Source: Candidatus Saccharimonadota bacterium (GTDB lineage: Bacteria; Patescibacteriota; Saccharimonadia; CAILAD01; BJGX01). Taken from it: a stretch of 64,000 bases of DNA. Of this stretch, positions 1 to 64,000 are shown piece after piece. Within the stretch, counting starts at the first letter, position 1, and each line of letters opens with the position of its first letter. The stretch lies in contig JAXLZU010000001.1 in the NCBI GenBank assembly GCA_046350735.1, positions 684,462 to 748,461 of the forward strand, in the 5' to 3' direction. The notes under the pieces were generated by a model that saw nothing but the letters and a program-made list of their open reading frames with translations, was not told where the DNA came from and made no database searches. A program made the translations under genes and the position numbers.

Positions 1-3000
1 AACTGCTAATATACCCTCCTGCAAAAGATCCTGCGCCACTAGCTGTGCCGCTCCCCGTTGCAAAGGCGCCTGTATTTGTAGCACGGGCGTTATTAAAAGC
101 AGCAGAGTATGCACCAGTTGCTTGGGTACCGTTACCAAACGCAATTGCAAATTCATTACTCGCAGTAGAGTTAGATCCTCCCGCGAGCGAGCCGAGACCA
201 CTAGCCAAAATTGCCCCGTCGCGTGATGCACCAATAGCAAACGATCCCTCTCCGGTTGCACTGATTGTATAACTGCCCGATCGACCAAAAGCAAAAGATC
301 CGTTGTTGCTTGATGTTATTGCTACATTTGCGTATCCCCCAGCAAATGAATAGCCGCCACTAGAGGTAACTAGTGTCGAACCAAAAGCAGACGCCCCTGT
401 CCCACTTGCTGTTGCGTAGTTGGCAGCAAATGAGTAATCGCCAGATGTTTGGCCAGCGTTGACTGCCATAGAGGCCGTAGCATTGGCGCGAGAGCCCAAA
501 CCAAATGCTACAGAGCGGGTACCATTAACATTATTGGCGGCAACGTTATCACCAAAGGCAAATGAACCATCAGCCTGGGCAGTTACTGTACCATTTTGAG
601 CAAATCCACCCACAAACGAGCCTCGTCCACTAGCAACCAATGCCGTAACACCGCCAAAAGCACAATAGCCCATACTAAATGCTTCGTCATTACTTGCAGT
701 ACTACAACCCGCCGCAAACGAATACGCACCGGTTGCTGTACCACTATTAAATGCTGCCGATGCAATAGCATTGGTACCAGTAGTGGCACTATAACCAAAA
801 GCAATACTATAATGGGCATTCGTTCCGGTCGATGCATTATTACCACCAGCAAAAGAACCCACTCCAGCAGCAGTAATAGCACCATTGTCTGAAGATCCAA
901 ATGCTAGTGAGCCTCGGCCGCTAGCAGTAATAGGATTAACATTGTAACCCCCAGCGAACGACTCAAGTCCGCTGGCAGTACCACCACCCACTGCAAACGA
1001 ATAGTCACCACTTGCAAGAGAAGCGCCTGCTGCGGTTGAATAATTTCCACTAGCTGTGCTACCTTGCATAGCTACACCACCATTAGTACCGATGCTTATA
1101 CGGGGCGTATTGGCGGTTTTAATTGTAAGTGTGTAGTTGTCGTTGGTACCGAGTGATGCTGCCGTACCGTATGTATTACCACCATTTAAGAAACAAGTTG
1201 GGCAAGCCCCGATTACAATACTTGAAATCGCGTTATCAACATAGTTTCTGTCTACCAATGAAAATGGTTGATATGCGTAGTGTGCGGCATATTGCAATCC
1301 TGTACCGTCACCACTGGTGATAGTAGTTGTATTGTTGAGCGATATCGTTGTACTGCTGGCAGTGAGGTTGAGTGCACCGGTATTATTCTGAATTGTTTGA
1401 TTGCCTCCAGTGAGAGTAATGCCGTTATTAATAGTTGTTAGACCTGCCTGACCAACTTTAAATACTGGAGTACCAGCACTCGTTTGAGCCTGGAACAAAT
1501 CAGCCACCTGTGCAGCCTTACCTTTGAGTACACCAACCACCGCATTTACATCAGAGCTCTGAATGTTGTAGTTAGCATTTACCTGGGTAATGGTACCATT
1601 ATTAATACCGCCGCTACTAGTGCTCGTACAACCACTACTATCACACACCAACACACCATTTATACGCAGGCCAGTACTAGAATTAATATCACCAGTGACA
1701 TCGAGCGGCCAACTAGCCGAGGCAGACCCAATGGCAACCTTATTGGTAGTACTGTCTATATTAAATAGAGTGGTGCCGCCTGAGTTAATAATTTGCAACT
1801 CGTGTACCGAATCTACACTATTTTGTTGAGAAATAGTGCCGGTAAAGCTATTATTACCTGTAAATGCCTGATTGGCATTTAGTTTGGCCAAGTTGGTACC
1901 ATCGCTGAGATTAGAACTACTTATCTGCAGCCCGTTTACATAATACTTATCAGTAGTATTAAACCCACCGCCAGTATAAACTTCTGCAATCGTACTACCT
2001 CCCGAGCTTTGGAATTGCAGCAGATCAGAGCTTTGTCCACCCAACTGCTTAATAACTCCGGTTGGTAAAATCGTACTCGAAGACTGAATAAAGAAATTGG
2101 CCGCACTTTGCTGGCTCGTGGTGTTTTGAATATAGAACCCGCCACCACCACTAGCGTTACAGCCAGTACTATCACACACAATATTACCACCCACACGCAA
2201 ATGGGTTCCGGCATTAATATCTCCTGTAGCGTCAATAGCATAACCACCTGCTGCACCGTTTACTCTCAATTCAGTGGCGTTTGCAACTAAGGTTGTACCG
2301 CCAATTGTAACGGTTGTACCGTTATCGCTAATATTACTATTACCAATAGTATTGGCAGCAGTAAATTTGGGGATAGTATTAGCTGTACCGCCTGGGGTAC
2401 TCACATTACCACTGCCACCACCGCCACAGGCACCACCCGCGGTAGTACAGATAGTGTAGGTACCAGGTGTTGCCGCAGCATCAAACTGATACGTCACACT
2501 CCCTGTTGGCACACCGGTAAAACCAACTGTTGTTGTAAATCCACCGGTGGTAGATGTCCAACTAGTCGAGCCATTTCCGCGCAAGCTTAGGTTTTGCCCA
2601 GTAACGCCAATGGTCATAGCTCCGGTTGGAGTTAGGGTATTCACTGTAATTGGTTGCGTAAAGGCATTAGTACCAATAAATGTTTGGTTAGCATCAAGCA
2701 AAGCAACATTAGCAGTCAATCGAGCATCGGCCAGTGTACCACTCGTAACAAAGCTAGCGTTCAAACTTGTTAAATTTCCCCCATTGAGTGTTGGCAGATA
2801 CCCCAATGCATTTAACTGCACTAACTGATCTGCTCCGTTAAATGTGTTGCCTTGCAGGGTAACTGCACCTGGCAATCGAGCTGAATCTAAGGTGCCAGCG
2901 GTAATATTGTTTGCATCTAAATTAGTTAAGCCCGCACCATTACCAAAAAATTGAGTAGCGGTAACGGTACTAGTAAATACTGCTGAGCCTGTAGGGCTAA

Positions 3001-3838
3001 TGGTGAGCCGATTGGCTCCACTGGTGCGCAGCGAAACAGCATAATTGTCATTGGTACCCATTGATACAGGTGCACCAAAACTATCTCCGCCATTATTTAG
3101 ACATGTAATACAGCCCGATGCATTACCCCAAGTAAGATTGCCATTGCCATCATTGGTTAGAAACCCTTGTTGTTGCGACGCTGGAAAACTGTAGAGAAGA
3201 TTGCCAAAGAGCACTGCAGCGGGTAAGCTTACTTGCCCAGTAAAGGTATTATTACCGGTAAATGTTTGGTTCTTATTGAGCAGTGCTACATTTGCACTCA
3301 AGCGAGCATCATTGAGCGTACCAGAAGTAATATTATTGGCATTTAAATTAGTAAGGTCAGCACCGCTACCATTAAATGTGTTTGCTGTAACCGACCCAGC
3401 AACTTGTGTATTGCCATTTACAATAACAAGGCCATTAGCATTTGCTACTTTGTTTGTATTTAAGCCAGCCAAATCTGTCGAAGTAACGGCAAACTGACCA
3501 CTCGACTTACTACCACCCTTATTTGTAAAGAAGAGCCAGCCACCCAACAGTAACAAAAATACTAATACTGCAACACCGGTATAAAACAACATACGCACCC
3601 ATCGAGTACGTTGCCAGGCAGAATGCTGCTTAATGGCTTGCTGACTGTTAGTAGAGGTGTGAGAGGCAGTATTATTAGTAAAAACTTCCTCACTTAGTGG
3701 AGATTGCTGGATTAGTCGAGAAGAAAAAAGTTCGTTAGAAATATTCTGTGAAGTCGGCGAATTACCGGCCTTTTCTTGACCGGAATTTGCATTGGCTGCA
3801 AAGTTACTTTTTGGATTATTTTCGGGTTTCACTGCCAC
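1..3838 (-). CDS. Giant membrane-anchored surface fibre/adhesin-like repeat protein, partial: the window holds its N-terminal 1270+ aa and the C-terminus lies before position 1. It has an N-terminal cytoplasmic tail, one TM helix (LFYTGVAVLVFLLLLGGWLFF), phage-tail-fibre-like GTLxxARLxxNVALLNxNQTFTG repeats and YadA-head/Hep_Hag-like SxAxG repeats. The start is ambiguous (TTG/GTG near 3830-3841, or ATG at 3592).
   Basis: I translated the minus strand by hand from 3838 to position 1 without meeting a stop. The ORF track misses it because the ORF runs off the window edge. The N-terminal tail plus TM are homologous to the 803-aa (24055..26466) and 503-aa (10695..12206) proteins. Composition is G/T/S/N/A-rich with repeats. 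Confidence 0.6.
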   Translation of the reverse strand, partial: MAVKPENNPKSNFAANANSGQEKAGNSPTSQNISNELFSSRLIQQSPLSEEVFTNNTASHTSTNSQQAIKQHSAWQRTRWVRMLFYTGVAVLVFLLLLGGWLFFTNKGGSKSSGQFAVTSTDLAGLNTNKVANANGLVIVNGNTQVAGSVTANTFNGSGADLTNLNANNITSGTLNDARLSANVALLNKNQTFTGNNTFTGQVSLPAAVLFGNLLYSFPASQQQGFLTNDGNGNLTWGNASGCITCLNNGGDSFGAPVSMGTNDNYAVSLRTSGANRLTISPTGSAVFTSTVTATQFFGNGAGLTNLDANNITAGTLDSARLPGAVTLQGNTFNGADQLVQLNALGYLPTLNGGNLTSLNASFVTSGTLADARLTANVALLDANQTFIGTNAFTQPITVNTLTPTGAMTIGVTGQNLSLRGNGSTSWTSTTGGFTTTVGFTGVPTGSVTYQFDAAATPGTYTICTTAGGACGGGGSGNVSTPGGTANTIPKFTAANTIGNSNISDNGTTVTIGGTTLVANATELRVNGAAGGYAIDATGDINAGTHLRVGGNIVCDSTGCNASGGGGFYIQNTTSQQSAANFFIQSSSTILPTGVIKQLGGQSSDLLQFQSSGGSTIAEVYTGGGFNTTDKYYVNGLQISSSNLSDGTNLAKLNANQAFTGNNSFTGTISQQNSVDSVHELQIINSGGTTLFNIDSTTNKVAIGSASASWPLDVTGDINSSTGLRINGVLVCDSSGCTSTSSGGINNGTITQVNANYNIQSSDVNAVVGVLKGKAAQVADLFQAQTSAGTPVFKVGQAGLTTINNGITLTGGNQTIQNNTGALNLTASSTTISLNNTTTITSGDGTGLQYAAHYAYQPFSLVDRNYVDNAISSIVIGACPTCFLNGGNTYGTAASLGTNDNYTLTIKTANTPRISIGTNGGVAMQGSTASGNYSTAAGASLASGDYSFAVGGGTASGLESFAGGYNVNPITASGRGSLAFGSSDNGAITAAGVGSFAGGNNASTGTNAHYSIAFGYSATTGTNAIASAAFNSGTATGAYSFAAGCSTASNDEAFSMGYCAFGGVTALVASGRGSFVGGFAQNGTVTAQADGSFAFGDNVAANNVNGTRSVAFGLGSRANATASMAVNAGQTSGDYSFAANYATASGTGASAFGSTLVTSSGGYSFAGGYANVAITSSNNGSFAFGRSGSYTISATGEGSFAIGASRDGAILASGLGSLAGGSNSTASNEFAIAFGNGTQATGAYSAAFNNARATNTGAFATGSGTASGAGSFAGGYISS

Positions 3839-3955
3839 CAATTTTACTTAATACAAAAACATCTCTAGGCACAAGGCACCTGTTATTATTCTAATGCTTT
3901 TAACTTGTTAGCACAAGAGTTTTGTAGATTAAATACTGTAATGTTTATTACAAAA

Positions 3956-6356
<2,401 letters not shown>

Positions 6357-6359
6357 TGG

Positions 6360-7775
6360 TTATGCCACTCCATCCTTTAACGTCTTGGCGATTAACTTGG
6401 TTACCACTTCGTCACTTTGAGGTTTATGAATAGGAAGCTTTTTCTGTACTAGTCGTTTTAATTTATCAATATCGAGCTGACCAGCGCCTTTATTTCCCAA
6501 CACAACTTCTATCATTGCTCTTTGTTGCGGCAAAGAGAAGAAATCATTTGGTTCTTGGCTAAGCGACTCTGTTAGTTGTCGTCCAATCTCTATCTCTTGC
6601 TGAGCAAAATCGCTCATCTGATCACTAAACCGTGTATACTCTTCGGCACTGCGAAAATTTGATAGTTCTTGCATAACCTTAGCCGAGAGCTGTTGCATGG
6701 TCGGATTTTGACTACGACCACCAATACGACTGACAGAGAGGTTAATATTAATTGCCGGCATTATACCACGACGTAATATTTCGGTATCAAACACAATTTG
6801 TCCGTCTGTCATAGAGATTAAGCTGGTTGCCTGATACCCGGTGAGATCGTTATTGGGCGTTGCACCTGCTACTAAAATAGTCTGGCTAAACCCAGTAGCT
6901 TTTAATTTGCCAGCTCGCTCTAAAAGAGCCGATTGCACGTGGAACATATCACCTGGGTAAGCCTCACGACCAGCATTATTACGAAGTAACAGTGACATTT
7001 CTCGGTAGAGTTTGGCAAAGTTAGAAAAATCATCATATAGCACTACTACATCTTTCTTTTGATGCCAGAAATACTCAGCTACCGCACAACCAGCGTATGG
7101 TGCTAATACACCAAGAGGCAATGATTCTCCGGCAACTGTTACCACGAGAGTGATGTGTTGCATTACCCCGGCTTTTTTAAAGACCTCTACTAGTCGATTA
7201 ACTTCAATGCGACGTTTGGCTATTAATACATATACTACCGATTTACCCGACTTAGCCTGTGCAATTGCTACTTGGGTCATAAACGAGGTTTTACCCGACT
7301 TACTATCTCCCATAATTGCAATGCGTTGACCTTTTACAATAGGGAGCAAGGTGTCTACATAACTCACACCAGTAACGAGCTGTTCGTTAAGATCGTCACG
7401 TTCTTGAAAATTAGGAGCACTGCGAAAATATGGTACTTGGCTACTGGTAGCAAGATAGCCTCGGCCATCAAGCGGTTTACCAAGTGGGTCGATAACTCTG
7501 CCAACAATACCTTTGCCTACTGGTAAGCTAATGCTTTCTGATTGCAACGCTACCAGCTCACCAGCTCGTACGGGCTGATTATTTAGCAGCAATATTTCTA
7601 GGCCATCTGTGTCTATTTGCCAAACCACCCCTCTTGCTCCACCAGCAAATACCACCTCTGCAAATACTGGTGCGCCAGCCAATGGTGTGGTGAGCACAAT
7701 ACATTCTCGTACTGCCACTACCTCGGCAGTAGCTTTAGTCTTGGTAACTCGTGTTTTTGGTTCTACCTTAGGCAT
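6360..7775 (-). CDS. atpA: F1-ATPase alpha-like subunit (copy 1).
   Basis: GQRIAIMGDSKSGKTSFMTQ (alpha P-loop), YVLIAKRR, LAPYAGCAVAEYF, VLYDDFSNFAKLYREMSLLLRNNAGREAYPGDMFHVQSALLERAGKL. These are near-canonical alpha motifs, including the arginine-finger region. Confidence 0.85.
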   Translation of the reverse strand: MPKVEPKTRVTKTKATAEVVAVRECIVLTTPLAGAPVFAEVVFAGGARGVVWQIDTDGLEILLLNNQPVRAGELVALQSESISLPVGKGIVGRVIDPLGKPLDGRGYLATSSQVPYFRSAPNFQERDDLNEQLVTGVSYVDTLLPIVKGQRIAIMGDSKSGKTSFMTQVAIAQAKSGKSVVYVLIAKRRIEVNRLVEVFKKAGVMQHITLVVTVAGESLPLGVLAPYAGCAVAEYFWHQKKDVVVLYDDFSNFAKLYREMSLLLRNNAGREAYPGDMFHVQSALLERAGKLKATGFSQTILVAGATPNNDLTGYQATSLISMTDGQIVFDTEILRRGIMPAININLSVSRIGGRSQNPTMQQLSAKVMQELSNFRSAEEYTRFSDQMSDFAQQEIEIGRQLTESLSQEPNDFFSLPQQRAMIEVVLGNKGAGQLDIDKLKRLVQKKLPIHKPQSDEVVTKLIAKTLKDGVA

Positions 7776-8211
7776 GTTGCAACCTTTCTACTAACTTTTC
7801 AGAATTTGCAAACAAGTTAGATCGCAATGACAAATCGTACACCTGCCCACTGGTGCGTAGCACACAGCCAGCCAGTAAATCGCTGTTTTGTGCAATATGT
7901 ATCATAGTGTGGGGATGAATATGTGAACGAAACCAACCAGTGAGTTCGTTTAACTCCTCGCCATTTGGCATACTGGCTACCACGAGTGAAATTTGCGGAC
8001 TCGATGATAATAATGCTTTTAGATAAGATACCAATTTGGCTTGCGTGGCAATTGTTAGACTACCAATCGCATTTGTCTGAGCAAATTCTTGCAAATGAGT
8101 GGGCCATTTTTGAGGCAAGACCAAAACAGCCGGCTTAAGTTTTTCTACCTCACTGAGTAATGCTTCTATTTGCTGAGAGCTAGAGAACGAATTGGGTAGT
8201 CTATACGCCAT
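7768..8211 (-). CDS. atpH: F-ATPase delta/OSCP-like subunit (147 aa).
   Basis: Position between b and alpha. C-terminal LLAGCVLRTSGQVYDLSLRSNL resembles the delta C-terminus (IIGGvvvrvGd.viDgSvrg.L). Overlaps alpha by 8 nt. Confidence 0.45.
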   Translation of the reverse strand: MAYRLPNSFSSSQQIEALLSEVEKLKPAVLVLPQKWPTHLQEFAQTNAIGSLTIATQAKLVSYLKALLSSSPQISLVVASMPNGEELNELTGWFRSHIHPHTMIHIAQNSDLLAGCVLRTSGQVYDLSLRSNLFANSEKLVERLQHA

Positions 8212-8768
8212 TATTTTACGCTTGCCTCAATATCTTTTTTGAGTGCATCTTTGTGTGCCTCGAGAGAAGAAAATAAATAGTCTTTTTGCTGTTGATAATC
8301 TATATTACCCGCAATATCAGCCATATAACCAATCATTATCTCGGCGATTTGGGAATCGACTTTCTTTATGGCATCAGCCTTGGCTTGTGCTGTTAATGCG
8401 TTAAGCTCGTTATGCGCTAGCTTGGTAGCAGCATCATTTTCTTTGGCAGTTGCCTGCAAATCGGCAACTGTTTGCTTTAGCAAAGACTGTGTAGCTACAC
8501 TAAACTCAGACAGCTGTTTTTGAGTAACCTGCTCTAATGATGTTATAAATGCCTTACTAATTTTATCGGCATTATTTTGTAATGACTTTTCTAGGCTAGC
8601 CGACTGGTTAGCTACAATAACATCAAACTCCCGTTTGGCTTTCGCAGAAGTAAGCTCGACACTATCTTTTTGCGAAGGCTTTTCTTTTTTATCCACCAAG
8701 ATAAGCAGACCAAATATTAGAGCTACAATTGCCAGAAATACACCAATTACTAAAATTATAAGATCCAT
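8211..8768 (-). CDS. atpF: F-ATPase subunit b-like peripheral stalk (N-terminal TM followed by a long charged coiled coil).
   Basis: MDLIILVIGVFLAIVALIFGLLILV is a TM helix, followed by a roughly 150-aa charged helical region. It lies immediately upstream of delta. Confidence 0.5.
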   Translation of the reverse strand: MDLIILVIGVFLAIVALIFGLLILVDKKEKPSQKDSVELTSAKAKREFDVIVANQSASLEKSLQNNADKISKAFITSLEQVTQKQLSEFSVATQSLLKQTVADLQATAKENDAATKLAHNELNALTAQAKADAIKKVDSQIAEIMIGYMADIAGNIDYQQQKDYLFSSLEAHKDALKKDIEASVK

Positions 8769-8769
8769 T

Positions 8770-9594
8770 TTACCCTCGAATTATTATTTTAATGATAACA
8801 AACGCCACTATAAAAATCACCGCAATCATTCCTACCACTTGTAACAAACTTAAGAAAATAGCGTTCTTTGCGGTTGGGTTACGGCCTATAGAGCGAATAC
8901 TGCTTGAGGCGCTAGAGTAGAGAATAACCAGCGAAACCACCACGGCAATTAAGATAATAATGGTTACCAAAATTGTTCTCTCGGTAGATACAGTTTTGCC
9001 ACTAGCACCATTCAGTATTTGCTGTAGTGGCAATAATACAGCCGGCACAGATGGTGAGCTAGACTGGTAATCACTAACGTTCACCACTACGGGTAGTAAA
9101 CGAATATTTGCAGTTGTAGTATTACCATCTTTAGCAGTTAGGACGCGAGTTTGAGTAGTCTGGTCTTTGCCTGCAGTAGCAAAACTTTGTGCTGCCGTAC
9201 CCAATACACGGGTTGACTGTGTAGCCTTCATTACAACCCCAGCAATTGGCGAAGCAGTAAGCTGATCGCCTACTTGTATCTCGCCATTAATATCGGTTGC
9301 AGCAACTTTGGCTTGTCCGTCTGTAATAATTGGGGGGCGTGCCGTGCCGCTAACATTTATCACCACATCGCTCGACCCTACTGCAACACCATACAGATAT
9401 TGCTCATTACCGGCCACAGCGAGACTAATTGTATTGTCTTTTAGTACCACCGCAGCACCAGCCACCACGTCTGGTTGTATTTGATACGACTGAGTAGATA
9501 GGCCTTCTGCCAAAACGGCAGCCGGAGTAAATAAGATTGCCAACGCAAAAAATACGGCAACGATGCGTGTATAACTATGGTTAATCCAACTCAT
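8770..9594 (-). CDS. Signal peptide, then a roughly 165-aa extracellular domain, fused to a C-terminal c-subunit-like helical hairpin (TM1-GRNP loop-TM2) that lacks the ion-binding carboxylate (Gln in its place). It occupies the atpE/atpB position of the operon.
   Basis: N-terminal MSWINHSYTRIVAVFFALAILFTPAAVLA-EG is a signal peptide. The C-terminal ...SIRSIGRNPTAKNAIFLSLLQVVGMIAVIFIV aligns with c-subunit ...[29 protein letters not shown]: the RQP/RNP loop and the MIAV segment are shared, and Q sits where D61/E sits. There is no D/E in either TM. A paralog lies at 30446..31291. Confidence 0.5.
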   Translation of the reverse strand: MSWINHSYTRIVAVFFALAILFTPAAVLAEGLSTQSYQIQPDVVAGAAVVLKDNTISLAVAGNEQYLYGVAVGSSDVVINVSGTARPPIITDGQAKVAATDINGEIQVGDQLTASPIAGVVMKATQSTRVLGTAAQSFATAGKDQTTQTRVLTAKDGNTTTANIRLLPVVVNVSDYQSSSPSVPAVLLPLQQILNGASGKTVSTERTILVTIIILIAVVVSLVILYSSASSSIRSIGRNPTAKNAIFLSLLQVVGMIAVIFIVAFVIIKIIIRG

Positions 9595-9699
9595 GCTCAG
9601 AAAATCATCATTATTAATAATATAAAACTAATTTTACTTTATAGTTTTATTGTAACATATATTACTTATGCTTATTATTTGATACGCAAAAAAACAATC

Positions 9700-10701
9700 T
9701 TATGGTGTAACTGGAGAGGTATTTTTTAGCTGCTGAATATCTTTAGCTTGCTGCTGCACCATCTGAGTAAGCTTATCAATTTGATTCTGTTGGTCTTTGA
9801 GTTGCTGTGTATTCTCGTCTACCCGCTTCGTCAATGCCAGTAAGTCATCACTTAGGCTAGTAAGTTTAATACCTTGCTCAGAGAGTTGTTGGTTAGTTTT
9901 GTCTAAGTTACCGTTTTGTTCTTTTACTGCCTGGACAATATATGGCATTACACCCTCTTTATTTAGAGTTAGTGTTCCGTCTGGTAAAGTCGTTACCAAA
10001 TTTGGCAATACTTTGGCCACATCTTGAGCAATAAAACCAGCAACTTTATCACCTTCTGGGTTAACTTTCCAGTTGTAAGTAACTCCCTGAAGTTGATTAA
10101 TAACGTCTAGTCCATTAGAAATACTTAATATATTTGTTTTTAGTTTGGCATCTGAAACACAACTGAGCGAGCCTGCATTGGTGTCTACAGTACAAGTACC
10201 ACTCGTACCCGTAAAGCTAGCAGGTGTGTCGTCGCTCGTATCAGTAACATCAAGCTTGTTAGCGGGTGCGTTTGTACCAATACCAAATTTACCGCCAGAA
10301 ATATTCACCCAGCTATCATTACCCTTGTTATTTATTCGAGTATTTATGTTGCCAACACTATCAGAACCAATAAACGAATAGTCATATGGTCCGGCCCCAA
10401 CATCAGAAATAGTTGCACTATTACCAATAAATAATGAGTGATTTAACCCGCTAAGCGTGAGGTCTTGGCCTATTACCATACTGTAGTCTACATTAGTAAG
10501 GCTCGATGGTGTGACAGCTAGCGGATCGCTAGTGTCGACATTCAACAAATCTCGGTTGGAAGAATAGATGTTTGTCCATCGTGAATTTCCAACCAATCCT
10601 CCACTATCATGAATATCAAACCTAATATTATAGCCGGCATCACAACCAAATGGCCCCAAAGGAACATCATTATTACAGTAACCTCCATGCGTACCTACCA
10701 A
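9700..10701 (-). CDS. C-terminal part of a fibre protein carrying a Peptidase S74 / intramolecular chaperone auto-processing domain (CIMCD) and a C-terminal coiled coil. It is probably one gene with 10695..12206, disrupted by a frameshift.
   Basis: SDAKLKTNILSISNGLDVINQLQGVTYNWK matches the S74 CIMCD signature (S-D-x-x-L-K-x-N-I...L.GV.Y.W). The ORF track start is a TTG directly after the stop of the upstream ORF, in a frame offset by 1. Confidence 0.6.
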   Translation of the reverse strand: MVGTHGGYCNNDVPLGPFGCDAGYNIRFDIHDSGGLVGNSRWTNIYSSNRDLLNVDTSDPLAVTPSSLTNVDYSMVIGQDLTLSGLNHSLFIGNSATISDVGAGPYDYSFIGSDSVGNINTRINNKGNDSWVNISGGKFGIGTNAPANKLDVTDTSDDTPASFTGTSGTCTVDTNAGSLSCVSDAKLKTNILSISNGLDVINQLQGVTYNWKVNPEGDKVAGFIAQDVAKVLPNLVTTLPDGTLTLNKEGVMPYIVQAVKEQNGNLDKTNQQLSEQGIKLTSLSDDLLALTKRVDENTQQLKDQQNQIDKLTQMVQQQAKDIQQLKNTSPVTP

Positions 10702-12206
10702 TTCATTGCATTATTCACATCAGCTAGATGGATTCCACCATACAATCCACCTGAAGAATTTACAACAGATTCAACAATATTACCTGCACCGCCGTATATC
10801 CCATTAATTGAAACCGATCCCTGAAATCCTCCAGTAAAATGCGAAAGATTTTGAATAGTAGCAATACCTGCTATCGGACCATTTGCCATGATATTCGACC
10901 AACTACTATCAGTAATGTTGGTACTAAAGCCATTAATATTCGACCAGTCTACGTTGTCTAATCCTAATACAAAACCTGTTGCATTTGTATTGGTGGTATC
11001 TGAAGCCGTTACAGATACACCTGTCATAGCTGAACGAGTAGTATTGGTAATGTTTATATCACTACCAATAAATGCACTGTCTGAAACTCCGCTAAGGTTT
11101 ATGTTCGAACCGTTAGCAGTAACTCTAGATAGGTTTAACAAAGTTCCATTATTAGCCTGAATTATTGAAGTATCAACATTTGTTGCACTTCCAGCATTGA
11201 TTCTTATGAGACTATTTAGTCCAAAATTAATAGTAGAATTACCTTGTAGACCAACAATAGCATTACTACTATTAGTAATACTACTTCCTCCGTCTGCTCC
11301 ACCCAGTATATTTGAACTATCAGTAACCGTAAGGTTACCACCAAAACTACCAAATTGACCCATTAGGTTACTAGAGCCATTTACTGTAGCTCCAACAAAC
11401 TGGCCTACCATTCCGTATCCACCGGTAATATTGCTTCCAAGACTATACAATAGATTGTAGCCTGTACCATTTAGCGTTGAGTTGTGTGCCCAACCAATAT
11501 TGTAGCTAGAGTCAATAATAGTTGCCGATTCGGTTTGTAAAATATTAGCACTAGAATTAGTAAATGTTGAAGCACCTGGGGCAAAACCCCCTGTTGGAAT
11601 TACGAAATTACTATCAGATGTACCGCTAAAGCTTGATTGCCCAAAACCACCCACCGTGGCCAGTTTGTTTGGGATAATGTTTCCAAGTGCATCGATTTTT
11701 AATGAATTAGTACTAGCCGTAACTACTTGCAGATCTTGATTATCTAAAGTACCGAGCTGTGCTGTAGCTCCGTAGCTGTTACCATTTTGGCAAAAATATG
11801 TGCCAGCAACTACACATGGATCGGTCGGGCCCGATGGACCAGTTGGACCAGTAGATCCAGCTATGCCCGGCGTACCCTTAGAACCATTAGCTCCAGATGG
11901 TCCCGGTTGACTATTAACATTGAGTGGTAATGTTATAGAGTTACCACCAGAAATACTGAGCTCATTACCATTTAACGAAAGTACAGACATATTCTTAGGC
12001 TGATTGCCGCTAATAGTAGTTTCGTTACACAGCACATTGTTCAAACCTAACAAACGAATATACCACACATCAGTACAGAGACCACGCAGTATAATGAGTA
12101 TAAGTAAAAATACTACAGCAAGACCAACTAGTAGCCAAAACAACCACCAATGAGAATTGCTATTGTGCTGCTCGCCCTGAACAGAATTTTGTCCTGGTTG
12201 ATCCAT
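10695..12206 (-). CDS. N-terminal part of the fibre protein: cytoplasmic tail, TM helix, collagen-like G-x-x repeats (GPSGANGSKGTPGIAGSTGPTGPSGPTDP), and beta-helix-like N/S/T/G repeats.
   Basis: TM is HWWLFWLLVGLAVVFLLILIILRGL. It is homologous in architecture to the 803-aa protein at 24055..26466. It ends at a TAG one nucleotide out of frame with the 333-aa ORF. Confidence 0.55.
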   Translation of the reverse strand: MDQPGQNSVQGEQHNSNSHWWLFWLLVGLAVVFLLILIILRGLCTDVWYIRLLGLNNVLCNETTISGNQPKNMSVLSLNGNELSISGGNSITLPLNVNSQPGPSGANGSKGTPGIAGSTGPTGPSGPTDPCVVAGTYFCQNGNSYGATAQLGTLDNQDLQVVTASTNSLKIDALGNIIPNKLATVGGFGQSSFSGTSDSNFVIPTGGFAPGASTFTNSSANILQTESATIIDSSYNIGWAHNSTLNGTGYNLLYSLGSNITGGYGMVGQFVGATVNGSSNLMGQFGSFGGNLTVTDSSNILGGADGGSSITNSSNAIVGLQGNSTINFGLNSLIRINAGSATNVDTSIIQANNGTLLNLSRVTANGSNINLSGVSDSAFIGSDINITNTTRSAMTGVSVTASDTTNTNATGFVLGLDNVDWSNINGFSTNITDSSWSNIMANGPIAGIATIQNLSHFTGGFQGSVSINGIYGGAGNIVESVVNSSGGLYGGIHLADVNNAMNW

Positions 12207-12278
12207 ATATTACTCAAAAACTACTTATGCTTATATTGTAGCCCAGGAGAACCTACAAAGCTATAAGAATTTATTAGT

Positions 12279-12977
12279 TTAGTTAATAAAATCTTTTAGA
12301 TCTTGCCAAGAAGAGCTAGCGGCACTTTCGTTATAATTGGGCCGGCCTGGCTGAAAGTATGCATGACCAGCGCTATATTCTTTGGCCAAGTAGGACACAT
12401 TAGCGCTTTTTAGCTCTTGCTTGGTCTTATCTCTATCTTCTTCGGGAATTGACTCATCTTGCGTGCCATAAAAAGATAAGACCTTTAAAGTTGGGTCATT
12501 TTTGCGCGCATTTACCAAGACTTCTATTGGTGTTTGTGCTTGATAATAGTCTGGTGTATGTGCTCCTGCCCCATAGAACGATACAATTTTAGTTACCGCC
12601 TGTTCTGTGCCGGTTAAGTAAGCTAGGCAGCCCGCAAAACAAAAACCTATTACACAAATCTGTTTAATACTCGGATTTTCCTGACGAATAGCGTCTACGG
12701 CTTTATTAAATGCTGGCACAAAATCTTCACCACGCATTTTCTGCATTAAACTAACAGCTTCATCAATCTCTTCTGGTGAGAATTTGTTTGTAGCGCCAGT
12801 AAGTGTATAGAAGTAGTCAAACATATACACCGGCTTTTGTAGTACTTTGGCAAATTCTTGCATAGTTGCCATTGCATAATCGGTAATACCAAATATATCT
12901 GGCATTAGAATTATTGCCATACTGTTGCCAGTTAATTTGTTATTGATATCTGCCTGGTAGATAAACGGGCTGTTCAT
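12279..12977 (-). CDS. Dienelactone hydrolase family protein.
   Basis: VIGFCFAGCLAYL (DLH nucleophile Cys motif) and C-terminal GHAYF. 232 aa. Confidence 0.6.
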   Translation of the reverse strand: MNSPFIYQADINNKLTGNSMAIILMPDIFGITDYAMATMQEFAKVLQKPVYMFDYFYTLTGATNKFSPEEIDEAVSLMQKMRGEDFVPAFNKAVDAIRQENPSIKQICVIGFCFAGCLAYLTGTEQAVTKIVSFYGAGAHTPDYYQAQTPIEVLVNARKNDPTLKVLSFYGTQDESIPEEDRDKTKQELKSANVSYLAKEYSAGHAYFQPGRPNYNESAASSSWQDLKDFIN

Positions 12978-13124
12978 AGTTCTATTTTACCACGTAGCGA
13001 AATTGACATTACTAGAACACAAAAGATATACTGCAAGTGTCTAACGGGTGTAATACCCAGAGGAGGAAACTTTCGCAACTGTGTTTGGCTCGTGGTGCCC
13101 AAAAGCACCAGAGGGAGAAACGCC

Positions 13125-13436
13125 ATGTCTCGGCGGACGAAACGTCAGACCCGTACAGAGCTCTTGGAGGCAAAAGTAGCACGCCGGCTCGAGAAGGGAT
13201 ATCGGTTTCATCACGTTGCCCTCAATGGCAGCGTAATGCCTGTTTTGGCTCGGAACAGCGTAGATGCACTAAGTTTGTTTAATCTTTGGGTGGGGAAGCC
13301 CAAAAATTACGACCTTGGCTACAGCAGTGGTAATTGTGCTATCGTATGTGTTAGCGATGCTATACCCTCTCAATTCTGTATGTTTGTTGGCCGGCGCAAC
13401 CGAATGGCCTGCGTACGACAAGTTGTCTTGGTGTAG
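13125..13436 (+). CDS. Small basic hypothetical protein (R/K-rich N-terminus) in a GC-rich segment. Start placed at the ATG preceded by GAGGGA.
   Basis: The ORF track gives 13092..13436. An internal ATG at 13125 has a Shine-Dalgarno-like gaggga 8 nt upstream. A strong terminator hairpin follows the stop directly. Local GC is noticeably above the window average. Confidence 0.4.
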   Translation: MSRRTKRQTRTELLEAKVARRLEKGYRFHHVALNGSVMPVLARNSVDALSLFNLWVGKPKNYDLGYSSGNCAIVCVSDAIPSQFCMFVGRRNRMACVRQVVLV

Positions 13437-13442
13437 ATTATA

Positions 13443-13466
13443 CCTCGAGGAAACTCGAGGATTTTT
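13443..13466 (+). terminator. Rho-independent terminator: cctcgag-gaaa-ctcgagg followed by a T-run.
   Basis: Perfect 7-bp stem with a GAAA loop, followed by ATTTTTA. Confidence 0.5.
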
Positions 13467-13501
13467 ATGTCTTAGATAAATCTGTGCTATCTGGCTAATG
13501 G

Positions 13502-13530
13502 TTGAAAGAACTGCAAAAATGCGCTACAAT
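13502..13530 (+). promoter_or_regulatory. Sigma70-like promoter (TTGAAA -35, 17-nt spacer, TACAAT -10) upstream of the tRNA-Ile / tRNA-Ala pair.
   Basis: ttgaaa gaactgcaaaaatgcgc tacaat, about 30 nt upstream of the tRNA-like fragment and about 140 nt upstream of tRNA-Ile. Confidence 0.45.
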
Positions 13531-13558
13531 ATGCAAGTTACTTTTGATCAATTCAAAA

Positions 13559-13585
13559 GGGCGCGCAGCTCAGATGGCGAGAAAT
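13559..13585 (+). repeat. Degenerate copy of the first 20 nt or so of tRNA-Ile (gggcgcgCagctcagatggC...). It does not fold into a tRNA.
   Basis: It matches gggcgcgtagctcagatggt of the real tRNA-Ile 110 bp downstream. The rest diverges and no cloverleaf is possible. Confidence 0.4.
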
Positions 13586-13669
13586 GCGTAGCATTTATCC
13601 ATAAACAACAGCTGCGCTCGAATATAGCAAACTTTATAAGTCGTATAGTGTAGAAAATCCCGTAAACGC

Positions 13670-13746
13670 GGGCGCGTAGCTCAGATGGTTAGAGCGCGTC
13701 ACTGATAATGACGAGGTCCCTGGTTCAATTCCAGGCGTGCCCACCA
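13670..13746 (+). tRNA. tRNA-Ile (anticodon GAT), CCA encoded.
   Basis: Cloverleaf read by hand: acceptor GGGCGCG/CGTGCCC, D-arm GCTC-AGATGGTTA-GAGC, anticodon arm CGTCA-CTGATAA-TGACG, T-arm CCTGG-TTCAATT-CCAGG, then ACCA. Confidence 0.9.
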
Positions 13747-13764
13747 GAAAAATATTTACAATAC

Positions 13765-13841
13765 GGGGCATTAGCTCAGCTGGCTAGAGCACCTGCTTTG
13801 CAAGCAGGGGGTCCGGGGTTCGAATCCCCGATGCTCCACCA
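13765..13841 (+). tRNA. tRNA-Ala (anticodon TGC), with the G3:U70 identity pair and CCA encoded.
   Basis: GGGGCAT...GCTC-AGCTGGCTA-GAGC...CCTGC-TTTGCAA-GCAGG...CGGGG-TTCGAAT-CCCCG-ATGCTCC-A-CCA. Confidence 0.9.
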
Positions 13842-13919
13842 TGAATTTATTTGTATCTTAAAGCAACCACCATTAATGCTGGTTTGCTCCTAATTACGAC
13901 TTCGCACAGTCGCATACCC

Positions 13920-14810
13920 ATGTCAACATCCAGCTCATACCATTCAAAGGAAACCCCTGATTCAGTAATCGCATACCAAAGACTCAAGGCTATAACTGAC
14001 GCCGTCTATTCTGGGTCTAAAACAGACTATGGCAAAGATGTGCTGGCCCTCCTCAAAAGCTTCAACATTAGTCCGCGACAAGATGATGGACAGCTAAAGG
14101 CTGTAAATATCTCAATACCAAGTTCCATCTCGGATTCGATAGTGGTGGGCTTGAGGTACGTTAAGAAAGACGGGACTGACACCGAAGATCACTTCCTATT
14201 CAGGAAGGGTGAAAACTTGCGGGCGTTCTATAAAGACGGATTTGAAAAATACGCCCGTGAGTACGCCGGCGCACACAAAGAACAGACTAAAGAGAGGTCT
14301 GAGCCAGTAACCCCTGAGTACGCCGCCTGGATCTACTTGAATTTAGATCTAGCCAAGATCAGTTATGCGCTTGATTGTTACGATCAAATTTTTGAAATTG
14401 TTAATGTTCGAGATGATGCATACAACCTAGCTCTCCAAATACTTCTAGACAGCCTATCGTCCTCAATTGTTGTTGGACTTGCTAGATACTTTGAGAAGAG
14501 AAAAGACAGTTGGGGCCTAGACAAACTTGGAGTTTCAACAAAAGAAGTTTGCGAGCTCAAAGAGAAGTATGACGAATTGATGGAACTACGTCATTCACAG
14601 TTGTCACATCTCAAGAAAGGCAAAGAGTCTAAGTATCAATTCTTCTTCCTAAGCGACAGAGGCACAGAGCTCGCTAGAGAGTTGGTCCAAGAAGTCCATA
14701 AAATGTTGTCTGAAATTGGACGAACGGAATACTCTGGTCAATCCTATGCGCTTACATGGGCGGGAGCAGATACCTCTCTCGAATTGCTGATTGAAAGGCT
14801 TAAGGGATAA
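13920..14810 (+). CDS. Hypothetical protein (about 297 aa from the internal ATG) in the GC-elevated islet next to the tRNAs.
   Basis: The ORF track gives 13851..14810 with a TTG start overlapping the tRNA-Ala 3' end. The first ATG is at 13920 (MSTSSSYHSKE...). No recognisable family. Confidence 0.4.
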   Translation: MSTSSSYHSKETPDSVIAYQRLKAITDAVYSGSKTDYGKDVLALLKSFNISPRQDDGQLKAVNISIPSSISDSIVVGLRYVKKDGTDTEDHFLFRKGENLRAFYKDGFEKYAREYAGAHKEQTKERSEPVTPEYAAWIYLNLDLAKISYALDCYDQIFEIVNVRDDAYNLALQILLDSLSSSIVVGLARYFEKRKDSWGLDKLGVSTKEVCELKEKYDELMELRHSQLSHLKKGKESKYQFFFLSDRGTELARELVQEVHKMLSEIGRTEYSGQSYALTWAGADTSLELLIERLKG

Positions 14811-14858
14811 TTGCGAGCCTTGGCTTTTCCTTGCATCGGCGCGACAATAGATCGTGTA

Positions 14859-15101
14859 ATGCCAAAGTCAGACACCAAACAACCAGGCAAAGATCACTTC
14901 CGTATTCGTCGAGTACGCCAAGAGCTTTATCACGTCACTGATAATCACCACTTTGTGGAGTATCGGACGAGTGATCCCTCACTCTTTCGGCCGAGCAAGC
15001 AAGTCATCCTGAAGCCGACGTACAAGAAAGACGTTGACATGCAGCAACTAGCCGACGCCCTGCTCCGCCTCCTGGAAGACATGAATCAGGATTCTGAATA
15101 G
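14859..15101 (+). CDS. Small hypothetical protein (start uncertain; the ORF track gives 14811).
   Basis: ORF directly after the previous gene, GC about 50%. No recognisable motifs. Confidence 0.3.
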   Translation: MPKSDTKQPGKDHFRIRRVRQELYHVTDNHHFVEYRTSDPSLFRPSKQVILKPTYKKDVDMQQLADALLRLLEDMNQDSE

Positions 15102-15207
15102 AATTCAGTATTTCAAGTAATTTCATGTTTTCTTGTTATCTGTCTGTGTTTGAAAGCTGCGCGATTAGCTCCACCAAAAGAGACTCAAACATGGGTCTTT
15201 TTTTGTT

Positions 15208-15567
15208 TTATCGCTGTTTACATTCTCCAATTATCTTATCTAGGGCTAATTTTGTTTCAATAGATTGTGGATCTGCATCAAATTTTTTGGCCTGGTCGTA
15301 TGTATATTTCTGTTTTAATAGCCTATATATACAACTACAATCAGAAGATGAGCTACCCTGAGCTTGACAGCTGGTTAGGAAATTATTTTCGAACTCCTTT
15401 GTGTAGCCCGTGTCTTTATATATATCTTCTAACTTAATATCAATACCTATCGCCAAAACAAAGAAACCCACGATACAGAAAAGAATAATTGCCCACTTAA
15501 CGAGTTGGTGATTCTTCTTTAGTGTTTTAGTGCTTGGCTTATCTGCTATATCATCTGTTGTTGTCAT
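15208..15567 (-). CDS. Hypothetical membrane protein (one TM, Cys-containing C-terminal domain).
   Basis: 119-aa ORF with TM WAIILFCIVGFFVLAIGI. Confidence 0.4.
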   Translation of the reverse strand: MTTTDDIADKPSTKTLKKNHQLVKWAIILFCIVGFFVLAIGIDIKLEDIYKDTGYTKEFENNFLTSCQAQGSSSSDCSCIYRLLKQKYTYDQAKKFDADPQSIETKLALDKIIGECKQR

Positions 15568-15644
15568 ACGTCTTTACTGTAACATATCTGTCGAGTTGGA
15601 TTACAAAAAAATTTCTGATTGAAGTATGTTAGAATATTACTTAT

Positions 15645-15900
15645 GCTTGGTTCGATATTTCTTGGTCTACTTATGATAGTTATTGGTGTTGTAATTGTGG
15701 TGTTTCGACGCAATATTTATAACTTTACCGGCTACATTGACTTCGTAGAAGGTTGGTTCCCCGGGGGAACAAATACGTTTATTCTTTTTTTTGGTCTAGC
15801 CCTTATCTTAATTGGCATTTTCTTTGTTACAGGAATAGGCAACTCTATTACTGCACCAATTACCGACCAACTAAAAGCTGTATTTGGTGGCGTAAAATAA
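15645..15900 (+). CDS. Small hypothetical membrane protein (two TMs). Start is the ATG at 15645, or the TTG at 15619 as in the ORF track.
   Basis: MLGSIFLGLLMIVIGVVIVVF... is hydrophobic. A terminator hairpin follows. Confidence 0.35.
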
Positions 15901-15918
15901 TATAGACAATCTCTACAC

Positions 15919-15949
15919 AAAAAGCACTCAAATAATTCGAGTGCTTTTT
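15919..15949. terminator. Bidirectional rho-independent terminator hairpin (aaagcactc-aaataatt-gagtgcttt) between the small + strand gene and the 3' end of the minus-strand 16S rRNA.
   Basis: 9-bp perfect stem, flanked by A-runs and T-runs. Confidence 0.5.
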
Positions 15950-16127
15950 GTTATTGATCTGTAAAATGTGTCAGCAGACAGTTGTAAATTTGCCCTAACA
16001 ATAGTTAGAGATCGACCTAGAAGTAATCGCAGAATTGGCAGGAGCGACTCAATACATTGAATGCTCAACTACTTTTTCTGGCCTCGACTCTAATGTTCGA
16101 GGAATGCATTGCTGCATTGTTTCTCCC

Positions 16128-17672
<1,545 letters not shown>

Positions 17673-17714
17673 AAAAAGAAAAGTGATCAAGACCACAAAG
17701 ACAACTATTTCTTT

Positions 17715-17775
17715 TGGCGGCAAGCCGCCAGCGGTCATAATTAGTCCCTGAGCCAGGATCAACCTCTCCAAAAAA
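17715..17775 (-). repeat. Imperfect duplicate of the first 45 nt or so of the 16S rRNA (TTGGAGAGGTTGATCCTGGCTCAGGGACTAATTATGACCGCTGGCGGCTTGCCGCC), located in the rRNA leader about 45 nt upstream of the true 5' end.
   Basis: Direct comparison of 17627-17680 with 17713-17775 on the + strand. Confidence 0.4.
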
Positions 17776-18103
17776 TTGAAAAGTAAACTTTTCAAAATAG
17801 AGATCTCAGATAAATCTGAGACTCACCAAATGGTGATGTTTGAACCGAACTTTTGGTTCGTTATTGTTCAAAAGAAATTACAGGTTACCCTGTAGATTGT
17901 ACATCTACAAAGCTGCTGACACATTTTACATATCAATGATCTTGAAATCTCCCCGCAATTTACGCGCAAAAAAACAAAACTCAGTCAATTTATCTTGTGT
18001 CGTTACAAATTGACCGTTTTGTTTTTCTGATAGAGAGCTATCAATCTGGAGTAATTGTACCGTATATCTTATCTCTAAGTCAATACTTTTGTTCAGATTA
18101 GAA

Positions 18104-18940
18104 TTAGCGTTTTTTGCCGGCTTTTTTAAGCCAAGCTTCTTTTTTAAGTTCGTGTACAGGCTTTTTGTTTGATTTAACAGTTTGAACAAGTTGTATTACA
18201 CAGAAAATTACACCAGCGAGCCATACCAAACCAATAAATACAAAACTAAATAAACCATACGGATAAGAAACATTTTCATAATAAAGAAACGCTAGTATGG
18301 CAACGAGTAAGCTTGCGCCTAAATTAGTACAGAGTAAATAAAAGTTATAGCTAGTGGCTTTTTTTACCCGCTTGTATAGCGACTGAATTACAAAGAAAAC
18401 TACTACACTAATTAATGCAAAACCACCGGCTGCTATCATAATTGCTTTGGCTTGTGGAGCAGCGAGAGCAGTATTAAACACATTAAAGTAAGGAAACACT
18501 GTTTGATAACCAAACAAACAGGCAATAACAAACCCTAGAATAGAACCAATAACTACCTCGAGTGGTTTGTGGCCCAATATTTCTCGCATTTGGCTGTAGT
18601 CGTCAGCATTCTTTAACCCGCCAGTCTTAGAAAGATCGGCAATTAATTTATTAATGGTTTTGGCTTGTTCTCCAGCACTACGACGCACACCAAAGCTATC
18701 ATACATAACGATAGCGGCTAGCACTGCAGCAAACCCAAAGAGCGGATTGTTGGGGCCGCCTGCAATTAATGCCCAAGTAGCAAGACTAGTAACTACCGCC
18801 GAATGTACCGAGGGCATACCTCCACTTGCGTACAAATAACGCAAATCTACATCACCACGAACTAATGCTAAGAAAAACTTAATAGCCTGAGCCACTGCCC
18901 AAGTTACAAACGGAACTATCAAATAAAACGTTACATTCAC
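18104..18940 (-). CDS. Divergent PAP2-family (YuiD/DUF212-like) membrane phosphatase-related protein with a C-terminal extra TM region.
   Basis: Motifs GGMPSVHSA, FGVRRSAGEQA and GHKPLEVVIG fit the divergent PAP2 family. Multiple TM segments. Confidence 0.55.
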   Translation of the reverse strand: MNVTFYLIVPFVTWAVAQAIKFFLALVRGDVDLRYLYASGGMPSVHSAVVTSLATWALIAGGPNNPLFGFAAVLAAIVMYDSFGVRRSAGEQAKTINKLIADLSKTGGLKNADDYSQMREILGHKPLEVVIGSILGFVIACLFGYQTVFPYFNVFNTALAAPQAKAIMIAAGGFALISVVVFFVIQSLYKRVKKATSYNFYLLCTNLGASLLVAILAFLYYENVSYPYGLFSFVFIGLVWLAGVIFCVIQLVQTVKSNKKPVHELKKEAWLKKAGKKR

Positions 18941-19001
18941 ACTCTTCCCCTCTAACTTTTATATTAGTATAGCGAATATAGCGCTAGAAACCAAGTAAGA
19001 A

Positions 19002-21545
19002 TTAGTGCTTTGGCTCTTTGGCTTCTGACTTTTGAGTTTCTTCTGCTTCGTTAGTTTCTGCCGGTGTATCTGGTAGAACGGTTAGAGAGGCTACGCTATC
19101 GCCTTCAGCCATTCGCATAATGCGCACACCTTGGGTAGCTCGACCTATCGTTGGTATATCATTTAGGCGTAATCGGATTACCTGACCTTGCTTAGAAATA
19201 ATCAAAACGTCATCTTGAGTGTTGTGCAACACGCGCACATCGATAGCCTTGCCTGTCTTGGTAGTTGCAACACCAGCTTTAATACCTACACCACCACGAT
19301 TATGACGGGTAAACTGCTGAGTTTTGGTAATTTTGCCATACCCGTTTGCCATAACCACCAACATAATACCTTCTTCACCACTCAGTACATCCATACCAAC
19401 TACACTATCATCACTACGCAGACGAATACCTCGTACACCACGGGTAGCTCTACCCATTGGTCGGGCATCGGATTCAGAAAATCGAATTGCCTGCGCCTTG
19501 GCAGTAGAAATAATGACATCATCTTTGCCAGAAGTTTTCTTTACCCAATTGAGCTCATCACCACTATCTAATTTAATACAGATAATACCGTTGGTTCTAA
19601 TATTGGAAAAGTCGCTCACGGCAGTCTTTTTGATAACACCATTCTTGGTAGCCATAAATAAGAATTGAGCTGTATCGTCTTTACTTAGTGTTAGCATAGA
19701 CGTTACACGTTCGTCTGGGCTGAGATTAATAACCCCAGCAATAGCTTGTCCCTTTGCAGTGCGCGAGGCAGCAGGAATCTCATACACTTTTAACTTAAAT
19801 ACACGCCCCAGACTCGTAAAGAATAAGATGGTGTCGTGACTACGGCATTGTAAGACATGCATTACCACATCTTCTTCTTTGGTGCTCATACCAATTTTGC
19901 CCTTACCACCGCGGCCTTGGCTAGCATAGGTATCGGCAGGTATGCGCTTTATGTAATTACCTTTGGTAAGGCTAATAACCGAGTTCTCATCTGGAATAAG
20001 ATCTTCGTCAGAAAAGTTACCTAGTGCTTTTTTGACAATTTGAGTACGGCGCTTGTCACCATATTTTTCTTTCATTTCTTCTAGCTCTTCGCGAATAACC
20101 TTTAAAATGTTTGCTTCGCTACTAAGTATCTCTTGCAGCTCTTTAATAAGTTTTTGCAAAGCATTGTATTCATCTTCTATCTTTTTGCGCTCTAAGCCAG
20201 CTAGTGTACGGAGCTGCATAGCCAAAATAGCGTTAGCCTGTATCTCGCTCAGCTTAAATTTGGTAATAAGATTTTGACGAGCCTCATCTTGACTGTTTGA
20301 TTCGCGAATAGTCGATATAACTTTATCGATTTGATCAAGTGCAATACGCAAACCCTCTAAAATATGTGCTCTAGCTTCGGCTTTCTTTAGCTCAAACTCA
20401 GTACGTCTACGCACTACTACCTGTCGGTGTTTGAGATATTCTCGCAATACCATCTCTAAGTTGAGAACGCGAGGCTGTATGCCATCAACAAGTGCGAGCA
20501 TATTTACATGAAATGCAGTCTGCATAGAAGTCATTTTATATAGCTGGTTGAGGATCTTGTTAGAGAAAGCGTCTTTTTTGAGCTCAATAACAATACGAAC
20601 TTCTTCTTTGGCAGACTCATCTCGCAAGTCAGAGATACCAACAATTTTTTTATCCCTAACCAACTCAGCAATTTTTTCGACTAGAGTAGATTTATTGGTC
20701 TGGTACGGAACTTCGGTAATAATAATCTTTTCGCGACCATTCTTTTCTTCTTCTACACTGGCAACCGCGCGCATAGTAATGCTGCCCCGACCAGTACCGT
20801 AGGCATGGGCAATAGAGCCGTCATCAAAAATTACTCCGCCAGTTGGAAAGTCTGGACCCTTTACTATTTTAATAAGGTCGGTTACACCAGCCTCTGGATT
20901 ATCGATAAGATAAATAACAGCATCTACTACTTCAACAAGATTATGCGTAGGAATATTGGTAGCCATACCTACAGCAATACCTTGTACACCATTTAGAAGC
21001 AAGTTGGGTAGCTTAGCTGGTAACACCTTTGGTTCACGTTGGCTGCCATCGAAGTTAGGCATAAAATCAACAGTATCTTTGTCTATATCGGTAAGAATAT
21101 CTTCAGCAATTTTGGTCATTCTGGCTTCGGTATAACGGTGGGCAGCAGCTCCATCGCCATCCATACTACCAAAGTTACCCTGTCCATCTACTAATCTATA
21201 TCGCATTACCCAGTCTTGTGCCATACGCACCATAGAATCGTACACTGCTAAGTCGCCATGAGGATGATACTTACCAAGTACTTCACCAACGATAGTAGCA
21301 GACTTACGATATTTAGAGCCAGATCGAAGACCGAGATTGTTCATAGCATAGAGAATTCTCCTGTGTACCGGTTTTAGGCCGTCACGAACATCTGGGAGTG
21401 CGCGAGAAACAATTACGCTCATAGCGTAATCGAGATAGCTCTTTTCCATCTCATTTTCGATAGTACGATCTTCTAGCTTGCCGATATTAAGCAAGTCTAC
21501 TTCTTGTTCTGGCTGTTTCTTAGCTGGTTTATCTTTGGTTGCCAT
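19002..21545 (-). CDS. gyrA: DNA gyrase subunit A.
   Basis: 847 aa. Signature around [29 protein letters not shown] with the active-site Tyr region. C-terminal beta-pinwheel repeats. Confidence 0.95.
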
Positions 21546-21546
21546 A

Positions 21547-23619
<2,073 letters not shown>

Positions 23620-23715
23620 TTAAAAGCCTTTTGTAAATCAAATAAAAAGATAAGCTATTAAAGCTTATGAGGTACTTTAATTATAGGGTAGTTCCAGATA
23701 GAGTGCAAGCTATTT

Positions 23716-24036
23716 TTACTCAACTTCGGCTTTTATTCCACCAAAGCGATTGGCTACTACATTATAAAGACCAGCAATAATAATACCGGCAATAAAACCG
23801 ATAAGAATATATATACCAACAAAGATTGCACCGAGCAATAAACCACCCACTAAGCCACCAACGATGCCTAAAACTAGATTATTAGAGCTAGCTCCGGCAG
23901 CAATCGCGATAGCAAAAATAATAAAGAAATAAATTACCCCAATAATAATCCCTATAAGCCCGTAAATTGCTGCCATAATCTTACCAACACTTACTATATC
24001 GAACCGTTTAATTGTTACTTCTTTTTGCGTTGCCAT
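23716..24036 (-). CDS. Small membrane protein with glycine-zipper TM helices.
   Basis: GIVGGLVGGLLLGAIFVGIYILIGFIAGIIIAGLY. It is the first gene downstream of the second ATPase-like/fibre cluster. Confidence 0.4.
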   Translation of the reverse strand: MATQKEVTIKRFDIVSVGKIMAAIYGLIGIIIGVIYFFIIFAIAIAAGASSNNLVLGIVGGLVGGLLLGAIFVGIYILIGFIAGIIIAGLYNVVANRFGGIKAEVE

Positions 24037-24054
24037 TTCTACTCCTCTATATTA

Positions 24055-26466
24055 TTAATCAATTATAAACCAATTAAACTCTACTGTCGTCGCTTGTGTT
24101 TTTTCTAGATGAATACTAAAGCCATTAGGCCCTGAATTAGACACCCAATAATTTCCGTCTATTTGACTCAGCGGTGTTAATTGTACGTTGGGTAACCCAC
24201 TGTGTCCACCTGTGACGCCAACTTGCAGAACCGTCGCACCAGCGGCCAAAGAAGTTCTGCCGCGATTTGCACTACTGCCGGCTATTACATCGTTAAAGCT
24301 AGCAGTACCGTTAAATGTGGTATTCTTGGAAAATGTTACATCGGCTTGATGATTTACTAATGCCGCAAACGTTACATTACCCTGAAACTCAGTATCGGTC
24401 GTAACAATACCACCAGAGAACACCGCATTTGCTACTTGATTGCCATTCTTTAGTGCGTCAATTTGTGTTTGTTGCTGCTGCACAGCATTTACAAGGTAAG
24501 GCAAAATACCATCTTTATTAAGGCTTAAATTGCCATTATTGTCCGTGCTAACTAATTCTGGCAAAATTTTAGCTACCTCTTGAGCGATAAAGCCATCTTG
24601 TTGTATACCGGCAGGATCGCTCTTCCAGTTAAAGGTAACACCTCGCAATTGCGAGATAACATCGAGGCCGTTATTGACAGAGAGAATATTGGTTTTTAGT
24701 TTTTCATCAGAGCTACAACTCCAGCCGGTCCCAGTAACTACAGTACATTGCGTACCAGCCGAACCATTAAACTGAGCAACATTCGTCGTAGAAGCATCGG
24801 TTACATTCAGTCGAAAGGCACCTGGAGAGTTTGTACCTATGCCGGCACTACCATTGGCAGTAATAACGCTCTGCGCAGTACCTGTGGAGTTTTGCCATTG
24901 AGTAAGATTACCAGTTTGGCCCGCAGTGCCCTGTACTACCAGGGGTTTATCTGTGGTAACGCGAGAAGTAACTTGAATTGTAGCATTTGTATCAGCCGTG
25001 GATGGGTTATTTATAATCAGCTTATTACCTCCGGTTAGGGGCTCTAGAAAACCACATAAAACGTTCGAAGTTTCACTACCAGAGCAAATACCTATCTTCA
25101 CCTTGCCTTCAAAAAAGTTCTGACTATATGTACCTTCTGAGCTAATGTTGGCATTTACTACTGTACCCAGATTTGCAAGTGGGTTTAAGAATTGATTAAT
25201 TGGGCTTGCTGGGCTAGTGTCGAGCACCTGGATGCCAAAATATTTACTAATTGTCCCACCCTGAATAACATTAGGAAATCCTAAAAACGGTAGAAGCTGT
25301 GGATTAAAGGCATTATAGCCAACGTATGAATTAATATTACCAGCATTAATAGCTGGCATTGCTAGATTACCATTGGCACGATTAATTGTTCCTGCCCCCA
25401 AGTTAGAAACAAGCGATATATTACCTACTCCAACATCAACCGTACCTGTACCATTATGAGCATATGATGACAGAGAACCGCCATTGAGATCATAGTTAAA
25501 TGCGCCATTTGTCTGCAGGGCAGAATACGAGCCAGCAAAAAGATTGTCGTTAGTTGCAGGGTCTATGGTTGGCTCTATAAGTAACTCGTTAGCAAGCCCG
25601 GCATATATACCTTTGTTGATAGAATTCTGATACACAATCTGTTGAGTTGTAAGAGTTCTGCTAATATCTCTGCCACCAAACAATCCTCCGGCGTTTAGAA
25701 TAGTACCTTGCGGTGTAGCATTTGGTCCTACCAATAACTGGCCAGAGAAACTACCAGTACCCTCAACATCTAGATTGTAGTTAGGGGCACTACTACCGAT
25801 ACCAACAAAGTTATTTGCCGAGTCGATACTAAGTATCGGTGAGCCCGATGCATCTTGCACCTCAAATGCACCTATTGAATTACTCGTATTACGAAAAATC
25901 TGATTCGTACCGGTAAATGCCTGAAAGTTGTGGTCGAGATAAGCAATATCACTCGGTAGAGAGCTAGAGGATAATGAGCCAGTAATAAAGTTCGCATTTA
26001 AGCTACCTTGTAATGTGGTAGCACTCAAAGTACCACCAACGTTAGCATTCCCGCCAATATTAAGATCGCCAGCTCCATTTATTGTACCGAGTACAGTTAG
26101 ACTACCTGTGTTTAATTGATTGCCATTTACTGTTAGCTGACCATTGAGCGGAGTAGTAGTAACACCAGATACGTTTAAGTTGGTCGGGTTATAATTATCG
26201 GCCGCAGTAATTGTCTTACCAATACCACCACGCGAACGCACCGTAATGTATACTGCAAATGCCAGAGCTGCGAGTAATAGCAAAATAAGCACAATCCACA
26301 TTGCTCGAAACAGTATGCCTCTGCGATGAGCAGACAGCACACTTTGATTGTTTTCGAACGCCTCAGAGCTAACAGCATTTTCTTTGGCAACTTCTGCCGA
26401 AAATGTTGTAGCCGCGCTCGCCGAAACCTGTGCGTTTGGTATTTGTTGTGGGCTAGATTGTTCCAC
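24055..26466 (-). CDS. Membrane-anchored fibre protein (803 aa): cytoplasmic tail, TM, tail-fibre-like repeats, an internal Peptidase S74 intramolecular chaperone domain, and a roughly 130-aa C-terminal extension.
   Basis: TM is MWIVLILLLLAALAFAVYI. CIMCD motif CSSDEKLKTNILSVNNGLDVISQLRGVTFNWK. The N-terminus is homologous to the other fibre proteins in this window. Confidence 0.65.
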   Translation of the reverse strand: MEQSSPQQIPNAQVSASAATTFSAEVAKENAVSSEAFENNQSVLSAHRRGILFRAMWIVLILLLLAALAFAVYITVRSRGGIGKTITAADNYNPTNLNVSGVTTTPLNGQLTVNGNQLNTGSLTVLGTINGAGDLNIGGNANVGGTLSATTLQGSLNANFITGSLSSSSLPSDIAYLDHNFQAFTGTNQIFRNTSNSIGAFEVQDASGSPILSIDSANNFVGIGSSAPNYNLDVEGTGSFSGQLLVGPNATPQGTILNAGGLFGGRDISRTLTTQQIVYQNSINKGIYAGLANELLIEPTIDPATNDNLFAGSYSALQTNGAFNYDLNGGSLSSYAHNGTGTVDVGVGNISLVSNLGAGTINRANGNLAMPAINAGNINSYVGYNAFNPQLLPFLGFPNVIQGGTISKYFGIQVLDTSPASPINQFLNPLANLGTVVNANISSEGTYSQNFFEGKVKIGICSGSETSNVLCGFLEPLTGGNKLIINNPSTADTNATIQVTSRVTTDKPLVVQGTAGQTGNLTQWQNSTGTAQSVITANGSAGIGTNSPGAFRLNVTDASTTNVAQFNGSAGTQCTVVTGTGWSCSSDEKLKTNILSVNNGLDVISQLRGVTFNWKSDPAGIQQDGFIAQEVAKILPELVSTDNNGNLSLNKDGILPYLVNAVQQQQTQIDALKNGNQVANAVFSGGIVTTDTEFQGNVTFAALVNHQADVTFSKNTTFNGTASFNDVIAGSSANRGRTSLAAGATVLQVGVTGGHSGLPNVQLTPLSQIDGNYWVSNSGPNGFSIHLEKTQATTVEFNWFIID

Positions 26467-26584
26467 TATCTCCTGCTCTCTTACAATTTGGATTTAGCGT
26501 AAATAACCAAATTGGTAGCTCTTTTATTATACCGCTTACGTTTGCAGATTGGCAACAGATTGTAAAACTTTTGTTATATAGCAG

Positions 26585-26848
26585 TTAGATATTTGCAAAT
26601 ACTACTACATAATTGTTGTGTACTTTTACAACACCTCTATTAATATCGTAGCTGCGACGACCAAATGGGGTATGTATTGTTACCTTGCCCTGTTGTAATA
26701 AACCAATAAAATTAGCATGGCCATAGAGTACGTCAAAAGGGCCAGTAGCTGTGTTGGCAGATAGGCTAGCAGCCGGACCTTCGTAAAAGATTTCGAATGG
26801 TGAAAAAATCTTTATACTTAGTTGGTTTGTCTTAGTATTTGCCTGCAT
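26585..26848 (-). CDS. F1-ATPase epsilon-like subunit, beta-sandwich only (copy 2).
   Basis: 87 aa. FSPFEIFYEGPA...GPFDVLYGHANF. Paralog of 3956..4210. Confidence 0.5.
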   Translation of the reverse strand: MQANTKTNQLSIKIFSPFEIFYEGPAASLSANTATGPFDVLYGHANFIGLLQQGKVTIHTPFGRRSYDINRGVVKVHNNYVVVFANI

Positions 26849-26852
26849 TGTA

Positions 26853-28184
26853 TTACGTGCCCGCCAAAATTTCTTCTACACCCGCAAGCATATCCTCACG
26901 CGACACATACTCACCATCATTGCCAGTAAGTGGCTGCACAACAAACAAATTCTGAGCAAAGTATGCTACTAGGCGCTTAGCCTTTTGATAATCACTCCTA
27001 TCATTAAGAGAGAGCTCGCCCTCACCTATAATCGAGATAATGTTACGAAGCTCATTGTATTTGCTGAGTATTGCCTGTACCTGGGTAGCCAAAATATAAT
27101 GCCGTTCGCCAACAATCTCGGTCGTTAGCAAAGAAGACTGAGTAGCCAATAAATCAATTGCCGGAAAGATGCCTCGCTCCATTACATCACGACTAAGTAC
27201 AATTACCGAGTCGAGTTGTTGATAAATTTCTACTACTGCAGGGTCGCTAATATCATCGGCTGGGATATAGATAGATTGTACCGACGTAATTGATCCATTC
27301 TCGTTGCTATCTAGGCTGTCTTCAAATCGTACAAGATCGGTAAATAGAGTAGGCTGATAGCCACCCTCAGATGGTTGCTCACCCAGCATTATAGAGAGTT
27401 CATTACGCGCTTGTAAGAATCGGTAGATATTATCAACGAAGAAAAGTACATCTTGTTTTTGATTGTCTCGCCACCACCGTGCAGCTGCAGCGGCAGTTGG
27501 CCCTACCATACTCCTGGCGGCTGCCGACTCATTCATTTGCCCCAAATACATAACGCTTTCTTTGAGGAGATTTGCTCCCTTGAGATTTTCATAAAGCTCA
27601 TGTGCTTCGCGAATGCGCTCACCAATACCCACAAAGAATGATGCACCAGCACCAGTCTGACTTACATTGTGCATTAACTCAGTTACTAGCACTGTTTTGC
27701 CTACGCCTGCCCCACCAATAATTCCAATTTTTCTCCCTTTAACAAATGGTGCAAAGAAATCAATGGCTTTTATGCCAGTCTCAATAATCTCCCCTGAGTA
27801 TGTCTGTGCATTTTTGGGGGCTAGCGCAAACTCAACAGGAGCGGTCTGAACCTTTTTAATAGCTGCAGAATCATCGAGCGTTTCACCCAGAGAGTTAAAT
27901 ACTCGACCAAGTGTAGATTTGCCTACTGGTATTTGTAGCTGTTCTTGGTAGAGCTCGCAGAATGATCCGAGTGGTAAGGCAGCATCCCCACCAATACTTA
28001 GTACAACTGCCTTGGTAGCACCACTATAGCCTAGTATCATTAATCGCGAATGTTGGTCGTTAGCCACTCGCAAAATAGAACCAATTTTCGGTAAAATCTC
28101 ACCAAATTCTAACTCATAGGTAATACCGCGAGCGGCAATTATTTTTCCCCGGGCAGGTGATTTACTTACGTGATTATGCTTCAT
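26853..28184 (-). CDS. F1-ATPase beta-like catalytic subunit (copy 2).
   Basis: [76 protein letters not shown]. Confidence 0.85.
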   Translation of the reverse strand: MKHNHVSKSPARGKIIAARGITYELEFGEILPKIGSILRVANDQHSRLMILGYSGATKAVVLSIGGDAALPLGSFCELYQEQLQIPVGKSTLGRVFNSLGETLDDSAAIKKVQTAPVEFALAPKNAQTYSGEIIETGIKAIDFFAPFVKGRKIGIIGGAGVGKTVLVTELMHNVSQTGAGASFFVGIGERIREAHELYENLKGANLLKESVMYLGQMNESAAARSMVGPTAAAAARWWRDNQKQDVLFFVDNIYRFLQARNELSIMLGEQPSEGGYQPTLFTDLVRFEDSLDSNENGSITSVQSIYIPADDISDPAVVEIYQQLDSVIVLSRDVMERGIFPAIDLLATQSSLLTTEIVGERHYILATQVQAILSKYNELRNIISIIGEGELSLNDRSDYQKAKRLVAYFAQNLFVVQPLTGNDGEYVSREDMLAGVEEILAGT

Positions 28185-29032
28185 ATAAGCCCCTCTCTAT
28201 CTCTTACAAATACTCGTGTAGCGGCATCTCGGTTTTGGCGCTGCTGCCTACGATAACTTCTATATACATCAGATTTTAGCTCGCCCGCCGCGGTAGAAGC
28301 AGAGCTCATTGCACGAAATCTACTAGCCAGTTGAGCCAGACGCGATTCTAAGATTAATTCAGTTAGTGCGGTGGCACGCATCATACTTTCTAGATAGGTT
28401 ACTACCTCCTCAAGAGAAGGCTCAAATATATAGTCTGATGCAAAAATAAGTGTCGTATTGGTTTTATTAGCCTCGGCCTCACTAAGCCTTGCTATACCAC
28501 CCACCAATTCAAACACCTGAACTTGTTGGGTCGTTAAATTAATAAACTGCTCAAAATATACCACGCATGTCCGATAATCTTGAGTGGCTGAAATAATTGG
28601 CACAACGTTAACGGGCCTAGTGATATCTGGTAATGGATAAACTCTGGTAGGTATTACACCTTTATTGCGCAATAATTTAGCGCCTTTTTTACCAATTACA
28701 TAAAAGTCTGTGGTTTGTTCATTTACCGAACCAAGTACTTCGTCCACCAGTTCTTCGTCAATACTGCCAGACAGTGTATCTTCTGAGCTAATAAGAATAA
28801 CAGCTGTACGATTAAGACTGCGAGTAGGTAGCAAGCTAGCCACAGGCGAGTTGGCATCTACACGCAACTGTACATACATACTCCAGAGCTCGTGAAAAAA
28901 GTCGCGACTAGCAACTACACGGTCACGTATCTGACGAATCTGAATACTGGTAATACTCTCAAAAACCTTTGTAACCTCTTCGATGGTTTCTAGGTCGGTA
29001 TACTGACGGTACATTTCTTGGCTTTTACTCAT
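28181..29032 (-). CDS. F1-ATPase gamma-like subunit (copy 2).
   Basis: 283 aa between alpha-like and beta-like. Paralog of 5520..6356 with the same N-terminal pattern (TKVFESITSIQIRQIRDRV versus THIFENVASIRIRQIKEQV). Confidence 0.6.
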   Translation of the reverse strand: MSKSQEMYRQYTDLETIEEVTKVFESITSIQIRQIRDRVVASRDFFHELWSMYVQLRVDANSPVASLLPTRSLNRTAVILISSEDTLSGSIDEELVDEVLGSVNEQTTDFYVIGKKGAKLLRNKGVIPTRVYPLPDITRPVNVVPIISATQDYRTCVVYFEQFINLTTQQVQVFELVGGIARLSEAEANKTNTTLIFASDYIFEPSLEEVVTYLESMMRATALTELILESRLAQLASRFRAMSSASTAAGELKSDVYRSYRRQQRQNRDAATRVFVRDREGLI

Positions 29033-30456
29033 TGTTTTACCGCCGGCTTACTCTTTAATAGTTCTGCTGCAATCTTAACATATTGCTCTGGCTTAATTTC
29101 TTCTCCGGCCACATCATGAATAATACTCTTTAGCCAAGCAATACTGACATCTTCGGGTTTGTCTGACTGCATAAGAGCATCGAGCATAATAAATTGTTCT
29201 TTGGCAGAGTATTGTTCGCTAGGCAATTGAGTAAATAACTCATACAGTTTTTCACCACGTGCAATTTCACTTTTGACTGTTTCTGACTGGTCAGACCCAA
29301 ACCGAGCAAAATCTCGCGCTTCACGGTAATTGGCAAGCCTTGCGATAACTGCTCTAGACAGTTTCTGAAACTGCTGACTTTGAGAGCGTCCACCGACACG
29401 ACTAACTGATAGGTTAACATCAATAGCTGGGCGAATGTTACGAGCCATAGTCTCAGCATCAAAAACAATCTGCCCATCTGTCATAGAAATAAGACTAGTA
29501 GATAGATAGCCGGTGATATCGCCGGTAGGGTTAGTGCCAGCTGCCAAGACTGTCTGCGTAGCACCATTGCGCCGTAACTTGCCAGCCCGTTCTAGTAGAG
29601 AAGAGTGCATATAAAACATATCGCCAGGATAGCCATCACGGCCTGGCGGCTGCTTAAGTAGAAGTGATAGCTCTCGATACATTTTGGCATGTGCACTAAG
29701 ATCGTCATAAAACACTACTGTATCTTTGCCTTGACGCCAAAAACTCTCTGCCAATGCACAACCAACATATGGTGCAATAAAAGCCGCCGGTAGACTATCA
29801 AATGCATCAGCAATCACAAGGATGGTTTTATCTATTACTCCAGCATCAGCTAAGCGCTGCTGCAAGCGAGCAACATCATAGCGACGTTTGGCAATTGCAA
29901 CATAGACAATCACACAATCTTGATTTTTTTGATGAGCTGCAACCTGGCTCATAAAAGTTGTTTTACCAGTTTTATTATCACCAATAATGGCAATACGTTG
30001 CCCTTTAACAATCGGGAACAATGTATCTACCATTAAGACGCCGGTCTCGAGCTGTTCATTAACAATAGCGCGTTCGTGAAACGTTGGTGCCGCGCCAAAA
30101 ACTGGTAGAGGAGTACCACTAGGCTCTACTTTCTTGCCATCAATGGTTTGCAGTAATGGGTCTACACTATGACCAAGAATGTTATTATCGGCTCTCACAT
30201 AGAGGCTATTACCGGCAAGTTTTGCACTAGTACCCACCACTACTTTAGAATTACGTGCTAATAATAAGACGGTAACCGACTGCTCAGATACTTGCCATAT
30301 TAGTCCTGCTTCACCTGTGCCAAATTTCATCACGCCACCCACTGTAGCCTCAGCAATTGGTTCGGTATGCGCTATGCAATCAAAAAGAGAGATAACTTTG
30401 ACACTCTTTGCTTTATTGGATATTGTGTGATCTTCTTTCATATAGTTACCGTCCAA
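29029..30456 (-). CDS. F1-ATPase alpha-like subunit (copy 2). The start may be the internal ATG at 30441.
   Basis: GQRIAIIGDNKTGKTTFMSQ, YVAIAKRR, APYVGCALAESF, VFYDDLSAHAKMYRELSLLLKQPPGRDGYPGDMFYMHSSLLERAGKL. Confidence 0.85.
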   Translation of the reverse strand: MDGNYMKEDHTISNKAKSVKVISLFDCIAHTEPIAEATVGGVMKFGTGEAGLIWQVSEQSVTVLLLARNSKVVVGTSAKLAGNSLYVRADNNILGHSVDPLLQTIDGKKVEPSGTPLPVFGAAPTFHERAIVNEQLETGVLMVDTLFPIVKGQRIAIIGDNKTGKTTFMSQVAAHQKNQDCVIVYVAIAKRRYDVARLQQRLADAGVIDKTILVIADAFDSLPAAFIAPYVGCALAESFWRQGKDTVVFYDDLSAHAKMYRELSLLLKQPPGRDGYPGDMFYMHSSLLERAGKLRRNGATQTVLAAGTNPTGDITGYLSTSLISMTDGQIVFDAETMARNIRPAIDVNLSVSRVGGRSQSQQFQKLSRAVIARLANYREARDFARFGSDQSETVKSEIARGEKLYELFTQLPSEQYSAKEQFIMLDALMQSDKPEDVSIAWLKSIIHDVAGEEIKPEQYVKIAAELLKSKPAVKQ

Positions 30457-31291
30457 TTATTAAATATACTATTGAGAATCCAGAAAGCATAATTACCACT
30501 ACTGCAATAATTACTTGAATTAAACTTTGTAAAATAGAATGTCGACTAAGTGGATTTCGCCCTATAGAGCGTATGCTGCTTGCTACTGCGGTATAAAGAA
30601 TAAGTACTGAGATAACTACCGATATAAGCAACACCAATAACGCCAAGAGTGCCCTAGCTGTTGAAATACTCTTGCCCGTTGTACTTGTGGCCACAGCTTG
30701 CACTGCCGAAATAATTCCATTACCAGTAAGTGTTGGTTGGTTTTGATAATTACCCACTATAATGTTGGCCGAGACCTGGCCTAGAGCTACTTCACTCGTC
30801 TCGCCTTTCTTATTGGTAATACTTTGACGAGAAGTGGCATTACCTGCACTAAAACTATTCGTTGCAGTACCAACAATTTTACCCGCAGCAGTAGCTTTCA
30901 TGGCAACACCTGCTATAGGCGATGTAGTCAGCGAGTCTCCTTTGGCAATATCACCATTTATATTACTTACCAATATTACAGCATTGCCCGCAGTAACCAC
31001 TAAGGTATTGCCATTGTTAGAATTAAGATTTACTAGGCTGGCCTGAGAGGCAACTGTCACCCCCAATAAATTATCGGTGTTACTCGAGTTAGCTGGAATA
31101 ATTTGCGAGCTACTACCCTGTTGAAGCGCCACCAAAGAACCGGCTGGAATGGCAGAAGATGCAGTGTAGCTCTGACTAATAGTATCAGCTCTAGCAGCTA
31201 GTATTTGTATCGCAACAAATACTAACGACAAGACAAGACTAGCAACTGGGAGAAAATATTTTTTTAGCATACCAAAAACCATTCGCCTCAA
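30446..31291 (-). CDS. Signal peptide, extracellular domain, then a c-subunit-like hairpin with Gln at the carboxylate position (copy 2 of 8770..9594).
   Basis: ...VASSIRSIGRNPLSRHSILQSLIQVIIAVVVIM. The IRSIGRNP loop is identical to copy 1. The middle domain shares ING(D/E)I..GD.LT.SPIAGV.MKAT...GTA..SF with copy 1. No D/E in the TM helices. Confidence 0.5.
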   Translation of the reverse strand: MRRMVFGMLKKYFLPVASLVLSLVFVAIQILAARADTISQSYTASSAIPAGSLVALQQGSSSQIIPANSSNTDNLLGVTVASQASLVNLNSNNGNTLVVTAGNAVILVSNINGDIAKGDSLTTSPIAGVAMKATAAGKIVGTATNSFSAGNATSRQSITNKKGETSEVALGQVSANIIVGNYQNQPTLTGNGIISAVQAVATSTTGKSISTARALLALLVLLISVVISVLILYTAVASSIRSIGRNPLSRHSILQSLIQVIIAVVVIMLSGFSIVYLIIGR

Positions 31292-31362
31292 TAGAAGAAG
31301 CTTATGGTTACTATTTTACACCAGTTTGTGTTGCTTAGGGAGTAATTATTGTCACTAAACTC

Positions 31363-31983
31363 TTATTCAGTACGAAAACGGTTTAGGATAAGTTCGGCAG
31401 CAATTCCGAGAAGTGCACCGAGAACCAATAATATGGGTAAAAGCCAGCTGGGCATACCATAATTATAAAACCGAGCTATGGCATACACCGTTATACCGGC
31501 TGCCAACCCTACAACACTACCACCAATAAGGGCAGAGGGGCGCAAAATAGTCTTACCGGCAACATCAGAAACTTTTTCGACAGCGGGGTTATGAATAACT
31601 TTAGAGAACGTTCGGCTTCGGCGAGGCAATTGAGCCTGTACTATCTTTACTTCTTTTTTATATACTGCTGCTTTTTCTTTTTTTGTATAACTTGCAGCCG
31701 GTTTGGCTTTTGGCGGTTTTTTTTCTACTTTTTCGATTTTTTCGGCATCTTTGCGCTCACGTTCTAAATCGGCCTCGCGCTTCTTTTCGGCATCAGCCTC
31801 ACGCTTTTTTTCGGCACTTAGATTTCGCTCGGCAGCCTCATGGCGACGAGCCAAATCTTTTTCACCAGCTTCTATCTCGGCCTTACTAACCTCTGGAGCT
31901 TTCTCTTTTTCGAGTTTTTTTAGCTGGCTTACTTCGAGTTTCTCGGCGCCACTCTCTGGCTCTAGTTCGGCTCTATCTGCCAT
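31363..31983 (-). CDS. Charged coiled-coil protein with two C-terminal TM helices. Possibly a reversed-topology stator/stalk-like component of cluster 2.
   Basis: Highly charged E/K/R-rich repeats (AEKKREADAEKKREADLERERKDAEKIEK), then TM helices GGSVVGLAAGITVYAI and WLLPILLVLGALLGIAAELIL. Overlaps the upstream gene by 1 nt. Confidence 0.35.
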   Translation of the reverse strand: MADRAELEPESGAEKLEVSQLKKLEKEKAPEVSKAEIEAGEKDLARRHEAAERNLSAEKKREADAEKKREADLERERKDAEKIEKVEKKPPKAKPAASYTKKEKAAVYKKEVKIVQAQLPRRSRTFSKVIHNPAVEKVSDVAGKTILRPSALIGGSVVGLAAGITVYAIARFYNYGMPSWLLPILLVLGALLGIAAELILNRFRTE

Positions 31984-34334
31984 TAGTTTCCTCCTTCGTT
32001 ATCAGATAATGTTTCAACTAATTTTAGCTCGCGTTTGAGTAATCTATTTCGGAAGAAGAGGAATACAGAGCTTGCAGCAAAGAATGAGATAACAAAGATT
32101 GGTACACCTGCACCGGTTTGCGGTAATTTTTGAGCTGCACATTCTACTTGTTTCGCCGGAACAACACCAATTGGGGTAGTTACAATCGATCCATGGAAGT
32201 TATCTTGAATATTACAGTCATAGGCTGAAGGGTCGAGTGGCACATTTGGTTTGGTAGGAATTGGGTCTTTTACTTTAACGGTAAATGATTTAAAGTGCGC
32301 GCTAAAGTTAGCAGGGATAATATTACCAGAGCTATCTGTACACGATTGTCCATTTGGTAGCGATGCTATATCGGTAGCTGGCCAGACGAGCTTTGTCTGT
32401 CCATTAGTTACTACCTTTGTCGCTCCGCCAAGATCTGCTAAATCAGCATAGTAGAGTAGATCGGTAACATCATCTTCAAACACAAATTGATTAATAGGGG
32501 CACCATTGGCATTACACACAGCTATCTGGTAGCGCAGTGTGTCACCGGCTTTAGCAACTTGATTGTTTGCATCAGTTGGTTTACCGTCGTTTGTCAGCAA
32601 GGTCATATTGGCTACGTTTTTGGTGTATTGTACCTGGGTTGGGTTAATAATTGTCTTACAAGTCTGGGCGTTGGTAGTTGTACCCCTGTCGGTTGTTATA
32701 CTAACTGTCGCCGTATATTTACCCGGATTATTATAGTCGTGTTTTGTAGTTGCTGTGAGTTGATTACTACTAATAGTCTGCTTGGCACTCCCATCGCCAA
32801 AATCAAATTCATAAGATTTAACGGTGGCATTTTTTACAGTGGCAGTTGCTGTTAGATTAACACCTTTAAGGGGTGCTGCTCCGGTTGCAGGGTCGGCAGT
32901 TAGGCTCTTACATGCAAACTCTGCAGGTGGCGGAGTAGTAGTAAATGGTACATAACAGTTATTGGGGTTTTCTGGTGCTGTTACTCCATTCTGATCTGTA
33001 ACTCGTAATATTATCAAGAAATCACCAGGTGTAGTTTGTCTAAATTCGGTTGCAGAAAAAGCTGGACTACTAGCCGGATCAGTATAAACAGCCGGGTTAG
33101 TATTGGTATGAGTAATTCTCGTGCTACCACCACTTGGGTTACCTTCTAAATATTTAACTCCATTATATGTAATGATAGGTAAGCTCGGATTATCTGGGCC
33201 AGTATATTTTTGCAAAAGAATGTAGTCAAACTTAGACGGGTATGGCTTTGTACCAGAAACACCATCGACACCTGCGGTTCCCTTTAGACCAGGAGTAAAG
33301 GGTGTATCACCAGTCTTAGCAACAATATCGAGCTGTGCGCATTTAAGTGTCATTTGTTGGGTCACTCTAACCGTTCGAATACAATCTCCTGCTGCACTAC
33401 CAGCAGCAAATAGTTTTTGTCCGTTATTATCGTAAGCAACCAATAAGCGCAAGCTATAGTCTCCAGGCTGAGAAAAAGTAAAGCTTCTTCCAACATTATC
33501 AATAAAATTATTGTTGCTATCATGCCCCACCCCAGATGCTTGCAAAACATTTCCAGGCGAAACACCTCCAGCCAAATTATCTGTGTTGACATTATAGGCA
33601 CCATATGCCATATCAACCAATTCACCTGCACTAATATTATCTCCATGTGCATAGCCAGCAACTACAATTGGCTGACCCACCGTGGCGGTAAAGCTAGAAA
33701 CATTTAGGCTAGAGCAAGTAATAGTTTTGGGCTGTTCTTGTGGTGTTGTAGGAATAAACACCAAATTACCACAGTCATAAAGTATACCTACTTGATACCA
33801 TGCATTTGGGTCACCAGTACCTATAGTACTACCCTGTACTTTTACATTGAGTAGTTCGCCTGCAAAACAGTTTTGCAACCATCTACTACTGGCGTCTCCT
33901 ATCCATATATCATTATGGCCTGGGTATAAGAACGACCCAGGTGCTTGAGTGCGTCCCATAGAAAGCAATCCTGGTGTTCGGCAAATATTAGCATTTGCCT
34001 GTCCATTCAAAACATCCTGATCAGTTACCCCAGCCTGGTACAAGAGCTGCATTGCACCTGTACTCTTAAAAGCATTTAATACGCCTTGGTTGCTTGTATC
34101 GGCAATACCGCAGTTAATAATATCGTTTGCTGTACAGCTCGCCGCTCGTCCTGCTGATGGCGGTGCGATAAAAGTAATAAACTGAAAGACTAATAGCCCT
34201 ACAAGTAGTAGTGATGCTAGACGTCGGGCGGATGTCTCTTTGGTGAGACGCTTGGCATAGAATGAGATTTTGTTTTTTGTGATGCCGCCAATTTTAAAAT
34301 TGGTTACGACATCCCGGAAATTTACGATTTTCAT
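31983..34334 (-). CDS. LPXTG-anchored surface protein with a PKD domain (783 aa).
   Basis: N-terminal TM/signal. PKD signature YEFDFGDGSAKQ...HDYNNPGKYTATVSITTD. C-terminal sorting signal LPQTG plus a hydrophobic stretch plus RNRLLKR. Confidence 0.65.
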   Translation of the reverse strand: MKIVNFRDVVTNFKIGGITKNKISFYAKRLTKETSARRLASLLLVGLLVFQFITFIAPPSAGRAASCTANDIINCGIADTSNQGVLNAFKSTGAMQLLYQAGVTDQDVLNGQANANICRTPGLLSMGRTQAPGSFLYPGHNDIWIGDASSRWLQNCFAGELLNVKVQGSTIGTGDPNAWYQVGILYDCGNLVFIPTTPQEQPKTITCSSLNVSSFTATVGQPIVVAGYAHGDNISAGELVDMAYGAYNVNTDNLAGGVSPGNVLQASGVGHDSNNNFIDNVGRSFTFSQPGDYSLRLLVAYDNNGQKLFAAGSAAGDCIRTVRVTQQMTLKCAQLDIVAKTGDTPFTPGLKGTAGVDGVSGTKPYPSKFDYILLQKYTGPDNPSLPIITYNGVKYLEGNPSGGSTRITHTNTNPAVYTDPASSPAFSATEFRQTTPGDFLIILRVTDQNGVTAPENPNNCYVPFTTTPPPAEFACKSLTADPATGAAPLKGVNLTATATVKNATVKSYEFDFGDGSAKQTISSNQLTATTKHDYNNPGKYTATVSITTDRGTTTNAQTCKTIINPTQVQYTKNVANMTLLTNDGKPTDANNQVAKAGDTLRYQIAVCNANGAPINQFVFEDDVTDLLYYADLADLGGATKVVTNGQTKLVWPATDIASLPNGQSCTDSSGNIIPANFSAHFKSFTVKVKDPIPTKPNVPLDPSAYDCNIQDNFHGSIVTTPIGVVPAKQVECAAQKLPQTGAGVPIFVISFFAASSVFLFFRNRLLKRELKLVETLSDNEGGN

Positions 34335-34415
34335 CTTTCCCCTTTAAATATACAATTGCTTATGCTTTATTGTAGTACACACTACAATAGCTATGCAAGA
34401 CTTAAGAAGAAGTAA

Positions 34416-36920
34416 TTAATTTCCGGTCTGTTCTGTACCCATTCCGCCTGCCGCAGCAGTTCCGCCCGCAGGCTCACTTGGCAAGCTATCACTAAGGCTC
34501 TGGGCTATCTCTGCATCAACTTCGGCTTTGGGACGGCCATACTTGGCTCGTGAAAGATCGCGCATAGCGTTTTGTAGGTTGGTATTAATAACATTACCAT
34601 CCACCGGTGGGTCTCCATGCAGACTAAATGGAGTAGTTGGGATTCCATCGGCTATTATTTTGGCAGCAGCATAATGATTGGGTATATTCGCAATATCACT
34701 GGCGTCAAATTGTGGTGAGAATTGCTTGGCAATATATTCTGCATCATCATTACCTACTCGGTAAATAACCATACTTCCCACATTACCAAAAACCGCATCC
34801 CGAATTTGCTCGTCTATTTGCTCAATATACTGGTTAGCTACTATAAGATTAAAGTGATACTTTCGTGCTTCAGAGAGAATGGTTGCAAAACTATCAGTTG
34901 CAATATTCTGAAACTCATCGACATACAGAGCAAAGTCTACACGCTGATCTTCTGGTGTATCGGCTCGGCTCATAGCTGCCATTTGTAGCTTAATAACAAA
35001 TATCATACCAAGTAATTTAGCATTCAACTCACCAAGCAACCCCTTACTGAGGTTGGCTATCAAAATCTTATTAGTATCCATTATTTGGCGAAAATTAAAG
35101 GCAGAGGTTTTTTGTCCAATAATATTTCTAAGCATGGCGTTATTTGCAAAAGCACCAAACTTCGAAACAAACCATCCTAGCATCTCACTCTTAGAATGTG
35201 CATCTGTCTGGGCCATTTCGCCAGTCCAGAAATCTTGCACAGTTGGGTCGGTAACATATTTGAATTTCTTTTTTAAATACTCGTCATCAGTAAACACTTT
35301 TGGTATTTCTATAAATGTACCGCCCTCCGGATCAGCCATAACCGTTAGGGCAGCATTGCGAAACCAGTGTTCGTAGCGTGGACCAATAATACCTTGATGC
35401 TGCGGGTCGTAGAGTTTATACAGCATTGAGATGGCCTCTTGCACCAAGAAGTCACGCTGCTCTGGGTGGTTGCGATCATACTCCATAATATTAAACCCAA
35501 GAGGAAACTCCGTATCTCCTGGACTAAAATAAATAACATCTTCCGCTCGATTTGCTGGAATTCGTCCTAAAAATTTTTCGGCCTCATCACCATTAGGGTC
35601 GATAAAACAAAACCCTTTACCCGCATAGGCATCTTGCAACATCAAATTTGTCAGTAAGGTTGATTTACCGGTACCAGTCTGACCAATCGTATAAATATGT
35701 CGTCGCTTATCGTCTTGCGTAATATAGATAGGAGTATTCGTACCTCTATACTCATTTATGCCAATCCGTAATCCCTCTGTTGGTAATCCTGCCGGTGCTG
35801 GGACTTCTTTTACCGCCTTTCGCTCTAAATGGGTAGCAATACCAATTACCTCGCTTGGTAAATGAAATATCGTGGCCAACTCGACTGCATTTAATACATT
35901 TTTCTTTTTATTAGCCGGAAAAAAACGAAAGATAAAATTGGTTGCTATCTCTTGTGGAGAGTCAGCACTTTGGTATTTAAACCCATTACTACCACCTTGG
36001 CTAAGCTGTGAGAATCCAAGCTGCATATCTTGTATCATTACATGGGCCCGAGCAGGATTGTCAGAGCTAGCTATAAGACGAATACATGTTTCAAAAGCTG
36101 GTGACTTCGCCTTGTCTTCTATGGTCTCGCTCTTGCGTTGATCAATAGCAGTTGGCTGCTTATCGGGCTTCTTATCTTCGCTACCCGAACTGGGTGCCTT
36201 AAATGGCGCTCGTAATACGTCAGAACCAAAACTGAGCATTTTGTTTTCTGAACTACTTGGGTCTAAATGCTCTTTACTGCGTTTTAGAGCGTATTTTGTC
36301 CAGTCACTACCCGCTGGACGGATGAGAATTTGAATACCTATACCTTCACCCTCTCCAAGATTGGTGAGGCTCGATAATATTCCGGCTAGCGGATCGAAGT
36401 CGCTCGACTTATAGGTGTTAATTGGATAAATACTCTCTTTTGTTAATACAAGCTCACCACCCTGCACACCAGCAATTTTACTTTTATCAGAGAATATATT
36501 TGTTTCTTCGGCCTGTTCTATTTGAATGTCTGGATATCCTGCTACTAAGGCTTTTTGTACTGCACTCAGCAAACTAACAGGAACAACAATATAAAAGTGA
36601 ATCAACTTACCTTCGGCAATTATTTCGAGGCTGATATATTTTTTGCCATAATACGAAGCCTTTTCGGTGGCTATACCGCTTAATAGATTAAATACACCTT
36701 CGGCTTTGGCTATATTTTCTTTAATAAGTTCTCGACTATCTCTACTATCTTCGCTAACCTCTTGGGGAGGGAGTTTTACTAATAGTGGCACCATTTTTAG
36801 AGATCGTTCAATATCTTTGCTGTGTCGGGCGCGCTTGCGTAGCAAAAAATATGCCAATACACTTATGACGCTAGCAAATAGTACAAATAATATACTCGTA
36901 AAGATTACAAACTGATTCAT
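34416..36920 (-). CDS. Membrane-anchored P-loop ATPase of the FtsK/HerA superfamily, VirB4/VirD4 (TraG/TrbE)-like, 834 aa.
   Basis: N-terminal TM. Walker A IGQTGTGKSTLL followed by FIDPNGDE (the DPKGE-like motif of type IV secretion ATPases). Walker B ALYVDEFQNIA, then ARKYHFNLIVANQYIEQ (the R...ATQ/ANQ motif). Confidence 0.55.
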   Translation of the reverse strand: MNQFVIFTSILFVLFASVISVLAYFLLRKRARHSKDIERSLKMVPLLVKLPPQEVSEDSRDSRELIKENIAKAEGVFNLLSGIATEKASYYGKKYISLEIIAEGKLIHFYIVVPVSLLSAVQKALVAGYPDIQIEQAEETNIFSDKSKIAGVQGGELVLTKESIYPINTYKSSDFDPLAGILSSLTNLGEGEGIGIQILIRPAGSDWTKYALKRSKEHLDPSSSENKMLSFGSDVLRAPFKAPSSGSEDKKPDKQPTAIDQRKSETIEDKAKSPAFETCIRLIASSDNPARAHVMIQDMQLGFSQLSQGGSNGFKYQSADSPQEIATNFIFRFFPANKKKNVLNAVELATIFHLPSEVIGIATHLERKAVKEVPAPAGLPTEGLRIGINEYRGTNTPIYITQDDKRRHIYTIGQTGTGKSTLLTNLMLQDAYAGKGFCFIDPNGDEAEKFLGRIPANRAEDVIYFSPGDTEFPLGFNIMEYDRNHPEQRDFLVQEAISMLYKLYDPQHQGIIGPRYEHWFRNAALTVMADPEGGTFIEIPKVFTDDEYLKKKFKYVTDPTVQDFWTGEMAQTDAHSKSEMLGWFVSKFGAFANNAMLRNIIGQKTSAFNFRQIMDTNKILIANLSKGLLGELNAKLLGMIFVIKLQMAAMSRADTPEDQRVDFALYVDEFQNIATDSFATILSEARKYHFNLIVANQYIEQIDEQIRDAVFGNVGSMVIYRVGNDDAEYIAKQFSPQFDASDIANIPNHYAAAKIIADGIPTTPFSLHGDPPVDGNVINTNLQNAMRDLSRAKYGRPKAEVDAEIAQSLSDSLPSEPAGGTAAAGGMGTEQTGN

Positions 36921-36947
36921 ATAATAATTCGCTCAGACGGTTGGTTA

Positions 36948-37403
36948 TTACGAAACATCTAGATTAAACCGCTGTTTTTGATATGCCCGACTAACTATGT
37001 TGTGATCGATATCTTCTGTAAGGGGGTCGTCTTCGTCTTTTTCTATGACCTGGTCTACAGTATCGACCCATTCTTTCTCTATTAAATCATCATCACTAGC
37101 CGATAGACTTGCTAAATCTTGGGCCTGTAGGGCCCGTCCTTGTACGCTACCTGTATGAACCACTTGTGCTGGTGGTGGAGGGCTAAGAAGGCTAGAATTA
37201 ACAGCATCTGATTGTGCATTTGGATCTACTGTCGTAGTAGCGGGTGCAGGAGCAGCTTCTACCTGCCCGGTGAGACTCTCGGCAGTAGGGGGGGTAGTTG
37301 GTTGCAAATTGGGTGCACTTGCCCGCTGAGCAGCAATCTGTTCTATAGTTGGCTGCGGATTTGGCGCAACATTTGGGCTAGAGGGAGTTTGTTGGGGATC
37401 CAT
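36948..37403 (-). CDS. Pro/Ala/Gln-rich acidic hypothetical protein.
   Basis: 151-aa low-complexity ORF upstream of the ATPase gene. Confidence 0.3.
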   Translation of the reverse strand: MDPQQTPSSPNVAPNPQPTIEQIAAQRASAPNLQPTTPPTAESLTGQVEAAPAPATTTVDPNAQSDAVNSSLLSPPPPAQVVHTGSVQGRALQAQDLASLSASDDDLIEKEWVDTVDQVIEKDEDDPLTEDIDHNIVSRAYQKQRFNLDVS

Positions 37404-37446
37404 GCCCTATATTATACCAGTTATGTTTATACGAGACTATATCGAC

Positions 37447-38949
37447 TTAACTATGTACCCAAACAGGTGTGCCAACAGGTGCCCAGCCATATAAGAATGC
37501 TGCAGAACTAGCAGACATATTCACACAGCCGTGACTACCATTGTAGTAATAGTCAGATCCGCCATAACCCGAGCGCCATCTATCTGCATCGTGCAAACCA
37601 TAACCGTTATAAAACGGCATCCAGTAATCAACAAAAACATTGTAGTTATATCCATACTGCGCACCATTAAGGTATCTGCTACGTTCTTTGGCATAAATTG
37701 CAAATGTACCAGTTACGGTACCAAATCCCGCACCCGTTGCACCGCTGGTAATAGGGGCATTAAAGACAACTTGTCCATCTTGCCAGGCCCAGAGATGCTG
37801 CTGGCGCAATGATACTTCAATATATTGTGGGTAATCTAAGCCACCAATTCCTCCAAAAGCATTTGTCTGAGTCTTAAAGGCTACCGGTGAAGCATTTAGA
37901 TTAAAGCTAATGTCTTGATTAGCATTCAGCCCGGCCACTATTGCGTCAATTGCTGGCCCCTGATTAACCGCCAGACCATCAACACCTTCTTGAGTTACCG
38001 AGCTAGTGCCATTGGCTACTGTTATTATTTTGTTTTTTGGTGCAATATTTATTTGGTTTGCAACTGACTGAACATAACCCGCAACTTGCTCTGGAGATAT
38101 TTTAGCAACTAAATGTTTTTTATCATCCTGCCCATCTTGCACTTCAAAAACTATCATATGCCCAATAGCATTCTTATCGGCAATAAAACTTTTGCCGTTG
38201 TACGTCAAAACAATTTGTTTGCTCAAAAGCATCTCAGCACTAGCACGGGCTGCAGACAAATCAGCTACTTGAATATCGGCCTTTTGTACCTCTGGGCGTA
38301 ATGTAATGTTTTCGTCTTGACCATCACTCAGTGCCGACTGAATGATTTTACTTAGAGCTTTCTGGTCTATTCGCAATCCATCTTGGTCTGGCTGGTCGGT
38401 AATAACACCTTCATTTATCACTAGCGTAGCATTAATAGGGTCATGACCAACTGAATCTACCACAGAAGAAGTAAAAGCTTTTAGTTTTACCAGGTCTAGA
38501 TTGTACGCCAACCCTAACTGACCGTTTCTCTCACTGGCAAAAATACCAAAGATTGGTAAAAGTGAATTTTTACCTACGCTGTAGGCAGTATTAGCTGTAG
38601 TAATCAAATCATAATTCGACCCCAATTCTGTATCGGTGGTTGTAAACACCTTATCGCCGACCTTGAGGGTAAAGTTACGTTTGGTTTCTATTTGACGCAA
38701 ACTCTGAATGGCTTCAGCTCGGGTTTTAAAACTTAGATCGTGGCCAGCCACCGACACACCTGGGTAAATCCTGCCAGTTAATAGAGCTGCCACAATACCG
38801 TTAATACAAAGAAACGCTAATAGTGCCCCTAGTACTACGAATTGTATTCTAGCCACGGGACTTGGCTTTTGGCCAGACTTGCTTAACGACTTTGGCAGAG
38901 CAAAGCGATGTGTATAAGGTGGGGTATTAGGTTGCTGTTGTTTTGGCAT
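37447..38949 (-). CDS. L,D-transpeptidase (YkuD/ErfK family) with an N-terminal TM anchor and a large extracytoplasmic domain.
   Basis: C-terminal catalytic motif YGLHDADRWRSGYGG...YNGSHGCVNM (H...SHGC) and a TM near the N-terminus. Confidence 0.6.
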   Translation of the reverse strand: MPKQQQPNTPPYTHRFALPKSLSKSGQKPSPVARIQFVVLGALLAFLCINGIVAALLTGRIYPGVSVAGHDLSFKTRAEAIQSLRQIETKRNFTLKVGDKVFTTTDTELGSNYDLITTANTAYSVGKNSLLPIFGIFASERNGQLGLAYNLDLVKLKAFTSSVVDSVGHDPINATLVINEGVITDQPDQDGLRIDQKALSKIIQSALSDGQDENITLRPEVQKADIQVADLSAARASAEMLLSKQIVLTYNGKSFIADKNAIGHMIVFEVQDGQDDKKHLVAKISPEQVAGYVQSVANQINIAPKNKIITVANGTSSVTQEGVDGLAVNQGPAIDAIVAGLNANQDISFNLNASPVAFKTQTNAFGGIGGLDYPQYIEVSLRQQHLWAWQDGQVVFNAPITSGATGAGFGTVTGTFAIYAKERSRYLNGAQYGYNYNVFVDYWMPFYNGYGLHDADRWRSGYGGSDYYYNGSHGCVNMSASSAAFLYGWAPVGTPVWVHS

Positions 38950-39005
38950 AACTACCTGGTAATTTTAGTATTGTCTATTATTATACCTCTTATGCTTAGA
39001 AAAAG

Positions 39006-41789
39006 TCAGACTATTTTACTCTTACTTATAGTGTTGCTCGTTAACAACCCGTTTTCTATGCTGTTCATATGCTTTGCTATCTCCTTCTGACTAGGGTTAG
39101 CTCCACAATCTATCCAAATTCTCATACTTACCCGCTTCTTATTCGCGCCAGCTAGTTCTTCGCTGGTGAATTCTTGGATAAATTGTATGCGAGATACATG
39201 TTTTTGCGATTTTGTAATCAATGCAATATCTTGCCAAAGAATTTCATTAGATAATTCTAACGTAAGATCTCGACTAACAAGTTGGTAGGGGAGAGATGGT
39301 ACCGATTTTTGGGCAATTTCGGTAAAGATAGATTGATCGGGCAAAGTTAGTTCTGCAAAACTTACTTCTTCATTAATTGAGAATTTTTTTAGACAAACAG
39401 GTTTTATTTGTCCATAAACTCCTTTTACCTCGGGTATACGCTGGCTTTGCAAAATAGCAGTTCTACCAGCCAAGAAATTGTCTTCTTCACTCCGGCTATA
39501 TGTAAAGGCCAGTTGATAACGACTTTCACACATATCGAGTACACTCTTTATTCTCTCAAGCCCGTTTTGACCAACTGCAGTTATTGCCAATCGCCAACCT
39601 TCTTCTGCTAGTGTCTTCGAGCGAGGAGATTTATTATAGATTCGTGCAAGCTCAAAGAATCCATACTCTTTTTGATAAAATGTATTGTTTCGCGCTGCTG
39701 TCTGCAAATGACTACTTAAGAGTGAGTTGCGCAAATAGGCTTGTTCTTTACTCATAGGGTTTTCTATTGCCAGCACACTAGTTGGATCAATAGTAGTGTC
39801 TAGCAGATCTTGCTGACTAACAAAAGAGTATGTAGTTACTTCAAATAGTCCAGCTGCTACCAAATCTTCGCGCATACCCATTAGCCCGGGTAACATCTGA
39901 TGATCAGACGTTTCCATAGGAGGTAATTCGGGCAATTCGCTCGGCATATTTTCATAACCCACTATCTTAGCTGCCTCTTCTATCAGGTCGACTTCTTTGG
40001 TAATATCAGTACGCCACCAGGGTGCAACAACTGCAATTATATGATTAAAGCTACTAACATAACGCCGTGCTCCTTTAAAACTAGGGTTAGTAGTATAACT
40101 TTCGAGTGATGTATAGCGCACATCGGCCGTTTTGCGCTGTTTATATCTACCAGTTTTAGCATCAAACTCATATTCGCTAGCCTCTATAACTTGGTTTTTA
40201 CCCAAATACATACCAACATGCCCTATATCGCCGCGGCTTTTGGCGTCTAATTTTTCCCAGTGCCCAGAGTAAAATAGCAGATCTCCAGGCTTGAGATTAT
40301 CTTTGTCGACAGGCTTTCCAGAGTTAAATTGTTGCTGTGCAGTGTGCCCAATAGTTATACCAATTTTTGAATATATTCTCTCTACTAAATACGAGCAGTC
40401 AAAAGCGTCTTCGCCGTTTTTCTTAAAGCTAGCACCATATACATAGGGTTTACCAAGATGTTTTTTAGCCTCGCTCGAGAGAGAAAAGTGTTCTGCACTA
40501 AACCCACGCGCACGCAACCCTTCAATTATTTCTTTTTCATTCAGCTTTGTACCAAGCACCATTTCTGCCCGGCGCTGACGCAAACCAACATACGATATCC
40601 ATGGCCATGCATATAATTGATCATTTACTTCATCAAGCAACTCGGCATGACAAATTTCTTTCAATAATTGTGCAGCTCGCTCAAAAGCAAAACAGGGAAG
40701 GGGGAGTGGGAGACCTTTCTCGAATCGAGTACTTGCCTCAGAACGTAAGCCGTGACGCAGTGCACTTCTTCGAATAGTAGTTTTATTAAAGTTAGCAACT
40801 TCTAAGACAATCTCTTGTGTTTGGTTACTTACTTCGCTACTGGCTCCACCCATTACACCTGCCAGTCCAATGGCACCCGAATTATCTGCAATCACTAAGT
40901 CCTCTTTGCTTAGCTTTCTTTCTACGCCATCCAAAGTAGAGAGGGCTTCACCGGCTTTGGCAAATCGCACCTGCAAAGCACCACTAAGTTTTTTTCTATC
41001 ATAAGCATGACTTGGTTGGCCAGTTTCTAACATCACATAGTTAGTAATATCTACAACGGGGTGAATAGCACGCATCCCTGAAGCTTCTAAGTTTTCCACA
41101 ATCCAAGCCGGAGTCTCGACATTGTTATTAATACGAAATGCTGCGCTGACAAATCGCTCACACTCCCCAGTTTCCTTGACTTTCACCACTTCTCTGTTTT
41201 TATATTCAATTTTCTGTCGTTCTGGTTCTACAATCTGGTTTTTAGAAGAATTAGCAGAAATTTCGCGCGCCAAACCCAAAACCGACAATAAGTCCCACCG
41301 GTTTGCAGGCGTCTTAACATCCACAATATCGGTCATATTCTCTATGTCGCACAATGATATTCCAAGGGGGAGATCAGGGTCGAGCTCTAACAAGCCGGTA
41401 TGGTCACTACCCATGCCTAGCTCTTTTGCCGATGCCAGCATTCCGGCCGACATTTCGCCACGAATTTCTCGCTCACCAATTACAAAATCTTCCGGTAAGA
41501 CACTACCGGGCTGAGCATATGCTACCACCAAACCTTTTCGAACATTGGGCGCGCCGCAGACAACTCGACGTGTAGTGTTGCCAAACTCTATATCTACCAA
41601 GTGTAATTTATCAGCATTTGGATGGTCTATTACATTTACCACTTTGGCAATAATTACTTTTTTATCTAACTTGGGTGGCGTAATAACTTCTTCTATTTCT
41701 ACCTCGGTACGCTCTAATGCTGCCACAATCTCATCAGTAGAAAGAGATTTTTTTAGATAACGATTTAGCCATTGTATACGTACTTTCAT
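39006..41789 (-). CDS. pheT: Phenylalanine--tRNA ligase beta subunit, with a roughly 150-aa NlpC/P60-like insertion inside the B5 domain.
   Basis: N-terminal tRNA-binding domain, B3/4, B5 flanks (LRQRRAEMVLG...IIEGLRARGF / IIAVVAPWWRTDITKEVDLIEEAAKIVGYENMP), catalytic-like core and C-terminal anticodon-binding domain. 927 aa. Confidence 0.9.
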   Translation of the reverse strand: MKVRIQWLNRYLKKSLSTDEIVAALERTEVEIEEVITPPKLDKKVIIAKVVNVIDHPNADKLHLVDIEFGNTTRRVVCGAPNVRKGLVVAYAQPGSVLPEDFVIGEREIRGEMSAGMLASAKELGMGSDHTGLLELDPDLPLGISLCDIENMTDIVDVKTPANRWDLLSVLGLAREISANSSKNQIVEPERQKIEYKNREVVKVKETGECERFVSAAFRINNNVETPAWIVENLEASGMRAIHPVVDITNYVMLETGQPSHAYDRKKLSGALQVRFAKAGEALSTLDGVERKLSKEDLVIADNSGAIGLAGVMGGASSEVSNQTQEIVLEVANFNKTTIRRSALRHGLRSEASTRFEKGLPLPLPCFAFERAAQLLKEICHAELLDEVNDQLYAWPWISYVGLRQRRAEMVLGTKLNEKEIIEGLRARGFSAEHFSLSSEAKKHLGKPYVYGASFKKNGEDAFDCSYLVERIYSKIGITIGHTAQQQFNSGKPVDKDNLKPGDLLFYSGHWEKLDAKSRGDIGHVGMYLGKNQVIEASEYEFDAKTGRYKQRKTADVRYTSLESYTTNPSFKGARRYVSSFNHIIAVVAPWWRTDITKEVDLIEEAAKIVGYENMPSELPELPPMETSDHQMLPGLMGMREDLVAAGLFEVTTYSFVSQQDLLDTTIDPTSVLAIENPMSKEQAYLRNSLLSSHLQTAARNNTFYQKEYGFFELARIYNKSPRSKTLAEEGWRLAITAVGQNGLERIKSVLDMCESRYQLAFTYSRSEEDNFLAGRTAILQSQRIPEVKGVYGQIKPVCLKKFSINEEVSFAELTLPDQSIFTEIAQKSVPSLPYQLVSRDLTLELSNEILWQDIALITKSQKHVSRIQFIQEFTSEELAGANKKRVSMRIWIDCGANPSQKEIAKHMNSIENGLLTSNTISKSKIV

Positions 41790-42772
41790 ACAAATTGCTC
41801 CAAGAATTCAAAACGTGGTCGCCATAGCTCGCGTAAGTCATCAAGTCCATATTTAATTGCAGCAATTCGCTCGGCACCCCAACCAAATGCAAAACCAGTG
41901 TATTTTTCAGGATCAATACCGCCATTTTGCAATACCACTGGGTTAATCATTCCAGCTCCACCCAATTCGAGCCATTGGCCTTTATAGCGACAGTCAAGTT
42001 CTACCGAAGGCTCGGTGTACGGAAAATAACTTGGCCTAAATCGTATGTCAGCCTCTGGCCCCAAGATACCCTGTACTACATGTAAGAGTGTTCCTTTTAG
42101 TTGTGCCATCGAAACTCCCTCACCCACTACAAGCCCTTCAATCTGATGGAATGCCCAAATATGAGTTACGTCCTCGTCTTCATTTCGAAATACTCTACCT
42201 GGTACAATAATTTTAAATGGTGGCTTATTGGCCTCCATAAACCGTACTTGCATTCCAGATGTATGGGTACGAGGCAGAACATCTAACTTGCCGTTGTTTT
42301 TTATGTAAAATGTGTCTTGCATCTCACGTGCGGGGTGAGATGCCGGCATATTAAGAGCTTCAAAGTTGTACCAATCTGTTTCTATCTCGCTACTATCTAC
42401 AACTGCAAATCCTAAATCTGAAAAGATTTTGTAGGTTTCTTGTAATACTCTGCTGGCAGGATGCATATGTCCGTAAGGCTGTTCAAACCTTTCACCAGGT
42501 AGAGAGATATCTTTTATAGGAAACTGTTGCGATGCCACAAGCTGTTCACGCGCTTCTGTAATAGCGTGTTCTATTTGGTTTTTTAATACGTTTAGGTCTT
42601 TACCCTTCTTGGCTTTCTCTTCTGTACTTAAGCCAGGCAACAAACGGAGTTGCTCAGATATAAAACTATTACTACCGAGATACTTAGATTTAACCTGAGC
42701 AATGGCGTGCTCATTACTCGCCTGCTTTAAATCAGCCTCCAGGTTTTTAAGAATGTTGGTTTGAGAGGTCAT
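41786..42772 (-). CDS. pheS: Phenylalanine--tRNA ligase alpha subunit.
   Basis: Class II motifs FRPSYFPYTEPSVELD and GFAFGWGAERIAAIKYGLDDLR. Confidence 0.9.
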   Translation of the reverse strand: MTSQTNILKNLEADLKQASNEHAIAQVKSKYLGSNSFISEQLRLLPGLSTEEKAKKGKDLNVLKNQIEHAITEAREQLVASQQFPIKDISLPGERFEQPYGHMHPASRVLQETYKIFSDLGFAVVDSSEIETDWYNFEALNMPASHPAREMQDTFYIKNNGKLDVLPRTHTSGMQVRFMEANKPPFKIIVPGRVFRNEDEDVTHIWAFHQIEGLVVGEGVSMAQLKGTLLHVVQGILGPEADIRFRPSYFPYTEPSVELDCRYKGQWLELGGAGMINPVVLQNGGIDPEKYTGFAFGWGAERIAAIKYGLDDLRELWRPRFEFLEQFV

Positions 42773-43167
42773 ACTTTTTTCTTTCTGGTACGAAAATAGA
42801 TTTCGATTACCACCACTACAAGAATAAATAAGATAATATCACGAATACTCAGGCTTCTCAAACTCGAGAGCGCTAACAATATTGATACAGTAAATCCTAC
42901 CAAGAAACCTGTACGAAGTGAGCTGGTTAAGGCTTTAGTGGCAGTTAATCGATATTCTTCATGGCGCAGTTTCCATAGAAAGCCAAGCAAGGCAATTAAG
43001 CTACCAACACTTACTAATATACCAATAAACCAAAAAGTAATACCTGCTGGGCCCAATTTAGCAGGAGTATATGCTAGTAAGGCATAGATTACTCCAAGAG
43101 TGGACAATACTAGTGATGTAACCAAACCAAATATAGAAATAAGTATTACTGAGCGTTGAGAAATCAT
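42769..43167 (-). CDS. Hypothetical membrane protein (four TMs).
   Basis: 132-aa hydrophobic ORF. Its stop overlaps the pheS start by 4 nt. Confidence 0.4.
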   Translation of the reverse strand: MISQRSVILISIFGLVTSLVLSTLGVIYALLAYTPAKLGPAGITFWFIGILVSVGSLIALLGFLWKLRHEEYRLTATKALTSSLRTGFLVGFTVSILLALSSLRSLSIRDIILFILVVVVIEIYFRTRKKKV

Positions 43168-43479
43168 AGTTAGTACCTTCTATTGTACTGGTTTAGAGCA
43201 TTTCCATCAAATCGTGCTATTTGATCAAATAATATACTCAATATTGTATACATTTTTTATTTTATGATACTTATTTATACTATTGAACACTTATTTTGTA
43301 CTTATGATATTAGTCAAAATATTATATGTACACTATTTAGTTATTCGATTTGTAATAATACCCAGCGTAGCAATGTCTGTGTCACTATCAAACCAAAAAA
43401 CCGAACACATTATGCTCGACCTGTGGATATTGTGTATAAGTTGCAAAATATTTTGTCAGTGGTTATTAACAATAAATAA

Positions 43480-44751
43480 TTACATACCATTTTTAGGCAA
43501 GCCGATATCATTTCGGTACTGCATGCCACTAAATTCTATCTTTTTAATTGCACAATAAGCCTTATTTCTTGCCTCCTCAATAGAATTGCCATATGCTGTA
43601 ACGCTTAATACTCTTCCGCCGCTCGATAATAAGGTTTTTTCTTCTCGTTTAGTGCCGGCATGGAATACTACAACGTTATCCTTGTGATTTACGCTTTTTA
43701 CGCCTTTAATAGCTCTTCCTGTCTGTGTATTAACAGGGTAGCCAGCTGAAGCTAATGTTACACATATACCATAGCCATTTTTCCAGACTAGCTCAGTTTC
43801 AGACAGGTTTTCTTCTGTGCAGCGCCACAGCATATCAAAAAGGTCACTTTCTAATAATCTCATGTAGGTTTGACATTCAGGATCACCAAAACGTGCATTA
43901 TATTCAATTACCTTAATCCCCTTCTTAGTAATCATTAATCCTGGATACAAACAACCAATAAAAGGATGTCCTACTTTTGCCAACTCATCAATAATTGGCT
44001 TTACAATCTTCTGACCAATAAATGTGAGATCTTTGGCACTTAAAACATCTACAGGGGCCACAACACCCATACCGCCGGTATTTGGCCCCTTATCACCATC
44101 ATAAATAGCCTTATTGTCCTGACTAATAGGAAACAGCTCGAAATTTTTACCATCACAAATAGCATGCACCGAAAGTTCATACCCAGTCAAATACTCTTCA
44201 ATAATTACGGTATTTCCAGATTCACCAAACATATGCTCCAGCATAACCCTCTTCAACCAGTCCTGTGCTTCATTAAGTGAGTTACAAATAGATACTCCTT
44301 TGCCTAACGCTAAGCCGCTAGCTTTTAGTACTAACGGAAACTCTTGTTTCGACAAATAATCGAGCGCTTTATAATAATCGGTAAATACCCGGAAACTTGC
44401 TGTTGGAATATTTAGTCGCTGCATTAGCTCTTTTGCAAAAGATTTAGAAGATTCTATCTGGGCAGTATGTTTGTCCGGGCCAAAAATACGTAAGCCAGAC
44501 CTTCTAAATTCGTCTGTCACTCCTGCAGCCAAAGCATCATCGACACCTACCACCGTAAGGTCTATTAACTTCTCTCGAGCAAACATAACCAAGTTTTTTA
44601 TATCAGTTGGAGAGATTGCAATATTCTTGCCAAGTTCTTCTGTACCACCATTACCGGGTGCAAAAAATAATTCACTAACCTTTTTAGATTGCTTTAGTTT
44701 CCAACCTAAAGCATGTTCTCTACCTCCACCGCCAATAATTAATACCTTCAT
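43480..44751 (-). CDS. purD: Phosphoribosylamine--glycine ligase.
   Basis: MKVLIIGGGGREHALGWKL and an ATP-grasp core. The start is moved to the internal ATG at 44751; the ORF track starts 26 codons further upstream. Confidence 0.85.
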   Translation of the reverse strand: MKVLIIGGGGREHALGWKLKQSKKVSELFFAPGNGGTEELGKNIAISPTDIKNLVMFAREKLIDLTVVGVDDALAAGVTDEFRRSGLRIFGPDKHTAQIESSKSFAKELMQRLNIPTASFRVFTDYYKALDYLSKQEFPLVLKASGLALGKGVSICNSLNEAQDWLKRVMLEHMFGESGNTVIIEEYLTGYELSVHAICDGKNFELFPISQDNKAIYDGDKGPNTGGMGVVAPVDVLSAKDLTFIGQKIVKPIIDELAKVGHPFIGCLYPGLMITKKGIKVIEYNARFGDPECQTYMRLLESDLFDMLWRCTEENLSETELVWKNGYGICVTLASAGYPVNTQTGRAIKGVKSVNHKDNVVVFHAGTKREEKTLLSSGGRVLSVTAYGNSIEEARNKAYCAIKKIEFSGMQYRNDIGLPKNGM

Positions 44752-44829
44752 TACGCTTATCATAACAAAAAAAACCACCCTACTGGCAGTAAAGTGGTAA
44801 CTTTTCAACAAAATTTGGTTACGGGCCAA

Positions 44830-45180
44830 CGTATCTGCCCTTAATAGAATTAACTAAATGGCACACGCTGGCCCGAAGGCCAACTCTCAGCAGAACCGAA
44901 AGTAGCCGATGTAAGCTGTCAAGGCGCATATATGCATCAGTTACTGAAATACACGGTTGACGACTTCCCAACCATCCGTATGGCAGACCGGCCAGGATTC
45001 GCGCTCCAAAGTATTTAGAGAGCAAGTCCTAGCCGACTCCTTCGGGTGAAGATAGACAAGGTACAAAAATTTACAGAACAGCAGAAATAACTATCTTAGT
45101 TTGCCCCTCGAACAGTAGGGAAAAACTGGCTATAAAAAGCAAGGGGGCTGCCTTTTATGAGCCAGACTTCCCCTACCGTA
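44830..45180 (-). ncRNA. Candidate structured non-coding RNA of unresolved identity. It shows RNase P-like sequence islands but I could not build a convincing model. It could instead be a purD leader or riboswitch.
   Basis: A 350-nt GC-enriched region with no ORF, between trpS and purD. Many short complementary segments. A perfect sigma70 promoter (45338..45310) points into it. Minus-strand GGGGAAGUCUGGCUCAUAAAAGGCAG resembles the RNase P GGAAAGUCCGGGCUCCAUAGGGCAG region. Confidence 0.25.
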
Positions 45181-45309
45181 TTAGGTTGAAATTGGTTTAA
45201 ATAGAGATACTTTTATAGAGATCAAGTATCGTCATAGAATGCGTAAAGAATTTGTGGCATGGTTTTTGTGTTGGTTTTTATTTTTATTTGAAAGAACAAT
45301 GTTAAGACT

Positions 45310-45338
45310 ATTGTAGCAAACGCTTATGCTAATGTCAA
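45310..45338 (-). promoter_or_regulatory. Sigma70 consensus promoter on the minus strand (TTGACA, 17 nt, TACAAT) driving the ncRNA candidate / purD.
   Basis: Minus strand reads caTTGACAttagcataagcgtttgcTACAATag. The spacer contains the recurrent AGCATAAG motif. Confidence 0.5.
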
Positions 45339-45390
45339 TGGTTTTTAACGTATTTATTACATATACATCTGTTGAAATATGTAGTATATT

Positions 45391-46374
45391 TTACAATAAA
45401 CCTATTTTGTCTTTTACTTCTCGCAGCTTTTCATTCGCAATTTCGGCCGCCTTAGCACTTCCTGAATCTATTACTTTGTCTAACATAGCTTCATTATCGC
45501 GAATTTTATAAAACTCAGCTTGTAGTTTTGTTAGCTTCTCTACTACCAACTCTGCTAGCTCAGATTTAAAGTCTCCATATCCCTTACCTATAAACCGCTT
45601 TTCTATTTGAGCGATATCTTCTCCGCTAAAGCCTGCATAAATCTCTAACAGATTAGAAACTGCTGGCTTACCCTTCTTGTCATATACTATCTTATTGTCC
45701 GAATCTGTAACAGCTCGTTTAAATTTCTTACGAATATCATCTGGTGTTTCGGCCAGCATTATAAAACTTTCTGGATGATCACTCTTACTCATTTTCTTGG
45801 TTGGATCATCAAGACTCATTATTCGAGCACCAGACTTTGGAATAGTTGCTTTCGGCAGAATAAAAGTATTACCATAGAGTCGATTAAATCTCTCTGCAAT
45901 GGTACGAGCAAGTTCTAAATGCTGCCGCTGATCTTCTCCAACAGGTACTTCATCTGCACTATAAAGCAAAATATCGGCTGCCATTAAGACTGGGTAGTTA
46001 AACAACCCAACCAATTGTCCCTCGGGGCCCAGTTTTTGTGACTTATCTTTATATTCAGTCATTCTTCCAAGCTCACCCATAGTCACGTAGTTATCGAGAA
46101 TCCAACACAGTTCGGCATGTGCAGCCACCTTAGACTGTACAAGTATAATCGATTGCTTTGGGTCTAAACCTACTGTAATAAGCCAGGCTACTAGATCATA
46201 TGTGCGTTTTTTTAGCTGTTCTGGATCTTGTCGGACTGTTATAGCGTGTGCATTAGGTACGAAGAAAATAGTCCGTGCCATACCTTGTTGAGACGGCCAA
46301 TACCTCATGGCTCCAAGATAATTACCAATTGTCATATCACCAGATGGTTTTAATCCTGAAAATACCGTTTTCAT
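45391..46374 (-). CDS. trpS: Tryptophan--tRNA ligase.
   Basis: Class I enzyme of the TrpS/TyrS type with the KMSKS motif (KKMSKSD). 327 aa. Confidence 0.9.
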   Translation of the reverse strand: MKTVFSGLKPSGDMTIGNYLGAMRYWPSQQGMARTIFFVPNAHAITVRQDPEQLKKRTYDLVAWLITVGLDPKQSIILVQSKVAAHAELCWILDNYVTMGELGRMTEYKDKSQKLGPEGQLVGLFNYPVLMAADILLYSADEVPVGEDQRQHLELARTIAERFNRLYGNTFILPKATIPKSGARIMSLDDPTKKMSKSDHPESFIMLAETPDDIRKKFKRAVTDSDNKIVYDKKGKPAVSNLLEIYAGFSGEDIAQIEKRFIGKGYGDFKSELAELVVEKLTKLQAEFYKIRDNEAMLDKVIDSGSAKAAEIANEKLREVKDKIGLL

Positions 46375-46438
46375 CTTGCAGCAAATACCTTTCTACGCTA
46401 AAGCTTTTTTCTAACTAATACTGTAAATTATATCATAG

Positions 46439-47515
46439 CTAGTCTTCTAAATGAGGCTTCTCGATAACAAGCTGCTCTACAGCTTCATCGGTTGTTGCGA
46501 TTTTTACTACATCCTTATCAATTTTCTTTAATTCTTTGTGTGCAGTATTGTAGTGGTTTACCGTGGTACCAAGAGAGTTACCAAGCTTATGCATATATTC
46601 ATCATAGTTAACAAGGTGTTTACCTAGCTGACCAACCCGTTTTTGAATCTCTTTGGCCTGTTCTTCTATCTGCAGACTGCGCAACCCTTGCATCACCGTC
46701 TGTAGATATGCCATAAACGATGTTGGCGAGACAATAATGACACGCTTGTCACGAAAAGCATACTCTATAAGATCTTGTGAGCTGGTCTGAATAGTCCCTA
46801 CCTTGTTTACTAACAAATCGTAATAGATAGCCTCAGAAGGTATAAACATAAATGCAAAATCCATAGTGTACTCATCTGGGCGAATGTATTTTGAAGTTTC
46901 ATCAATTCTGCCCTTTAAGTCAGCCTTAAACTGCTTAATAAGTGCATCCCGCTTCTCTTTATCTTTTGCTTCTACTACTCTATTGTAGTTTTCCAAGCTA
47001 AACTTTGAGTCTATTGGTAACACCTTACCCTGATCTAAGAAGATGGCCGCGTCAACTATCTCACCATTTTTAAACTTATACTGTAATTGATATCTATCTG
47101 GTGGCATAGTATTTTTGAGAATCTCACCCAAATAATATTCACCTAATACACCACGTTGTTTAGGATTAGAAAGCACATTTTGTAGAGTCTTAAGCTCGTC
47201 TGCAACATCTACCACCCTTCTATTGGTCTCATCTAGTTTGGTAAGTCTAGTAGTGACTTCTTGAATAAGTCTAGATGACTCACTCATTTGCTTATGCATA
47301 CTACTCTGCATGGTTGCATTATTTCTATCTATTCGCTCATGCATTGCCTCTTGTGTCTTACTAAGGGTTTGGTTAAGCGACTCGAGGTCTTGTTTGATAT
47401 AGCCTAGGGAGGAATCATCTTTTAACCTGGCTAGTTTAGATTGAAAAGACAGATATAGACCAAGAAATCCAACTATTAATATTATTACCATTAAGAATAA
47501 TAAAAAAGTAATCAT
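46439..47515 (-). CDS. rmuC: DNA recombination protein RmuC.
   Basis: N-terminal TM, long coiled coil, then the RmuC-type domain (FAFMFIPSEAIYYDLL). Confidence 0.65.
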   Translation of the reverse strand: MITFLLFLMVIILIVGFLGLYLSFQSKLARLKDDSSLGYIKQDLESLNQTLSKTQEAMHERIDRNNATMQSSMHKQMSESSRLIQEVTTRLTKLDETNRRVVDVADELKTLQNVLSNPKQRGVLGEYYLGEILKNTMPPDRYQLQYKFKNGEIVDAAIFLDQGKVLPIDSKFSLENYNRVVEAKDKEKRDALIKQFKADLKGRIDETSKYIRPDEYTMDFAFMFIPSEAIYYDLLVNKVGTIQTSSQDLIEYAFRDKRVIIVSPTSFMAYLQTVMQGLRSLQIEEQAKEIQKRVGQLGKHLVNYDEYMHKLGNSLGTTVNHYNTAHKELKKIDKDVVKIATTDEAVEQLVIEKPHLED

Positions 47516-47567
47516 ACACTCATTATACAGACCAAATGTACGAACACAATACGAATATAGAGAAGTT

Positions 47568-47918
47568 TTATGCTATATCAGAAAAAATGCGTTTTAGAGC
47601 TTGGTAGGCAGCACTTACCAAGAATATAAAGGTAAATAGCAATAATCCTATCTGTAAATAGGTTACAAATAAGAATAGAACTCCGGTAGGAGTTTCACCA
47701 CCATTCCAAAATACACTATTCGTAAGAAATTTAATTATTTGCGTAAGGACAAAGGTAATAAGGGCAAACAATAAATACTTTCTTGCCTTGGTAACAGCAA
47801 GCTTATTTAGTCTCTCTCGGCTACGGATAGAAGCTTTTTGCTTTAATGTGTAGCCAGAGCTTTGCGCAACAATCTTGTTGCCTCCAGTAATTGATACTTT
47901 TCTCTGTTTCATAGACAT
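47568..47918 (-). CDS. Hypothetical membrane protein.
   Basis: 116-aa ORF with two TM segments. Confidence 0.35.
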   Translation of the reverse strand: MSMKQRKVSITGGNKIVAQSSGYTLKQKASIRSRERLNKLAVTKARKYLLFALITFVLTQIIKFLTNSVFWNGGETPTGVLFLFVTYLQIGLLLFTFIFLVSAAYQALKRIFSDIA

Positions 47919-48047
47919 AGTATATCATAATATAGTGTATTTTTCAATACTTTTAGCATAAGTTTTTTTGTGCTAGTTTATGGATAATTTTTTTATTTTT
48001 GCTTTTGTGACGGACTAATTTTACGAGCAAGTTGTATTTTGAACATA

Positions 48048-48548
48048 TTAACTCATCCACCATGGACCAATTTTGATGCTTATTGGTTTTGTGTTCCGTC
48101 GCACCCGATAGACTGGTTTTTGTGGTCCAAAGTACTTTTCTACTACCCCCAACCAATGTTCTTTCAGCCATTTCTGCTGCTTAAAATACATATCTTCTAG
48201 TCCTCTCTCGGCAAATTCCTTTCGAATTACACCTCCAGAGTGTGGATGACGCTGTTTCTGCTGATGTGGCGAGTTAAAGCCATGAGCATAATGTGTCATC
48301 TCATGAACTATAGTAGCTTTTACAACATACTCTGGTACGTTTTCGTCTTGGTAAAGAGGATTTATCGTAATAATAGAGGTTTCTCCATCAAGTCTGTCAA
48401 GACTAATTGAGCCCAAACGACGTTTGGCTTTTCTGCCATATTGAATCTTTACTGTGTTCGATTGCTCAACATCTAAAAAATGCTTATACCAGATATCGGC
48501 TAGCATGTTTTCTAGCCATTCTTGGTCTCTTTGTGCACTATTACTCAT
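48048..48548 (-). CDS. YgjP/DUF45 (SprT-like) HExxH zinc metallohydrolase.
   Basis: KATIVHEMTHYAHGFNSP...KQQKWLKEHW resembles YgjP HELAHL...NHS...WLK. Its stop overlaps the helicase gene start. Confidence 0.5.
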   Translation of the reverse strand: MSNSAQRDQEWLENMLADIWYKHFLDVEQSNTVKIQYGRKAKRRLGSISLDRLDGETSIITINPLYQDENVPEYVVKATIVHEMTHYAHGFNSPHQQKQRHPHSGGVIRKEFAERGLEDMYFKQQKWLKEHWLGVVEKYFGPQKPVYRVRRNTKPISIKIGPWWMS

Positions 48549-51367
48549 TCAATAAAACTTCCAAATTTTATCCTACTTTCACCACTCTGACTAAATTCTT
48601 TATTTAGTATACCATCTCGCACTTTTTCTAACTTTGCTAAAACAACATTTTTATCTACTGGTGGTTGCTTAACTAGTAGTGATTTTTCGAGATAGTTTAA
48701 ACTTAGACTATCCACAGGAGAATTATGTATTTTTTCCCAAGCCAAGGCATAGATTGCCATCTGTATACTCTCTTTTAACTTCTTCTGGGCAGCTTTTTCA
48801 TCCTTAACTTCACCAGTCTTAAAATCTGATATCTCAATCTGACCACCGCGATCAAAAACAGCATCATACCTTCCGCGGATAACCATCCCTACTTCAGCTA
48901 ATCGCAAAGTAAATGGCTTCTCTACCCATTTTGGAAAGTCTTTTTTGGCTTGCTCTTGCTTGTAAAAGCCAGAAAGAATTTCTTTACCTCGCTTGCGGCG
49001 AGATTGTTCGTGTTGAAACGACACAAACCCCTCACTCTTCCAACAATTATCAAACACCGTATATAGTTCTTCTAAGATAACCTTTTGACTCCGCATTACA
49101 CGGCTATAATAATACTCGATAGCAGCATGCATTGCCGAGCCGTAAACCAAAGAATGAAACGGCCCCTTAGGTAGCTGTAGAACATCAAAATACCAAAACT
49201 CTTTTGGCGACCTAAGATAGTCAGCAACCTGATTAGCACTCAAATGAAGCCAACCCTTGGTATCAAAATATCTCTGGGTTGGATCAAAATTTTTCATTGC
49301 CCTAACAGCTTGAGCTGGTTCAAAATCGTTAAAAACTGTTTTACCATCTTGGTGTTCTAACTTAGTAGGAACAAAATTGGTCGCCTCGCTAATAAAGCGT
49401 GATGGCTTCTTAGCTCTTTTACCACCATGATCGGCCGAACCAGTTATATAGAGCAGTTCTTTTGCCCGAGTCATAGCTACATAACAAAGCCGTCTTTCTT
49501 CGAGAAGATGCCAATTGATATCTGCTACATCTGTACTCTCCAAGAGACCTTCCGGAATTCTGATTGGTTCACTGCGTCGTGTAGCCGGAAAAGTCTGCTC
49601 TACCATATCCACCAAGAAAACAACCTTAAACTCAAGCCCTTTAGCCTTATGTACTGTTAGAATCTGTACAGCAGACTGATCGAGTGGTGCTACTTCTGAT
49701 ACAATATCTACCTCACTTTGATGCATTAGCTCAAAATATAAGTACAAACCATACAGGTTGGGAGTAGCAATTGTCCGCTCGTAGTCACGGATTAATGAAA
49801 AAAACTGAGATAAATACTGCAGTTGTAATACCGCATTATAATCAGATTCTGATTTGGTTACCAAATCTTGGATAGTATGATGGTTTTCTAAGTATGAATA
49901 GAGAATCTGTCCCCCTGTTAATGACGTGGCGCTTTGGCGCATGCTAGTAATATCATCGAGTGCACGCTTGATATCGACTGAGACATCAGTAGCTTCGCTT
50001 AGGTACTCTTCTAGACTAACTCGAGAGCGATGCGCAGCCGCACTGGCAGCCACCACATCATTAATTGGTAGACGATAAATTTCTCCAACCAATACTAGAT
50101 AAAGAGCCTGCGAATCAGCAGGATTATTAATGGCCTTTACCAGGTTAATTAACGAGCGCACCGGTTCTTGTTCGAATAATCTTTTGTTTTGGCTAAGCTC
50201 ATATGGGATAGATTTTTTCTCTAGTAAATGAGTAAATGATTCTGCTTGATTATTTTTACGCAATAAAATTGCTATCTCCTTAGGATCAGTACCACCCTCA
50301 ATAAGCTTCTCGATCTCTCCAGTTACCCACTGTGCTTCAACAGGTTGAGTGGCAAAGAACATTACTTCTGGTGCTTTTCCGGTTTTGGATGACGTTAGTT
50401 TTTTATTAATACTATTCTGACTCTCAAGCCGATATGGATTGTTATAACTAACTAAGCGGTGACTTGCATCTAGAATTTCTTGAGTAGAACGATAATTTCG
50501 AGTTAGAACAAACTGCGTGGCATCTGGAAAATCATTCATAAAGTGTAAAATATTACTAATGGCAGCACCACGAAATCCATATATAGACTGATCATCATCA
50601 CCTACAACAAACAGATTTTGATGTTTTTTTGACAACATTTTTACAATTTCGTTCTGAACATAGTTGGTATCTTGGTATTCATCTACTAGAATATACTGAT
50701 ATTGTTGTTGAAAATACTTTAATACTTCTTTTCTAGATTGAAATAGATGCAAGCAATAGACCAACAAGTCGGCATAATCTAGACAATTCTGCTCAAGTTT
50801 GGCCTTTTCAAATGCAGAAAATAACCTTGCCAATTCCTGATTCCGCTCTTTTTCTTCCCCGTCTAAGCCGCTTTGATCTACAAATTCTGCAAATTTCTGC
50901 TCGGTAATACCTTCGTCTTTTAGGTGACTGAAAAACCCTAATACAGCACTTACAAAACTATATGGATTACTCGCAGTCTTGTAATACTTAAGGTTAAGAT
51001 CGTTTATGACAGCCTGCAAAATAACTACCTGTTGGTAGGTAGAGATTATTGTAAAATCAGCGCTCAAACCTATTTCAACGCCATAACTACGCAGAACTTC
51101 AGCGCAGAAACTATGAAAAGTAGTTATCGTACTATCGACGTAACCGATAGGTGACACCTCATCTACCCTATCCTGCATTTGTGCAGCTGCCTTATCGGTA
51201 AACGTTAGTGCCAAAATTTTCTCTGGGGCAACTTTTTTAGCAGTAATTAATTGTAAAATTCTCTGTGTAATAACGGCTGTTTTACCAGTGCCTGCTCCGG
51301 CCACAACCAAAGCTGGCCCTCTGCCATGAGCTATTGCCTGCTTTTGCTCTGTATTATATTTCTCCAT
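48545..51367 (-). CDS. UvrD/PcrA/AddA-family ATP-dependent helicase with a C-terminal PD-(D/E)xK (RecB-like) nuclease domain.
   Basis: N-terminal Walker A AGAGTGKTAVITQRI and UvrD helicase motifs. C-terminal RGRYDAVFD...EISDFKTGE...QMAIYALAW (D, EXK and QxxxY nuclease motifs). Confidence 0.8.
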   Translation of the reverse strand: MEKYNTEQKQAIAHGRGPALVVAGAGTGKTAVITQRILQLITAKKVAPEKILALTFTDKAAAQMQDRVDEVSPIGYVDSTITTFHSFCAEVLRSYGVEIGLSADFTIISTYQQVVILQAVINDLNLKYYKTASNPYSFVSAVLGFFSHLKDEGITEQKFAEFVDQSGLDGEEKERNQELARLFSAFEKAKLEQNCLDYADLLVYCLHLFQSRKEVLKYFQQQYQYILVDEYQDTNYVQNEIVKMLSKKHQNLFVVGDDDQSIYGFRGAAISNILHFMNDFPDATQFVLTRNYRSTQEILDASHRLVSYNNPYRLESQNSINKKLTSSKTGKAPEVMFFATQPVEAQWVTGEIEKLIEGGTDPKEIAILLRKNNQAESFTHLLEKKSIPYELSQNKRLFEQEPVRSLINLVKAINNPADSQALYLVLVGEIYRLPINDVVAASAAAHRSRVSLEEYLSEATDVSVDIKRALDDITSMRQSATSLTGGQILYSYLENHHTIQDLVTKSESDYNAVLQLQYLSQFFSLIRDYERTIATPNLYGLYLYFELMHQSEVDIVSEVAPLDQSAVQILTVHKAKGLEFKVVFLVDMVEQTFPATRRSEPIRIPEGLLESTDVADINWHLLEERRLCYVAMTRAKELLYITGSADHGGKRAKKPSRFISEATNFVPTKLEHQDGKTVFNDFEPAQAVRAMKNFDPTQRYFDTKGWLHLSANQVADYLRSPKEFWYFDVLQLPKGPFHSLVYGSAMHAAIEYYYSRVMRSQKVILEELYTVFDNCWKSEGFVSFQHEQSRRKRGKEILSGFYKQEQAKKDFPKWVEKPFTLRLAEVGMVIRGRYDAVFDRGGQIEISDFKTGEVKDEKAAQKKLKESIQMAIYALAWEKIHNSPVDSLSLNYLEKSLLVKQPPVDKNVVLAKLEKVRDGILNKEFSQSGESRIKFGSFIE

Positions 51368-51438
51368 CTACTTTATTATACGAGAAATCTACTTGGTAAC
51401 CTATAATGAAGATGATAAGCTAGGATAAAAGGGGTTAT

Positions 51439-53400
51439 ATGGATAGAGAGTTATGCACATACAAGACAGCCTCCCCCGCAGAAGGTTTGCCTACAGCAGC
51501 TAACTTTCACATCCAAGTCATAAACAATCACTCTAACAAAAATCATTATGGTGAGACCTTTATACTCGCATTTATACCTGGCGAGATGCATCAACGAGTT
51601 TTCGAACGTGCTGTCGTAAGTTTTGAAGACCATTATTACCGAGCAGAGATTGAAGATGATAACTTCAAAAGATTTAGCCGTTCAATCCGTGCCATTAATA
51701 CTGGTATGGAAGAGATAAGACAATACTACAAAGTCCATCGACAGGCATACAATTACAGCTTTTGCATCCTCACAGTCACTGAGAGCGATTTTTTACTCTC
51801 GGCATGTGGTCTAAGTCATGTTATTGCCGAAGACACCTCAAACCGCCTCCACGAAGTGTATGTGCCAGAAGAATTTTTGGAGTTTTCTGAGATTATTACA
51901 GGATCACATCAAGATCTTAACCATCTTTTCTTGTGTCTCACTGATACAAACCACCCTCTGCTATCTTCTGTGATTGAGCAGATTGCCTATTCTATCCTTT
52001 TAGCCACCAAAGGGCGCATTCAATCTCCCTATCTCAATATGATGGTTAATTTTCAGACTACTCCTTCTACTCTGTCATCAAACAAGACAGCTGTATCAGC
52101 ACTAGGGATCTTTACTAAGACCAGCAACCACTTTAAGAAGCAATACAAAGCTGTTAAATCACGTATTCTTTCTCGGAGGAATACAAAAAACCAGACACCA
52201 AATATTCAGCAACAGAAGACAAAACCTGCAAGAAAGATATCTCATCGCATTCAAACCCTTTGGACCAAGCTTTGGAGTACCTATATCAACCCTAATCCAC
52301 TTCGAGCCTTAATTGTAGTAGGTGGTGTTGTAGCTTTACTAATTGTTGGTATTATAGCTTGGAATATTTTTGGGAGTAACAATAAAACATCAACCCAGTA
52401 CCAAAAAATACAAAGTCTCTACTCGAACGCCCAAACCAGCAAAACCAACCAAGACGTTACCAATTCTGAAACCCAATTTAAACAAGTACTCAGCGAGATT
52501 TCTCAGCTCAGCAACGCCGAGAAAACAGCCCTTAACAAATATGCTTCTAGCCACAATCAGCCTAGTCTAGAAGATATGTCCAAAAATTCTCAGATCCAAC
52601 TCGATGAAATGCACAATATATTTCGAGTAAGTGCTGCAAAAACCTTCTCGGAAACAAATTTTTCTTATTCACTTATTTCTAGCAGTGCCTCACAGCTCAA
52701 TTTATTAAATCCAAGTAATGGTAAACTTTTGGGTTACACCACTTCTAATCAAAAATCTACTAGCAAGAACCAGACGAGTCTTATTGATAGCAAATGGTTA
52801 GTTTCATCAATAGATACACCACTCACCTACGCCATTTCGCAAAAATCAGTGTTTCAGATAAAGCCAGACTTATCGGCAGTAGAAGCACGCACAAGCGCTA
52901 CCTCATGGCCAAATGCTCAAGCAGCCGCTACATATGCAGGTAATTTATATTTCTTAATGCCATCTGCCGGTCAGATTTATCGGTTTCGATCAGTTGGTAG
53001 TAACCAATTTGGCCCGCAAACCAATTATCTCAAAACAGTCGACTCTAGCCTAAATGATGCCGTAAGTTTTGTTGTAAATACTACTATATACACCACATCA
53101 AAAACAGGTAGTATTCATCAGTACAGTCAAAATTCTTTGCAGAGCTTTACTACTACTGGCCTACCAACCCTAACCGATGTTATACAAATAGCTTATCGAG
53201 CAACACCAGAATCACTCATTTTGCTCGATACCAAGCAAAATTCATTTACAATCTTAAGTGTCCAGGGTAATGCCGCAACCTTTCAAAGAGAGTTAATTGT
53301 AAATAATACTACAGATATAAGTAGCTTTACACTGGATGAGAAGAATAGCCTTCTCTATTTTGTCTCTAAGGACGGCTTGTATAGTTTGCCGCTACCTTAA
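51439..53400 (+). CDS. Hypothetical protein (653 aa) with a central TM helix. Transcribed divergently from the helicase gene.
   Basis: Long ORF. TM ALIVVGGVVALLIVGIIAWNIF at about aa 290 separates a cytoplasmic N-terminal domain from an S/T/N-rich external domain. Confidence 0.45.
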   Translation: MDRELCTYKTASPAEGLPTAANFHIQVINNHSNKNHYGETFILAFIPGEMHQRVFERAVVSFEDHYYRAEIEDDNFKRFSRSIRAINTGMEEIRQYYKVHRQAYNYSFCILTVTESDFLLSACGLSHVIAEDTSNRLHEVYVPEEFLEFSEIITGSHQDLNHLFLCLTDTNHPLLSSVIEQIAYSILLATKGRIQSPYLNMMVNFQTTPSTLSSNKTAVSALGIFTKTSNHFKKQYKAVKSRILSRRNTKNQTPNIQQQKTKPARKISHRIQTLWTKLWSTYINPNPLRALIVVGGVVALLIVGIIAWNIFGSNNKTSTQYQKIQSLYSNAQTSKTNQDVTNSETQFKQVLSEISQLSNAEKTALNKYASSHNQPSLEDMSKNSQIQLDEMHNIFRVSAAKTFSETNFSYSLISSSASQLNLLNPSNGKLLGYTTSNQKSTSKNQTSLIDSKWLVSSIDTPLTYAISQKSVFQIKPDLSAVEARTSATSWPNAQAAATYAGNLYFLMPSAGQIYRFRSVGSNQFGPQTNYLKTVDSSLNDAVSFVVNTTIYTTSKTGSIHQYSQNSLQSFTTTGLPTLTDVIQIAYRATPESLILLDTKQNSFTILSVQGNAATFQRELIVNNTTDISSFTLDEKNSLLYFVSKDGLYSLPLP

Positions 53401-53401
53401 G

Positions 53402-55006
53402 CTACATTTTTTCTAATAACGTAACACCAAGCAGCGTAAATATTGCCTCGTACACCTGACAAAATCTGTCGAGTAAGGCTAACTTATGTGCAGCATCCTC
53501 ACTGCCTACAACTTTCTCTTGCTCGTACCACTCATGGTAACATCGTGCTACCTCCAAGGTTGCATGCAGCAGAAGGTGAACTTTGTGATTTTGAGTAACA
53601 GCATGTAATATTTCTGGTATCTGACTTACTTGGCGTAATAGTTCTCGCTGTGGAGCTGAGAGCTGACTTGGGTTGAGATGTTCGGCCGGGCCAAGATTAT
53701 TTTCGTTAGCCATCACCCGTAGCGAGCAAGCCCGAGCATAGGCATACATAGCATAGTACACTGGGTTTTTTTGCGACCTATCTTTTACAAGATCGATGTC
53801 GAAATCCATATGACTATTTGTATCACGCATACCAAAGTAGAAACGTGCTGCCTCTGTAGGTACTTCTTCGAGAAAATCAGCAAGCAGAATGTAATTACCA
53901 GCTCGCTTACTCATCTTAAATTCTTTACCATCCTTTATAAGTCGAATAGTCTGGGTAGATAGCTCATTAAAGCCTGTGTGCCCAAGTGCCTCGAGGGTCT
54001 TAATGAGTCTGATAGCTTGCCCATGATGATCTGGGCCAACAATAGTAATAGTTTTTTCAAAACCTCTTACTTCTATGCGATTTAGCTGATAAGCAATATC
54101 TTTTAAGAAGTAGGTTTCTCCCTTATCATAGCTTCTTACCAAAACCTCATCTTTGTCTAGGCCAATCTTTTTGCCATTTAGCCAAATAGCGCCTTCTTTT
54201 TCTTTGAGTAACCCAGCTTCTTTTAGACGAGCCAGCGTCTCCTTGGTATCAGCAATTGTTTCTGAAAATATTGTGTCAAAATGTACACCAAGTCGCTCGA
54301 GATCGTGCTTTATATAGTGATCTAAGATAATTTCTGCTGCCCGTTTACCAATTATAGCTGGATCGGTCGCCACAACCCTACCCGATTCGCCATACTCTTC
54401 AGTAATGATTTTGGCTACTGCGTCTACATAATCACCTCTGTATAACTCTTTGGCCCGCTCTGGTGAGAATTCTTTACCAAGACTCTGTTGAATAGCCTCA
54501 CCAAGAGCAGTTATCTGGTTACCACCATCATTTAGATAATATTCGCGGTCCACCTGGTAACCCTGAGAGGCATAAATATTCGACAAAATATCACCATAAT
54601 ACCCCTGCCACGCATTAGTGAGAACAAGTGGTCCGGTTGGATTAGCACTGATAAATTCAATTTGTACTTTTTGCGGAGTTGATTTCAACTGATGGCCAAA
54701 ATTTGCAAATGTATCAGCATAACTACACCACACATCAGGAGTGAGAGTAATATTAATAAACCCAGGCCCTGCCACTTCGGCTTTCTCAATGCCCTCAACT
54801 GTGCAAATTGCTTCTACCAACATGTTGGCCACCTCTATAGGAGATTTTTTTAGTTTGGGGGCCAATTGAAGAGCAATATTTGAGGCGAAGTCACCAAATT
54901 TAGCCTCACAATAATCCAAACTTACTCCAGCTGGGAGTCGATCTTGAAATTTTTGCATATAGGCTTGTTCGATTGCCTCAGAGGCGGTCTGTTTTGGCAG
55001 TTCCAT
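53402..55006 (-). CDS. argS: Arginine--tRNA ligase, with a degenerate HIGH motif.
   Basis: FISANPTGPL..., YLNDGGNQI (the HVGDWGTQF-like motif), and a C-terminal DALR anticodon-binding region. 534 aa. Confidence 0.85.
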   Translation of the reverse strand: MELPKQTASEAIEQAYMQKFQDRLPAGVSLDYCEAKFGDFASNIALQLAPKLKKSPIEVANMLVEAICTVEGIEKAEVAGPGFINITLTPDVWCSYADTFANFGHQLKSTPQKVQIEFISANPTGPLVLTNAWQGYYGDILSNIYASQGYQVDREYYLNDGGNQITALGEAIQQSLGKEFSPERAKELYRGDYVDAVAKIITEEYGESGRVVATDPAIIGKRAAEIILDHYIKHDLERLGVHFDTIFSETIADTKETLARLKEAGLLKEKEGAIWLNGKKIGLDKDEVLVRSYDKGETYFLKDIAYQLNRIEVRGFEKTITIVGPDHHGQAIRLIKTLEALGHTGFNELSTQTIRLIKDGKEFKMSKRAGNYILLADFLEEVPTEAARFYFGMRDTNSHMDFDIDLVKDRSQKNPVYYAMYAYARACSLRVMANENNLGPAEHLNPSQLSAPQRELLRQVSQIPEILHAVTQNHKVHLLLHATLEVARCYHEWYEQEKVVGSEDAAHKLALLDRFCQVYEAIFTLLGVTLLEKM

Positions 55007-55053
55007 GTCTCTATTATATCTGATTTACTATCAAGTAGGCTATAATAAGAACT

Positions 55054-55503
55054 ATGAAAATATTAGCCAAGAACAAACGAGCCAAATTTGACTATACCAT
55101 CAGCAAGACATATCTAGCTGGCATTGTTTTGAGTGGCCAAGAAACCAAGAGTGCCCGATCTGGTGCAATTAGCCTAAAAGGCAGTTTTGTTTACTTTAGT
55201 GGCAATGAGGCTTATCTTACCAACGCTACTATCACTGCCTACAAACACGCCTCGCACACCGAGAGCTATGACCCTACCCGAAACCGCAAGCTCTTATTAC
55301 AAAAGAAAGAGCTGGTAGAGCTTCGAGAAGCCGTGCAATCTACTGGGATGACAGTACTACCCCTAGCAATGGGCTTAGAACGTAACCTTATTAAAGTAGA
55401 GATTGGCCTAGGACGGGGTAAAAAAGCTTACGACAAGCGTCAAAGCATAAAAAAGCGCGATATGTTACGCGATGCTAGCCGCGATATTAAACCTACGCGC
55501 TAA
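55054..55503 (+). CDS. smpB: SsrA-binding protein SmpB.
   Basis: KRAKFDY...SGQE.KS...ISLKGSF...KLLLQKKE matches the SmpB pattern. 149 aa. Confidence 0.85.
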   Translation: MKILAKNKRAKFDYTISKTYLAGIVLSGQETKSARSGAISLKGSFVYFSGNEAYLTNATITAYKHASHTESYDPTRNRKLLLQKKELVELREAVQSTGMTVLPLAMGLERNLIKVEIGLGRGKKAYDKRQSIKKRDMLRDASRDIKPTR

Positions 55504-55663
55504 AAAATATATTATTTTTTGTGTTCATTTGCGTTTCTTATCTGTTGAAACTAAATAATATTACATATACTTAATGCTATAGCATTAAGTATATGTGTAA
55601 AATACATGGATTTTCTTCTGTCGGCTTGAATTATCAGTGAATATTGCTTATGCTAGAAGTATT

Positions 55664-56674
55664 ATGAATTCCCTCTCTTCTATTGCAGCCCAGTTATTAA
55701 CAGACCCAAAAGGACTTTTGGCAGCTGATGAGTCGACCAAGAGTGCCAATAAGCGCTTAGCAGCATTAAATATAGAGCAGACCGAAGAAATGCGACGTAT
55801 ATATCGCCAAATGCTCTTTACTACACCCAATGTCGCACAATACATTAGCGGTGTAATACTCTATGACGAAACAATTCGTCAAACCACTGACGATGGCCGG
55901 CCCTTTGCTGATTATTTGCAAGAACAAGGCATAATTCCAGGTATAAAAGTTGATGGTGGTCTGGTAGACCTGACTAACTTCCCTGGTGAAACGGTTACAG
56001 AAGGTCTCGATGGTTTGGCAGAACGGCTGGCAGAGTATTACAAAATGGGTGCTAGGTTTACCAAATGGCGTGCAGCTTTTGGTGTAGATGAGTCGGCCAA
56101 GCTACCGAGCTCTACCGCCATACATGCCAACTTACATGGTATGGCACGGTACGCCGCCCTTGCCCAAGCGACTGGTATGGTACCAATTGTCGAACCCGAA
56201 GTTCTCTATGATGGCAGCCACAGCCAGAAGGCCTGCCAAGACACCTTAAGTAATGTCTTACGTATACTATTCGATCTCTTAACTGCTTACCGTGTAGATC
56301 TGACTGGCGTTATTCTTAAATCGAGTATGGTTCTAGCCGGCAAAGAAAATACCCAGCAAGCCGACCCGCACGCTGTCGCCAACGCTACCCTGCAAGTGTT
56401 TAATGAGCGTGTACCCAAAGAAGTGGCTGGTATTGTTTTTCTATCTGGTGGACAAAGCCCAGATATGGCAACTGCCAATCTTAACGCTATCGGCAGTGCC
56501 GGCAAGCAGCCATGGCCTATTACCTTCTCTTTCTCGCGCGCCGTGCAAGACCCTGTAATGGCCAAGTGGGATGGCAAAAGCCAAAATGTTATTGAAGCTC
56601 AAGCAATCTTTGCCCAACTTTTAGCCAATAACTCACTCGCCCGCGACGGTAAATTTGTGGCAGATAAAAATTAA
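55664..56674 (+). CDS. fba: Fructose-bisphosphate aldolase, class I.
   Basis: GLLAADESTKSANKRL, ILYDETIRQ and a Schiff-base-type fold. The start is moved to the ATG at 55664; the ORF track begins at a GTG at 55637. Confidence 0.85.
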   Translation: MNSLSSIAAQLLTDPKGLLAADESTKSANKRLAALNIEQTEEMRRIYRQMLFTTPNVAQYISGVILYDETIRQTTDDGRPFADYLQEQGIIPGIKVDGGLVDLTNFPGETVTEGLDGLAERLAEYYKMGARFTKWRAAFGVDESAKLPSSTAIHANLHGMARYAALAQATGMVPIVEPEVLYDGSHSQKACQDTLSNVLRILFDLLTAYRVDLTGVILKSSMVLAGKENTQQADPHAVANATLQVFNERVPKEVAGIVFLSGGQSPDMATANLNAIGSAGKQPWPITFSFSRAVQDPVMAKWDGKSQNVIEAQAIFAQLLANNSLARDGKFVADKN

Positions 56675-56708
56675 TTGCAAAAAAACTAAAAAAACTTTGA
56701 AAAAAGTT

Positions 56709-56738
56709 GTTGACAAGGCTTATGCTTAACCAGTATTA
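56709..56738 (+). promoter_or_regulatory. Sigma70-like promoter (TTGACA, 18 nt, TATTAT) with the recurrent GCTTATGCTT motif in its spacer.
   Basis: ttgaca aggcttatgcttaaccag tattat in the AT-rich region between fba and the surface protein gene. Confidence 0.4.
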
Positions 56739-57060
56739 TGGATTTAGTGCTGCACACTAAAATTACTCAAAACAAAAACAAAGCTCTTTTTTACAGATTG
56801 GCGGAGGCATAAAGCCCCGCCAATTTGTTTTAACAAAATAACCAACATAGACAAATTAATGTATTCGAGCCAAATTGCGGCTCGATTTTTTTTTGGCTAA
56901 ACCAAAATTCTTATACTTATATATATACTAACTCCAAAAAGTTGGTTACAATAAAAATAGATTTGATTTAAGAATCATAAGGTAAACAAAAATCAAAAAA
57001 ACAAAAAGCCAGGTAAAAGATATTTTTAATCTGCTATTTACCTACTCAATAGCAGCTCTT

Positions 57061-60000
57061 TTGGTATTTACGAGCTTTGTTACTTTGTTTGCTAACCCTC
57101 TACCTGCACACGCTGCTTCGCTTACCTGGGATGGTGGTGGTGCTGATAACAATTGGAGCACTTGTGCTAACTGGACAACTGATACTTGCCCAATTGCAGG
57201 TGATACTGTTACTTTTAATGCAACATCAACCAAGAACTCGACAATAGATGCAGGTGCACCTGCTAGTGTTGCAACACTAACTATTGCAGCTGGTTATACC
57301 GGCACAATCACCCTAGCACGGACCTTCGCAACTACCACTACATTTTCTCAAGCAACAGGCAGTTTTACTGCATCCAATTAATCCCTCACTATGGCGGCCT
57401 TTACACTCTCCGGTGGGACATTTACTGCTAGTTCTGGTACGACAACCGTTAGTGGAGCCGTGACAGTATCGGGTACACCAACGTTTAATCACAATAGTGG
57501 CACCGTCACCTTTTCGGGTGGTGCTGCAACTATAGCTTGTAACGGGATCTCACTCAATACGGCAACCTTTACCAATACGGGCCTAAAAACAATTAGCTCG
57601 GGATGTACTATTCCGATGGGGGCCAGCCCCACTATTGCTAACGCTGTAACTGTAAATGGCACTCTATCTGGCAGCGGCACACTTACTATCACTACAGGTA
57701 CTTTTTTGCTCGGTACTACCGGAAGTCTTTCGGGATTTACAGGTATATCTGCTGGGTCCAACCTAACCATAAATGGTACCCTCAACGCGAGTAGCTATTT
57801 ACCATTTTCCGTAACAGGAGCATTTGCCCTAGGTGGAACTGCTACTTTTACTGCCCCGAGTGGCACACTCTCGGCAGGAAGTCTCAATTTTACACTTGGG
57901 TCTACATTCAGTGCGAATGGCGGCACCATAGATTTTACTGGGGGTTCTTCATCATCTGTTTGTGGCAATGCAGTGTTTAATCTAGTTACGTTTCACAACA
58001 CAGCAACAAAGACCATTGGCAGTGATTGCACACTGCCATTAGGTAATAATCCTACAATTTCCAACGCTATTACTTTGAATGGCACGTTTACTGGCAGCGG
58101 TACATTAACAACCACCACTGGTGGCTTTACTATAGGAACAACTGGAGTATTGTCTGGATTTTCTGGTATCAGTACCGGCGCTGCTTTAACTATAAATGGC
58201 ACACTTAATGCGGGCAGCTATTCTACTTTTACTTCTGTAGGGGCTTTTACTCTAGGTGCAGCATCGGTCTTTACTGCTCCATCTGGTTCTATGAGCCTAC
58301 AAGGCAGTGTCACTTTTACTGCGGGTATGACATTCAATGCCAATGGTGGAACGATTAATTTAATTGGAAGCAGTGGTACCATCTCATGTGCAAATGCTAC
58401 TTTCAATCTAGTATCAATTAGTGCTGGTACGAATACCAAAACAATAAATAGTGATTGTAATCTGCCTCTCGGTAACAATCCATCAATTACTCGTGTAGTA
58501 CTAAATGGTACTCTTTCTGGAACAGGCACACTCACCCATACTACCTCAACATTTCAGTTAAATGCCGGTGCTACACTAAGCGGATTTACAGGACTGCAGG
58601 ATAATGTCTCTCTCATTATTGCAGGTGCCAACCTAGATGTAAGCACATATAGTACGTTTAATGTTGCTGCGATACAGATGACATCAGGTTCATTAACAGC
58701 ACCCCCAGGAATTATGAATGTAAGCGCTAATTTAACTTTTACAGGAGGGGTGTTTAATGCTAATGGCGGAACAACAAACTTTTATAGTTCAACTTCGGCA
58801 TCAGTAGCTTGCAATAATGCCGTTTTTAATCATGTTACTCTAAATAAAAGCAATGTTATAACAATAGGTAGTGATTGCTCATTACCGTTAGGCAATAATC
58901 CTACAATAACTAATAGTGTCAATGTGAATGGTACACTTACAGGTACAGGAACCTTAACTGCCGCCATTCTTACTCTTAATGCTGGGTCAAATCTCTCAGG
59001 TTTTACTGGCATAGAGGTAAATTACCTCACAATTTCAGGAGCAACATATGATGCAAGCACATATTCACTTTTTAATGTTTCAGGTGGATATATTCAAACT
59101 GGAGGCTTTGTTACTCTGCCTTCAGCTGGAGCTTCATTCTTTAATTTTAATTTAAATGCTGGCTCAACCTTAACTGCTTCTACGGGTGTAATCAGTATTG
59201 AGGGCAATTTTACTACAGCTGCTGGATCTATTTTTAATGCCAATGGCGGAACCATTACATTTGTCGGTACCAATAGTCAAATATTAGGTTGTTATGGAAC
59301 TGTTTTTAACTCTGTTGTAATTAATAAATTTTCTGGTGACATGTTTATTAACTCTCTATGTAATTTACCTTTGGGGAGCAATCCAACTGTATATATTGGT
59401 GGTACATTATTTTTAAACGGTCAATTATCAGGAGCTGGAACACTTAGTAATTCGTCTGGTACACTAACTATTCTGTCATCCGCTGAACTCAGTGGTTTTA
59501 CTGGTTTGAATGTTAACAATTTAACCTTAGATGAAGCTAATGCTGATTTTGGTACATATAATACGCTTGATATTAACGGGACGTTATGGGTATCAACCAA
59601 TTCGACCTTCAAGGCAACATCTGCAATTATGACAATAAGTGGCTGGTTACTACTAGATAGCGGCTCTACATTCGATGCAAACAATGGTACGGTAATTTTA
59701 GATGGCAACAATCAGCAGATCAATGGTAGCATAACGTTTTATGACCTTACTAAGCACATTGCTAGCACAGATACGCTAACTTTTTCAGCAGGCTCAACTC
59801 AAACAATTTTGGGAGCACTGAGTTTTAAAGGTGCAAATACAGATAATCTCTTAAATCTCGTATCGTCCGACCCAGGGGTTACTCCCTGGATTATAGATGC
59901 CCAGGGTAGTAGAACTCTCCAATACCTTAATGTAAGTGATAGTACTAATATTAATCCCGCAGTAATGATAGCCTATGACAGTATTAATAGTGGTAATAAT

Positions 60001-60309
60001 ACCAATTGGAGTTTTCAGAGCACGCCTGCCCCTCCCACTCCTACGCCTACTCCAGATAATCCTAGCTCTTCGACAGTAACAAATAACACGAATGGATATG
60101 TATTACATCCAGCTGATGCTATTGAAGGCAGCGTTACGATAGTTGATAGTAATAATAACAACCCAGATAACGCCGGCAGAAAACCTAACAAAAATCCTAA
60201 TCAAACCTATACATTTATCTGGTGGTCATCCATTATCGGCATACTGCTTCTTACCGCTCTTCTGGCTTATATTCTCTACGTTACAGATAAGAAAAACCAC
60301 CATACATAG
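57061..60309 (+). CDS. Large repeat surface protein: signal peptide, about seven roughly 135-aa tandem repeats, Pro/Thr linker and a C-terminal TM anchor. An in-frame TAA at 57379-57381 interrupts it. It may be a pseudogene, or there may be a sequencing error.
   Basis: ORFs 57061..57381 and 57391..60309 are in the same frame, separated only by TAA. The repeat unit carries NGGTI.F.G...C.NA.FN.V....KTIGSDC.LPLGNNPTI...LNGTL.G.GTLT. The C-terminal anchor is WWSSIIGILLLTALLAYILYV. Confidence 0.55.
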
Positions 60310-60310
60310 C

Positions 60311-60517
60311 ATGAGCAAACTAATATCAAAGATGAGTAGTAGCACCATGATAATACTGGGAACAGTTTTGGTACTTGTACTACCCCTATGTCTAATTGGC
60401 TATTTTACTACCAACAATCCAGCCCTACTGGTTATTTCTATGCTTGGCGTAGTTACCTTTCCGATTGGTATGGTTATGCTCGCTGTAGGTGTTATGACTT
60501 TCAAAAAGAATAAATAA
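60311..60517 (+). CDS. Small membrane protein (68 aa, two TMs).
   Basis: The ATG sits 1 nt after the upstream stop. MSKLISKM...ILGTVLVLVLPLCLIGYF...MLGVVTFPIGMVMLAVGV. Confidence 0.4.
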   Translation: MSKLISKMSSSTMIILGTVLVLVLPLCLIGYFTTNNPALLVISMLGVVTFPIGMVMLAVGVMTFKKNK

Positions 60518-60540
60518 AAAAGACTTACCTGAGTAAGTCT
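60516..60540. terminator. Bidirectional terminator hairpin (agacttac-ctga-gtaagtct) with a flanking A-run/T-run.
   Basis: 8-bp perfect stem between convergent genes. Confidence 0.5.
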
Positions 60541-60551
60541 ATACTGATTGT

Positions 60552-61010
60552 TTATTGTGCAAATCTCCCGGTGCCATGTAGCCAATCAATATCGTCCTGT
60601 GTGACGGCAATTGGGGGTTTAGTCTTAAAGTACCAACCATTAATCTCATAAATAAGTCTTTTCTTGCTAAGATAGCTCAGCGCTGCAGACATCTGCGGAT
60701 CTTCGAGTACAAATTCGCGCTCTTCGAGCTTTCTTGCAAGCTCAATGCCCATGATCGCCCTTGGTGGGTAATCCAAGATATCGAGAATAGCTATAGAGAG
60801 GGTATCCAGCTCTTCGAGTAACTGATGTATGGCATCGGCAAAATCAACTCCATCTTGTAGCTTCTGCCAGATCATTTCTAGCATTGGGTCGCTAGGTTTT
60901 GCAGAAGTACGAATCTTTTCTTCATCGACAAATCCGACCAGCATATCGACGACTTCCTCAAGCTCTGTCTTACTACTCTCGGACATTGCAGCTCCTTCTG
61001 TAGAGATCAA
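60552..61010 (-). CDS. Hypothetical acidic cytoplasmic protein.
   Basis: 152-aa ORF with a terminator downstream. No recognisable motifs. Confidence 0.4.
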   Translation of the reverse strand: MISTEGAAMSESSKTELEEVVDMLVGFVDEEKIRTSAKPSDPMLEMIWQKLQDGVDFADAIHQLLEELDTLSIAILDILDYPPRAIMGIELARKLEEREFVLEDPQMSAALSYLSKKRLIYEINGWYFKTKPPIAVTQDDIDWLHGTGRFAQ

Positions 61011-61098
61011 GCTGGCAATATACTACCAGATATATTAACTCTGTACAAGATAAATATAAAAACCCATACAATTGCTGTATGGGTATGTAATTATATGT

Positions 61099-61497
61099 TT
61101 AGTAAGCGGGATTCTCTCGAGCGGGAATAAGCAAGCTGACTACCAGAACAAGTAAAAATGAGATTATCAACGAAGTTGTATAACTGATAGTATCTGTTAC
61201 AAGCAGTTGGTGTGAATACAAGACTCCTACAAGTATCATTAGTACCCACGCAACGAGTGCTGTACGGATTGCCAGTGCAAGAAAAACTACCACTAATGCA
61301 GCGCTACCATAAAAAATCGCACCAAACAGCAATAGCGGTAAGCCAAGCACGCAGTTCTTTAAACCCGTTAGCGCAAACTTCCATGCTTCTTTCGTAGGGT
61401 TACGATGTGCAATATATTCGTCATAATCATCCCAAGAGGAAGCTTTAGCGCCTACATCTTCTGTATCCATTTTTTCTCTCCTGACGGACCGGTACAA
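61099..61497 (-). CDS. Hypothetical membrane protein (three to four TMs).
   Basis: 132-aa ORF with hydrophobic segments. Confidence 0.4.
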   Translation of the reverse strand: MYRSVRREKMDTEDVGAKASSWDDYDEYIAHRNPTKEAWKFALTGLKNCVLGLPLLLFGAIFYGSAALVVVFLALAIRTALVAWVLMILVGVLYSHQLLVTDTISYTTSLIISFLLVLVVSLLIPARENPAY

Positions 61498-61570
61498 AAC
61501 GGAATAATTATACTATTATTACATGTCTTTAGCAACAAAAAAGACCTTTGCATATCACGAAGGTCGCTTT

Positions 61571-61969
61571 TGGTGGAGCTGGCGGGTTCTGCCCCCGCGT
61601 CCATACGGTTTGAAAAAATATCGTCTTCAAGCATAGTCGATTCTAATGGGATTTTACAAGCCCCAAGAGTGTAAAAAACCGACAAGAGCGCTCAAGTTGC
61701 TTGCTCTCTTTATTTTTCTTAGATCTCGCCCAGAGAGGTGGTAAGACCGCATCCAGATAATCGACGCTTGTTACCCTATCTGGTGTCTAGGTAGTAAGCG
61801 GCATAGCGTATTAGGCGTATGCTGGCGCAAGGCTAGGAGCTGCAAAAGCAGCCTTTACCTTGCTAATAAGTGTATTGGCACTTAAAGTGTTTTGGAACGG
61901 CTAACGTGCATTCCAGCCCGGCTTGCGAATATTTTTCAAAGTTCCATATGTCAAAGCTAATACAGCCCC
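61571..61969 (-). ncRNA. ssrA: tmRNA (transfer-messenger RNA).
   Basis: Minus-strand 5' GGGGCUGUAUUAGCUUUGAC... compares with E. coli GGGGCUGAUUCUGGAUUCGAC. The 3' ...GGACGCGGGGGCAGAACCCGCCAGCUCCACCA compares with E. coli GGACGCGGGUUCAACUCCCGCCAGCUCCACCA. There is a 7-bp acceptor with the G3:U pair, a T-arm GCGGG/CCCGC, and an internal tag-like frame ...AAFAAPSLAPAYA-stop preceded by UAAGU-GCC. A canonical promoter lies directly upstream, and smpB is in the window. Confidence 0.75.
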
Positions 61970-61979
61970 ATAAGAAGAG

Positions 61980-62008
61980 ATTTTACTTGTTATAAGGTAA
62001 AATGTCAA
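61980..62008 (-). promoter_or_regulatory. Sigma70 promoter for tmRNA (TTGACA, 17 nt, TAAAAT) ending about 10 nt before the tmRNA 5' end.
   Basis: Minus strand reads TTGACAttttaccttataacaagTAAAATctcttcttatGGGGCUG. Confidence 0.5.
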
Positions 62009-62079
62009 GAATGCTTATGCTTGTGCTGTAGATAATTTTTTGGTATAAATATATTTCTCCGATAGACAAGGAGTGTACC

Positions 62080-62370
62080 TTGCAGCAACAAAAGACCAAG
62101 AGCAGTCAGAATCAAGACAAAGTAGAAGAAGTCGAAGAAATACCTGAAGCAACAAAGCCAGACCTAACTGATACCGAAGAGCTTTTAGACAAAATCGATG
62201 AGCTTCTCGATGAAGATACCGTTGCCGAAGCAATTGCCAAGAAGAAATTTAAAGAAAAGCTCAAGTCAATTCAATTTGTTAGGCCTACTAGAGAGGTGCC
62301 TGTCACACTGGCAGTCACCACTGTCATTGCCTGTGAGTTTCGTTGCGAGAATTGCACCTGCGGGCGCTGA
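62080..62370 (+). CDS. Small acidic protein (96 aa, TTG start with an AAGGAG Shine-Dalgarno) with a Pup-like LTDTEELLDKIDELLDE motif and a Cys-rich C-terminus.
   Basis: Shine-Dalgarno aaggag lies 7 nt upstream of the TTG. The sequence is ...PDLTDTEELLDKIDELLDEDTVAEAIAKK...TLAVTTVIACEFRCENCTCGR. Confidence 0.4.
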   Translation: MQQQKTKSSQNQDKVEEVEEIPEATKPDLTDTEELLDKIDELLDEDTVAEAIAKKKFKEKLKSIQFVRPTREVPVTLAVTTVIACEFRCENCTCGR

Positions 62371-62412
62371 GCACATAAGAACTGCACTTAGCCTCAAGTA
62401 TATAGCTTGAGG

Positions 62413-63603
62413 CTATTTTTTATACTTCTCTAATACCTCTGCATACATCTCGTCATACTTTTTCCACGTATCAGAAATGTCGTGGTGCGATATTATTTCT
62501 AAGCTTGCCCTGGAGAACTTCTGACGAAGTTTTTCGCTACTTAAAAGCTTAAACATTCTATCGGCCAGCTGATTGGAATTACCATCTGCAAAGGTAAAGC
62601 CATTGATATCATTCTGGCAAAGTTCTGGCAAAGCACCCGCTCGTACCGCTAGTACTGGCAAACCGACTGCCATGGCCTCCATAGTGACGAGGCTTTGCAG
62701 CTCTACTGGGCTAGCAATAACAAATCCATCACTGGCTGCCAAGTACTCTCGTTTGCGTTCGTGCTCGGTGACATATCCCGTAAAAATAACGTTTTTTTCT
62801 ATACCAAGCTTTTTTACTTGTCGCCGAAGCTGTTTGCGAGCATTGCCGTCACCCAAAAGTATTAATGTAGCATTAAACGTGGCGTATTCTTTAGCAAACG
62901 CGGTAATTATCACATCAATTCTCTTCTCTACCCCGAGACGACCAGCATACATCAACACATTATCTGCAGTTATACCAAGCTTCTTGCGTAGTGCTTGCTT
63001 GTCTGAAGAGATTGGCTTATTAATGCGTAAATCTATACCATTACTAATTGCTCTGGTTGGTACACTAAGTCCGTTACGTTTGAGGTAGCGAATACCTGTA
63101 TTGGTAGGACTCATTACCATGTCGGCCTGGTTGTATACTCTAGCAATGTAACGCCATCCAAATTTATTCAAACCTCGCTGCAAGCCTTTAAACCAACTAA
63201 GGCCAAAGGTAATACTTTCGGGCATTAAATGACTACCAATTACCAACGGAATACCGTGTCGCTTGGCATATTTCATGGCCGCACGGCTTAATGGAAAAAG
63301 ATTATTTGCATGAATAATGTCTGGTTGGCCAACCTGATCTATAAATTGAACAAGTTGTTTGTACGGTCGTTTACCAAAGCGTAAGTTCTTTTGTAGGTGC
63401 GGTGAGAACGATCGTAATCGTTCAACAGAATACCCATGAGGTGATTTTTCACTATAGGGCGTTGCTTTATTGGCAATAGCCGGAGCAACCACAGTAGTTT
63501 GGTAACCCACTTTAGGCAAATTAGTTGCCATAGCATCGGTCACCGTCTCGGTGCCGCCAATAGAGGGGGCAAAAAGATCTGAGACAATCAACAAATGTTT
63601 CAT
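62413..63603 (-). CDS. Glycosyltransferase family 4.
   Basis: 396 aa with a GT-B fold. The N-terminus LIVSDLFAPSIGGTE and the C-terminal EX7E-like region are typical of GT4. Confidence 0.7.
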   Translation of the reverse strand: MKHLLIVSDLFAPSIGGTETVTDAMATNLPKVGYQTTVVAPAIANKATPYSEKSPHGYSVERLRSFSPHLQKNLRFGKRPYKQLVQFIDQVGQPDIIHANNLFPLSRAAMKYAKRHGIPLVIGSHLMPESITFGLSWFKGLQRGLNKFGWRYIARVYNQADMVMSPTNTGIRYLKRNGLSVPTRAISNGIDLRINKPISSDKQALRKKLGITADNVLMYAGRLGVEKRIDVIITAFAKEYATFNATLILLGDGNARKQLRRQVKKLGIEKNVIFTGYVTEHERKREYLAASDGFVIASPVELQSLVTMEAMAVGLPVLAVRAGALPELCQNDINGFTFADGNSNQLADRMFKLLSSEKLRQKFSRASLEIISHHDISDTWKKYDEMYAEVLEKYKK

Positions 63604-64000
63604 ATAGGATAGTTCTTAACAAATTCAGCTATTTTTTCAGCTGCATGCTCGTGGCGTAACCTGGTTTTTTCGTATGCGGCCCCACCAACAGTCACATTAC
63701 CATTAAGAATATCTTGGGTAGCTCGGGTAGCTAGTGCAGCCGTTGATGCCCAAACACCCGCGTGATTGCTCACCACGTACTCTAGGTTGCCTTCTTCTTG
63801 TCCAGGCAGGAAATCATAGATAACAATAGGCAAACGGCTCACAATGGCCTCTACGATGGTCCCAGGGCCTGCTTTCGTTAATAACACATCGGCAGCATGC
63901 ATCATGTCGGCGATGTCATCCCTAAATCCATATACAATGGTTGGTTTCTTCCAGTTTCTCTTGCTGAGATTCTTCTCGAGAGTAGCATTGCGACCAGCAA
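63600..64000 (-). CDS. C-terminal part of a GT28-like (MurG/MGDG-synthase-like) glycosyltransferase, partial: the N-terminus lies beyond the window end.
   Basis: HAADVLLTKAGPGTIVEAIVSRLPIVIY resembles the MurG C-terminal domain (ADLVISRAGAGTVAE...P.ILIP). The ORF remains open to position 64000. Confidence 0.55.
   Translation of the reverse strand, partial: AGRNATLEKNLSKRNWKKPTIVYGFRDDIADMMHAADVLLTKAGPGTIVEAIVSRLPIVIYDFLPGQEEGNLEYVVSNHAGVWASTAALATRATQDILNGNVTVGGAAYEKTRLRHEHAAEKIAEFVKNYPI

Follow-up and report, generated by a model that had tools for sequence, protein, structure and literature searches.

Two F1-like ATPase gene clusters in a Saccharibacterium, each headed by a secreted-domain protein with a probably subunit c-derived membrane hairpin

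F1-like ATPases without a proton path have so far been described in mycoplasmas only, where they drive gliding and are needed for MIB-MIP. The Type 2 and Type 3 gene clusters each include a gene for a protein in which a large ectodomain follows a signal peptide and the C-terminus holds two transmembrane (TM) segments (PMC12994834, PMC3369863). The Type 3 'F1-like X0' ATPase (MSC_0618-0624 / MMCAP2_0575-0581) is needed for the MIB-MIP antibody-cleavage system (PMC12994834, PMC3369863), and the Type 2 G1-ATPase of Mycoplasma mobile (MMOB1610-1670), a gliding motor, is thought to drive surface 'legs' (PMC12994834). In a 2026 paper, F1-like ATPases of this kind were termed mycoplasma-specific, and for Saccharibacteria or Patescibacteria literature searches gave no description of a rotary or F1-like ATPase. 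Southlakia epibionticum has a canonical atpIBEFHAGDC operon and no second alpha/beta pair.

The window analyzed here, a 64,000 nt stretch of the genome of a Candidatus Saccharimonadota bacterium, carries two F1-like gene clusters, both on the minus strand, and each is headed by a gene for a protein designated X (X1 in cluster 1, X2 in cluster 2). Their genes, with the adjoining fibre genes, are as follows.

9700..12206, minus: two fibre-like genes upstream of X1, one for 503 aa (collagen-like, with a TM at the N-terminus) and one for 333 aa (with a Peptidase_S74 chaperone domain)
8770..9594, minus: X1, ORF of 274 aa, first gene of cluster 1
8211..8768, minus: b-like protein (b'), 185 aa, N-terminal TM and long helix, named from architecture and operon position only
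7768..8211, minus: delta (OSCP) homologue, 147 aa, Pfam OSCP E = 0.0036
6360..7775, minus: F1-like alpha 1, 471 aa, PF00006 E = 8.5e-60
5520..6356, minus: F1-like gamma 1, 278 aa, very divergent, PF00231 E = 1.4e-21
4207..5532, minus: F1-like beta 1, 441 aa, with Walker A (GGAGVGKT), GER motif and Walker B (LFFVDN) intact
3956..4210, minus: epsilon 1, 84 aa, N-terminal beta-sandwich only, PF02823 E = 6.9e-12
1..3847, minus: first part of a giant surface-fibre protein with an N-terminal anchor, >1282 aa, directly downstream of epsilon 1 and running off the window
31363..31983, minus: 206-aa protein, N-terminal part helical and charged, two TM segments at the C-terminus, a conserved neighbour upstream of type-B X genes
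30446..31291, minus: X2, ORF of 281 aa, X1 paralogue, first gene of cluster 2
29029..30456, minus: F1-like alpha 2, 475 aa, 44.9% identical to alpha 1
28181..29032, minus: F1-like gamma 2, 283 aa
26853..28184, minus: F1-like beta 2, 443 aa
26585..26848, minus: epsilon 2, 87 aa, N-terminal domain only
24055..26466, minus: N-anchored fibre protein of 803 aa that carries a Peptidase_S74 chaperone domain, encoded downstream of epsilon 2

The genes of cluster 1 overlap or abut in the order X-b'-delta-alpha-gamma-beta-epsilon, an order that recurs in dozens of species. The delta family profile finds ATP synthase delta/OSCP chains in the PDB (best E = 2.9e-7), and since cluster 1 thus contains a true OSCP homologue, it derives from a whole atp operon in which X lies in the atpE (subunit c) slot, directly upstream of b'-delta-alpha-gamma-beta-epsilon. 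The 185-aa protein has no Pfam match to subunit b, and its family profile matches only apolipoprotein-type amphipathic helices in the PDB, so that the name 'b-like' reflects its architecture and position. Alpha 1 falls under every NCBIfam equivalog cut-off, and gamma 1 reaches PDB gamma chains only at about E = 1e-4. The epsilon N-terminal domain, the part retained in both clusters, is the one that joins gamma to the c-ring in F1Fo. Cluster 2 has no b or delta gene, and the 206-aa protein is a possible stator substitute. Type-B loci of other genomes likewise show an epsilon-like ORF after beta, and a fibre gene of ~800 aa occupies the same downstream place in loci related to cluster 2.

A subunit a gene or an ordinary subunit c gene was found neither in the two window clusters nor in 81 related loci, leaving X with no a-like partner in any of them. 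A canonical bacterial F1Fo ATP synthase has both a and c, and its subunits alpha, beta, gamma and epsilon score at equivalog level; here the NCBIfam equivalog scores were 324 bits for atpA (cut-off 484), 410 bits for atpD (463), 62 bits for gamma (194) and 35 bits for epsilon (67). Ordinary ATP synthase operons with a mis-called c were considered and rejected, given the lack of an a gene, the subunit scores under the equivalog cut-offs and the lack of a mid-membrane carboxylate.

The window clusters resemble the Type 3 'F1-like X0' system in that genes like those for alpha, beta, gamma and epsilon are present while a and c are missing, and X resembles the Type 3 partner protein (MSC_0620, MMCAP2_0577) in combining a signal peptide and an ectodomain with a C-terminal pair of TM helices that a short loop connects, a likeness drawn from published descriptions. 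A transfer of ATP energy across the membrane to surface proteins is proposed for both (PMC12994834, PMC3369863). The Type 2 G1-ATPase also combines an F1-like head with a partner, MMOB1650, that by description pairs a signal peptide with two TM segments at the C-terminus. Unlike both mycoplasma types, the window clusters include no 12-TM 'Protein 1' and no small cytoplasmic 'Protein 2', and cluster 1 keeps a true delta and a b-like stalk, whereas b and delta are absent from Types 2 and 3. X1 is much shorter than the Type 3 partner (274 aa vs ~770 aa), the host is a Saccharibacterium rather than a mycoplasma, and the window beta subunits do not have the N-terminal extension that makes G1 a twin motor; nor is there the jellyfish or PGK context of G1, whose beta was the weakest PDB beta match among the matches listed. 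Against the NCBIfam MSC_0619/MSC_0618 and MMOB1660/1670 families, alpha gave 214 bits (cut-off 520) and 286 bits (600), and beta 385 bits (570) and 340 bits (850), and the window alpha and beta are no closer to MSC_0618/0619 than to ordinary F1. The full X proteins matched none of the mycoplasma MSC/MMOB partner families in NCBIfam.

X1 is 100% identical to an NCBI hypothetical protein (U0516_03830) of a Candidatus Saccharibacteria MAG and shares 35.7% identity with X2. Its AlphaFold2 model (pLDDT 88.9), together with the sequences, gives the following layout.

X1 aa 1-29: predicted signal peptide
X1 aa ~30-180: beta-rich ectodomain
X1 aa 185-198: helix between ectodomain and hairpin
8773..8985, minus: X1 C-terminal TM hairpin, aa 204-274
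8875-8886, minus: X1 G-R-N-P turn
8839-8841, minus: X1 Gln252
30551-30562, minus: X2 G-R-N-P turn
30515-30517, minus: X2 Gln259

The earlier note had described two copies of a secreted protein, in which a cleavable signal peptide and an extracellular domain of about 165 aa precede a hairpin, and this outline stands. Both ORFs are present with the C-termini as quoted, and each heads, and is physically linked to, an F1-like cluster. A signal peptide is predicted in both from an N-terminal helical segment (helix 7-21 in the model) and a small-residue cleavage motif (VLA|EG in X1, ARA|DT in X2), and it is followed by an ectodomain of ~150-170 aa. The two C-terminal helices (204-238 and 240-273 in the X1 model) form an N-out/C-out hairpin with the R-N-P loop on the cytoplasmic side.

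The alignment of the hairpin with F-ATPase subunit c proposed in the earlier note proved sound at the loop. The G-R-N-P turn, matching the cytoplasmic R-Q/N-P loop of c, is invariant in 121/121 X family members, and the loop-to-C-terminus distance is 34 residues in 114 of the 121, close to that of c subunits. Numbered from the loop Pro, the hydrophobic stretches of X run from Pro-33 to Pro-15 and from Pro+10 to Pro+32. The Gln lies at Pro+12, only 2-3 residues inside the second stretch and level with a near-invariant Tyr at Pro-14, and therefore at the cytoplasmic interface. The carboxylate of c falls instead at Pro+18 in two ungapped loop-anchored alignments, one made with HMMER against Chloroflexus subunit c and the other with hhalign against real Chloroflexi c subunits; at this position X is hydrophobic, with A in X1, V in X2 and F/V/L/A/I across the family. 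On these alignments the Gln does not occupy the ion-binding position, contrary to the claim that it sits exactly where the essential Asp/Glu is found. The proposed match to the MIAV segment fares no better, as it requires a 6-residue gap and MIAV is not conserved in the X family. That the hairpins contain no acidic residue holds for their membrane part in both proteins, but X1 has E205 at the outer end of TM1.

A reading of X as a genuine c-ring subunit, with Gln in the very place of the carboxylate and thus an ion site that is locked or neutral on a rotor driven by F1, is accordingly very improbable. The R-N-P loop would suit such a subunit, as would the presence of Gln in both window copies and of Q or E in 115/121 homologues (Q 94, E 21, other 6), but the site is placed at the cytoplasmic boundary opposite Tyr-14, Q and E have been interchanged repeatedly at Pro+12 (NJ tree), and H, S, A, T, L or R also occur there in GTDB loci and paralogues.

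Beyond the loop, the likeness to subunit c fades. The best PDB sequence match of the X hairpin is Chloroflexus ATP synthase subunit c (E = 0.2), with the loop alone aligning; the X loop, IGRNP, is identical to that of Chloroflexi c. With hhalign, X matches these closest c subunits at a probability of 77% over 23 loop columns, a match driven by IGRNP, and against a profile of eight diverse c subunits the probability is 4%. With an HMMER profile of the same eight sequences, neither a canonical c nor a significant match to X emerged from all the ORFs of the window and the 81 loci, and a protein search started from the Chloroflexus c fragment yielded Chloroflexi c subunits only, with no Saccharibacteria c and no intermediates. 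General c profiles largely fail on the hairpin: full-length X1 and X2 have no PF00137 match at E <= 1 in Pfam, and a match to ATP-synt_C appears only in isolated hairpins, in 2/50 (best E = 0.009) and in 0/10 of a further set. Structure comparison gave a non-specific match, to a long helical hairpin, and a T4SS pilin likewise has the subunit c fold as its match in a published table. In TM1 the residues are bulky and beta-branched (ILVTIIILIAVVVSLVILY in X1, LLALLVLLISVVISVLILY in X2), and the GxGxGxG motif by which c-rings pack, GPGIGIGI in Chloroflexi c, is lacking.

X thus shares with F-type subunit c (PF00137) the two-helix N-out/C-out hairpin, a cytoplasmic loop of the R-(Q/N)-P type, the same distance from loop to C-terminus and a gene slot ahead of b-delta-alpha-gamma-beta-epsilon. 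It differs in having no Pro+18 carboxylate, no GxGxGxG, no significant Pfam match of the full-length proteins and no subunit a partner, in the fibre genes that are the upstream neighbours of X1, and in ~200 additional N-terminal residues outside the cell. Descent of the X hairpin from F-type subunit c is, on balance, most likely.

In fold, the beta domain of the X ectodomain matches the C-terminal domain found in phage tail-spike (phi29 gp12) and capsid-decoration proteins. This match is structural: a PHROGs search of X1 and X2 gave no match, Pfam Phage_cement_2 reached only E = 0.88, and there is no sequence-level match to the C-terminal domain of the phi29 gp12 pre-neck appendage, phage capsid decoration or head-fibre base proteins. 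The X ectodomain is tethered to the cell membrane, whereas its phage counterparts sit on the virion. These phage relatives are trimers, and a tight c-ring is a poor fit for protomers that each carry 18 kDa of ectodomain.

The X family is specific to Saccharimonadia, with at least 839 protein clusters at 50% identity and 234 GTDB species loci. Of ~85 X genes examined, 53 are F1-linked, and giant N-anchored fibre genes follow many X-F1 clusters. The giant protein at 1..3847 has homologues in other genomes among the giant proteins encoded after X or X-F1 clusters; two giant neighbour proteins had no match in Pfam. About a quarter of the X genes neighbour a giant protein and have no F1 gene within 10 kb; at least 16 loci hold such F1-free pairs. 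These X genes keep the same loop, so that the loop partner need not be gamma/epsilon. Such pairs bear on a rather unlikely alternative, in which X is the membrane base or assembly chaperone of giant trimeric surface fibres and does not descend from c. The hairpin would then be an ordinary anchor with a convergent R-N-P turn, as its generic fold and the failure of general c profiles would allow, the ectodomain fold, that of a tail-spike C-terminal (autochaperone) domain, would fit such a part, and the F1-like genes would have been inserted beside an older X-plus-fibre module, with coupling, if any, by other means. This is difficult to reconcile with the position of X, exactly that of atpE, and with the IGRNP identity and 77% hhalign match to Chloroflexi c. 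Moreover, most X genes are F1-linked, and in the NJ tree the giant-linked, non-F1 X genes form a single clade nested among the F1-linked ones.

We hold, with moderate confidence, that X is probably a c-derived coupling subunit of an ion-independent F1-like motor acting on surface fibres, an analogue of the mycoplasma 'F1-like X0'. Under this reading, a copy of the atp operon would have lost subunit a and gained a secreted domain ahead of c, with the hairpin kept from c. The hairpin would have lost its mid-membrane carboxylate and Gly-rich packing motif, and hence would carry no ions. We infer that X oligomerizes and that the gamma/epsilon foot of the F1-like ATPase encoded alongside it docks on its G-R-N-P loop. 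Hydrolysis of ATP by alpha3beta3 would turn or tilt gamma-epsilon-X against a membrane-anchored stator, presumably delta plus the b-like protein in cluster 1 and maybe the 206-aa protein in cluster 2. The movement would pass through the membrane to the X ectodomain and from there reach the large trimeric fibres of the surface, whose genes lie beside the operons. The whole would be a mechanotransducer of the 'F1-like X0' kind that consumes ATP and does not depend on ions.

The points counted for this coupling reading are the recurrent operon order, the true OSCP delta, the invariant G-R-N-P that equals the Chloroflexi IGRNP and its 77% hhalign match, the loop-to-C-terminus length, the epsilon reduced to its N-terminal domain, the intact beta motifs, the lack of a and c, the F1-linked majority of X genes with its nested giant-linked clade, the nearby giant fibre genes and the mycoplasma precedent. 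Counted against it are the failure of general c profiles, the loop-only match, the generic hairpin fold, the lack of GxGxGxG, the bulky ectodomain with trimeric phage relatives, and the X genes without F1 neighbours.

X could also belong to the stator, anchoring an F1-like head to the membrane and cell wall while the output lies elsewhere, for example in the cytoplasmic tail that the giant fibre proteins have at their N-terminus. A role of this type has been raised for MMCAP2_0577 (PMC12994834), cluster 2 has no b or delta of its own, and an ectodomain bound to wall or fibre would be expected to resist rotation. It is nevertheless improbable, because b-like and delta genes are already present in cluster 1 and most related clusters, and a rotor contact would suit both the R-N-P loop and the N-terminal domain that epsilon has kept.

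A more specific form of the coupling reading is offered tentatively, and may well be wrong. It pictures a ring (or trimer) of c-derived hairpins with external phage-tail-spike-like domains, turned by an F1 head on ATP alone with no ion channel, and working mechanically on the giant surface fibres of an epibiotic CPR bacterium, having evolved independently of the mycoplasma F1-like motors. The work on the fibres might be, for example, fibre assembly, retraction, host attachment or gliding.

The window adds a second, widespread lineage of F1-like ATPases without a proton path, found in Saccharibacteria and still keeping delta and a b-like stalk, with a membrane partner that retains the subunit c slot and a c-type R-N-P loop. 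If the hairpin is c-derived, the system would represent a natural intermediate in which a rotary ion pump has been rewired into a cell-surface motor, and the G-R-N-P loop would provide a sequence-defined handle on how torque leaves such motors. Published KO tables contain bins with alpha/beta/gamma/epsilon but no a/b/c, and metabolic reconstructions of Saccharimonadia in which alpha, beta and gamma genes are counted as 'F-type ATP synthase' may credit them with too much chemiosmotic capacity.

Two paralogous surface proteins, X1 and X2 (35.7% identical), each head an F1-like ATPase operon, designated cluster 1 and cluster 2, a context that is more striking than the earlier note could tell. X1 matches hypothetical protein U0516_03830 of a Candidatus Saccharibacteria MAG at 100% identity, and the segment originally flagged (8770-8982) is its final 70 codons. 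Both clusters are tightly packed on the minus strand, with adjacent genes overlapping or abutting by a few bases, and comprise the following genes:

8770-9594, minus strand: X1, 274 aa, first gene of cluster 1
Cluster 1, minus strand: b-like protein, 185 aa, one N-terminal TM segment and a long helix
Cluster 1, minus strand: delta-like protein, 147 aa
Cluster 1, minus strand: alpha, 471 aa
Cluster 1, minus strand: gamma, 278 aa
Cluster 1, minus strand: beta, 441 aa
Cluster 1, minus strand: epsilon, 84 aa, N-terminal beta-sandwich only
30446-31291, minus strand: X2, 281 aa, first gene of cluster 2
Cluster 2, minus strand: alpha, 475 aa
Cluster 2, minus strand: gamma, 283 aa
Cluster 2, minus strand: beta, 443 aa
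26585-26848, minus strand: epsilon-like ORF, 87 aa, 43% identical to epsilon 1, completing cluster 2

All F1 subunits match their own Pfam families yet score under every NCBIfam equivalog cut-off, and the Walker A, GER and Walker B motifs of beta are intact. The delta-like family profile retrieved ATP synthase delta/OSCP chains in the PDB (E = 2.9e-7), while the b-like family profile found only amphipathic-helix proteins there. Subunit a and an ordinary subunit c are absent from both clusters.

The C-termini quoted for X1 and X2 in the earlier note are present as claimed, as are the external domain, N-termini resembling signal peptides and a membrane part without acidic residues. An AlphaFold2 model of X1, based on an alignment of 77 family members, was confident (mean pLDDT 88.9) and consists of a helix (7-21), a beta domain (about 37-176), a second helix (185-198) and the two hairpin helices (204-238 and 240-273). 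The break in the hairpin falls exactly at G237-R-N-P240, a turn that is invariant in 121/121 sequences examined, and this loop is the sole conserved cytoplasmic feature of the family (X). Apart from the loop, the best-conserved stretch of X is SDINGEIKxGDxITASPIAGVGMKAT, in the external domain. This domain gave no sequence-level match in Pfam or PHROGs, and a Foldseek comparison with predicted viral structures returned 25 matches at E <= 0.001 (best 2e-7), the named ones being pre-neck appendage, tail and tail-fibre proteins. Its fold relatives include capsid decoration proteins.

The observation that drew attention to these proteins is largely real, but its headline, a Gln exactly where subunit c carries its essential carboxylate, is wrong. 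Counted from the Pro of the G-R-N-P turn, the Gln is at Pro+12, whereas the Glu of real Chloroflexi c subunits is at Pro+18 of their loop. Alignments of X with c are ungapped around the loop by both HMMER and hhalign, which places the carboxylate opposite Pro+18 of X; X1 has A there, X2 has V, and the family as a whole has F, V, L, A or I. The 'MIAV' match cited for the earlier register requires a six-residue gap, and its columns are unconserved. Family hydropathy places the hydrophobic cores at Pro-33 to Pro-15 and Pro+10 to Pro+32, which puts the Gln just 2-3 residues in from the cytoplasmic edge, at the depth of the near-invariant Tyr at Pro-14. Of 121 homologues, 94 have Q at the site, 21 have E and 6 have some other residue; other paralogues also have H, S, A, T, L or R, and Q and E were exchanged several times on a neighbour-joining (NJ) tree. 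The Gln is a polar residue of the interface and not an ion site.

For the broader claim, that the hairpin aligns with F-ATPase c subunits, the evidence is mixed. The loop has the c-type R-(Q/N)-P form; neither the Gly-rich motif of helix 1 nor the c carboxylate is present in X hairpins. The IGRNP of X is identical to the loop of c subunits from Chloroflexi, the group thought to be the source of CPR F-type ATP synthases (PMC10656485). The hairpin profile's top match in 177,635 PDB sequences was Chloroflexus subunit c, at E = 0.2. With hhalign, the probability was 77% against 13 real Chloroflexi c subunits, spanning 23 loop columns only, and 4% against a profile of 8 diverse c subunits; Pfam ATP-synt_C was matched by 2/50 hairpins and then by 0/10 further hairpins. 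Gene order speaks for a relation to c. X occupies the atpE slot, immediately upstream of b'-delta-alpha-gamma-beta-epsilon, in dozens of species, and the order after X is that of canonical atp operons, such as atpI-a-c-b-delta-alpha-gamma-beta-epsilon in Southlakia epibionticum. Homology of the hairpin to subunit c is plausible, not proven, and descent from c is judged somewhat more likely than not.

The hairpin profile retrieved at least 839 clusters (50% identity representatives, E <= 0.001); in all of the top 150 the hairpin is C-terminal, and the full-length proteins among these are about 250-316 aa. A GTDB scan gave 234 loci, the named ones nearly all from Saccharibacteria or Saccharimonadia. 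The best 80 of these, together with the window, fall into four contexts: X followed by (b')-delta-alpha-gamma-beta-epsilon (type A, 47 genes); X followed by alpha-gamma-beta-epsilon (type B, 7 genes, all with Q); X directly before a giant protein of 1,500-3,300 aa where F1 genes are absent within 10 kb (16 genes, most of them with E); and a small, deeply branching clade whose residue at the Gln site is S, A or T. One genome has X at both ends of an F1-like cluster (L051, 4315-10935) and another has a tandem X pair (L055, 3830-5527), which hints at hetero-oligomers of X paralogues.

The window also encodes these proteins next to the clusters:

1-3847, minus strand: giant ORF, >1282 aa, continuing past the left end of the window, about 108 nt after epsilon 1
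9700-10701, 10695-12206 and 24055-26466, minus strand: membrane-anchored fibre-like proteins beside both clusters
31363-34334, minus strand: 783-aa PKD-domain protein and 206-aa protein, a conserved pair upstream of type B clusters

The giant ORF has about 80 cytoplasmic residues, one TM segment and then tail-fibre-like repeats; its homologues in other Saccharimonadia are the 1,500-3,300-aa proteins encoded after X or X-F1 clusters. Giants in general have a short cytoplasmic N-terminus, one TM segment and a huge external part, and those next to X are homologous to large proteins after epsilon in many type A and type B loci. Two of the three fibre-like proteins carry a Peptidase_S74 domain (endosialidase, intramolecular chaperone) and one a collagen-like stretch. 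The PKD protein ends in LPQTG and a TM segment (a sortase-type anchor), its 206-aa partner combines a helical part very rich in charged residues with two TM segments at the C-terminus, and the pair recurs in L019, L023, L027 and L040.

The X-plus-giant pairs without F1 genes keep alive the main rival explanation, in which X serves as a fibre base or chaperone and has no relation to c. In the NJ tree these giant-linked X genes group as a single clade inside the type A genes, a weak indication that linkage to F1 came first. Their neighbourhood (at about 6-11 kb in L020, L022, L024, L026, L039, L048, L058 and L078) is conserved, with genes that are parA-like, parB-like and signal peptidase I-like, as judged from translated sequences only, followed by X and a giant with the shared N-terminus MENxNQNT...

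The best-supported reading is that the clusters encode an 'F1-like X0' machine that consumes ATP and works independently of ions. Its alpha3beta3 would form an active head with a shaft of gamma and epsilon. Delta and the b-like stalk would hold this assembly in cluster 1, and in cluster 2 the conserved 206-aa protein may do so. The head and shaft would act on X via the invariant cytoplasmic loop, and X would relay the movement to its own tail-spike-like domain outside the cell and on to the surface fibres whose genes lie alongside. From this co-encoding we infer that X docks, oligomerises and moves. In F1Fo, the N-terminal domain of epsilon joins gamma to the c-ring; a rotor contact would fit the reduction of epsilon to this domain and the retention of a c-type loop in X. 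The phage relatives of the ectodomain are trimeric; both this and the bulky helix 1 speak against packing into a tight c-ring.

Among described systems, the closest are the mycoplasma Type 3 F1-like X0 ATPase, on which the MIB-MIP antibody-cleavage system depends (PMC12994834, PMC3369863), and the Type 2 G1-ATPase, the gliding motor of Mycoplasma mobile (PMC12994834). Each of their clusters likewise encodes a protein that starts with a signal peptide, has a large ectodomain and ends in two TM helices with a short loop between them (PMC12994834, PMC3369863). In contrast to them, the Saccharibacteria clusters have neither the 12-TM nor the small cytoplasmic protein, cluster 1 retains delta and a b-like stalk, and the proteins miss the NCBIfam MSC and MMOB family cut-offs. 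The beta subunits resemble all ordinary F1 betas to about the same degree, with G1 beta the weakest of the listed PDB beta matches. Type 3 was termed mycoplasma-specific in a 2026 paper (PMC12994834), and our literature search found no description of F1-like clusters in Saccharibacteria or Patescibacteria. In the KO table of a 2025 survey (PMC12592800, supplementary Table S5), several Saccharimonadia bins of the order CAILAD01 have alpha/beta/gamma/epsilon without a/b/c, and other bins have a/b/c with two copies of alpha/beta/gamma; the counts fit F1-like clusters tallied as ATP synthase, and no comment on such patterns was found in those passages of its main text that were searched. Southlakia epibionticum, a cultivated oral species, carries a canonical operon and a single alpha/beta pair. 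The Saccharibacteria clusters are best filed as a new form of F1-like X0 ATPase; their interest is considerable, both for how rotary motors evolved and for surface biology in epibiotic CPR bacteria.

Just upstream of the cluster 2 block lies a gene for an 834-aa TraG/VirD4-like coupling ATPase (34416-36920, minus strand), which suggests type IV secretion genes nearby. The window also carries bacterial 16S rRNA and tmRNA genes, with no 23S rRNA gene within it. The rRNA locus is unlinked and rearranged; tRNA-Ile and tRNA-Ala (13670-13841, plus strand) converge on the 16S rRNA gene on the opposite strand (16131-17676, minus strand), with a 319-aa ORF in between.

Follow-up and report, generated by a model that had tools for sequence, protein, structure and literature searches.

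Why does one short DNA word recur next to promoters, and never inside genes, along a 64,000-nt stretch of a small Saccharimonadia (Patescibacteria/CPR) genome (the window, meaning the whole stretch analyzed here), and what reads it? A sequence-only reading had listed at least nine copies and proposed an operator or a lineage-specific promoter element. Here, we report the copy number, conservation, and promoter context of the word, which, judged by sequence comparison, is very probably a cis-regulatory DNA word specific to Saccharimonadia. No published description of it was found in the literature.

Copies of the word in the window

The 8-base word AGCATAAG / CTTATGCT had 10 copies in the window, all 10 intergenic, where the sequence-only reading had placed almost all of its sites. 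The nine copies listed there were recovered, each as CTTATGCT on the plus strand (9665, 12224, 15640, 34359, 38989, 45323, 55647, 56719, and 62014), with one start corrected from 56718, which is the preceding G, to 56719; a tenth, on the minus strand (47955-47962), had been missed. Intergenic DNA made up 5.6 kb (8.8%) of the window, and the genes (58 kb) contained no copy. Against the 10 intergenic copies observed, 0.24 to 0.39 were expected (Markov models, order 1 to 3; Poisson p, 1e-11 to 1e-13 for intergenic DNA only; Bonferroni p over all 8-mers, 5e-7 to 4e-9), and the word ranked first for over-representation among intergenic 7-, 8-, and 9-mers. The claim of a frequency far above expectation holds for intergenic DNA; over the whole window, the excess was modest (10 copies versus 4.07 expected, with 2 of 100 shuffles reaching 10).

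One-mismatch variants showed no notable enrichment in the window (11 intergenic, 60 coding), so the word is sharply defined. Seven window copies extend to CTTATGCTT, and, with weaker flanks included, the consensus of about 15 bp is W-AGCATAAG-Y-n-n-W-n-T; CATAAGTA was also confined to intergenic DNA (5 intergenic, 0 coding). Two longer identities noted previously are real: the 15-mer ATATTACTTATGCTT is shared by two sites, starting at 9659 and 15634 and not at 9656 and 15631, and GCTTATGCT...AGTATTATG is found at about 55646 and 56718. A repetitive extragenic palindrome or MITE (unit of at least 20 nt, internal palindrome, shared flanks) was rejected, as the copies have only 8 bases and two weak flank positions in common and share no hairpin. 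No second half-site was found around the word at any fixed offset, as dyad or direct repeat, and doublets were only occasional (L006, L068).

The 10 sites (s1 to s10) and their targets are as follows.

s1, 9665..9672, minus strand: AGCATAAG 10 nt upstream of TGtTACAAT (-10 at 9654-9649); target, ATG of 8770-9594, 70 nt downstream of the word (signal-peptide protein, first gene of an ATP-synthase-like operon).
s2, 12224..12231, minus strand: TACAAT (12240-12235), 3 nt, then AGCATAAG; target, ATG of 10695-12206, 17 nt downstream (membrane protein with collagen-like repeat).
s3, 15640..15647, plus strand: CTTATGCT, with TATGCT (15642-15647) placed as the -10 of TTGAAG(15619-15624)-17-TATGCT; targets, a 75-aa membrane ORF on the plus strand (ATG 15673, 25 nt downstream) and the divergent gene 15208-15567, about 72 nt away.
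s4, 34359..34366, minus strand: TACAAT (34374-34369), 2 nt, AGCATAAG, 6 nt, TATATT; target, ATG of 31983-34334, 24 nt downstream (PKD-domain protein); kept in the close relative L061.
s5, 38989..38996, minus strand: AGCATAAG 3 nt upstream of TATAAT (38985-38980) in the promoter CTGACT-18-TATAAT (39009..38980); target, the L,D-transpeptidase gene 37447-38949, downstream.
s6, 45323..45330, minus strand: AGCATAAG in the spacer of TTGACA-17-TGcTACAAT (45338..45310); target, a conserved, unannotated, structured non-coding RNA of about 480 nt (about 45303-44830).
s7, 47955..47962, minus strand: CTTATGCT 7 nt upstream of the -35 of TTGAAA-17-TATACT (47947..47919); target, 47568-47918 (small membrane protein); site kept in L061.
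s8, 55647..55654, plus strand: CTTATGCT, with TATGCT (55649-55654) as the -10 of TTGAAT(55626-55631)-17-TATGCT; target, ATG 55664, 9 nt after TATGCT (class-I fructose-bisphosphate aldolase).
s9, 56719..56726, plus strand: CTTATGCT in the spacer of TTGACA-18-TATTAT (56710..56739), with the alternative reading TTGAAA-18-TATGCT; target, a candidate small RNA of about 150 nt, downstream, ending at a hairpin and T-run (56865-56885).
s10, 62014..62021, minus strand: AGCATAAG 5 nt upstream of the -35 of the tmRNA promoter TTGACA-17-TAAAAT (62008..61980); target, tmRNA (61969-61571). On the plus strand, the word overlaps the -35 (TTGTGC, 62021-62026) of TTGTGC-17-TATAAA, serving ORF 62080-62370.

Every copy lay within about -50 to +10 of a promoter-like sigma-70-type site, a proximity that is partly unavoidable in intergenic regions of only 50 to 130 nt. 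Position and orientation of the word relative to the promoter varied between sites, as did its distance to the start codon (9 to about 70 nt). The two textbook promoters singled out previously were found, the one at 45338..45310 (which has a TG extension) at the coordinates given and the one at s9 shifted by one base from 56709..56738; the TACAAT boxes said to precede the word at 12224 and 34359 are also present. The s7 transcript is probably a leaderless mRNA beginning at the second ATG of its gene.

Distribution and conservation in Saccharimonadia

In the window and 19 related Saccharimonadia loci (297 kb of coding DNA), about 48 intergenic copies were counted versus 3.6 expected, and 1 true coding copy versus 11.6 expected, which is the opposite of equal frequency inside and between genes. 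The word is counter-selected inside genes. These counts reassign to non-coding DNA four aldolase-promoter copies that the ORF mask had scored as coding; in-frame stop codons separate the word from the aldolase ATG in L002 and L008, so the word at this promoter is non-coding. The ratio of intergenic to coding density was >100 for the 8-mer and 3 to 4 for TATAAT, TACAAT, TTGACA, and TATGCT alone; TATGCT lacking the preceding CT had a bias of 3.5, ordinary for -10 hexamers. Control loci from outside the Saccharimonadia (L013 to L060, about 0.8 Mb) had almost no copies.

At orthologous promoters of relatives with 41 to 70% protein identity, the word was invariant and its flanks were randomised (column identity, 100% versus about 45 to 68%), a phylogenetic footprint seen at both the non-coding RNA and the aldolase promoters. 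At the former, the word lay in the spacer of TTGACA-17-TGnTAnnnT in 15 of 16 genomes, the exception (L070) having AGCATAAc in its place, and it moved by 1 nt between lineages with the spacer constant at 17 nt. At the aldolase promoter, the word was invariant in all 14 genomes and supplied the -10 box (TATGCT) of TTGCAA/TTGAAT-17-TATGCT-6/9-ATG; from this geometry, we infer that the promoter is leaderless or near-leaderless. At the ldt promoter, L066 has the arrangement of the window, with the word 3 nt upstream of the -10; the word is also present in this intergenic region in L064 and L067, with one mismatch in L061 and L062. Close relatives show site turnover, with a single mismatch each in L061, L062, and L070, and both this turnover and the 1-nt shift within a constant spacer are behaviours typical of factor binding sites. 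Both orientations occur at about the same spacer position, as AGCATAAG-N7/8-(-10) at s6 and the L193 pilin promoter and as CTTATGCT-N7/8-(-10) at s9 and L007. Genic avoidance, conservation at orthologous promoters, and near-empty controls together support the pair of functions first proposed, operator or lineage-specific promoter element.

What reads the word

We favor an operator, to which we give an even chance: the word would be bound by a putative lineage-specific global DNA-binding regulator acting at core promoters. One sequence-specific protein would read it as a single asymmetric site, much as Spo0A 0A boxes and DnaA boxes are recognized. At s1, s2, s4, s5, s6, s8, and s9, where the word occupies the spacer, the -10, or the start site, the protein would, once bound, compete against RNA polymerase and act as a repressor; at s7 and s10, where the word overlaps the -35 or lies a little upstream of it, the protein could activate or insulate. 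One orientation contains a usable -10 hexamer, TATGCT, and at the predicted leaderless aldolase promoter this hexamer is the -10, so that factor and polymerase would compete there for the same bases. The targets in the window (three RNA genes, namely the structured RNA, tmRNA, and candidate sRNA; the aldolase; and many envelope or surface genes) suggest a broad programme and not a single pathway, and the density of one site per 6 to 10 kb points to a genome-wide total of the order of 100 sites. About 30 window proteins were scanned; none had a DNA-binding domain, and no candidate regulator was found among them. On the sequence evidence, the word very probably marks a regulator landing site in a poorly understood bacterial group.

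Several observations sit awkwardly with an operator. Bacterial operators usually have a dyad or direct-repeat partner, which is missing here, and few are as sharp as this 8-mer, which is all-or-none and has hardly any degenerate copies; both count against this reading. Nine of the 10 copies lie on one chromosomal strand whatever the direction of the gene served, which a simple operator model does not predict.

It is possible, though we think it unlikely, that the RNA polymerase holoenzyme reads the word directly as a lineage-specific promoter element. Read as CTTATGCT, the word would present an extended -10 (CT+TATGCT) to a sigma factor, either the housekeeping one or an alternative; copies facing the other way would be spacer elements tuning strong promoters, or else promoters that are divergent or antisense. 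The complete aldolase promoter in 14 of 14 genomes fits this account, as do the equal geometry of other leaderless promoters in the window, which have TATAAT, and the avoidance of the word in genes, as expected of a potent promoter signal. Among the five window copies that face a gene in the CTTATGCT sense, three have TTGAAx 17 to 18 nt upstream, versus no TTG-initial hexamer at the other five (nearest, TTAAGA at 45323). The word also lies within 5 nt of three of the four window promoters scoring 11 of 12 and of three of the five intergenic TTGACA hexamers. Placement as a TAnnnT -10, 16 to 18 nt after a -35-like hexamer, was found at the aldolase gene in 14 of 14 genomes and is plausible at 15640 and 56719, but not at 9665, 12224, 34359, 38989, or 62014. 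Half of the copies are directed at the 3' end of the gene upstream and have no -35 partner, the opposite-strand "-35" at the non-coding RNA promoter is not conserved, and no fixed -35 partner or conserved upstream partner column was seen for the word. Sigma tolerates change at -10 positions 3 to 5, and other promoters here vary accordingly (TACAAT, TATACT, TAAGAT); the G and C of the word (hexamer positions 4 and 5) and the preceding CT are nonetheless invariant, against the degeneracy expected of a -10, and TATGCT lacking CT is no more biased to intergenic DNA than any -10 hexamer.

We regard as improbable a polar protein-bound barrier or genome-maintenance signal that does not control transcription initiation. 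A barrier would be a roadblock or insulator, mTERF- or Tus-like, against read-through between packed co-directional genes; a maintenance signal would be strand-oriented, like Chi or KOPS, or a DNA uptake sequence of competent bacteria. This reading accommodates the strand bias: 9 of 10 copies read AGCATAAG on the G-rich, gene-rich strand of a window with uniformly negative GC skew (no origin or terminus), and independent site families across relatives have a strand ratio of about 12:3. Five copies lie between co-directional genes with no intrinsic terminator predicted there, and avoidance in genes fits a roadblock. The exact, sharply defined word resembles uptake, Chi, and KOPS words, and natural competence is known in Saccharibacteria (PMC10633639). 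Words of these three kinds are, however, mostly genic, and an uptake sequence is not expected to hold a constant base position in a promoter spacer across relatives with 41 to 70% protein identity. In Southlakia, which belongs to a different family and so bears only weakly and indirectly on this case, the 8-mer was present in only one transformation cassette of Table S4 (PMC10633639). The single coding copy in 297 kb speaks against a DNA uptake sequence, which would be dense in coding regions as elsewhere, and the exclusively intergenic placement in the window against a Chi or KOPS signal, which would be distributed independently of gene boundaries. The roadblock version may still apply and overlaps the operator model.

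Action on RNA, where the word might, for example, be processed or bound by a protein in 5' leaders or intercistronic RNA, is very improbable. In its favor, leaders or read-through RNA would carry AGCAUAAG from the copies at 12224, 34359, 38989, and 9665, and strand bias is natural for RNA elements; against it, the copies at 55647 and 56719 would read CUUAUGCU in sense RNA, the best-conserved two copies (one in a promoter spacer, the other in a -10 box) precede the start site, and the distance to the start codon is not fixed. Chance, or a base-composition effect in AT-rich intergenic DNA, for which the whole-window excess of only about 2.5-fold might speak, is effectively refuted by the top rank and Markov-corrected intergenic p values and by replication of the pattern in independent relatives, with invariance at orthologous sites.

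Comparison with known systems

The yeast mitochondrial nonanucleotide promoter ATATAAGTA is likewise an exact intergenic word of about 9 nt, and three window copies read GCATAAGTA, identical to it at 7 of 9 positions. Nothing here points to the single-subunit RNA polymerase that such a promoter requires; ordinary -35/-10 promoters are found at every site, and at 55647 and 56719 the orientation of the word does not agree with that of the gene served. Neisseria DUS, Pasteurellaceae USS, Chi, and KOPS are clade-specific, sharp, over-represented words of 8 to 12 bases, with strand skew in Chi and KOPS, but they are abundant inside genes and not position-conserved in promoters, whereas about 48 of about 49 copies of the present word are intergenic.

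TATGCT fits the sigma-70 -10 pattern TAnnnT, and the aldolase copy, 17 nt after TTGCAA/TTGAAT and 6 or 9 nt before ATG, resembles TATAAT leaderless promoters elsewhere in the window. Unlike a -10, all eight bases of the word are invariant, including those that sigma leaves free; most copies lie elsewhere than at the -10, and half face away from the gene. The DnaA box TTATCCACA is an asymmetric 8- to 9-bp site that is read by a monomer and can act as a promoter operator. The two are alike in being highly exact and in promoter regions, with the start TTAT common to (C)TTATGCT; the word lacks the CACA half that DnaA needs and is dispersed at about one per 6 kb, not origin-clustered, in a window whose GC skew shows no origin.

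The Spo0A 0A box (TGTCGAA) is unrelated in sequence, and the Saccharimonadia word is more exact, has a chromosomal strand bias, and has only a putative cognate protein. NarL-type response regulators likewise use single heptamer sites, and Spo0A and NarL sites repress or activate by position within a large regulon. The word resembles them as a short, asymmetric, single site, used in either orientation, at positions from upstream of the -35 to the start site.

Distribution of the word between and inside genes

The word is an exact 8-base intergenic motif, CTTATGCT in one orientation and AGCATAAG in the other (TTGACAtaAGCATAAGcgtagtgcTATACT is a form of it and ACCATAAG a possible variant). The nine positions of CTTATGCT listed by a sequence-only reading all carry it, with one start corrected (56718 is the G preceding the word, which begins at 56719), and a tenth copy, absent from that list, lies at 47955 on the minus strand. 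Extension to CTTATGCTT was found at 7 copies. The reported AGTATTATG pair is real, as is the common 15-mer, whose true start is 3 nt later than had been given. Nine of the ten copies share a strand, the G-rich, gene-rich one.

Copies of the word in the window (site, position, placement, what is served)
s1, 9665: in spacer, 10 nt before TGtTACAAT; signal-peptide protein 8770-9594
s2, 12224: 3 nt after TACAAT, approximately at the start site; collagen-like membrane protein
s3, 15640: probably itself the -10; 75-aa membrane ORF (plus strand)
s4, 34359: 2 nt after TACAAT, approximately at the start site; PKD-domain protein
s5, 38989: in spacer, 3 nt before the -10; L,D-transpeptidase
s6, 45323: in spacer of an 11/12-match promoter, 45338..45310; unannotated structured RNA
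s7, 47955: 7 nt upstream of the -35; small membrane protein
s8, 55647: itself the predicted -10; class-I aldolase
s9, 56719: in spacer of an 11/12-match promoter, 56710..56739; candidate sRNA, ~150 nt
s10, 62014: 5 nt upstream of the -35, overlapping the -35 of a divergent promoter; tmRNA and ORF 62080-62370

With genes and RNAs mapped first, all ten copies were intergenic (5.6 kb, 8.8% of the window) and none fell in genes (58 kb). The claim of a frequency far above expectation holds for intergenic DNA; for the window as a whole the excess falls to ~2.5-fold (10 versus 4.07), and at least 10 copies were reached in 2 of 100 shuffles. Against an expectation of 0.24-0.39 intergenic copies (Markov order 1-3, trained on intergenic DNA alone), the Poisson p is 1e-11 to 1e-13, and Bonferroni correction for all 8-mers leaves 5e-7 to 4e-9. 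Among all intergenic 7-, 8- and 9-mers, the word and its sub-words ranked top; a compositional artefact was ruled out by these models and this ranking, and we regard chance as a negligible explanation of the pattern. One-mismatch variants (11 intergenic, 60 coding) were not notably enriched, so the word is sharply defined. Its intergenic/coding bias as an 8-mer exceeds 100-fold; TATGCT alone, a usable -10 hexamer within CTTATGCT, has a bias of 3.5-fold, the same modest level as TATAAT, TACAAT and TTGACA.

Relatives among the Saccharimonadia (Candidatus Saccharibacteria, Patescibacteria) were found via ArgRS, PheT, TrpRS and GyrA. Across the window and 19 Saccharimonadia loci pooled (335 kb), 44 copies were scored as intergenic and 5 as "coding", but 4 of these 5 were aldolase-promoter copies mis-masked through an upstream alternative start codon; the corrected split is thus ~48 intergenic (3.6 expected) versus 1 coding (11.6 expected; P(<=1) ~1e-4). 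The word is enriched between genes and avoided inside them, the opposite of the equal frequency in genes named beforehand as pointing to compositional bias. Control loci from outside the Saccharimonadia (~0.8 Mb, same scan) were almost devoid of AGCATAAG.

Promoter anatomy and conservation

Because intergenic regions are very short, promoter proximity alone is weak evidence, and our conclusion draws on orthologous invariance together with the intergenic/coding contrast. In relatives with ArgRS 56-83% identical, AGCATAAG occurs at equivalent places beside orthologous genes. Downstream of trpS, 15 of 16 genomes (TrpRS 60-91% identical, PheT down to 41%) carry TTGACA-(1-2 nt)-AGCATAAG-(4-5 nt)-TGn-TAnnnT, and the 16th (L070) has AGCATAAc. 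The invariant columns of this promoter alignment are exactly the -35, word, TG and TA..T positions; the spacer is constant at 17 nt, and the position of the word within it varies by 1 nt.

Upstream of the class-I aldolase gene, all 14 genomes have TTGCAA or TTGAAT, 17 nt, [CT]TATGCT, 6 or 9 nt and ATG, the geometry of other leaderless promoters in the window (TATAAT, 6-7 nt, ATG); judged from this layout, the -10 is supplied by the word. Word columns are 100% conserved, against a maximum base frequency of ~45% in neighbouring spacer columns. A hidden coding sequence (tblastn ran through the word as "AYA") was rejected: in-frame TAG or TGA stops lie between the word and the aldolase ATG in two relatives (L002 and L008), so the word is non-coding there.

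In the pheT/L,D-transpeptidase intergenic region of the window and of L066, the word precedes TATAAT by 3 nt. It also occurs in this region in two relatives with PheT 41-45% identical (L064, L067), and with one mismatch in two close relatives (L061, L062), an apparent turnover that is typical of binding sites.

Spacings to the -10 or start codon (0, 3, 6, 7-8 and 10 nt) exclude a fixed distance; some copies are downstream of the -10 and others upstream of the -35. At much the same place in the spacer the word can stand in either orientation, as AGCATAAG-N7/8-(-10) at s6 and at a pilin promoter (L193), and as CTTATGCT-N7/8-(-10) at s9 and in L007. Flanks are weak (W at -1, Y at +1, T or W at +4, T at +6), with T at +4 in 10/10 window copies. 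No conserved upstream column was found that could act as the special -35 of an alternative sigma factor, and the copies have no consistent partner that would make a palindromic operator (GCWTAWGC) or second half-site. The hairpin after smpB (55563-55596) carries the word in each of its arms, with one base added (CTTAATGCT-AT-AGCATTAAG), an equivalent hairpin in L068 (765-782) contains an exact copy, and the aldolase promoter of L006 (9360-9376) has a 17-bp palindrome, AGCATAAG-g-CTTATGCT; these arrangements hint at occasional paired sites.

Genes and RNAs of the window

Protein-coding genes served by the word in the window are mostly those of envelope or surface proteins, plus the aldolase; the window promoters of gyrB, argS, smpB, trpS, rRNA and tRNA lack it. 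The word lies within 5 nt of 3 of the 5 intergenic TTGACA hexamers in the window, and all three drive RNA genes.

Stable RNA genes and operons in the window
13670-13841, plus strand: tRNA-Ile and tRNA-Ala
16131-17676, minus strand: 16S rRNA
44830-45303, minus strand: unannotated structured non-coding RNA, ~480 nt, terminator hairpin 44798-44774
~56746-56895, plus strand: candidate small RNA, TTGACA-18-TATTAT, two hairpins with T-runs (one at 56865-56885)
61571-61969, minus strand: tmRNA
3956-9594 and 26585-31291, minus strand: paralogous ATP-synthase-like operons (epsilon, beta, gamma, alpha and so on)

The ~480-nt RNA lies directly downstream of a TTGACA-AGCATAAG-TGcTACAAT promoter. An alignment of 8 Saccharimonadia sequences shows conserved helices, with compensatory changes at 26 base pairs, and the 3' end, GGCCCGTAACCA, is conserved as well. 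Rfam gave no match for it even at E<=1, and RNase P RNA was not supported as its identity. The gene that follows is purD in the window and L061 and guaA in L070, and neither in most relatives. The candidate small RNA region contains no ORF, is conserved in a close relative (L001) and also had no match in Rfam.

Further window genes are gyrB/gyrA, pheST, trpS, argS, smpB, the class-I aldolase gene and a TraG/VirD4-like gene. The 16S rRNA gene is solitary, with tRNA-Ile and tRNA-Ala ~2.3 kb off on the opposite strand; since the 64-kb window contains no 23S rRNA, the rRNA genes are unlinked. The first gene of each ATP-synthase-like operon (8770-9594 and 30446-31291) encodes one of two paralogous proteins of ~275-280 aa with a signal peptide and C-terminal anchor; upstream lie an exact word (9665) in the first and a one-mismatch AcCATAAG (31301) in the second. 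Peptidase_S74 domain proteins (an intramolecular chaperone of phage tail-spike or endosialidase type) are encoded by cellular genes at 9700-10701 and 24055-26466, and also in L192 and L193; one adjoins a collagen-like repeat protein gene (10695-12206), and they are conserved beside gyrB in relatives.

Leaderless or near-leaderless promoters appear common (-10, 6-9 nt, ATG, with no space for a Shine-Dalgarno sequence); other window genes have clear ribosome-binding sites (AAGGAG or AAAGGGG).

Leaderless or near-leaderless promoters
37404-37446
47516-47567
47919-47947
55007-55053
55626-55666

Small ORFs overlooked by a simple minus-strand reading
15673-15900, plus strand: 75-aa membrane protein with its own terminator
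60310-60551: "intergenic" stretch, possible small membrane protein
62080-62370, plus strand: 96-aa acidic protein with an AAGGAG ribosome-binding site

What may read the word

Exactness and invariance even where RNA polymerase imposes no constraint, variable position and orientation, turnover and counter-selection in genes jointly point to a sequence-specific DNA-binding protein, separate from the polymerase, that acts at core promoters; to this putative reader we give even chances. At the aldolase promoter, where the word holds a usable -10, binding of such a protein would compete with initiation. A Pfam search of ~30 window proteins identified no DNA-binding protein as regulator, and none is encoded by the genes adjoining extra copies in relatives, namely a histidine kinase (L007), a ComM-like protein (L006) and an acyltransferase (L002), all labelled by sequence reading, and the pilin (L193; precomputed Pfam).

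The main rival, which we hold to be possible and rather doubtful, is that the holoenzyme reads the word directly, treating it as a spacer element or a special kind of extended -10; the aldolase promoter and TTGAAx at 17-18 nt in 3 of the 5 sense-oriented copies support it, but non-contact positions of the word are invariant and many copies are directed into the 3' end of the gene upstream. A role as polar roadblock, insulator or genome-maintenance signal, alone in naturally explaining the 9/10 strand bias, is improbable; unlike the word, uptake, Chi and KOPS words are neither kept out of genes nor conserved in position in promoter spacers. A methylation or restriction site was considered, and would leave the promoter-position conservation unexplained; action at the RNA level is highly unlikely. 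Phage promoters were rejected, as a TTGACANNAGCATAAG scan of viral contigs gave 120 matches at chance density, mostly coding; the two perfect promoters (L081, L126) come from T4-like phages, whose early promoters are of the ordinary sigma-70 kind.

Taken as one claim, we think it unlikely that the word marks a Saccharimonadia-specific promoter class in which a dedicated master regulator, or RNA polymerase using a third promoter element, would switch stable-RNA genes and glycolysis in concert with surface, pilus and secretion genes of the epibiotic lifestyle, the single-strand orientation reflecting a polar roadblock or insulator role in place of terminators in a very compact genome.

Southlakia is naturally competent, its genetics paper gives no uptake sequence, and only one cassette there contains the word, within coding DNA (PMC10633639). 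The upstream arm of Southlakia SEML1_0377 (Table S4, PMC10633639) has ACCATAAGcttTATAAT, in the layout of AGCATAAGaggTATAAT at window position 38989 with one base changed, a single anecdotal case in which a cultivated Saccharibacterium may have its own dialect of the word.

The interest of the word lies in regulation in the Patescibacteria (CPR) being essentially unexplored: they form a large share of bacterial diversity, with tiny genomes and an epibiont lifestyle, and to our knowledge almost nothing is known of their gene control. With an information content suited to ~100 sites per genome, and placed in promoters of stable RNAs, aldolase, type IV pilin (L193), L,D-transpeptidase and many surface proteins, the word offers a concrete handle, as bait for the regulator and for computational definition of a regulon across thousands of MAGs. 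Some Saccharibacteria are now genetically tractable, and in these it could be used to design regulated or insulated expression cassettes. The most conserved word-bearing promoter also brought the unannotated structured RNA to light. Accessible full-text literature on Saccharibacteria/Patescibacteria promoters, motifs and regulators does not describe the word, which to that extent is new; in kind it would be familiar, as a cis-regulatory DNA word for which the single asymmetric boxes read by Spo0A, NarL or DnaA are the nearest parallels.

Follow-up and report, generated by a model that had tools for sequence, protein, structure and literature searches.

The window analysed here, a 64,000-nucleotide stretch of a Candidatus Saccharibacteria MAG, carries a 1,335-bp insertion at the 3' end of its tRNA-Ala(UGC) gene: alignment with four syntenic relatives (L005, L030, L031 and L032) shows that this gene end is present twice, once in the tRNA gene and once at the opposite boundary of the insert. 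A preliminary description had read the whole span 13037-15101 as a single GC-elevated islet, decayed and bracketing the tRNA-Ile/tRNA-Ala pair, with a truncated copy of the tRNA-Ile 5' end as its integration scar. Judged by these alignments, the flagged 2 kb combines a single true genomic islet of small size with a gene that is native to the locus. To our explanation as a whole, namely a tRNA-Ala islet that arose by likely site-specific integration, carries a probable HEPN gene as cargo and adjoins a native left part, we assign a probability of roughly 0.6.

The tRNA locus in the window and in its relatives

The locus comprises the following features:
13502..13530, + strand, promoter-like site ahead of the tRNA-Ile/tRNA-Ala operon (TTGAAA, 17-nt spacer, TACAAT)
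13670-13746, + strand, tRNA-Ile(GAT), found by ARAGORN and Rfam
13765-13841, + strand, tRNA-Ala(UGC), target of the insertion; it ends in the left repeat copy, GCTCCACCA (9 nt, 13833-13841)
13842..15176, + strand, lineage-specific insert, 1,335 bp including the right repeat copy, missing from the four syntenic relatives
15168..15176, + strand, right repeat copy, GCTCCACCA, the displaced original tRNA-Ala 3' end
15176..15203, + strand, ancestral tRNA operon terminator, cut off from tRNA-Ala by the intervening insert
15208..15567, - strand, p119, native small membrane protein, the right-hand syntenic neighbour
15619..15900, + strand, p93, native small membrane protein
16131..17676, - strand, 16S rRNA gene, convergent with the tRNA operon

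The tRNA pair was thus located where the preliminary description had placed it, with both genes on the plus strand, and tRNA-Ala(UGC) is intact, scoring 69.7 bits on RF00005 and also being called as tRNA-Ala by ARAGORN. The gene order DLH / p103 / promoter / tRNA-Ile / tRNA-Ala / terminator / p119 / p93 / 16S is present in L005 and is kept in large part in L030, L031 and L032; the promoter-like site of the tRNA operon is retained in all four. A homologue of the terminator adjoins the CCA of tRNA-Ala in L005, L030 and L032, and L031 exhibits a different hairpin followed by a T run at this position. The p119 homologue of L005 displays 56% identity, and p119 is gene-called beside tRNA-Ala in L031 and L032; p93 shows 86% identity in L005, with matches also in L021, L024 and L018. 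In more distant relatives (L021), the small ORFs flanking the tRNA-Ile/tRNA-Ala pair are different ones, and relatives have repeat modules of about 105 nt immediately upstream of tRNA starts.

Boundaries of the insert

The left edge of the insert coincides exactly with the CCA end of tRNA-Ala(UGC). Homology to L005, L030 and L032 in blastn ends at 13841 and restarts at 15168, and a perfect 9-bp direct repeat, GCTCCACCA, comprising acceptor strand and CCA, is found at 13833-13841 and at 15168-15176: both copies have the same orientation and the right one lies exactly where the homology of the relatives resumes. The probability that nine bases agree by chance at precisely this breakpoint is about 4e-6. 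The sequence to the right of the second copy is the post-tRNA terminator of the relatives. The uninterrupted site is seen in all four relatives, with tRNA-Ala followed by terminator and p119; deletion of the insert in silico recreates their junction, in which tRNA-Ala runs straight into the terminator, and the reconstructed empty site ...CCCCGATGCTCCACCA|AAAGAGACTC... aligns with 4/4 of them. Furthermore, both junctions are covered at 100% identity by an independently assembled Logan contig that occurs in 4 samples. The earlier suspicion of foreign DNA at a tRNA gene with partial tRNA duplication therefore holds for the right-hand insert, with the tRNA being Ala and not Ile: the real scar is the 9-bp tRNA-Ala 3' fragment at 15168-15176, and the insert lies only downstream of the tRNA pair.

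Exact look-ups of p119 and p103, in search of an empty-site strain variant, led back to the same contig or to contigs that stop short of tRNA-Ala, and to no others. The predicted circular (attP) junction of an excised element, ...GCGCGATTAGCTCCACCATGAATTTATT..., is absent from the viral contigs scanned, no related element appeared in the viral or metagenome scans, and plasmid sequences gave no match to the insert DNA. As to a donor, the metagenome scan yielded only stand-alone genes for the N-terminal domain of the cargo protein described below, with no HEPN gene alongside.

Proposed route of insertion and its alternatives

Of the two copies of GCTCCACCA, one completes the working tRNA and the other is displaced to the far end of the insert. 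The most likely route would be site-specific recombination, in which a circular element with a matching site crossed over with the tDNA 3' end; amongst the tDNA crossover sublocations described by Williams in 2002, one is reportedly the extreme 3' end with its CCA. The recombinase may have acted in trans or may have been lost since, 1.3 kb being too small to have carried an integrase and p296, the cargo gene, together. The preliminary description had noted that no integrase is visible, and this is borne out: the three ORFs flagged there gave none, nor did the ten size-appropriate ORFs elsewhere in the 64-kb window in a Pfam scan, and the two ORFs of the insert (p296 and an 80-aa ORF) produced no recombinase match in Pfam, PADLOC, PHROGs or NCBIfam.

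The 9-bp duplication could equally be a target duplication of transposition or a microhomology join; tDNA islands usually exhibit longer identity blocks and a size of several kb or more. In the first case, the insert would be a non-autonomous transposable element with GCTCCACCA as 9-bp target-site duplication and the transposase supplied in trans, in keeping with the perfect repeat, with 9 bp as a common target-duplication length and with the insert encoding no recombinase. However, the repeat scan revealed no terminal inverted repeats pairing the insert ends (13842 and 15167) and neither the insert ORFs nor the ten window ORFs scanned matched a transposase, by which the insert differs from IS and MITE elements, and there is no second copy of the 1.3-kb unit in the window or in any other locus compared. 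Moreover, a join exactly at the tRNA gene end, with the tRNA preserved, is typical of an integrase and not of a transposase, and we regard transposition as quite improbable. In the second case, a circularised foreign fragment would have entered by microhomology-mediated illegitimate recombination, through a single crossover at a chance 9-bp match. This would suit the short identity block, the small insert with little besides one gene and the failure to find an integrase in the insert or the ten window ORFs tested; in addition, GCTCCACCA is likely to recur on foreign DNA with tRNA-Ala or tmRNA-like ends, since the 9-mer is also the 3' end of tmRNA. Against it stand a cut that falls precisely on the mature 3' end, with tRNA and CCA restored as in the product of a tDNA-specific integrase, and the fact that nine bases are little for RecA-independent joining with such a clean product; this origin is rather unlikely in our judgement.

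As to expression, the insert lies between tRNA-Ala and the ancestral terminator, and within it no terminator-like site was detected; its transcription therefore probably proceeds from the tRNA promoter (13502-13530) by read-through.

Inside the insert, a 16-nt copy (15/16) of the tRNA-Ile anticodon stem-loop is located at 14933..14948 on the + strand, with 0 expected in shuffles; by eye, this similarity to the anticodon arm stops at about 16-21 nt.

The left-hand segment is native

Upstream of tRNA-Ile lie the following features:
13003..13032, + strand, native promoter-like site of the p103 gene (TTGACA, 18-nt spacer, TATACT; 11/12 matches)
13037..13124, + strand, native p103 5' leader containing two hairpins preceded by a AGAGGAGGAA box
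13125..13436, + strand, p103, native 103-aa basic protein
13443..13460, + strand, p103 terminator (CCTCGAGG, GAAA/loop, CCTCGAGG, then T run)
13559..13619, + strand, 61-nt tRNA-like element, tRNA-Ile-derived, in the leader of the tRNA operon

This segment had been taken for foreign DNA as well, which the comparison contradicts: p103, promoter, leader and terminator occupy the same position in 4/4 relatives, p103 orthologues with 71-83% identity being found between DLH and tRNA-Ile in L005, L030, L031 and L032, and the window is colinear with its relatives from 12978 to 13841. Both hexamers of the p103 promoter are invariant in the five genomes. Within the leader, the GGG..CCC hairpin keeps its pairing through two-sided changes, as does the second hairpin, which reads GGTGC..GCACC in the window and AGCAC..GTGCT in L030. 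The terminator that the preliminary description had assigned to the gene of the basic protein is indeed seen as a terminator-like hairpin at 13443-13460, with the palindrome present in 4/4 relatives. The orthologues have a GC content of 45-50% in the four relatives and are GC-rich in each. Searches of Pfam, PADLOC, PHROGs and NCBIfam with p103 gave nothing significant, nor was a fold assigned, and the p103 family numbers only six proteins: on this comparison, p103 is an orphan restricted to the clade and retained at this locus.

The truncated tRNA-Ile 5' copy, described as lying some 110 bp upstream of the intact gene, is equally real: 13559-13577 matches the tRNA-Ile 5' end at 18/19 bases, the start-to-start spacing is 111 nt and 0/100 shuffles gave such a match. 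These 19 nt are the first of the 61-nt tRNA-like element, which is present in 3/5 genomes (the window, L005 and L032), is absent from L030 and L031 and has no Rfam or ARAGORN match. Its consensus fold comprises 20 pairs, seven of which form an acceptor-like stem, and shows one compensatory change (G-C to C-G). Since fragment and intact tRNA-Ile gene are only 92 nt apart, they bound no island, and since L005 and L032, both of which are free of the insert, have the fragment in the same position, it is not the scar of this insertion. The alignments thus show the p103 segment and the tRNA-Ile 5' fragment to be conserved clade features, unconnected with the insertion, and because both are conserved in relatives the islet does not bracket the tRNA pair.

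The GC elevation had been overstated. Whole-window GC is 41.7%, and the GC content of 50-57% estimated by eye is reached on the left, where 13037-13440 has 50.5% (z 2.3, amongst the top 2% of windows of equal size), whilst 13850-15100 on the right has only 45.3% (top 5%, z 1.5); the full span 13037-15101 has 46.5% (top 1%). With RNA genes masked, the insert 13842-15176 has 44.6% GC (top 6.5%) and is more clearly atypical in tetranucleotide usage than in GC (z 3.2, top 1.1%), and its GC3 of 0.45-0.58 compares with 0.26-0.35 in native neighbours. A single decayed integrative islet covering all of 13037-15101 and bracketing the tRNA pair, with the tRNA-Ile fragment at 13559 as its scar, could still draw on the reality of this fragment, on a GC content above the window average in both segments, on the raised GC3 of p103 (0.51) and on the small size of its family. 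In view of the synteny of p103, promoter, leader and terminator in four relatives, of the fragment in two insert-free genomes, of the short gap between fragment and gene and of the colinearity up to 13841, this reading is close to untenable. The preliminary description had proposed comparing the neighbourhood in related genomes, with conservation of the genes at this locus as the argument against an islet: the right-hand insert proved to be absent there and the left-hand genes to be conserved. As a caution on method, calling the islet from GC by eye had lumped a real insertion together with a native gene specific to the clade, and the wrong scar had been chosen. Degraded 16S/23S genes beside spacer-type tRNAs were also considered for the GC-rich segments and rejected, with no Rfam fragments found even at E <= 1.

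Cargo of the islet

The insert contains two of the three ORFs flagged earlier (103, 296 and 80 aa):
13920..14810, + strand, p296, 296-aa cargo gene, intact
14859..15101, + strand, 80-aa ORF of doubtful coding status

All three proteins had been called unassignable, which stands for p103 and the 80-aa ORF and falls for p296 only in its C-terminal half, which is HEPN_AbiU2-like. This protein consists of an unassigned alpha+beta N-domain (about residues 9-116), without match in Pfam, NCBIfam, PADLOC or PHROGs, and the HEPN_AbiU2-like domain (about 125-290). Although p296 itself scores only 15-18 bits on PF18734 (E 0.002-0.014), below the Pfam cut-off of 26.8, its relative P0012 reaches 27.5 bits and links to p296 at E 7.6e-40 in a profile search, and 11/21 relatives attain E <= 0.01 on PF18734, the best being 1.1e-8. 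In addition, p296 retains the motif characteristic of HEPN RNases (R-x4-6-H in the superfamily): its R224-x5-H230 (LRHSQLSH) aligns with the only invariant R and H in the 21-member family alignment. The C-terminal half of p296 thus probably belongs to the HEPN_AbiU2-like family, and sequence relationships suggest a probable toxin or abortive-infection-type RNase, with the N-domain sensing or restraining the RNase.

The AbiU2 family of HEPN-domain abortive-infection proteins has been described by Anantharaman et al. 2013 (PMC3710099), with Sel1-repeat genes and R-M operons listed as operon partners. The p296 C-domain resembles this family in its invariant R-x5-H, set in what would be an all-helical bundle, in the scores of its family members on PF18734 and in the location of its gene in a horizontally acquired islet. 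It differs in that p296 alone remains below the Pfam threshold and is fused to an N-domain without library match, and in that the listed operon partners are absent around p296 and no PADLOC system was matched; PADLOC also gave nothing on multi-domain N-domain relatives and HEPN relatives.

Amongst 5.8 billion proteins, only two full-length homologues of p296 were found, with about 52% identity and in unrelated contexts, and each half is found elsewhere as a separate protein. Two of the stand-alone N-domain genes from the metagenome scan are located close to a tRNA-Gln, with no tRNA fragment repeats near them. The p296 family was not detected in viral contigs, and by eye no Shine-Dalgarno sequence is evident before p296, so that its expression is putative. 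The 80-aa ORF (50% GC, GC3 0.58) is not gene-called on the Logan contig, has no homologue amongst the 5.8 billion proteins, gave only E = 1 noise with phages and returned nothing significant from Pfam, PADLOC, PHROGs and NCBIfam.

The distribution of p296 also bears on the timing of the event. Were the segment ancestral and had the relatives deleted it between the 9-bp repeats, the timing of the insertion would be altered, not its nature, and a single precise loss would be enough should all four relatives belong to one sister clade. However, a p296 homologue is also missing in the more distant relatives L018, L021 and L024 (16S identity 83-85%), a duplicated tRNA 3' end arises by insertion only, and both the atypical composition and the unrelated contexts of the full-length homologues speak against an ancestral segment, making this history very unlikely.

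Relation to known elements

The accepted signature of a tDNA island is a regenerated tRNA or tmRNA gene together with a displaced fragment, and the islands catalogued by the Islander approach carry an integrase gene (Hudson, Lau & Williams 2015, PMC4383910). The insert described here resembles them in lying at a tRNA gene that is kept intact, in the cognate 3' fragment in direct orientation at its far end, in the empty site in relatives, and in its atypical composition and defence-like cargo. It differs in exhibiting no integrase gene, a size of only 1.3 kb and a fragment of only 9 bp: of the Islander features, intact tRNA, displaced fragment and empty site are present and the integrase gene is not. 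Decayed islands and CIMEs are a further parallel, with att-like direct repeats at both insert ends and no recombinase of their own. CIMEs are att-flanked DNA without recombination genes and move only with an integrase in trans; here, by contrast, no cognate integrase or helper was found among the ten window ORFs or in the viral or metagenome scans, and mobility is putative. The insert is an ordinary small integrase-less tDNA islet, of a kind well known at tRNA 3' ends, and current understanding is not overturned by it.

Its interest lies in a horizontal gain documented at single-base resolution in the reduced genome of an ultra-small episymbiont, and in a protein architecture without library match, in which an unassigned N-domain is joined to a HEPN_AbiU2-like domain. 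Our literature search found no description of CIME-like elements in Saccharibacteria and few reports of mobile elements or of defence genes in this group. A bolder proposal would be a minimal integrase-less cassette that targets GCTCCACCA of tRNA-Ala/tmRNA and is expressed by read-through, with the orphan tRNA operon as a cassette-capture platform; the tRNA-like leader element, the repeat modules and the different small ORFs in L021 offer hints of such a platform, and we hold the proposal to be highly doubtful.

Unlinked rRNA genes are known from CPR bacteria (Lui et al. 2021, PMC8172020; Brewer et al. 2020), with two Saccharimonadia genomes in the former study exhibiting operonic rRNA. Likeness to the unlinked arrangement is seen in the 16S gene, which is not followed by a 23S gene (none lies within the window), and in the survival of the spacer-typical tRNA-Ile/tRNA-Ala pair as a separate unit. 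This likeness concerns the setting of the islet and not the islet itself, and the tRNA pair of the window differs in being located on the strand opposite to 16S under a promoter of its own.

Insertion at the tRNA-Ala 3′ end

Directly downstream of tRNA-Ala(UGC), 1,335 bp (13842–15176) have been inserted at the tRNA 3′ end, duplicating its last 9 bases. The locus is organised as follows:

12279–12977, − strand: dienelactone hydrolase (DLH)
13125–13436, + strand: p103, a 103-aa basic protein
13443–13460: terminator after p103
13502–13530: conserved tRNA-operon promoter
13670–13746, + strand: tRNA-Ile(GAT) (ARAGORN, Rfam)
13765–13841, + strand: tRNA-Ala(UGC) (ARAGORN, Rfam)
13920–14810, + strand: p296, the 296-aa cargo protein
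14859–15101, + strand: 80-aa ORF (p80)
15176–15203: ancestral terminator of the tRNA operon
15208–15567, − strand: p119, small membrane protein
15619–15900, + strand: p93, small membrane protein
16131–17676, − strand: complete 16S rRNA gene (Rfam)
18104–18940, − strand: DUF212

A search anchored on DUF212 identified 26 Saccharibacteria loci and exact look-ups of p103 homologues a further three; four loci represent close relatives (L005, L030, L031 and L032). L005 displays 99.5% 16S identity to the window, L030 and L032 stem from the same assembly, and L031 forms one MAG with L004, their partial 16S matches to the window being 100% and 96.9%. The gene order of L005 is DLH, p103, promoter, tRNA-Ile, tRNA-Ala, terminator, p119, p93 and 16S, and this is in large part present in the other three. 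Pairwise alignment with L005 is colinear over 12978–13841 and is broken directly after the tRNA-Ala CCA, whilst blastn homology to L005, L030 and L032 restarts at 15168, aligned 9 nt inside the tRNA-Ala 3′ ends of these relatives. The 9-mer GCTCCACCA is accordingly present twice, at 13833–13841 and 15168–15176, and in silico deletion of 13842–15176 restores base-for-base alignment with the relatives' tRNA-Ala-to-terminator junction. No p296 homologue was found in any relative locus, distant ones included. Since an independently assembled Logan contig (four samples) matches 13794–16150 at 100% identity, the insert junctions are not a MAG chimera.

With regard to the 16S genes of L005 (6079–7621) and the window, we also observed that flanking proteins are just 56–86% and flanking DNA 73–84% identical. 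Proteins in this clade may be diverging unusually fast relative to rRNA; alternatively, faulty co-assembly or rRNA exchange may account for the 16S stretch in one of the MAGs.

Possible routes of insertion

The firm points on the insertion are its position at a tDNA 3′ end, the 9-bp direct repeat and the empty site in relatives. Because the insert follows the accepted signature of tDNA islands (PMC4383910), we infer that it arose by site-specific recombination at the tDNA end, with a recombinase that would have acted in trans or been lost: no recombinase match was obtained for the flagged region's three ORFs or for any of 10 size-appropriate ORFs elsewhere in the 64-kb window. As the repeat is short, the insert small and an integrase was not found, two less likely explanations compete with this one, namely that the 9-bp repeat is the target duplication of a transposition event, against which the repeat scan reported no terminal inverted repeats, and that microhomology-mediated joining produced the insert. 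The insert resembles a tDNA genomic islet or cis-mobilizable remnant with a putative HEPN-type defence or toxin gene as cargo, and it differs from Islander-type islands in the missing integrase; it is an ordinary case of an already known phenomenon. The preliminary description had proposed a decayed islet (13037–15101) bracketing the tRNA pair, which holds for the tRNA-Ala 3′ insert with its partial tRNA duplication and no integrase, but not for the p103 segment, which is conserved in all four close relatives.

The tmRNA has the same 9-mer, GCTCCACCA, at its 3′ end (61571–61579, − strand) and so might serve as another target; its surroundings showed no duplicated fragment. In L021, which is more distantly related, the 780-nt spacer between tRNA-Ile and tRNA-Ala (3483–4262) holds an ORF of 176 aa, further small ORFs lie after tRNA-Ala and before DLH (4339–5400), and the Ile-Ala spacer is 129 nt in L031 versus 18 nt in the window; small insertions thus appear to recur at the orphan tRNA pair.

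Cargo of the insert

Searching with a profile of p296 plus its two full-length homologues retrieved 151 proteins, nearly all of which cover either positions 9–116 (stand-alone proteins of 110–140 aa, or proteins in which an unrelated C-terminus follows) or 125–290 (stand-alone proteins of 170–190 aa) of p296, which is therefore a two-domain fusion. In case of the C-domain, 11 of 21 relatives match Pfam HEPN_AbiU2 (best E 1.1e-8), one exceeding the gathering score, and the family alignment contains a single invariant R and a single invariant H, which in p296 are R224 and H230 (LRHSQLSH) and form an R-x5-H motif like that of HEPN RNases (PMC3710099). The putative HEPN membership of p296 rests on this transitive profile evidence together with the motif. 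The N-domain was modelled with a pLDDT of about 95 and gave neither a Pfam nor a structural match; PADLOC, PHROGs and NCBIfam models did not match the cargo. For p80 no homologue was found, nor is there a gene call on the Logan contig. The stretch from tRNA-Ala to the ancestral terminator yielded no terminator-like site, so the simplest expectation is that p296 would be transcribed by read-through from the tRNA promoter.

Fusions of the N-domain to various other, unrelated C-terminal regions also occur (proteins P0059, P0065 and P0071), and a stand-alone homologue at locus L035 (7376–11202) lies among small toxin-antitoxin-sized genes downstream of a tRNA-Gln 3′ end, adjoining a 171-aa protein that resembles a WYL domain by eye; no tRNA fragment repeat was found at this tRNA-Gln locus. 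Within the insert and p80, 14933–14948 (CGTCACTGATAATcAC) matches the tRNA-Ile anticodon stem-loop at 15/16 bases, where chance would give no such match in the window; it may be left over from a former tie of the element to a tRNA-Ile gene, or be fortuitous.

p103 and nucleotide composition

Orthologues of p103 (71–83% identity) occupy exactly the same place in the four close relatives; the promoter hexamers, the CCTCGAGG palindrome of the terminator and a 5′ leader with secondary structure are conserved along with the gene. Among 5.8 billion proteins the family numbers just six, one of them more distantly related and standing in another genomic context. The GC enrichment described previously is real and weaker than claimed: against 41.7% for the whole window, 13037–13440 reaches 50.5% (z 2.3, top 2% of same-size windows), 13850–15100 reaches 45.3% (z 1.5, top 5%) and 13037–15101 reaches 46.5% (top 1%). 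By tetranucleotide usage the insert ranks within the window's top 1.1%, exceeded only where windows overlap the 16S gene or lie within the first ~2.5 kb. Orthologues of p103 have 45–50% GC in genomes of 41–43%, and hence the elevation is the gene's own and not a sign of recent arrival. An old acquisition by the ancestor of the clade is possible, given a GC3 of 0.43–0.51 versus 0.26–0.35 in adjoining genes; even if anciently acquired, p103 lies outside the present insert.

The p103 leader (13037–13124), highly conserved across five genomes and without an Rfam match, contains a GGG-loop-CCC hairpin whose pairing is kept by compensatory changes. An invariant AGAGGAGGAA box lies ~60 nt ahead of the start codon, and another covarying hairpin directly precedes the real Shine-Dalgarno sequence. 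This arrangement suggests translational regulation of p103.

A tRNA-like element in the operon leader

The truncated tRNA-Ile 5′ copy upstream of the intact gene was confirmed at 13559–13577 (18/19 bases; no such match in 100 shuffles). It cannot be the insertion scar, because it is found in insert-free genomes and lies only 92 nt from the intact gene. The copy forms the opening 19 nt of an element of 61 nt (13559–13619) downstream of the tRNA-operon promoter. This element is present at the same position in L005 and L032, where it is better conserved than the surrounding spacer, and absent from L030 and L031. Its 3′ end CGCGCTC and 5′ GGGCGCG form a 7-bp acceptor-like stem, and an internal hairpin AAATGC/GCATTT becomes AAATCC/GGATTT in L032, a compensatory change. 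ARAGORN and Rfam gave no hit for the element, which we read as a probable remodelled tRNA-Ile paralogue kept in the operon leader.

A ~105-nt repeated element (...GCAAGAGAATGAAATTCTATTTGTTAAATC...GCTGAAGCAATT...GCGAAAGCTGACAGATTGTTTTGACGA), absent from the window, occurs in L031 (10440–10550 and 10650–10756), where its copies end right at the 5′ base of the tRNA-Ile and tRNA-Ala genes, and in L032 (2270–2381), where it ends right at that of the tRNA-like element. Its fold comprises two conserved hairpin domains and shows one compensatory change; the L032 copy, the sole one searched, has no Rfam match.

Genomic setting

Unlinked rRNA genes, already known in CPR bacteria (PMC8172020), are the setting of the islet and not the finding; Lui et al. 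2021 described operonic rRNA in their two Saccharimonadia genomes (PMC8172020). No 23S gene is present in the 64-kb window, or within 3–10 kb downstream of 16S in whichever of the relatives L005, L018, L013, L014, L021 and L024 reach that far. The spacer-type tRNA-Ile/tRNA-Ala pair shares the strand of 16S in L021 and L024. On the opposite strand, 2–3.4 kb downstream of 16S, it is found in the window, L005 and L018, and in the first two of these it has a promoter and a terminator of its own.

Left of DLH, 9700–12206 is a second variable spot adjoining the locus: it encodes two large secreted or surface-type proteins, one with a Peptidase_S74 (endosialidase chaperone) domain and the other with a collagen-like Gly-X-Y stretch and long Asn/Ser/Gly-rich repeats, swapped in relatives for proteins differing in size and domain content. 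Two F-type ATP synthase gene clusters appear to lie in this one 64-kb stretch of a reduced genome. The one at 26853–31291 has Pfam confirmation for two genes; the one at 4207–9594 is deduced from the sizes of its genes and from L030 and L031, where Pfam annotates ATP synthase genes upstream of DLH.

Follow-up and report, generated by a model that had tools for sequence, protein, structure and literature searches.

A second F1-like ATPase operon, without b and delta genes, next to a fibre protein gene in a Saccharibacteria genome

The 64,000-nucleotide stretch of DNA that was analysed here (the window), from a bacterium of the Saccharibacteria (Patescibacteria), carries two sets of F1-like ATPase genes, and the question that it raises is whether the second set, in which neither b nor delta is present, is a degraded ATP synthase, a duplication artefact or a dedicated machine, and what such a machine would be coupled to.

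Gene content and paralogy of the two clusters

A preliminary description of the locus had read the second set as an alpha, gamma, beta and epsilon operon with tight or overlapping junctions, headed by a c-like fusion gene (here cX), and all five ORFs were confirmed in this order in cluster 2 (31291-26585, minus strand):

30446-31291, minus strand: cX2, 281 aa, occupying the subunit c slot of the operon
29029-30456, minus strand: alpha-like subunit (alpha2), 475 aa; Pfam ATP-synt_ab, 6.7e-64
28181-29032, minus strand: gamma-like rotor subunit (gamma2), 283 aa; Pfam ATP-synt, 5.2e-30
26853-28184, minus strand: beta-like catalytic subunit (beta2), 443 aa; Pfam ATP-synt_ab, 1.2e-60
26585-26848, minus strand: epsilon-like subunit (epsilon2), 87 aa; Pfam ATP-synt_DE_N, 2.6e-13, residues 10-86

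The frames from cX2 through alpha2 and gamma2 to beta2 overlap by 11, 4 and 4 nt, and a 4-nt gap precedes epsilon2; the absence of b and delta also held, as cX2 overlaps alpha2 and leaves no space between them. The alpha and beta as well as the gamma and epsilon proteins are genuine but divergent F1 homologs in which every catalytic motif is intact. Alpha2 has the Walker A sequence GDNKTGKT and the arginine-finger motif SVSRVGG, while in beta2 [11 protein letters not shown] (catalytic Glu), the Walker B aspartate and YIPADD are all present; the Walker A and B motifs, the catalytic Glu and the arginine finger of the alpha/beta pair were thereby found ([13 protein letters not shown](I)YR and SVSRVGG). 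Beta aligned with a PDB beta chain at 343 bits with the motifs in line, and all of the cluster ORFs are intact with their catalytic residues in place. Alpha2 is without the N-terminal F..L(V/I)..G helix motif that is typical of the alphas in delta-bearing clusters. Unlike in canonical F1Fo, beta (as seen in beta2) is without the final ~25 residues and epsilon is without the C-terminal domain, epsilon2 being a beta-sandwich domain only, with the inhibitory helices missing.

Cluster 1 (9594-3956) has the same F1 genes and, in addition, a b-like and a delta-like gene:

8770-9594, minus strand: cX1, a paralog of cX2 with 36% identity
8211-8768, minus strand: b-like stalk protein, 185 aa, in which a TM helix at the N-terminus is followed by a long helix and, at the C-terminus, by a conserved motif; assigned by architecture and position
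7768-8211, minus strand: delta/OSCP-like protein, 147 aa; Pfam OSCP, 0.0036
3956-7775, minus strand: F1-like genes alpha1 (7775-6360), gamma1 (6356-5520), beta1 (5532-4207) and epsilon1 (4210-3956)

With the b-like family profile, subunit b of mycobacteria came up weakly (E 0.007), alongside helices of the apolipoprotein type, and the delta-like family profile matched delta/OSCP chains in many ATP synthases of solved structure (best E 2.2e-06). Every subunit scored below its NCBIfam equivalog cut-off: 406.6 and 410 for the betas (atpD, 462.85), 357 and 324 for the alphas (atpA, 484.45), 77 (gamma2 76.6 bits) and 62 for the gammas (atpG, 194.45), 46 and 35 for the epsilons (atpC, 67.25) and 18.7 for delta (atpH, 57.5). 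The proteins are nevertheless not unrelated P-loop ATPases such as FliI or Rho, a possibility that the preliminary description had named, because the F1 alpha/beta scores (357-414 bits) lie far over those with FliI/T3SS models; a FliI/SctN identity was rejected at 141-208 bits, about half of the F1 values, and a FliI-type homohexamer was rejected since separate alpha and beta genes as well as gamma and epsilon are present.

The paralogy that had been proposed for the two sets was borne out by pairwise alignment, in which the identity was 54% for beta, 46% for alpha, ~43% for epsilon and ~40% for gamma, and the shared deviations FVGIGER(M/I)REA and QMNE(N/S)AA occur in both copies. The residual DNA similarity proved to be real, with collinear blocks at 4432-5150 versus 27069-27787 (67%) and 6704-7435 versus 29376-30107 (65%); at the cX loop, a run of 32 nt is 84% identical between the clusters. 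Judged by these alignments, the two clusters are true paralogs. An assembly duplication was rejected because of the 46-54% protein identity, the differing flanks and the recurrence of both cluster types together in other MAGs, namely CAYNHH01 (L007 and L012) and CAILAD01 (L008 and L042).

The protein in the subunit c slot

The order of the canonical F1Fo operon (atpIBEFHAGDC) is shared from the c slot on, i.e., (c)-b-delta-alpha-gamma-beta-epsilon; the F1 subunits are homologous with the catalytic residues kept, and delta and probably b are homologous as well. Unlike canonical F1Fo, the Saccharibacteria clusters have no a, and their c slot is filled by an ectodomain protein without the ion-binding carboxylate. 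The cX proteins are 270-300 aa long. A signal peptide is followed by an ectodomain of the phage capsid-decoration fold and, at the C-terminus, by two membrane helices that form a hairpin; the cytoplasmic loop between them, SIGRNP (SIGRNPLS in cX2), is invariant. The ectodomain is an extracellular beta domain that resembles the C-terminal autochaperone fragment of phi29 gp12 and fibre-base/decoration proteins. The decoration-protein fold is usually trimeric, and a trimer would not yield a classical c-ring.

The c-like nature that had been ascribed to this protein agrees with its operon slot, topology and loop, and the sequence supports it weakly. What would be expected of the c family is a hairpin with both termini outside, a cytoplasmic R-(Q/N)-P loop and a gene that immediately precedes b (as in cluster 1), and cX fits this pattern. 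When the PDB was searched with the hairpin profile, the sole sequence match, at a weak E of 0.14, was a c subunit aligned such that the IGRNP loops coincide, and the IGRNP of cX is identical to that of the c chain 9itj_H. Using hhalign, the hairpin aligned with c in register (P 0.005, probability 7-9%, against c reference sequences). No cX reached the Pfam ATP-synt_C gathering score or showed homology to any NCBIfam model, and the GxGxG motif is absent from the hairpin. The c-subunit ancestry of cX is putative, if plausible.

It could be argued that the clusters encode an F-type ATPase or synthase that still works chemiosmotically and whose Fo has diverged strongly, with an a-like channel encoded elsewhere and the polar residue 12 positions past the loop proline (P+12; Q, sometimes E) as the ion site of cX. 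Relatives are publicly annotated as 'F0F1 ATP synthase subunit beta', most clusters have b- and delta-like stalk genes, and an ordinary atp operon is present in cultured Saccharibacteria (PMC10633639 supplement). We consider this very unlikely. Neither an a subunit nor a canonical c was found within about 10 kb in 87 related loci, tblastn with canonical a (E. coli) and c gave no match in 1.3 Mb (the window and 84 loci), Pfam ATP-synt_A (PF00119) and ATP-synt_C were absent from three beta-seeded contexts, and there is no polytopic gene in either window cluster. Across 78 cX hairpins, the membrane core of helix 2 (P+13 to P+32) is free of acidic residues; V, L or A occupies P+18, and Q, S, E and R all occur at P+12. 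Moreover, cluster 2 is without any stalk, every subunit is under its equivalog cut-off, and a group of freshwater Saccharimonadia MAGs was reported to encode F1 only (PMC9166423).

According to another explanation, cX is a mere neighbour, a co-transcribed fibre anchor or assembly factor, and the F1-like complex, whether it has b-delta or not, is a membrane-tethered or soluble ATPase that would act in the cytoplasm, for instance by dissipating ATP or in regulation. In about 25 loci, cX has no adjacent ATPase, and such standalone cX genes lie directly upstream of membrane-anchored (type-II) proteins of 2000-3300 aa; one beta-seeded ATPase cluster (L086) has no adjacent cX, and the homology between cX and c is not statistically significant. 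However, in about 50 clusters cX sits exactly in the c slot, directly upstream of the ATPase genes with overlapping or abutting frames, and the ring-binding parts of gamma and epsilon are retained. The R-N-P loop is invariant in both the ATPase-cluster and the standalone cX proteins, which points to one common cytoplasmic partner; because of this invariance, covariation with gamma and epsilon cannot be read. Overall, we regard the mere-neighbour explanation as quite improbable.

Conservation, origin of cluster 2 and its surface-protein neighbours

The cluster type cX-b-delta-alpha-gamma-beta-epsilon was present in most of the 87 related loci, which come from dozens of Saccharibacteria genomes, and seven genomes keep the architecture without b and delta, at identities down to 44-57%. 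Among the alphas, 42 of the 45 that are preceded by delta have the N-terminal helix motif, and none of the seven that are preceded directly by cX has it; alpha1 is without it despite the presence of delta1. The beta tree and the synteny shared with L003 and L048 indicate a lineage-specific duplication, with cluster 2 at the ancestral locus (pheST ... TraG-like, PKD, p206, cX). As read from the sequences, cluster 2 lost b, delta and the alpha N-terminal helix motif together after this duplication, and their joint loss suggests that it would work without a delta-b peripheral stalk.

The genes of cluster 2 are under strong purifying selection, with a dN/dS of ~0.03 (range 0.02-0.08) where dS was estimable, dS being saturated against the compared relative. 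An ATP synthase operon in decay, or else an artefact of assembly or duplication, would agree with the missing Fo genes, with the additional lack of b and delta in cluster 2 and with the loss of the helix motif in alpha1. We find it extremely unlikely in view of the intact ORFs and catalytic residues, the low dN/dS, the survival of the b/delta-less architecture in the seven genomes and the divergence of the copies between unlike flanks. The earlier suggestion of a dedicated machine rather than a degraded synthase is favoured by the intact motifs, the selection, the conservation of the clusters with no a or c nearby and their recurrent link to cX as well as to large membrane-anchored surface proteins. 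The neighbours of the two clusters in the window are as follows:

24055-26466, minus strand: fibre protein, 803 aa, downstream of epsilon2; ~48-aa cytoplasmic tail, one TM helix, extracellular fibre
31363-31983, minus strand: p206, charged and rich in K/E in its N-terminal part, with two TM helices at the C-terminus
31983-34334, minus strand: PKD-domain surface protein, 783 aa, whose C-terminus has an LPxTG-like motif (LPQTG) and, after it, a TM helix
34416-36920, minus strand: TraG/VirD4-like (type IV coupling protein-like) ATPase, 834 aa, in the conserved upstream context
1-3841, minus strand: ORF directly downstream of epsilon1, at least 1280 aa, running past the window edge
12206-10695, minus strand: collagen-repeat fibre protein, 503 aa, N-terminal TM, upstream of cX1
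10701-9700, minus strand: S74-domain fibre protein, 333 aa, upstream of cX1

A fibre protein with an S74 chaperone domain had been described after each cluster. This applies to cluster 2, whose 803-aa protein has a Peptidase_S74 intramolecular-chaperone domain at residues 586-639 (9.6e-16), but not to cluster 1, whose S74 protein (333 aa) lies upstream; the downstream ORF of at least 1280 aa, which has no Pfam or PHROG match, combines a large extracellular part with one TM helix and a cytoplasmic tail of ~80 aa that is of low complexity. Both S74 proteins exceeded the PF13884 gathering score of 22 (58.3 bits for the 803-aa and 65.1 bits for the 333-aa protein), and PHROG tail-fibre C-termini matched at 1.6e-25. 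The synteny with fibre genes was recovered in the related loci, where a protein of the 803-aa type is kept downstream of every b/delta-less cluster, and cluster 2 probably serves this fibre as its own. In the cluster 2 locus type, p206 is kept directly upstream of cX (96% identity and a dN/dS of 0.02 relative to the L005 ortholog), and the PKD protein belongs to the upstream context that is conserved in L003, L005-L011 and L085. Large N-anchored proteins follow epsilon in at least 20 loci as well as in both window clusters, and a large gene directly downstream is absent from many clusters.

These neighbours could also be explained by an export or assembly ATPase like FliI6-FliJ of type III export, with whose energy the giant fibres would be inserted, secreted or folded, and with cX as a membrane gate or adaptor and not as a rotating ring. 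F1 and FliI/FliJ are homologous, the window proteins score 160-208 bits with FliI models, very large secreted or anchored proteins flank the cluster, a TraG/VirD4-like translocase ATPase belongs to the cluster 2 locus type, and the cX ectodomain resembles the phi29 gp12 autochaperone fragment and the fibre-base proteins. Against this, gamma and the epsilon beta-sandwich are kept, and most clusters have a delta-b stator stalk, which fits a torque-transmitting F-type machine and is unparalleled in FliI systems; the N-termini of the fibres are ordinary signal anchors that are compatible with Sec, and no conserved polytopic protein resembling an export gate is present in the cluster. We therefore judge an export role unlikely.

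A proposed surface machine and its known counterparts

The reading that we prefer, to which we give an even chance of being right, is an ATP-consuming F1-like machine without Fo that is coupled via cX to surface fibres for mechanical work at the cell surface. The alpha3beta3 head would hydrolyse ATP, the gamma-epsilon rotor foot would engage the cX loop as it does the c-ring loop in F1Fo, and torque or force would pass through a cX oligomer and its ectodomain to the co-encoded trimeric fibres or giant adhesins. Given these steps, ATP would be spent on attachment or on the movement or remodelling of fibres at the host cell, with no ATP synthesis and no ion pumping. The retention of a b-delta stalk without the a subunit for holding the stator in the membrane speaks against such a surface machine.

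The proposed machine would be analogous to the mycoplasma F1-like X0 ATPases. The Type 3 F1-like X0 ATPase (MSC_0618/0619 family; MMCAP2_0575-0581) is needed for the MIB-MIP antibody-cleavage surface system, and one of its subunits combines ectodomains with a signal peptide and, at the C-terminus, two TM helices (PMC12994834). Like the window clusters, this seven-gene cluster has F1-derived alpha, beta, gamma and epsilon but no a or c, is genetically linked to surface proteins and occurs in a genome-reduced, host-dependent bacterium, although of a different phylum; its alpha, like alpha2, is without the N-terminal delta-binding helix. The top NCBIfam match of beta2 was the Type 3 beta model MSC_0618 (413.9 bits, under the cut-off of 570), with which beta1 scored 384.7 bits, and the alphas scored 241 and 214 with MSC_0619 (cut-off 520). 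However, only the signal-peptide/ectodomain/two-TM protein has a match here, cX, whereas the 12-TM and small cytoplasmic X0 subunits have no counterpart; unlike Type 3, the majority of the Saccharibacteria clusters have kept stalk genes of the b and delta type, and their partners are fibres and giant anchored proteins instead of MIB-MIP.

The Type 2 mycoplasma F1-like ATPase, the G1-ATPase of Mycoplasma mobile (MMOB1660/1670), drives gliding (PMC11864180), and its use for powering the movement of surface proteins is similar to the proposed role. The window alpha and beta scored 286-340 bits with the Type 2 models (cut-offs 600 and 850) and 275 bits with PDB chain 9io5_A; the large N-terminal extension of the G1 beta, its dimeric chains inside the cell and the partner genes are absent here. 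The N-ATPase (alternate F1Fo, atpDCQRBEFAG) is likewise an additional, divergent F-type operon, able to exist beside another one, and its model alt_F1F0_F1_bet was the top NCBIfam match of beta1 (418 bits, cut-off 752). With the N-ATPase models, the window betas scored 400-418 against 752 and alpha 317 against 750, and the N-ATPase keeps a, b, an ion-binding c and AtpQ/R in another gene order, all of which is absent here, where the order is F-type. If the surface-machine reading is true, these Saccharibacteria probably use this F1-like machine to spend ATP on work at their surface and not to make it.

The two F1-like clusters and their history

The operon under study (cluster 2) and its paralogue (cluster 1) are listed below; suffixes 1 and 2 on gene names denote the cluster, and cX is the membrane protein that occupies the place of subunit c at the head of each.

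Genes of the two clusters and the 16S rRNA gene
31291-30446, reverse strand: cX2
30456-29029, reverse strand: alpha2, recognised by Pfam
29032-28181, reverse strand: gamma2, recognised by Pfam
28184-26853, reverse strand: beta2, recognised by Pfam
26848-26585, reverse strand: epsilon2, N-terminal domain recognised by Pfam
9594-8770, reverse strand: cX1
between cX1 and alpha1, reverse strand: b1-like gene (185 aa) and delta1-like gene (147 aa)
7775-6360, reverse strand: alpha1, recognised by Pfam
6356-5520, reverse strand: gamma1, recognised by Pfam
5532-4207, reverse strand: beta1, recognised by Pfam
4210-3956, reverse strand: epsilon1, N-terminal domain recognised by Pfam
16131-17676, reverse strand: 16S rRNA gene, full-length

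The window is bacterial chromosome and also contains a tmRNA gene, two tRNA genes, gyrase-like (gyrA/B-like) genes, pheS/pheT and purine genes. A prophage origin of the region was rejected because of the 16S rRNA, tmRNA, gyrA/B-like and pheST genes in the window; the PHROG matches in the region were confined to the C-termini of the fibre proteins, and cX had no match among the PHROGs. The 16S rRNA gene is solitary, there being no 23S rRNA gene within the window, and the genes for tRNA-Ile and tRNA-Ala (13670-13841, forward strand) lie 2.3 kb from it on the opposite strand, which indicates an unlinked rRNA operon. Two further genes stood out. The phenylalanyl-tRNA synthetase beta chain (39006-41789, reverse strand) has an NlpC/P60 peptidase domain inserted at residues 446-546, as does its ortholog in L003, one of the homologous loci that were fetched from related genomes (L numbers), while 57391-60309 (forward strand) encodes a Gly/Thr/Ser-rich repeat protein of 972 aa that had no match in Pfam and may be a further surface protein.

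The preliminary description had presented cluster 2 as a paralogous second F1-like set that shares deviations from the canonical sequence with cluster 1 and retains some DNA similarity to it, and our analysis agrees on all these points. F1 genes are present in both clusters, with protein identities of 54% for beta, 46% for alpha, about 43% for epsilon, about 40% for gamma and 36% for cX, and the shared deviations are present as quoted. Collinear DNA similarity persists between the beta genes (4432-5150 versus 27069-27787, 67%), the alpha genes (65%) and the sequence encoding the cX loop (84% over 32 nt). With copies that are this divergent in protein (46-54% for alpha and beta) and in DNA (65-67% in the two blocks) and that have unlike flanks, an assembly artefact was rejected in favour of an old duplication. 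The two types were also found together in other MAGs (CAYNHH01, CAILAD01). In a neighbour-joining tree of beta, a clade lacking b and delta (cluster 2, L005-L009 and L011) was sister to the cluster-1 clade (cluster 1, L012, L042, L016 and others); L048, which has b and delta and the same upstream genes as cluster 2, was placed just outside both. The context common to cluster 2 and L003/L048, comprising pheS, pheT, an L,D-transpeptidase, a small ORF, TraG-like and PKD genes, p206 (the gene directly upstream of cX2) and cX, indicates that cluster 2 occupies the ancestral locus and that cluster 1 is a relocated copy.

All of the reading frames of cluster 2 are intact and translationally coupled, their junctions being, in order, overlaps of 11, 4 and 4 nt and a gap of 4 nt. 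Compared with the L005 ortholog (85-96% amino-acid identity, dS saturated), dN/dS was 0.03 each for cX2, alpha2 and beta2, 0.08 for epsilon2, 0.02 for p206 and 0.12 for the fibre gene, all at saturated dS; gamma2 was left out since its dS was not estimable. Low dN/dS and intact, coupled frames exclude a decaying remnant, and with the divergence of the copies they leave decay or artefact as an explanation that is scarcely credible. The preliminary suggestion of a dedicated machine rather than a degraded ATP synthase is supported, in part by the low dN/dS of the cluster's genes.

F1 identity and the stalk

Beta aligned over its whole length with solved F1 betas (343 bits), with the Walker A, catalytic GER, Walker B and adenine-binding Tyr all in place, and alpha2 has the GDNKTGKT motif and an SVSRVGG arginine finger. 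The possibility that these are unrelated P-loop ATPases such as FliI or Rho was rejected on model scores, the F1 models scoring about twice as high as those of FliI/T3SS. The proteins are nonetheless distant from housekeeping enzymes: scores versus the NCBIfam equivalog cut-offs were 407-410 versus 463 bits for beta and 324-357 versus 484 for alpha (both clusters), 62-77 versus 194 for gamma, 35-46 versus 67 for epsilon and 19 versus 57.5 for the delta-like protein. The best NCBIfam match of beta2 was the mycoplasma F1-like model MSC_0618 and that of beta1 the N-ATPase model, each below its cut-off. Moreover, epsilon consists of the beta-sandwich alone (84-87 aa), and beta terminates about 25 residues early. 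Defining features of canonical F1Fo, N-ATPase, mycoplasma Type 2/3 and FliI were tested and found lacking, which places the system outside these families; it is best filed as a repurposed F1-like ATPase.

The 147-aa delta1-like protein matched OSCP weakly in Pfam, and the profile of its family matched many solved deltas (best 2e-06); the family is a genuine OSCP/delta homolog. The b-like protein is assigned putatively, from architecture, position and a weak match. An N-terminal alpha motif, F..L(V/I/A)..G, which corresponds by position to the delta-binding helix of canonical alpha, was found in 42 of the 45 alphas encoded after a delta-like gene and in none of the seven directly after cX. The loss of b and delta is therefore accompanied by loss of the motif, which indicates that cluster 2 works without a delta-b stalk instead of borrowing that of cluster 1. 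The first 20 codons of alpha1 (6360-7775, reverse strand) also lack the motif, even though b1 and delta1 are intact; this N-terminus is similar to that of alpha2, from the stalk-less cluster, and may be the product of gene conversion or a sign of ongoing stalk loss.

The membrane partner cX and its distribution

The AF2 model of cX (pLDDT 78) has four parts, namely a signal peptide, some 150 residues of beta-rich ectodomain, a short helix and, at the C-terminus, two TM helices that form a hairpin. Weak Pfam matches to XM1_gp53 in 11 of 20 members agree with the ectodomain model. Among 78 distinct hairpins, the loop S-I-G-R-N-P was invariant, the membrane core of helix 2 had no acidic residue and the site equivalent to the c-subunit carboxylate was V, L or A. 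The topology of cX and its operon slot directly 5' of b fit subunit c. A search of the PDB (177,635 sequences) with the hairpin profile returned a c subunit as its sole match, with the IGRNP loop in register (E 0.14), and hhalign against eight c-subunit sequences was likewise in register (P 0.004-0.005, probability below 10%). Pfam ATP-synt_C was essentially silent on full-length cX and on the hairpins, and T4SS-pilin families matched equally weakly. Descent from subunit c would be consistent with these alignments, which were in register and never significant. The NCBIfam models of the mycoplasma X0 subunits did not match cX, the b-like protein or p206. A profile search of 1.84 billion representatives recovered 10,533 members at E <=0.001, this count being of cluster representatives at 50% identity, and 665 at <=1e-30; the top 150 were all full-length (248-316 aa). 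Judging from these sequences, cX is a large, unnamed family of uncharacterised membrane proteins with a predicted outward-facing phage-like domain.

A pattern scan, run on one genome per species, detected cX relatives in 191 genomes, nearly all labelled Saccharibacteria or Saccharimonadia. The order cX-(b)-delta-alpha-gamma-beta-epsilon was present in about 50 of the 84 fetched loci. No canonical a or c was found in 1.3 Mb comprising the window and the loci, which carry only about 10 kb of flank, and Pfam labels of the locus contexts back up their absence near the clusters. Three beta-seeded contexts contained b, delta, alpha, gamma, beta and epsilon with no Pfam ATP-synt_A or ATP-synt_C; two had cX at the head and then Kelch/TIG proteins of 1390-1730 aa, and the third had no adjacent cX. 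Subunit a and the ring carboxylate, both needed to couple torque to ions, and the epsilon inhibitory domain have been lost from the complex. A cryptic chemiosmotic enzyme is very improbable beside these losses. In several relatives (L001/L039, L023, L057) gamma and beta are split by inserted DNA, the insert in L001/L039 (14441-14956) being an oppositely oriented ORF of 171 aa.

In the cultured Saccharibacterium Southlakia epibionticum a single canonical operon is present (AtpZ, a, c, b, delta, alpha and so on), and all of its genes are dispensable (PMC10633639); the cX-type cluster is therefore a different thing. We found no cX-like annotation in the Southlakia supplement. Chiriac et al. (PMC9166423) describe a group of Saccharimonadia MAGs that encodes only F1, and L018 and L046 come from order UBA4664 MAGs of that study. 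This suggests that in such lineages the cX-type cluster is the sole F-type ATPase.

Surface proteins and the proposed coupling

Downstream of cluster 2 lies the gene of an 803-aa fibre protein (26466-24055, reverse strand) with a Peptidase_S74 domain and tail-fibre C-terminal homology. The preliminary description had placed such an S74 fibre after each cluster, which holds for cluster 2; in cluster 1 a 333-aa S74 protein and a collagen-repeat protein are both upstream, and epsilon1 is directly followed by an ORF of at least 1280 aa (1-3841, reverse strand) that is cut by the window edge; it combines one TM helix with a low-complexity cytoplasmic tail and matched nothing in Pfam or PHROG. Between epsilon2 and the fibre gene (26526-26555, reverse strand) lies a near-consensus sigma-70-like promoter (TTGCCA-18-TATAAT, 11/12), so that the fibre may have its own promoter, although the promoter/terminator scan overall did not exceed the shuffled background. 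The p206 gene (31363-31983, reverse strand) is the most conserved of the locus (96% identity to L005, dN/dS 0.02), and its product has a repeat region rich in K/E and, at the C-terminus, a pair of TM helices containing an Arg and a Glu; it is limited to the TraG-PKD type of context. The TraG/VirD4-like coupling-protein ATPase gene (DUF8128 type, 34416-36920, reverse strand), which is far from any virB4-like gene, and that of a PKD surface protein are conserved upstream, also in L003 and L085.

In about 25 loci cX occurs alone. In 11 of the 14 inspected (L020, L026, L027, L030, L032, L033, L061, L065, L076, L077 and L082, with cX at about 10000 in each), it is directly 5' of a protein of 2000-3300 aa, often beside parA/parB, and some such loci hold two cX-giant pairs. 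These giants combine a 45-80 aa cytoplasmic tail with a single TM helix; Pfam showed no meaningful domain in three of them, and the tails had no common motif except for basic residues clustered ahead of the TM helix. Many F1-like clusters, among them both in the window, have a large protein of this architecture after epsilon. The recurring combination is therefore one of cX, F1-like genes and large surface proteins or fibres with a type-II anchor. That cX is a mere neighbour of the F1-like ATPase, as the lone copies and the context with no adjacent cX might suggest, is quite unlikely.

We give about even credence to a model in which the F1-like head is coupled via cX to surface fibres. The catalytic head, gamma, the ring-binding epsilon domain and, in most versions, the stator stalk are kept, and what is needed to convert ATP into torque is thereby present. 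In F1Fo the rotor foot docks on the R-Q-P loop of the c-ring; here, it would dock on the invariant cytoplasmic R-N-P loop of cX. The ectodomain has a fold seen in trimeric capsid decoration proteins and in fibre bases, and this, together with the adjacent trimeric anchored fibres, points to mechanical work on these fibres as the output. More tentatively, and with doubt prevailing, gamma-epsilon might turn cX, as a ring or trimer, at its cytoplasmic loop, and so rotate or twist the ectodomain together with the giant adhesins or trimeric fibres docked to it. An export or assembly role, which the same surface proteins might accommodate, is unlikely.

To our knowledge, F1-like ATPases offer a parallel only in mycoplasmas, where they power gliding and antibody cleavage. 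The Type 2 (gliding) and Type 3 (MIB-MIP) ATPases are the nearest precedents; one subunit of Type 3 is built like cX, with a signal peptide, ectodomains and a pair of C-terminal TM helices, and the Type 3 alpha, like alpha2, lacks the N-terminal helix. Our literature search found no paper in which surface proteins of Patescibacteria are tied to an F1-like ATPase.

Saccharibacteria and other Patescibacteria are ultrasmall epibionts with no respiratory chain, in which an "ATP synthase" is puzzling, and the sole genetically tractable species can do without the canonical enzyme (PMC10633639). Our results show that a sizeable group of Saccharibacteria carries an F1 head and rotor with no proton turbine under the ATP synthase annotation. 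The cX-type genes are routinely annotated in this way, and metabolic reconstructions that count them as ATP synthase would need correcting. A genome that has one copy with a stalk and another that is stalk-free offers a natural comparison, and cX and the fibres are concrete candidates for host-attachment machinery. The architecture of the system points to work at the surface of epibiotic cells that is driven by ATP. If the rotary reading is true, it would be a hitherto undescribed ATP-driven surface motor for host handling by epibiotic Saccharibacteria, in a lineage with two specialised copies, one of them stalk-free. A second independent case in a genome-reduced, host-dependent lineage would make the idea of F1 as a general surface motor testable.
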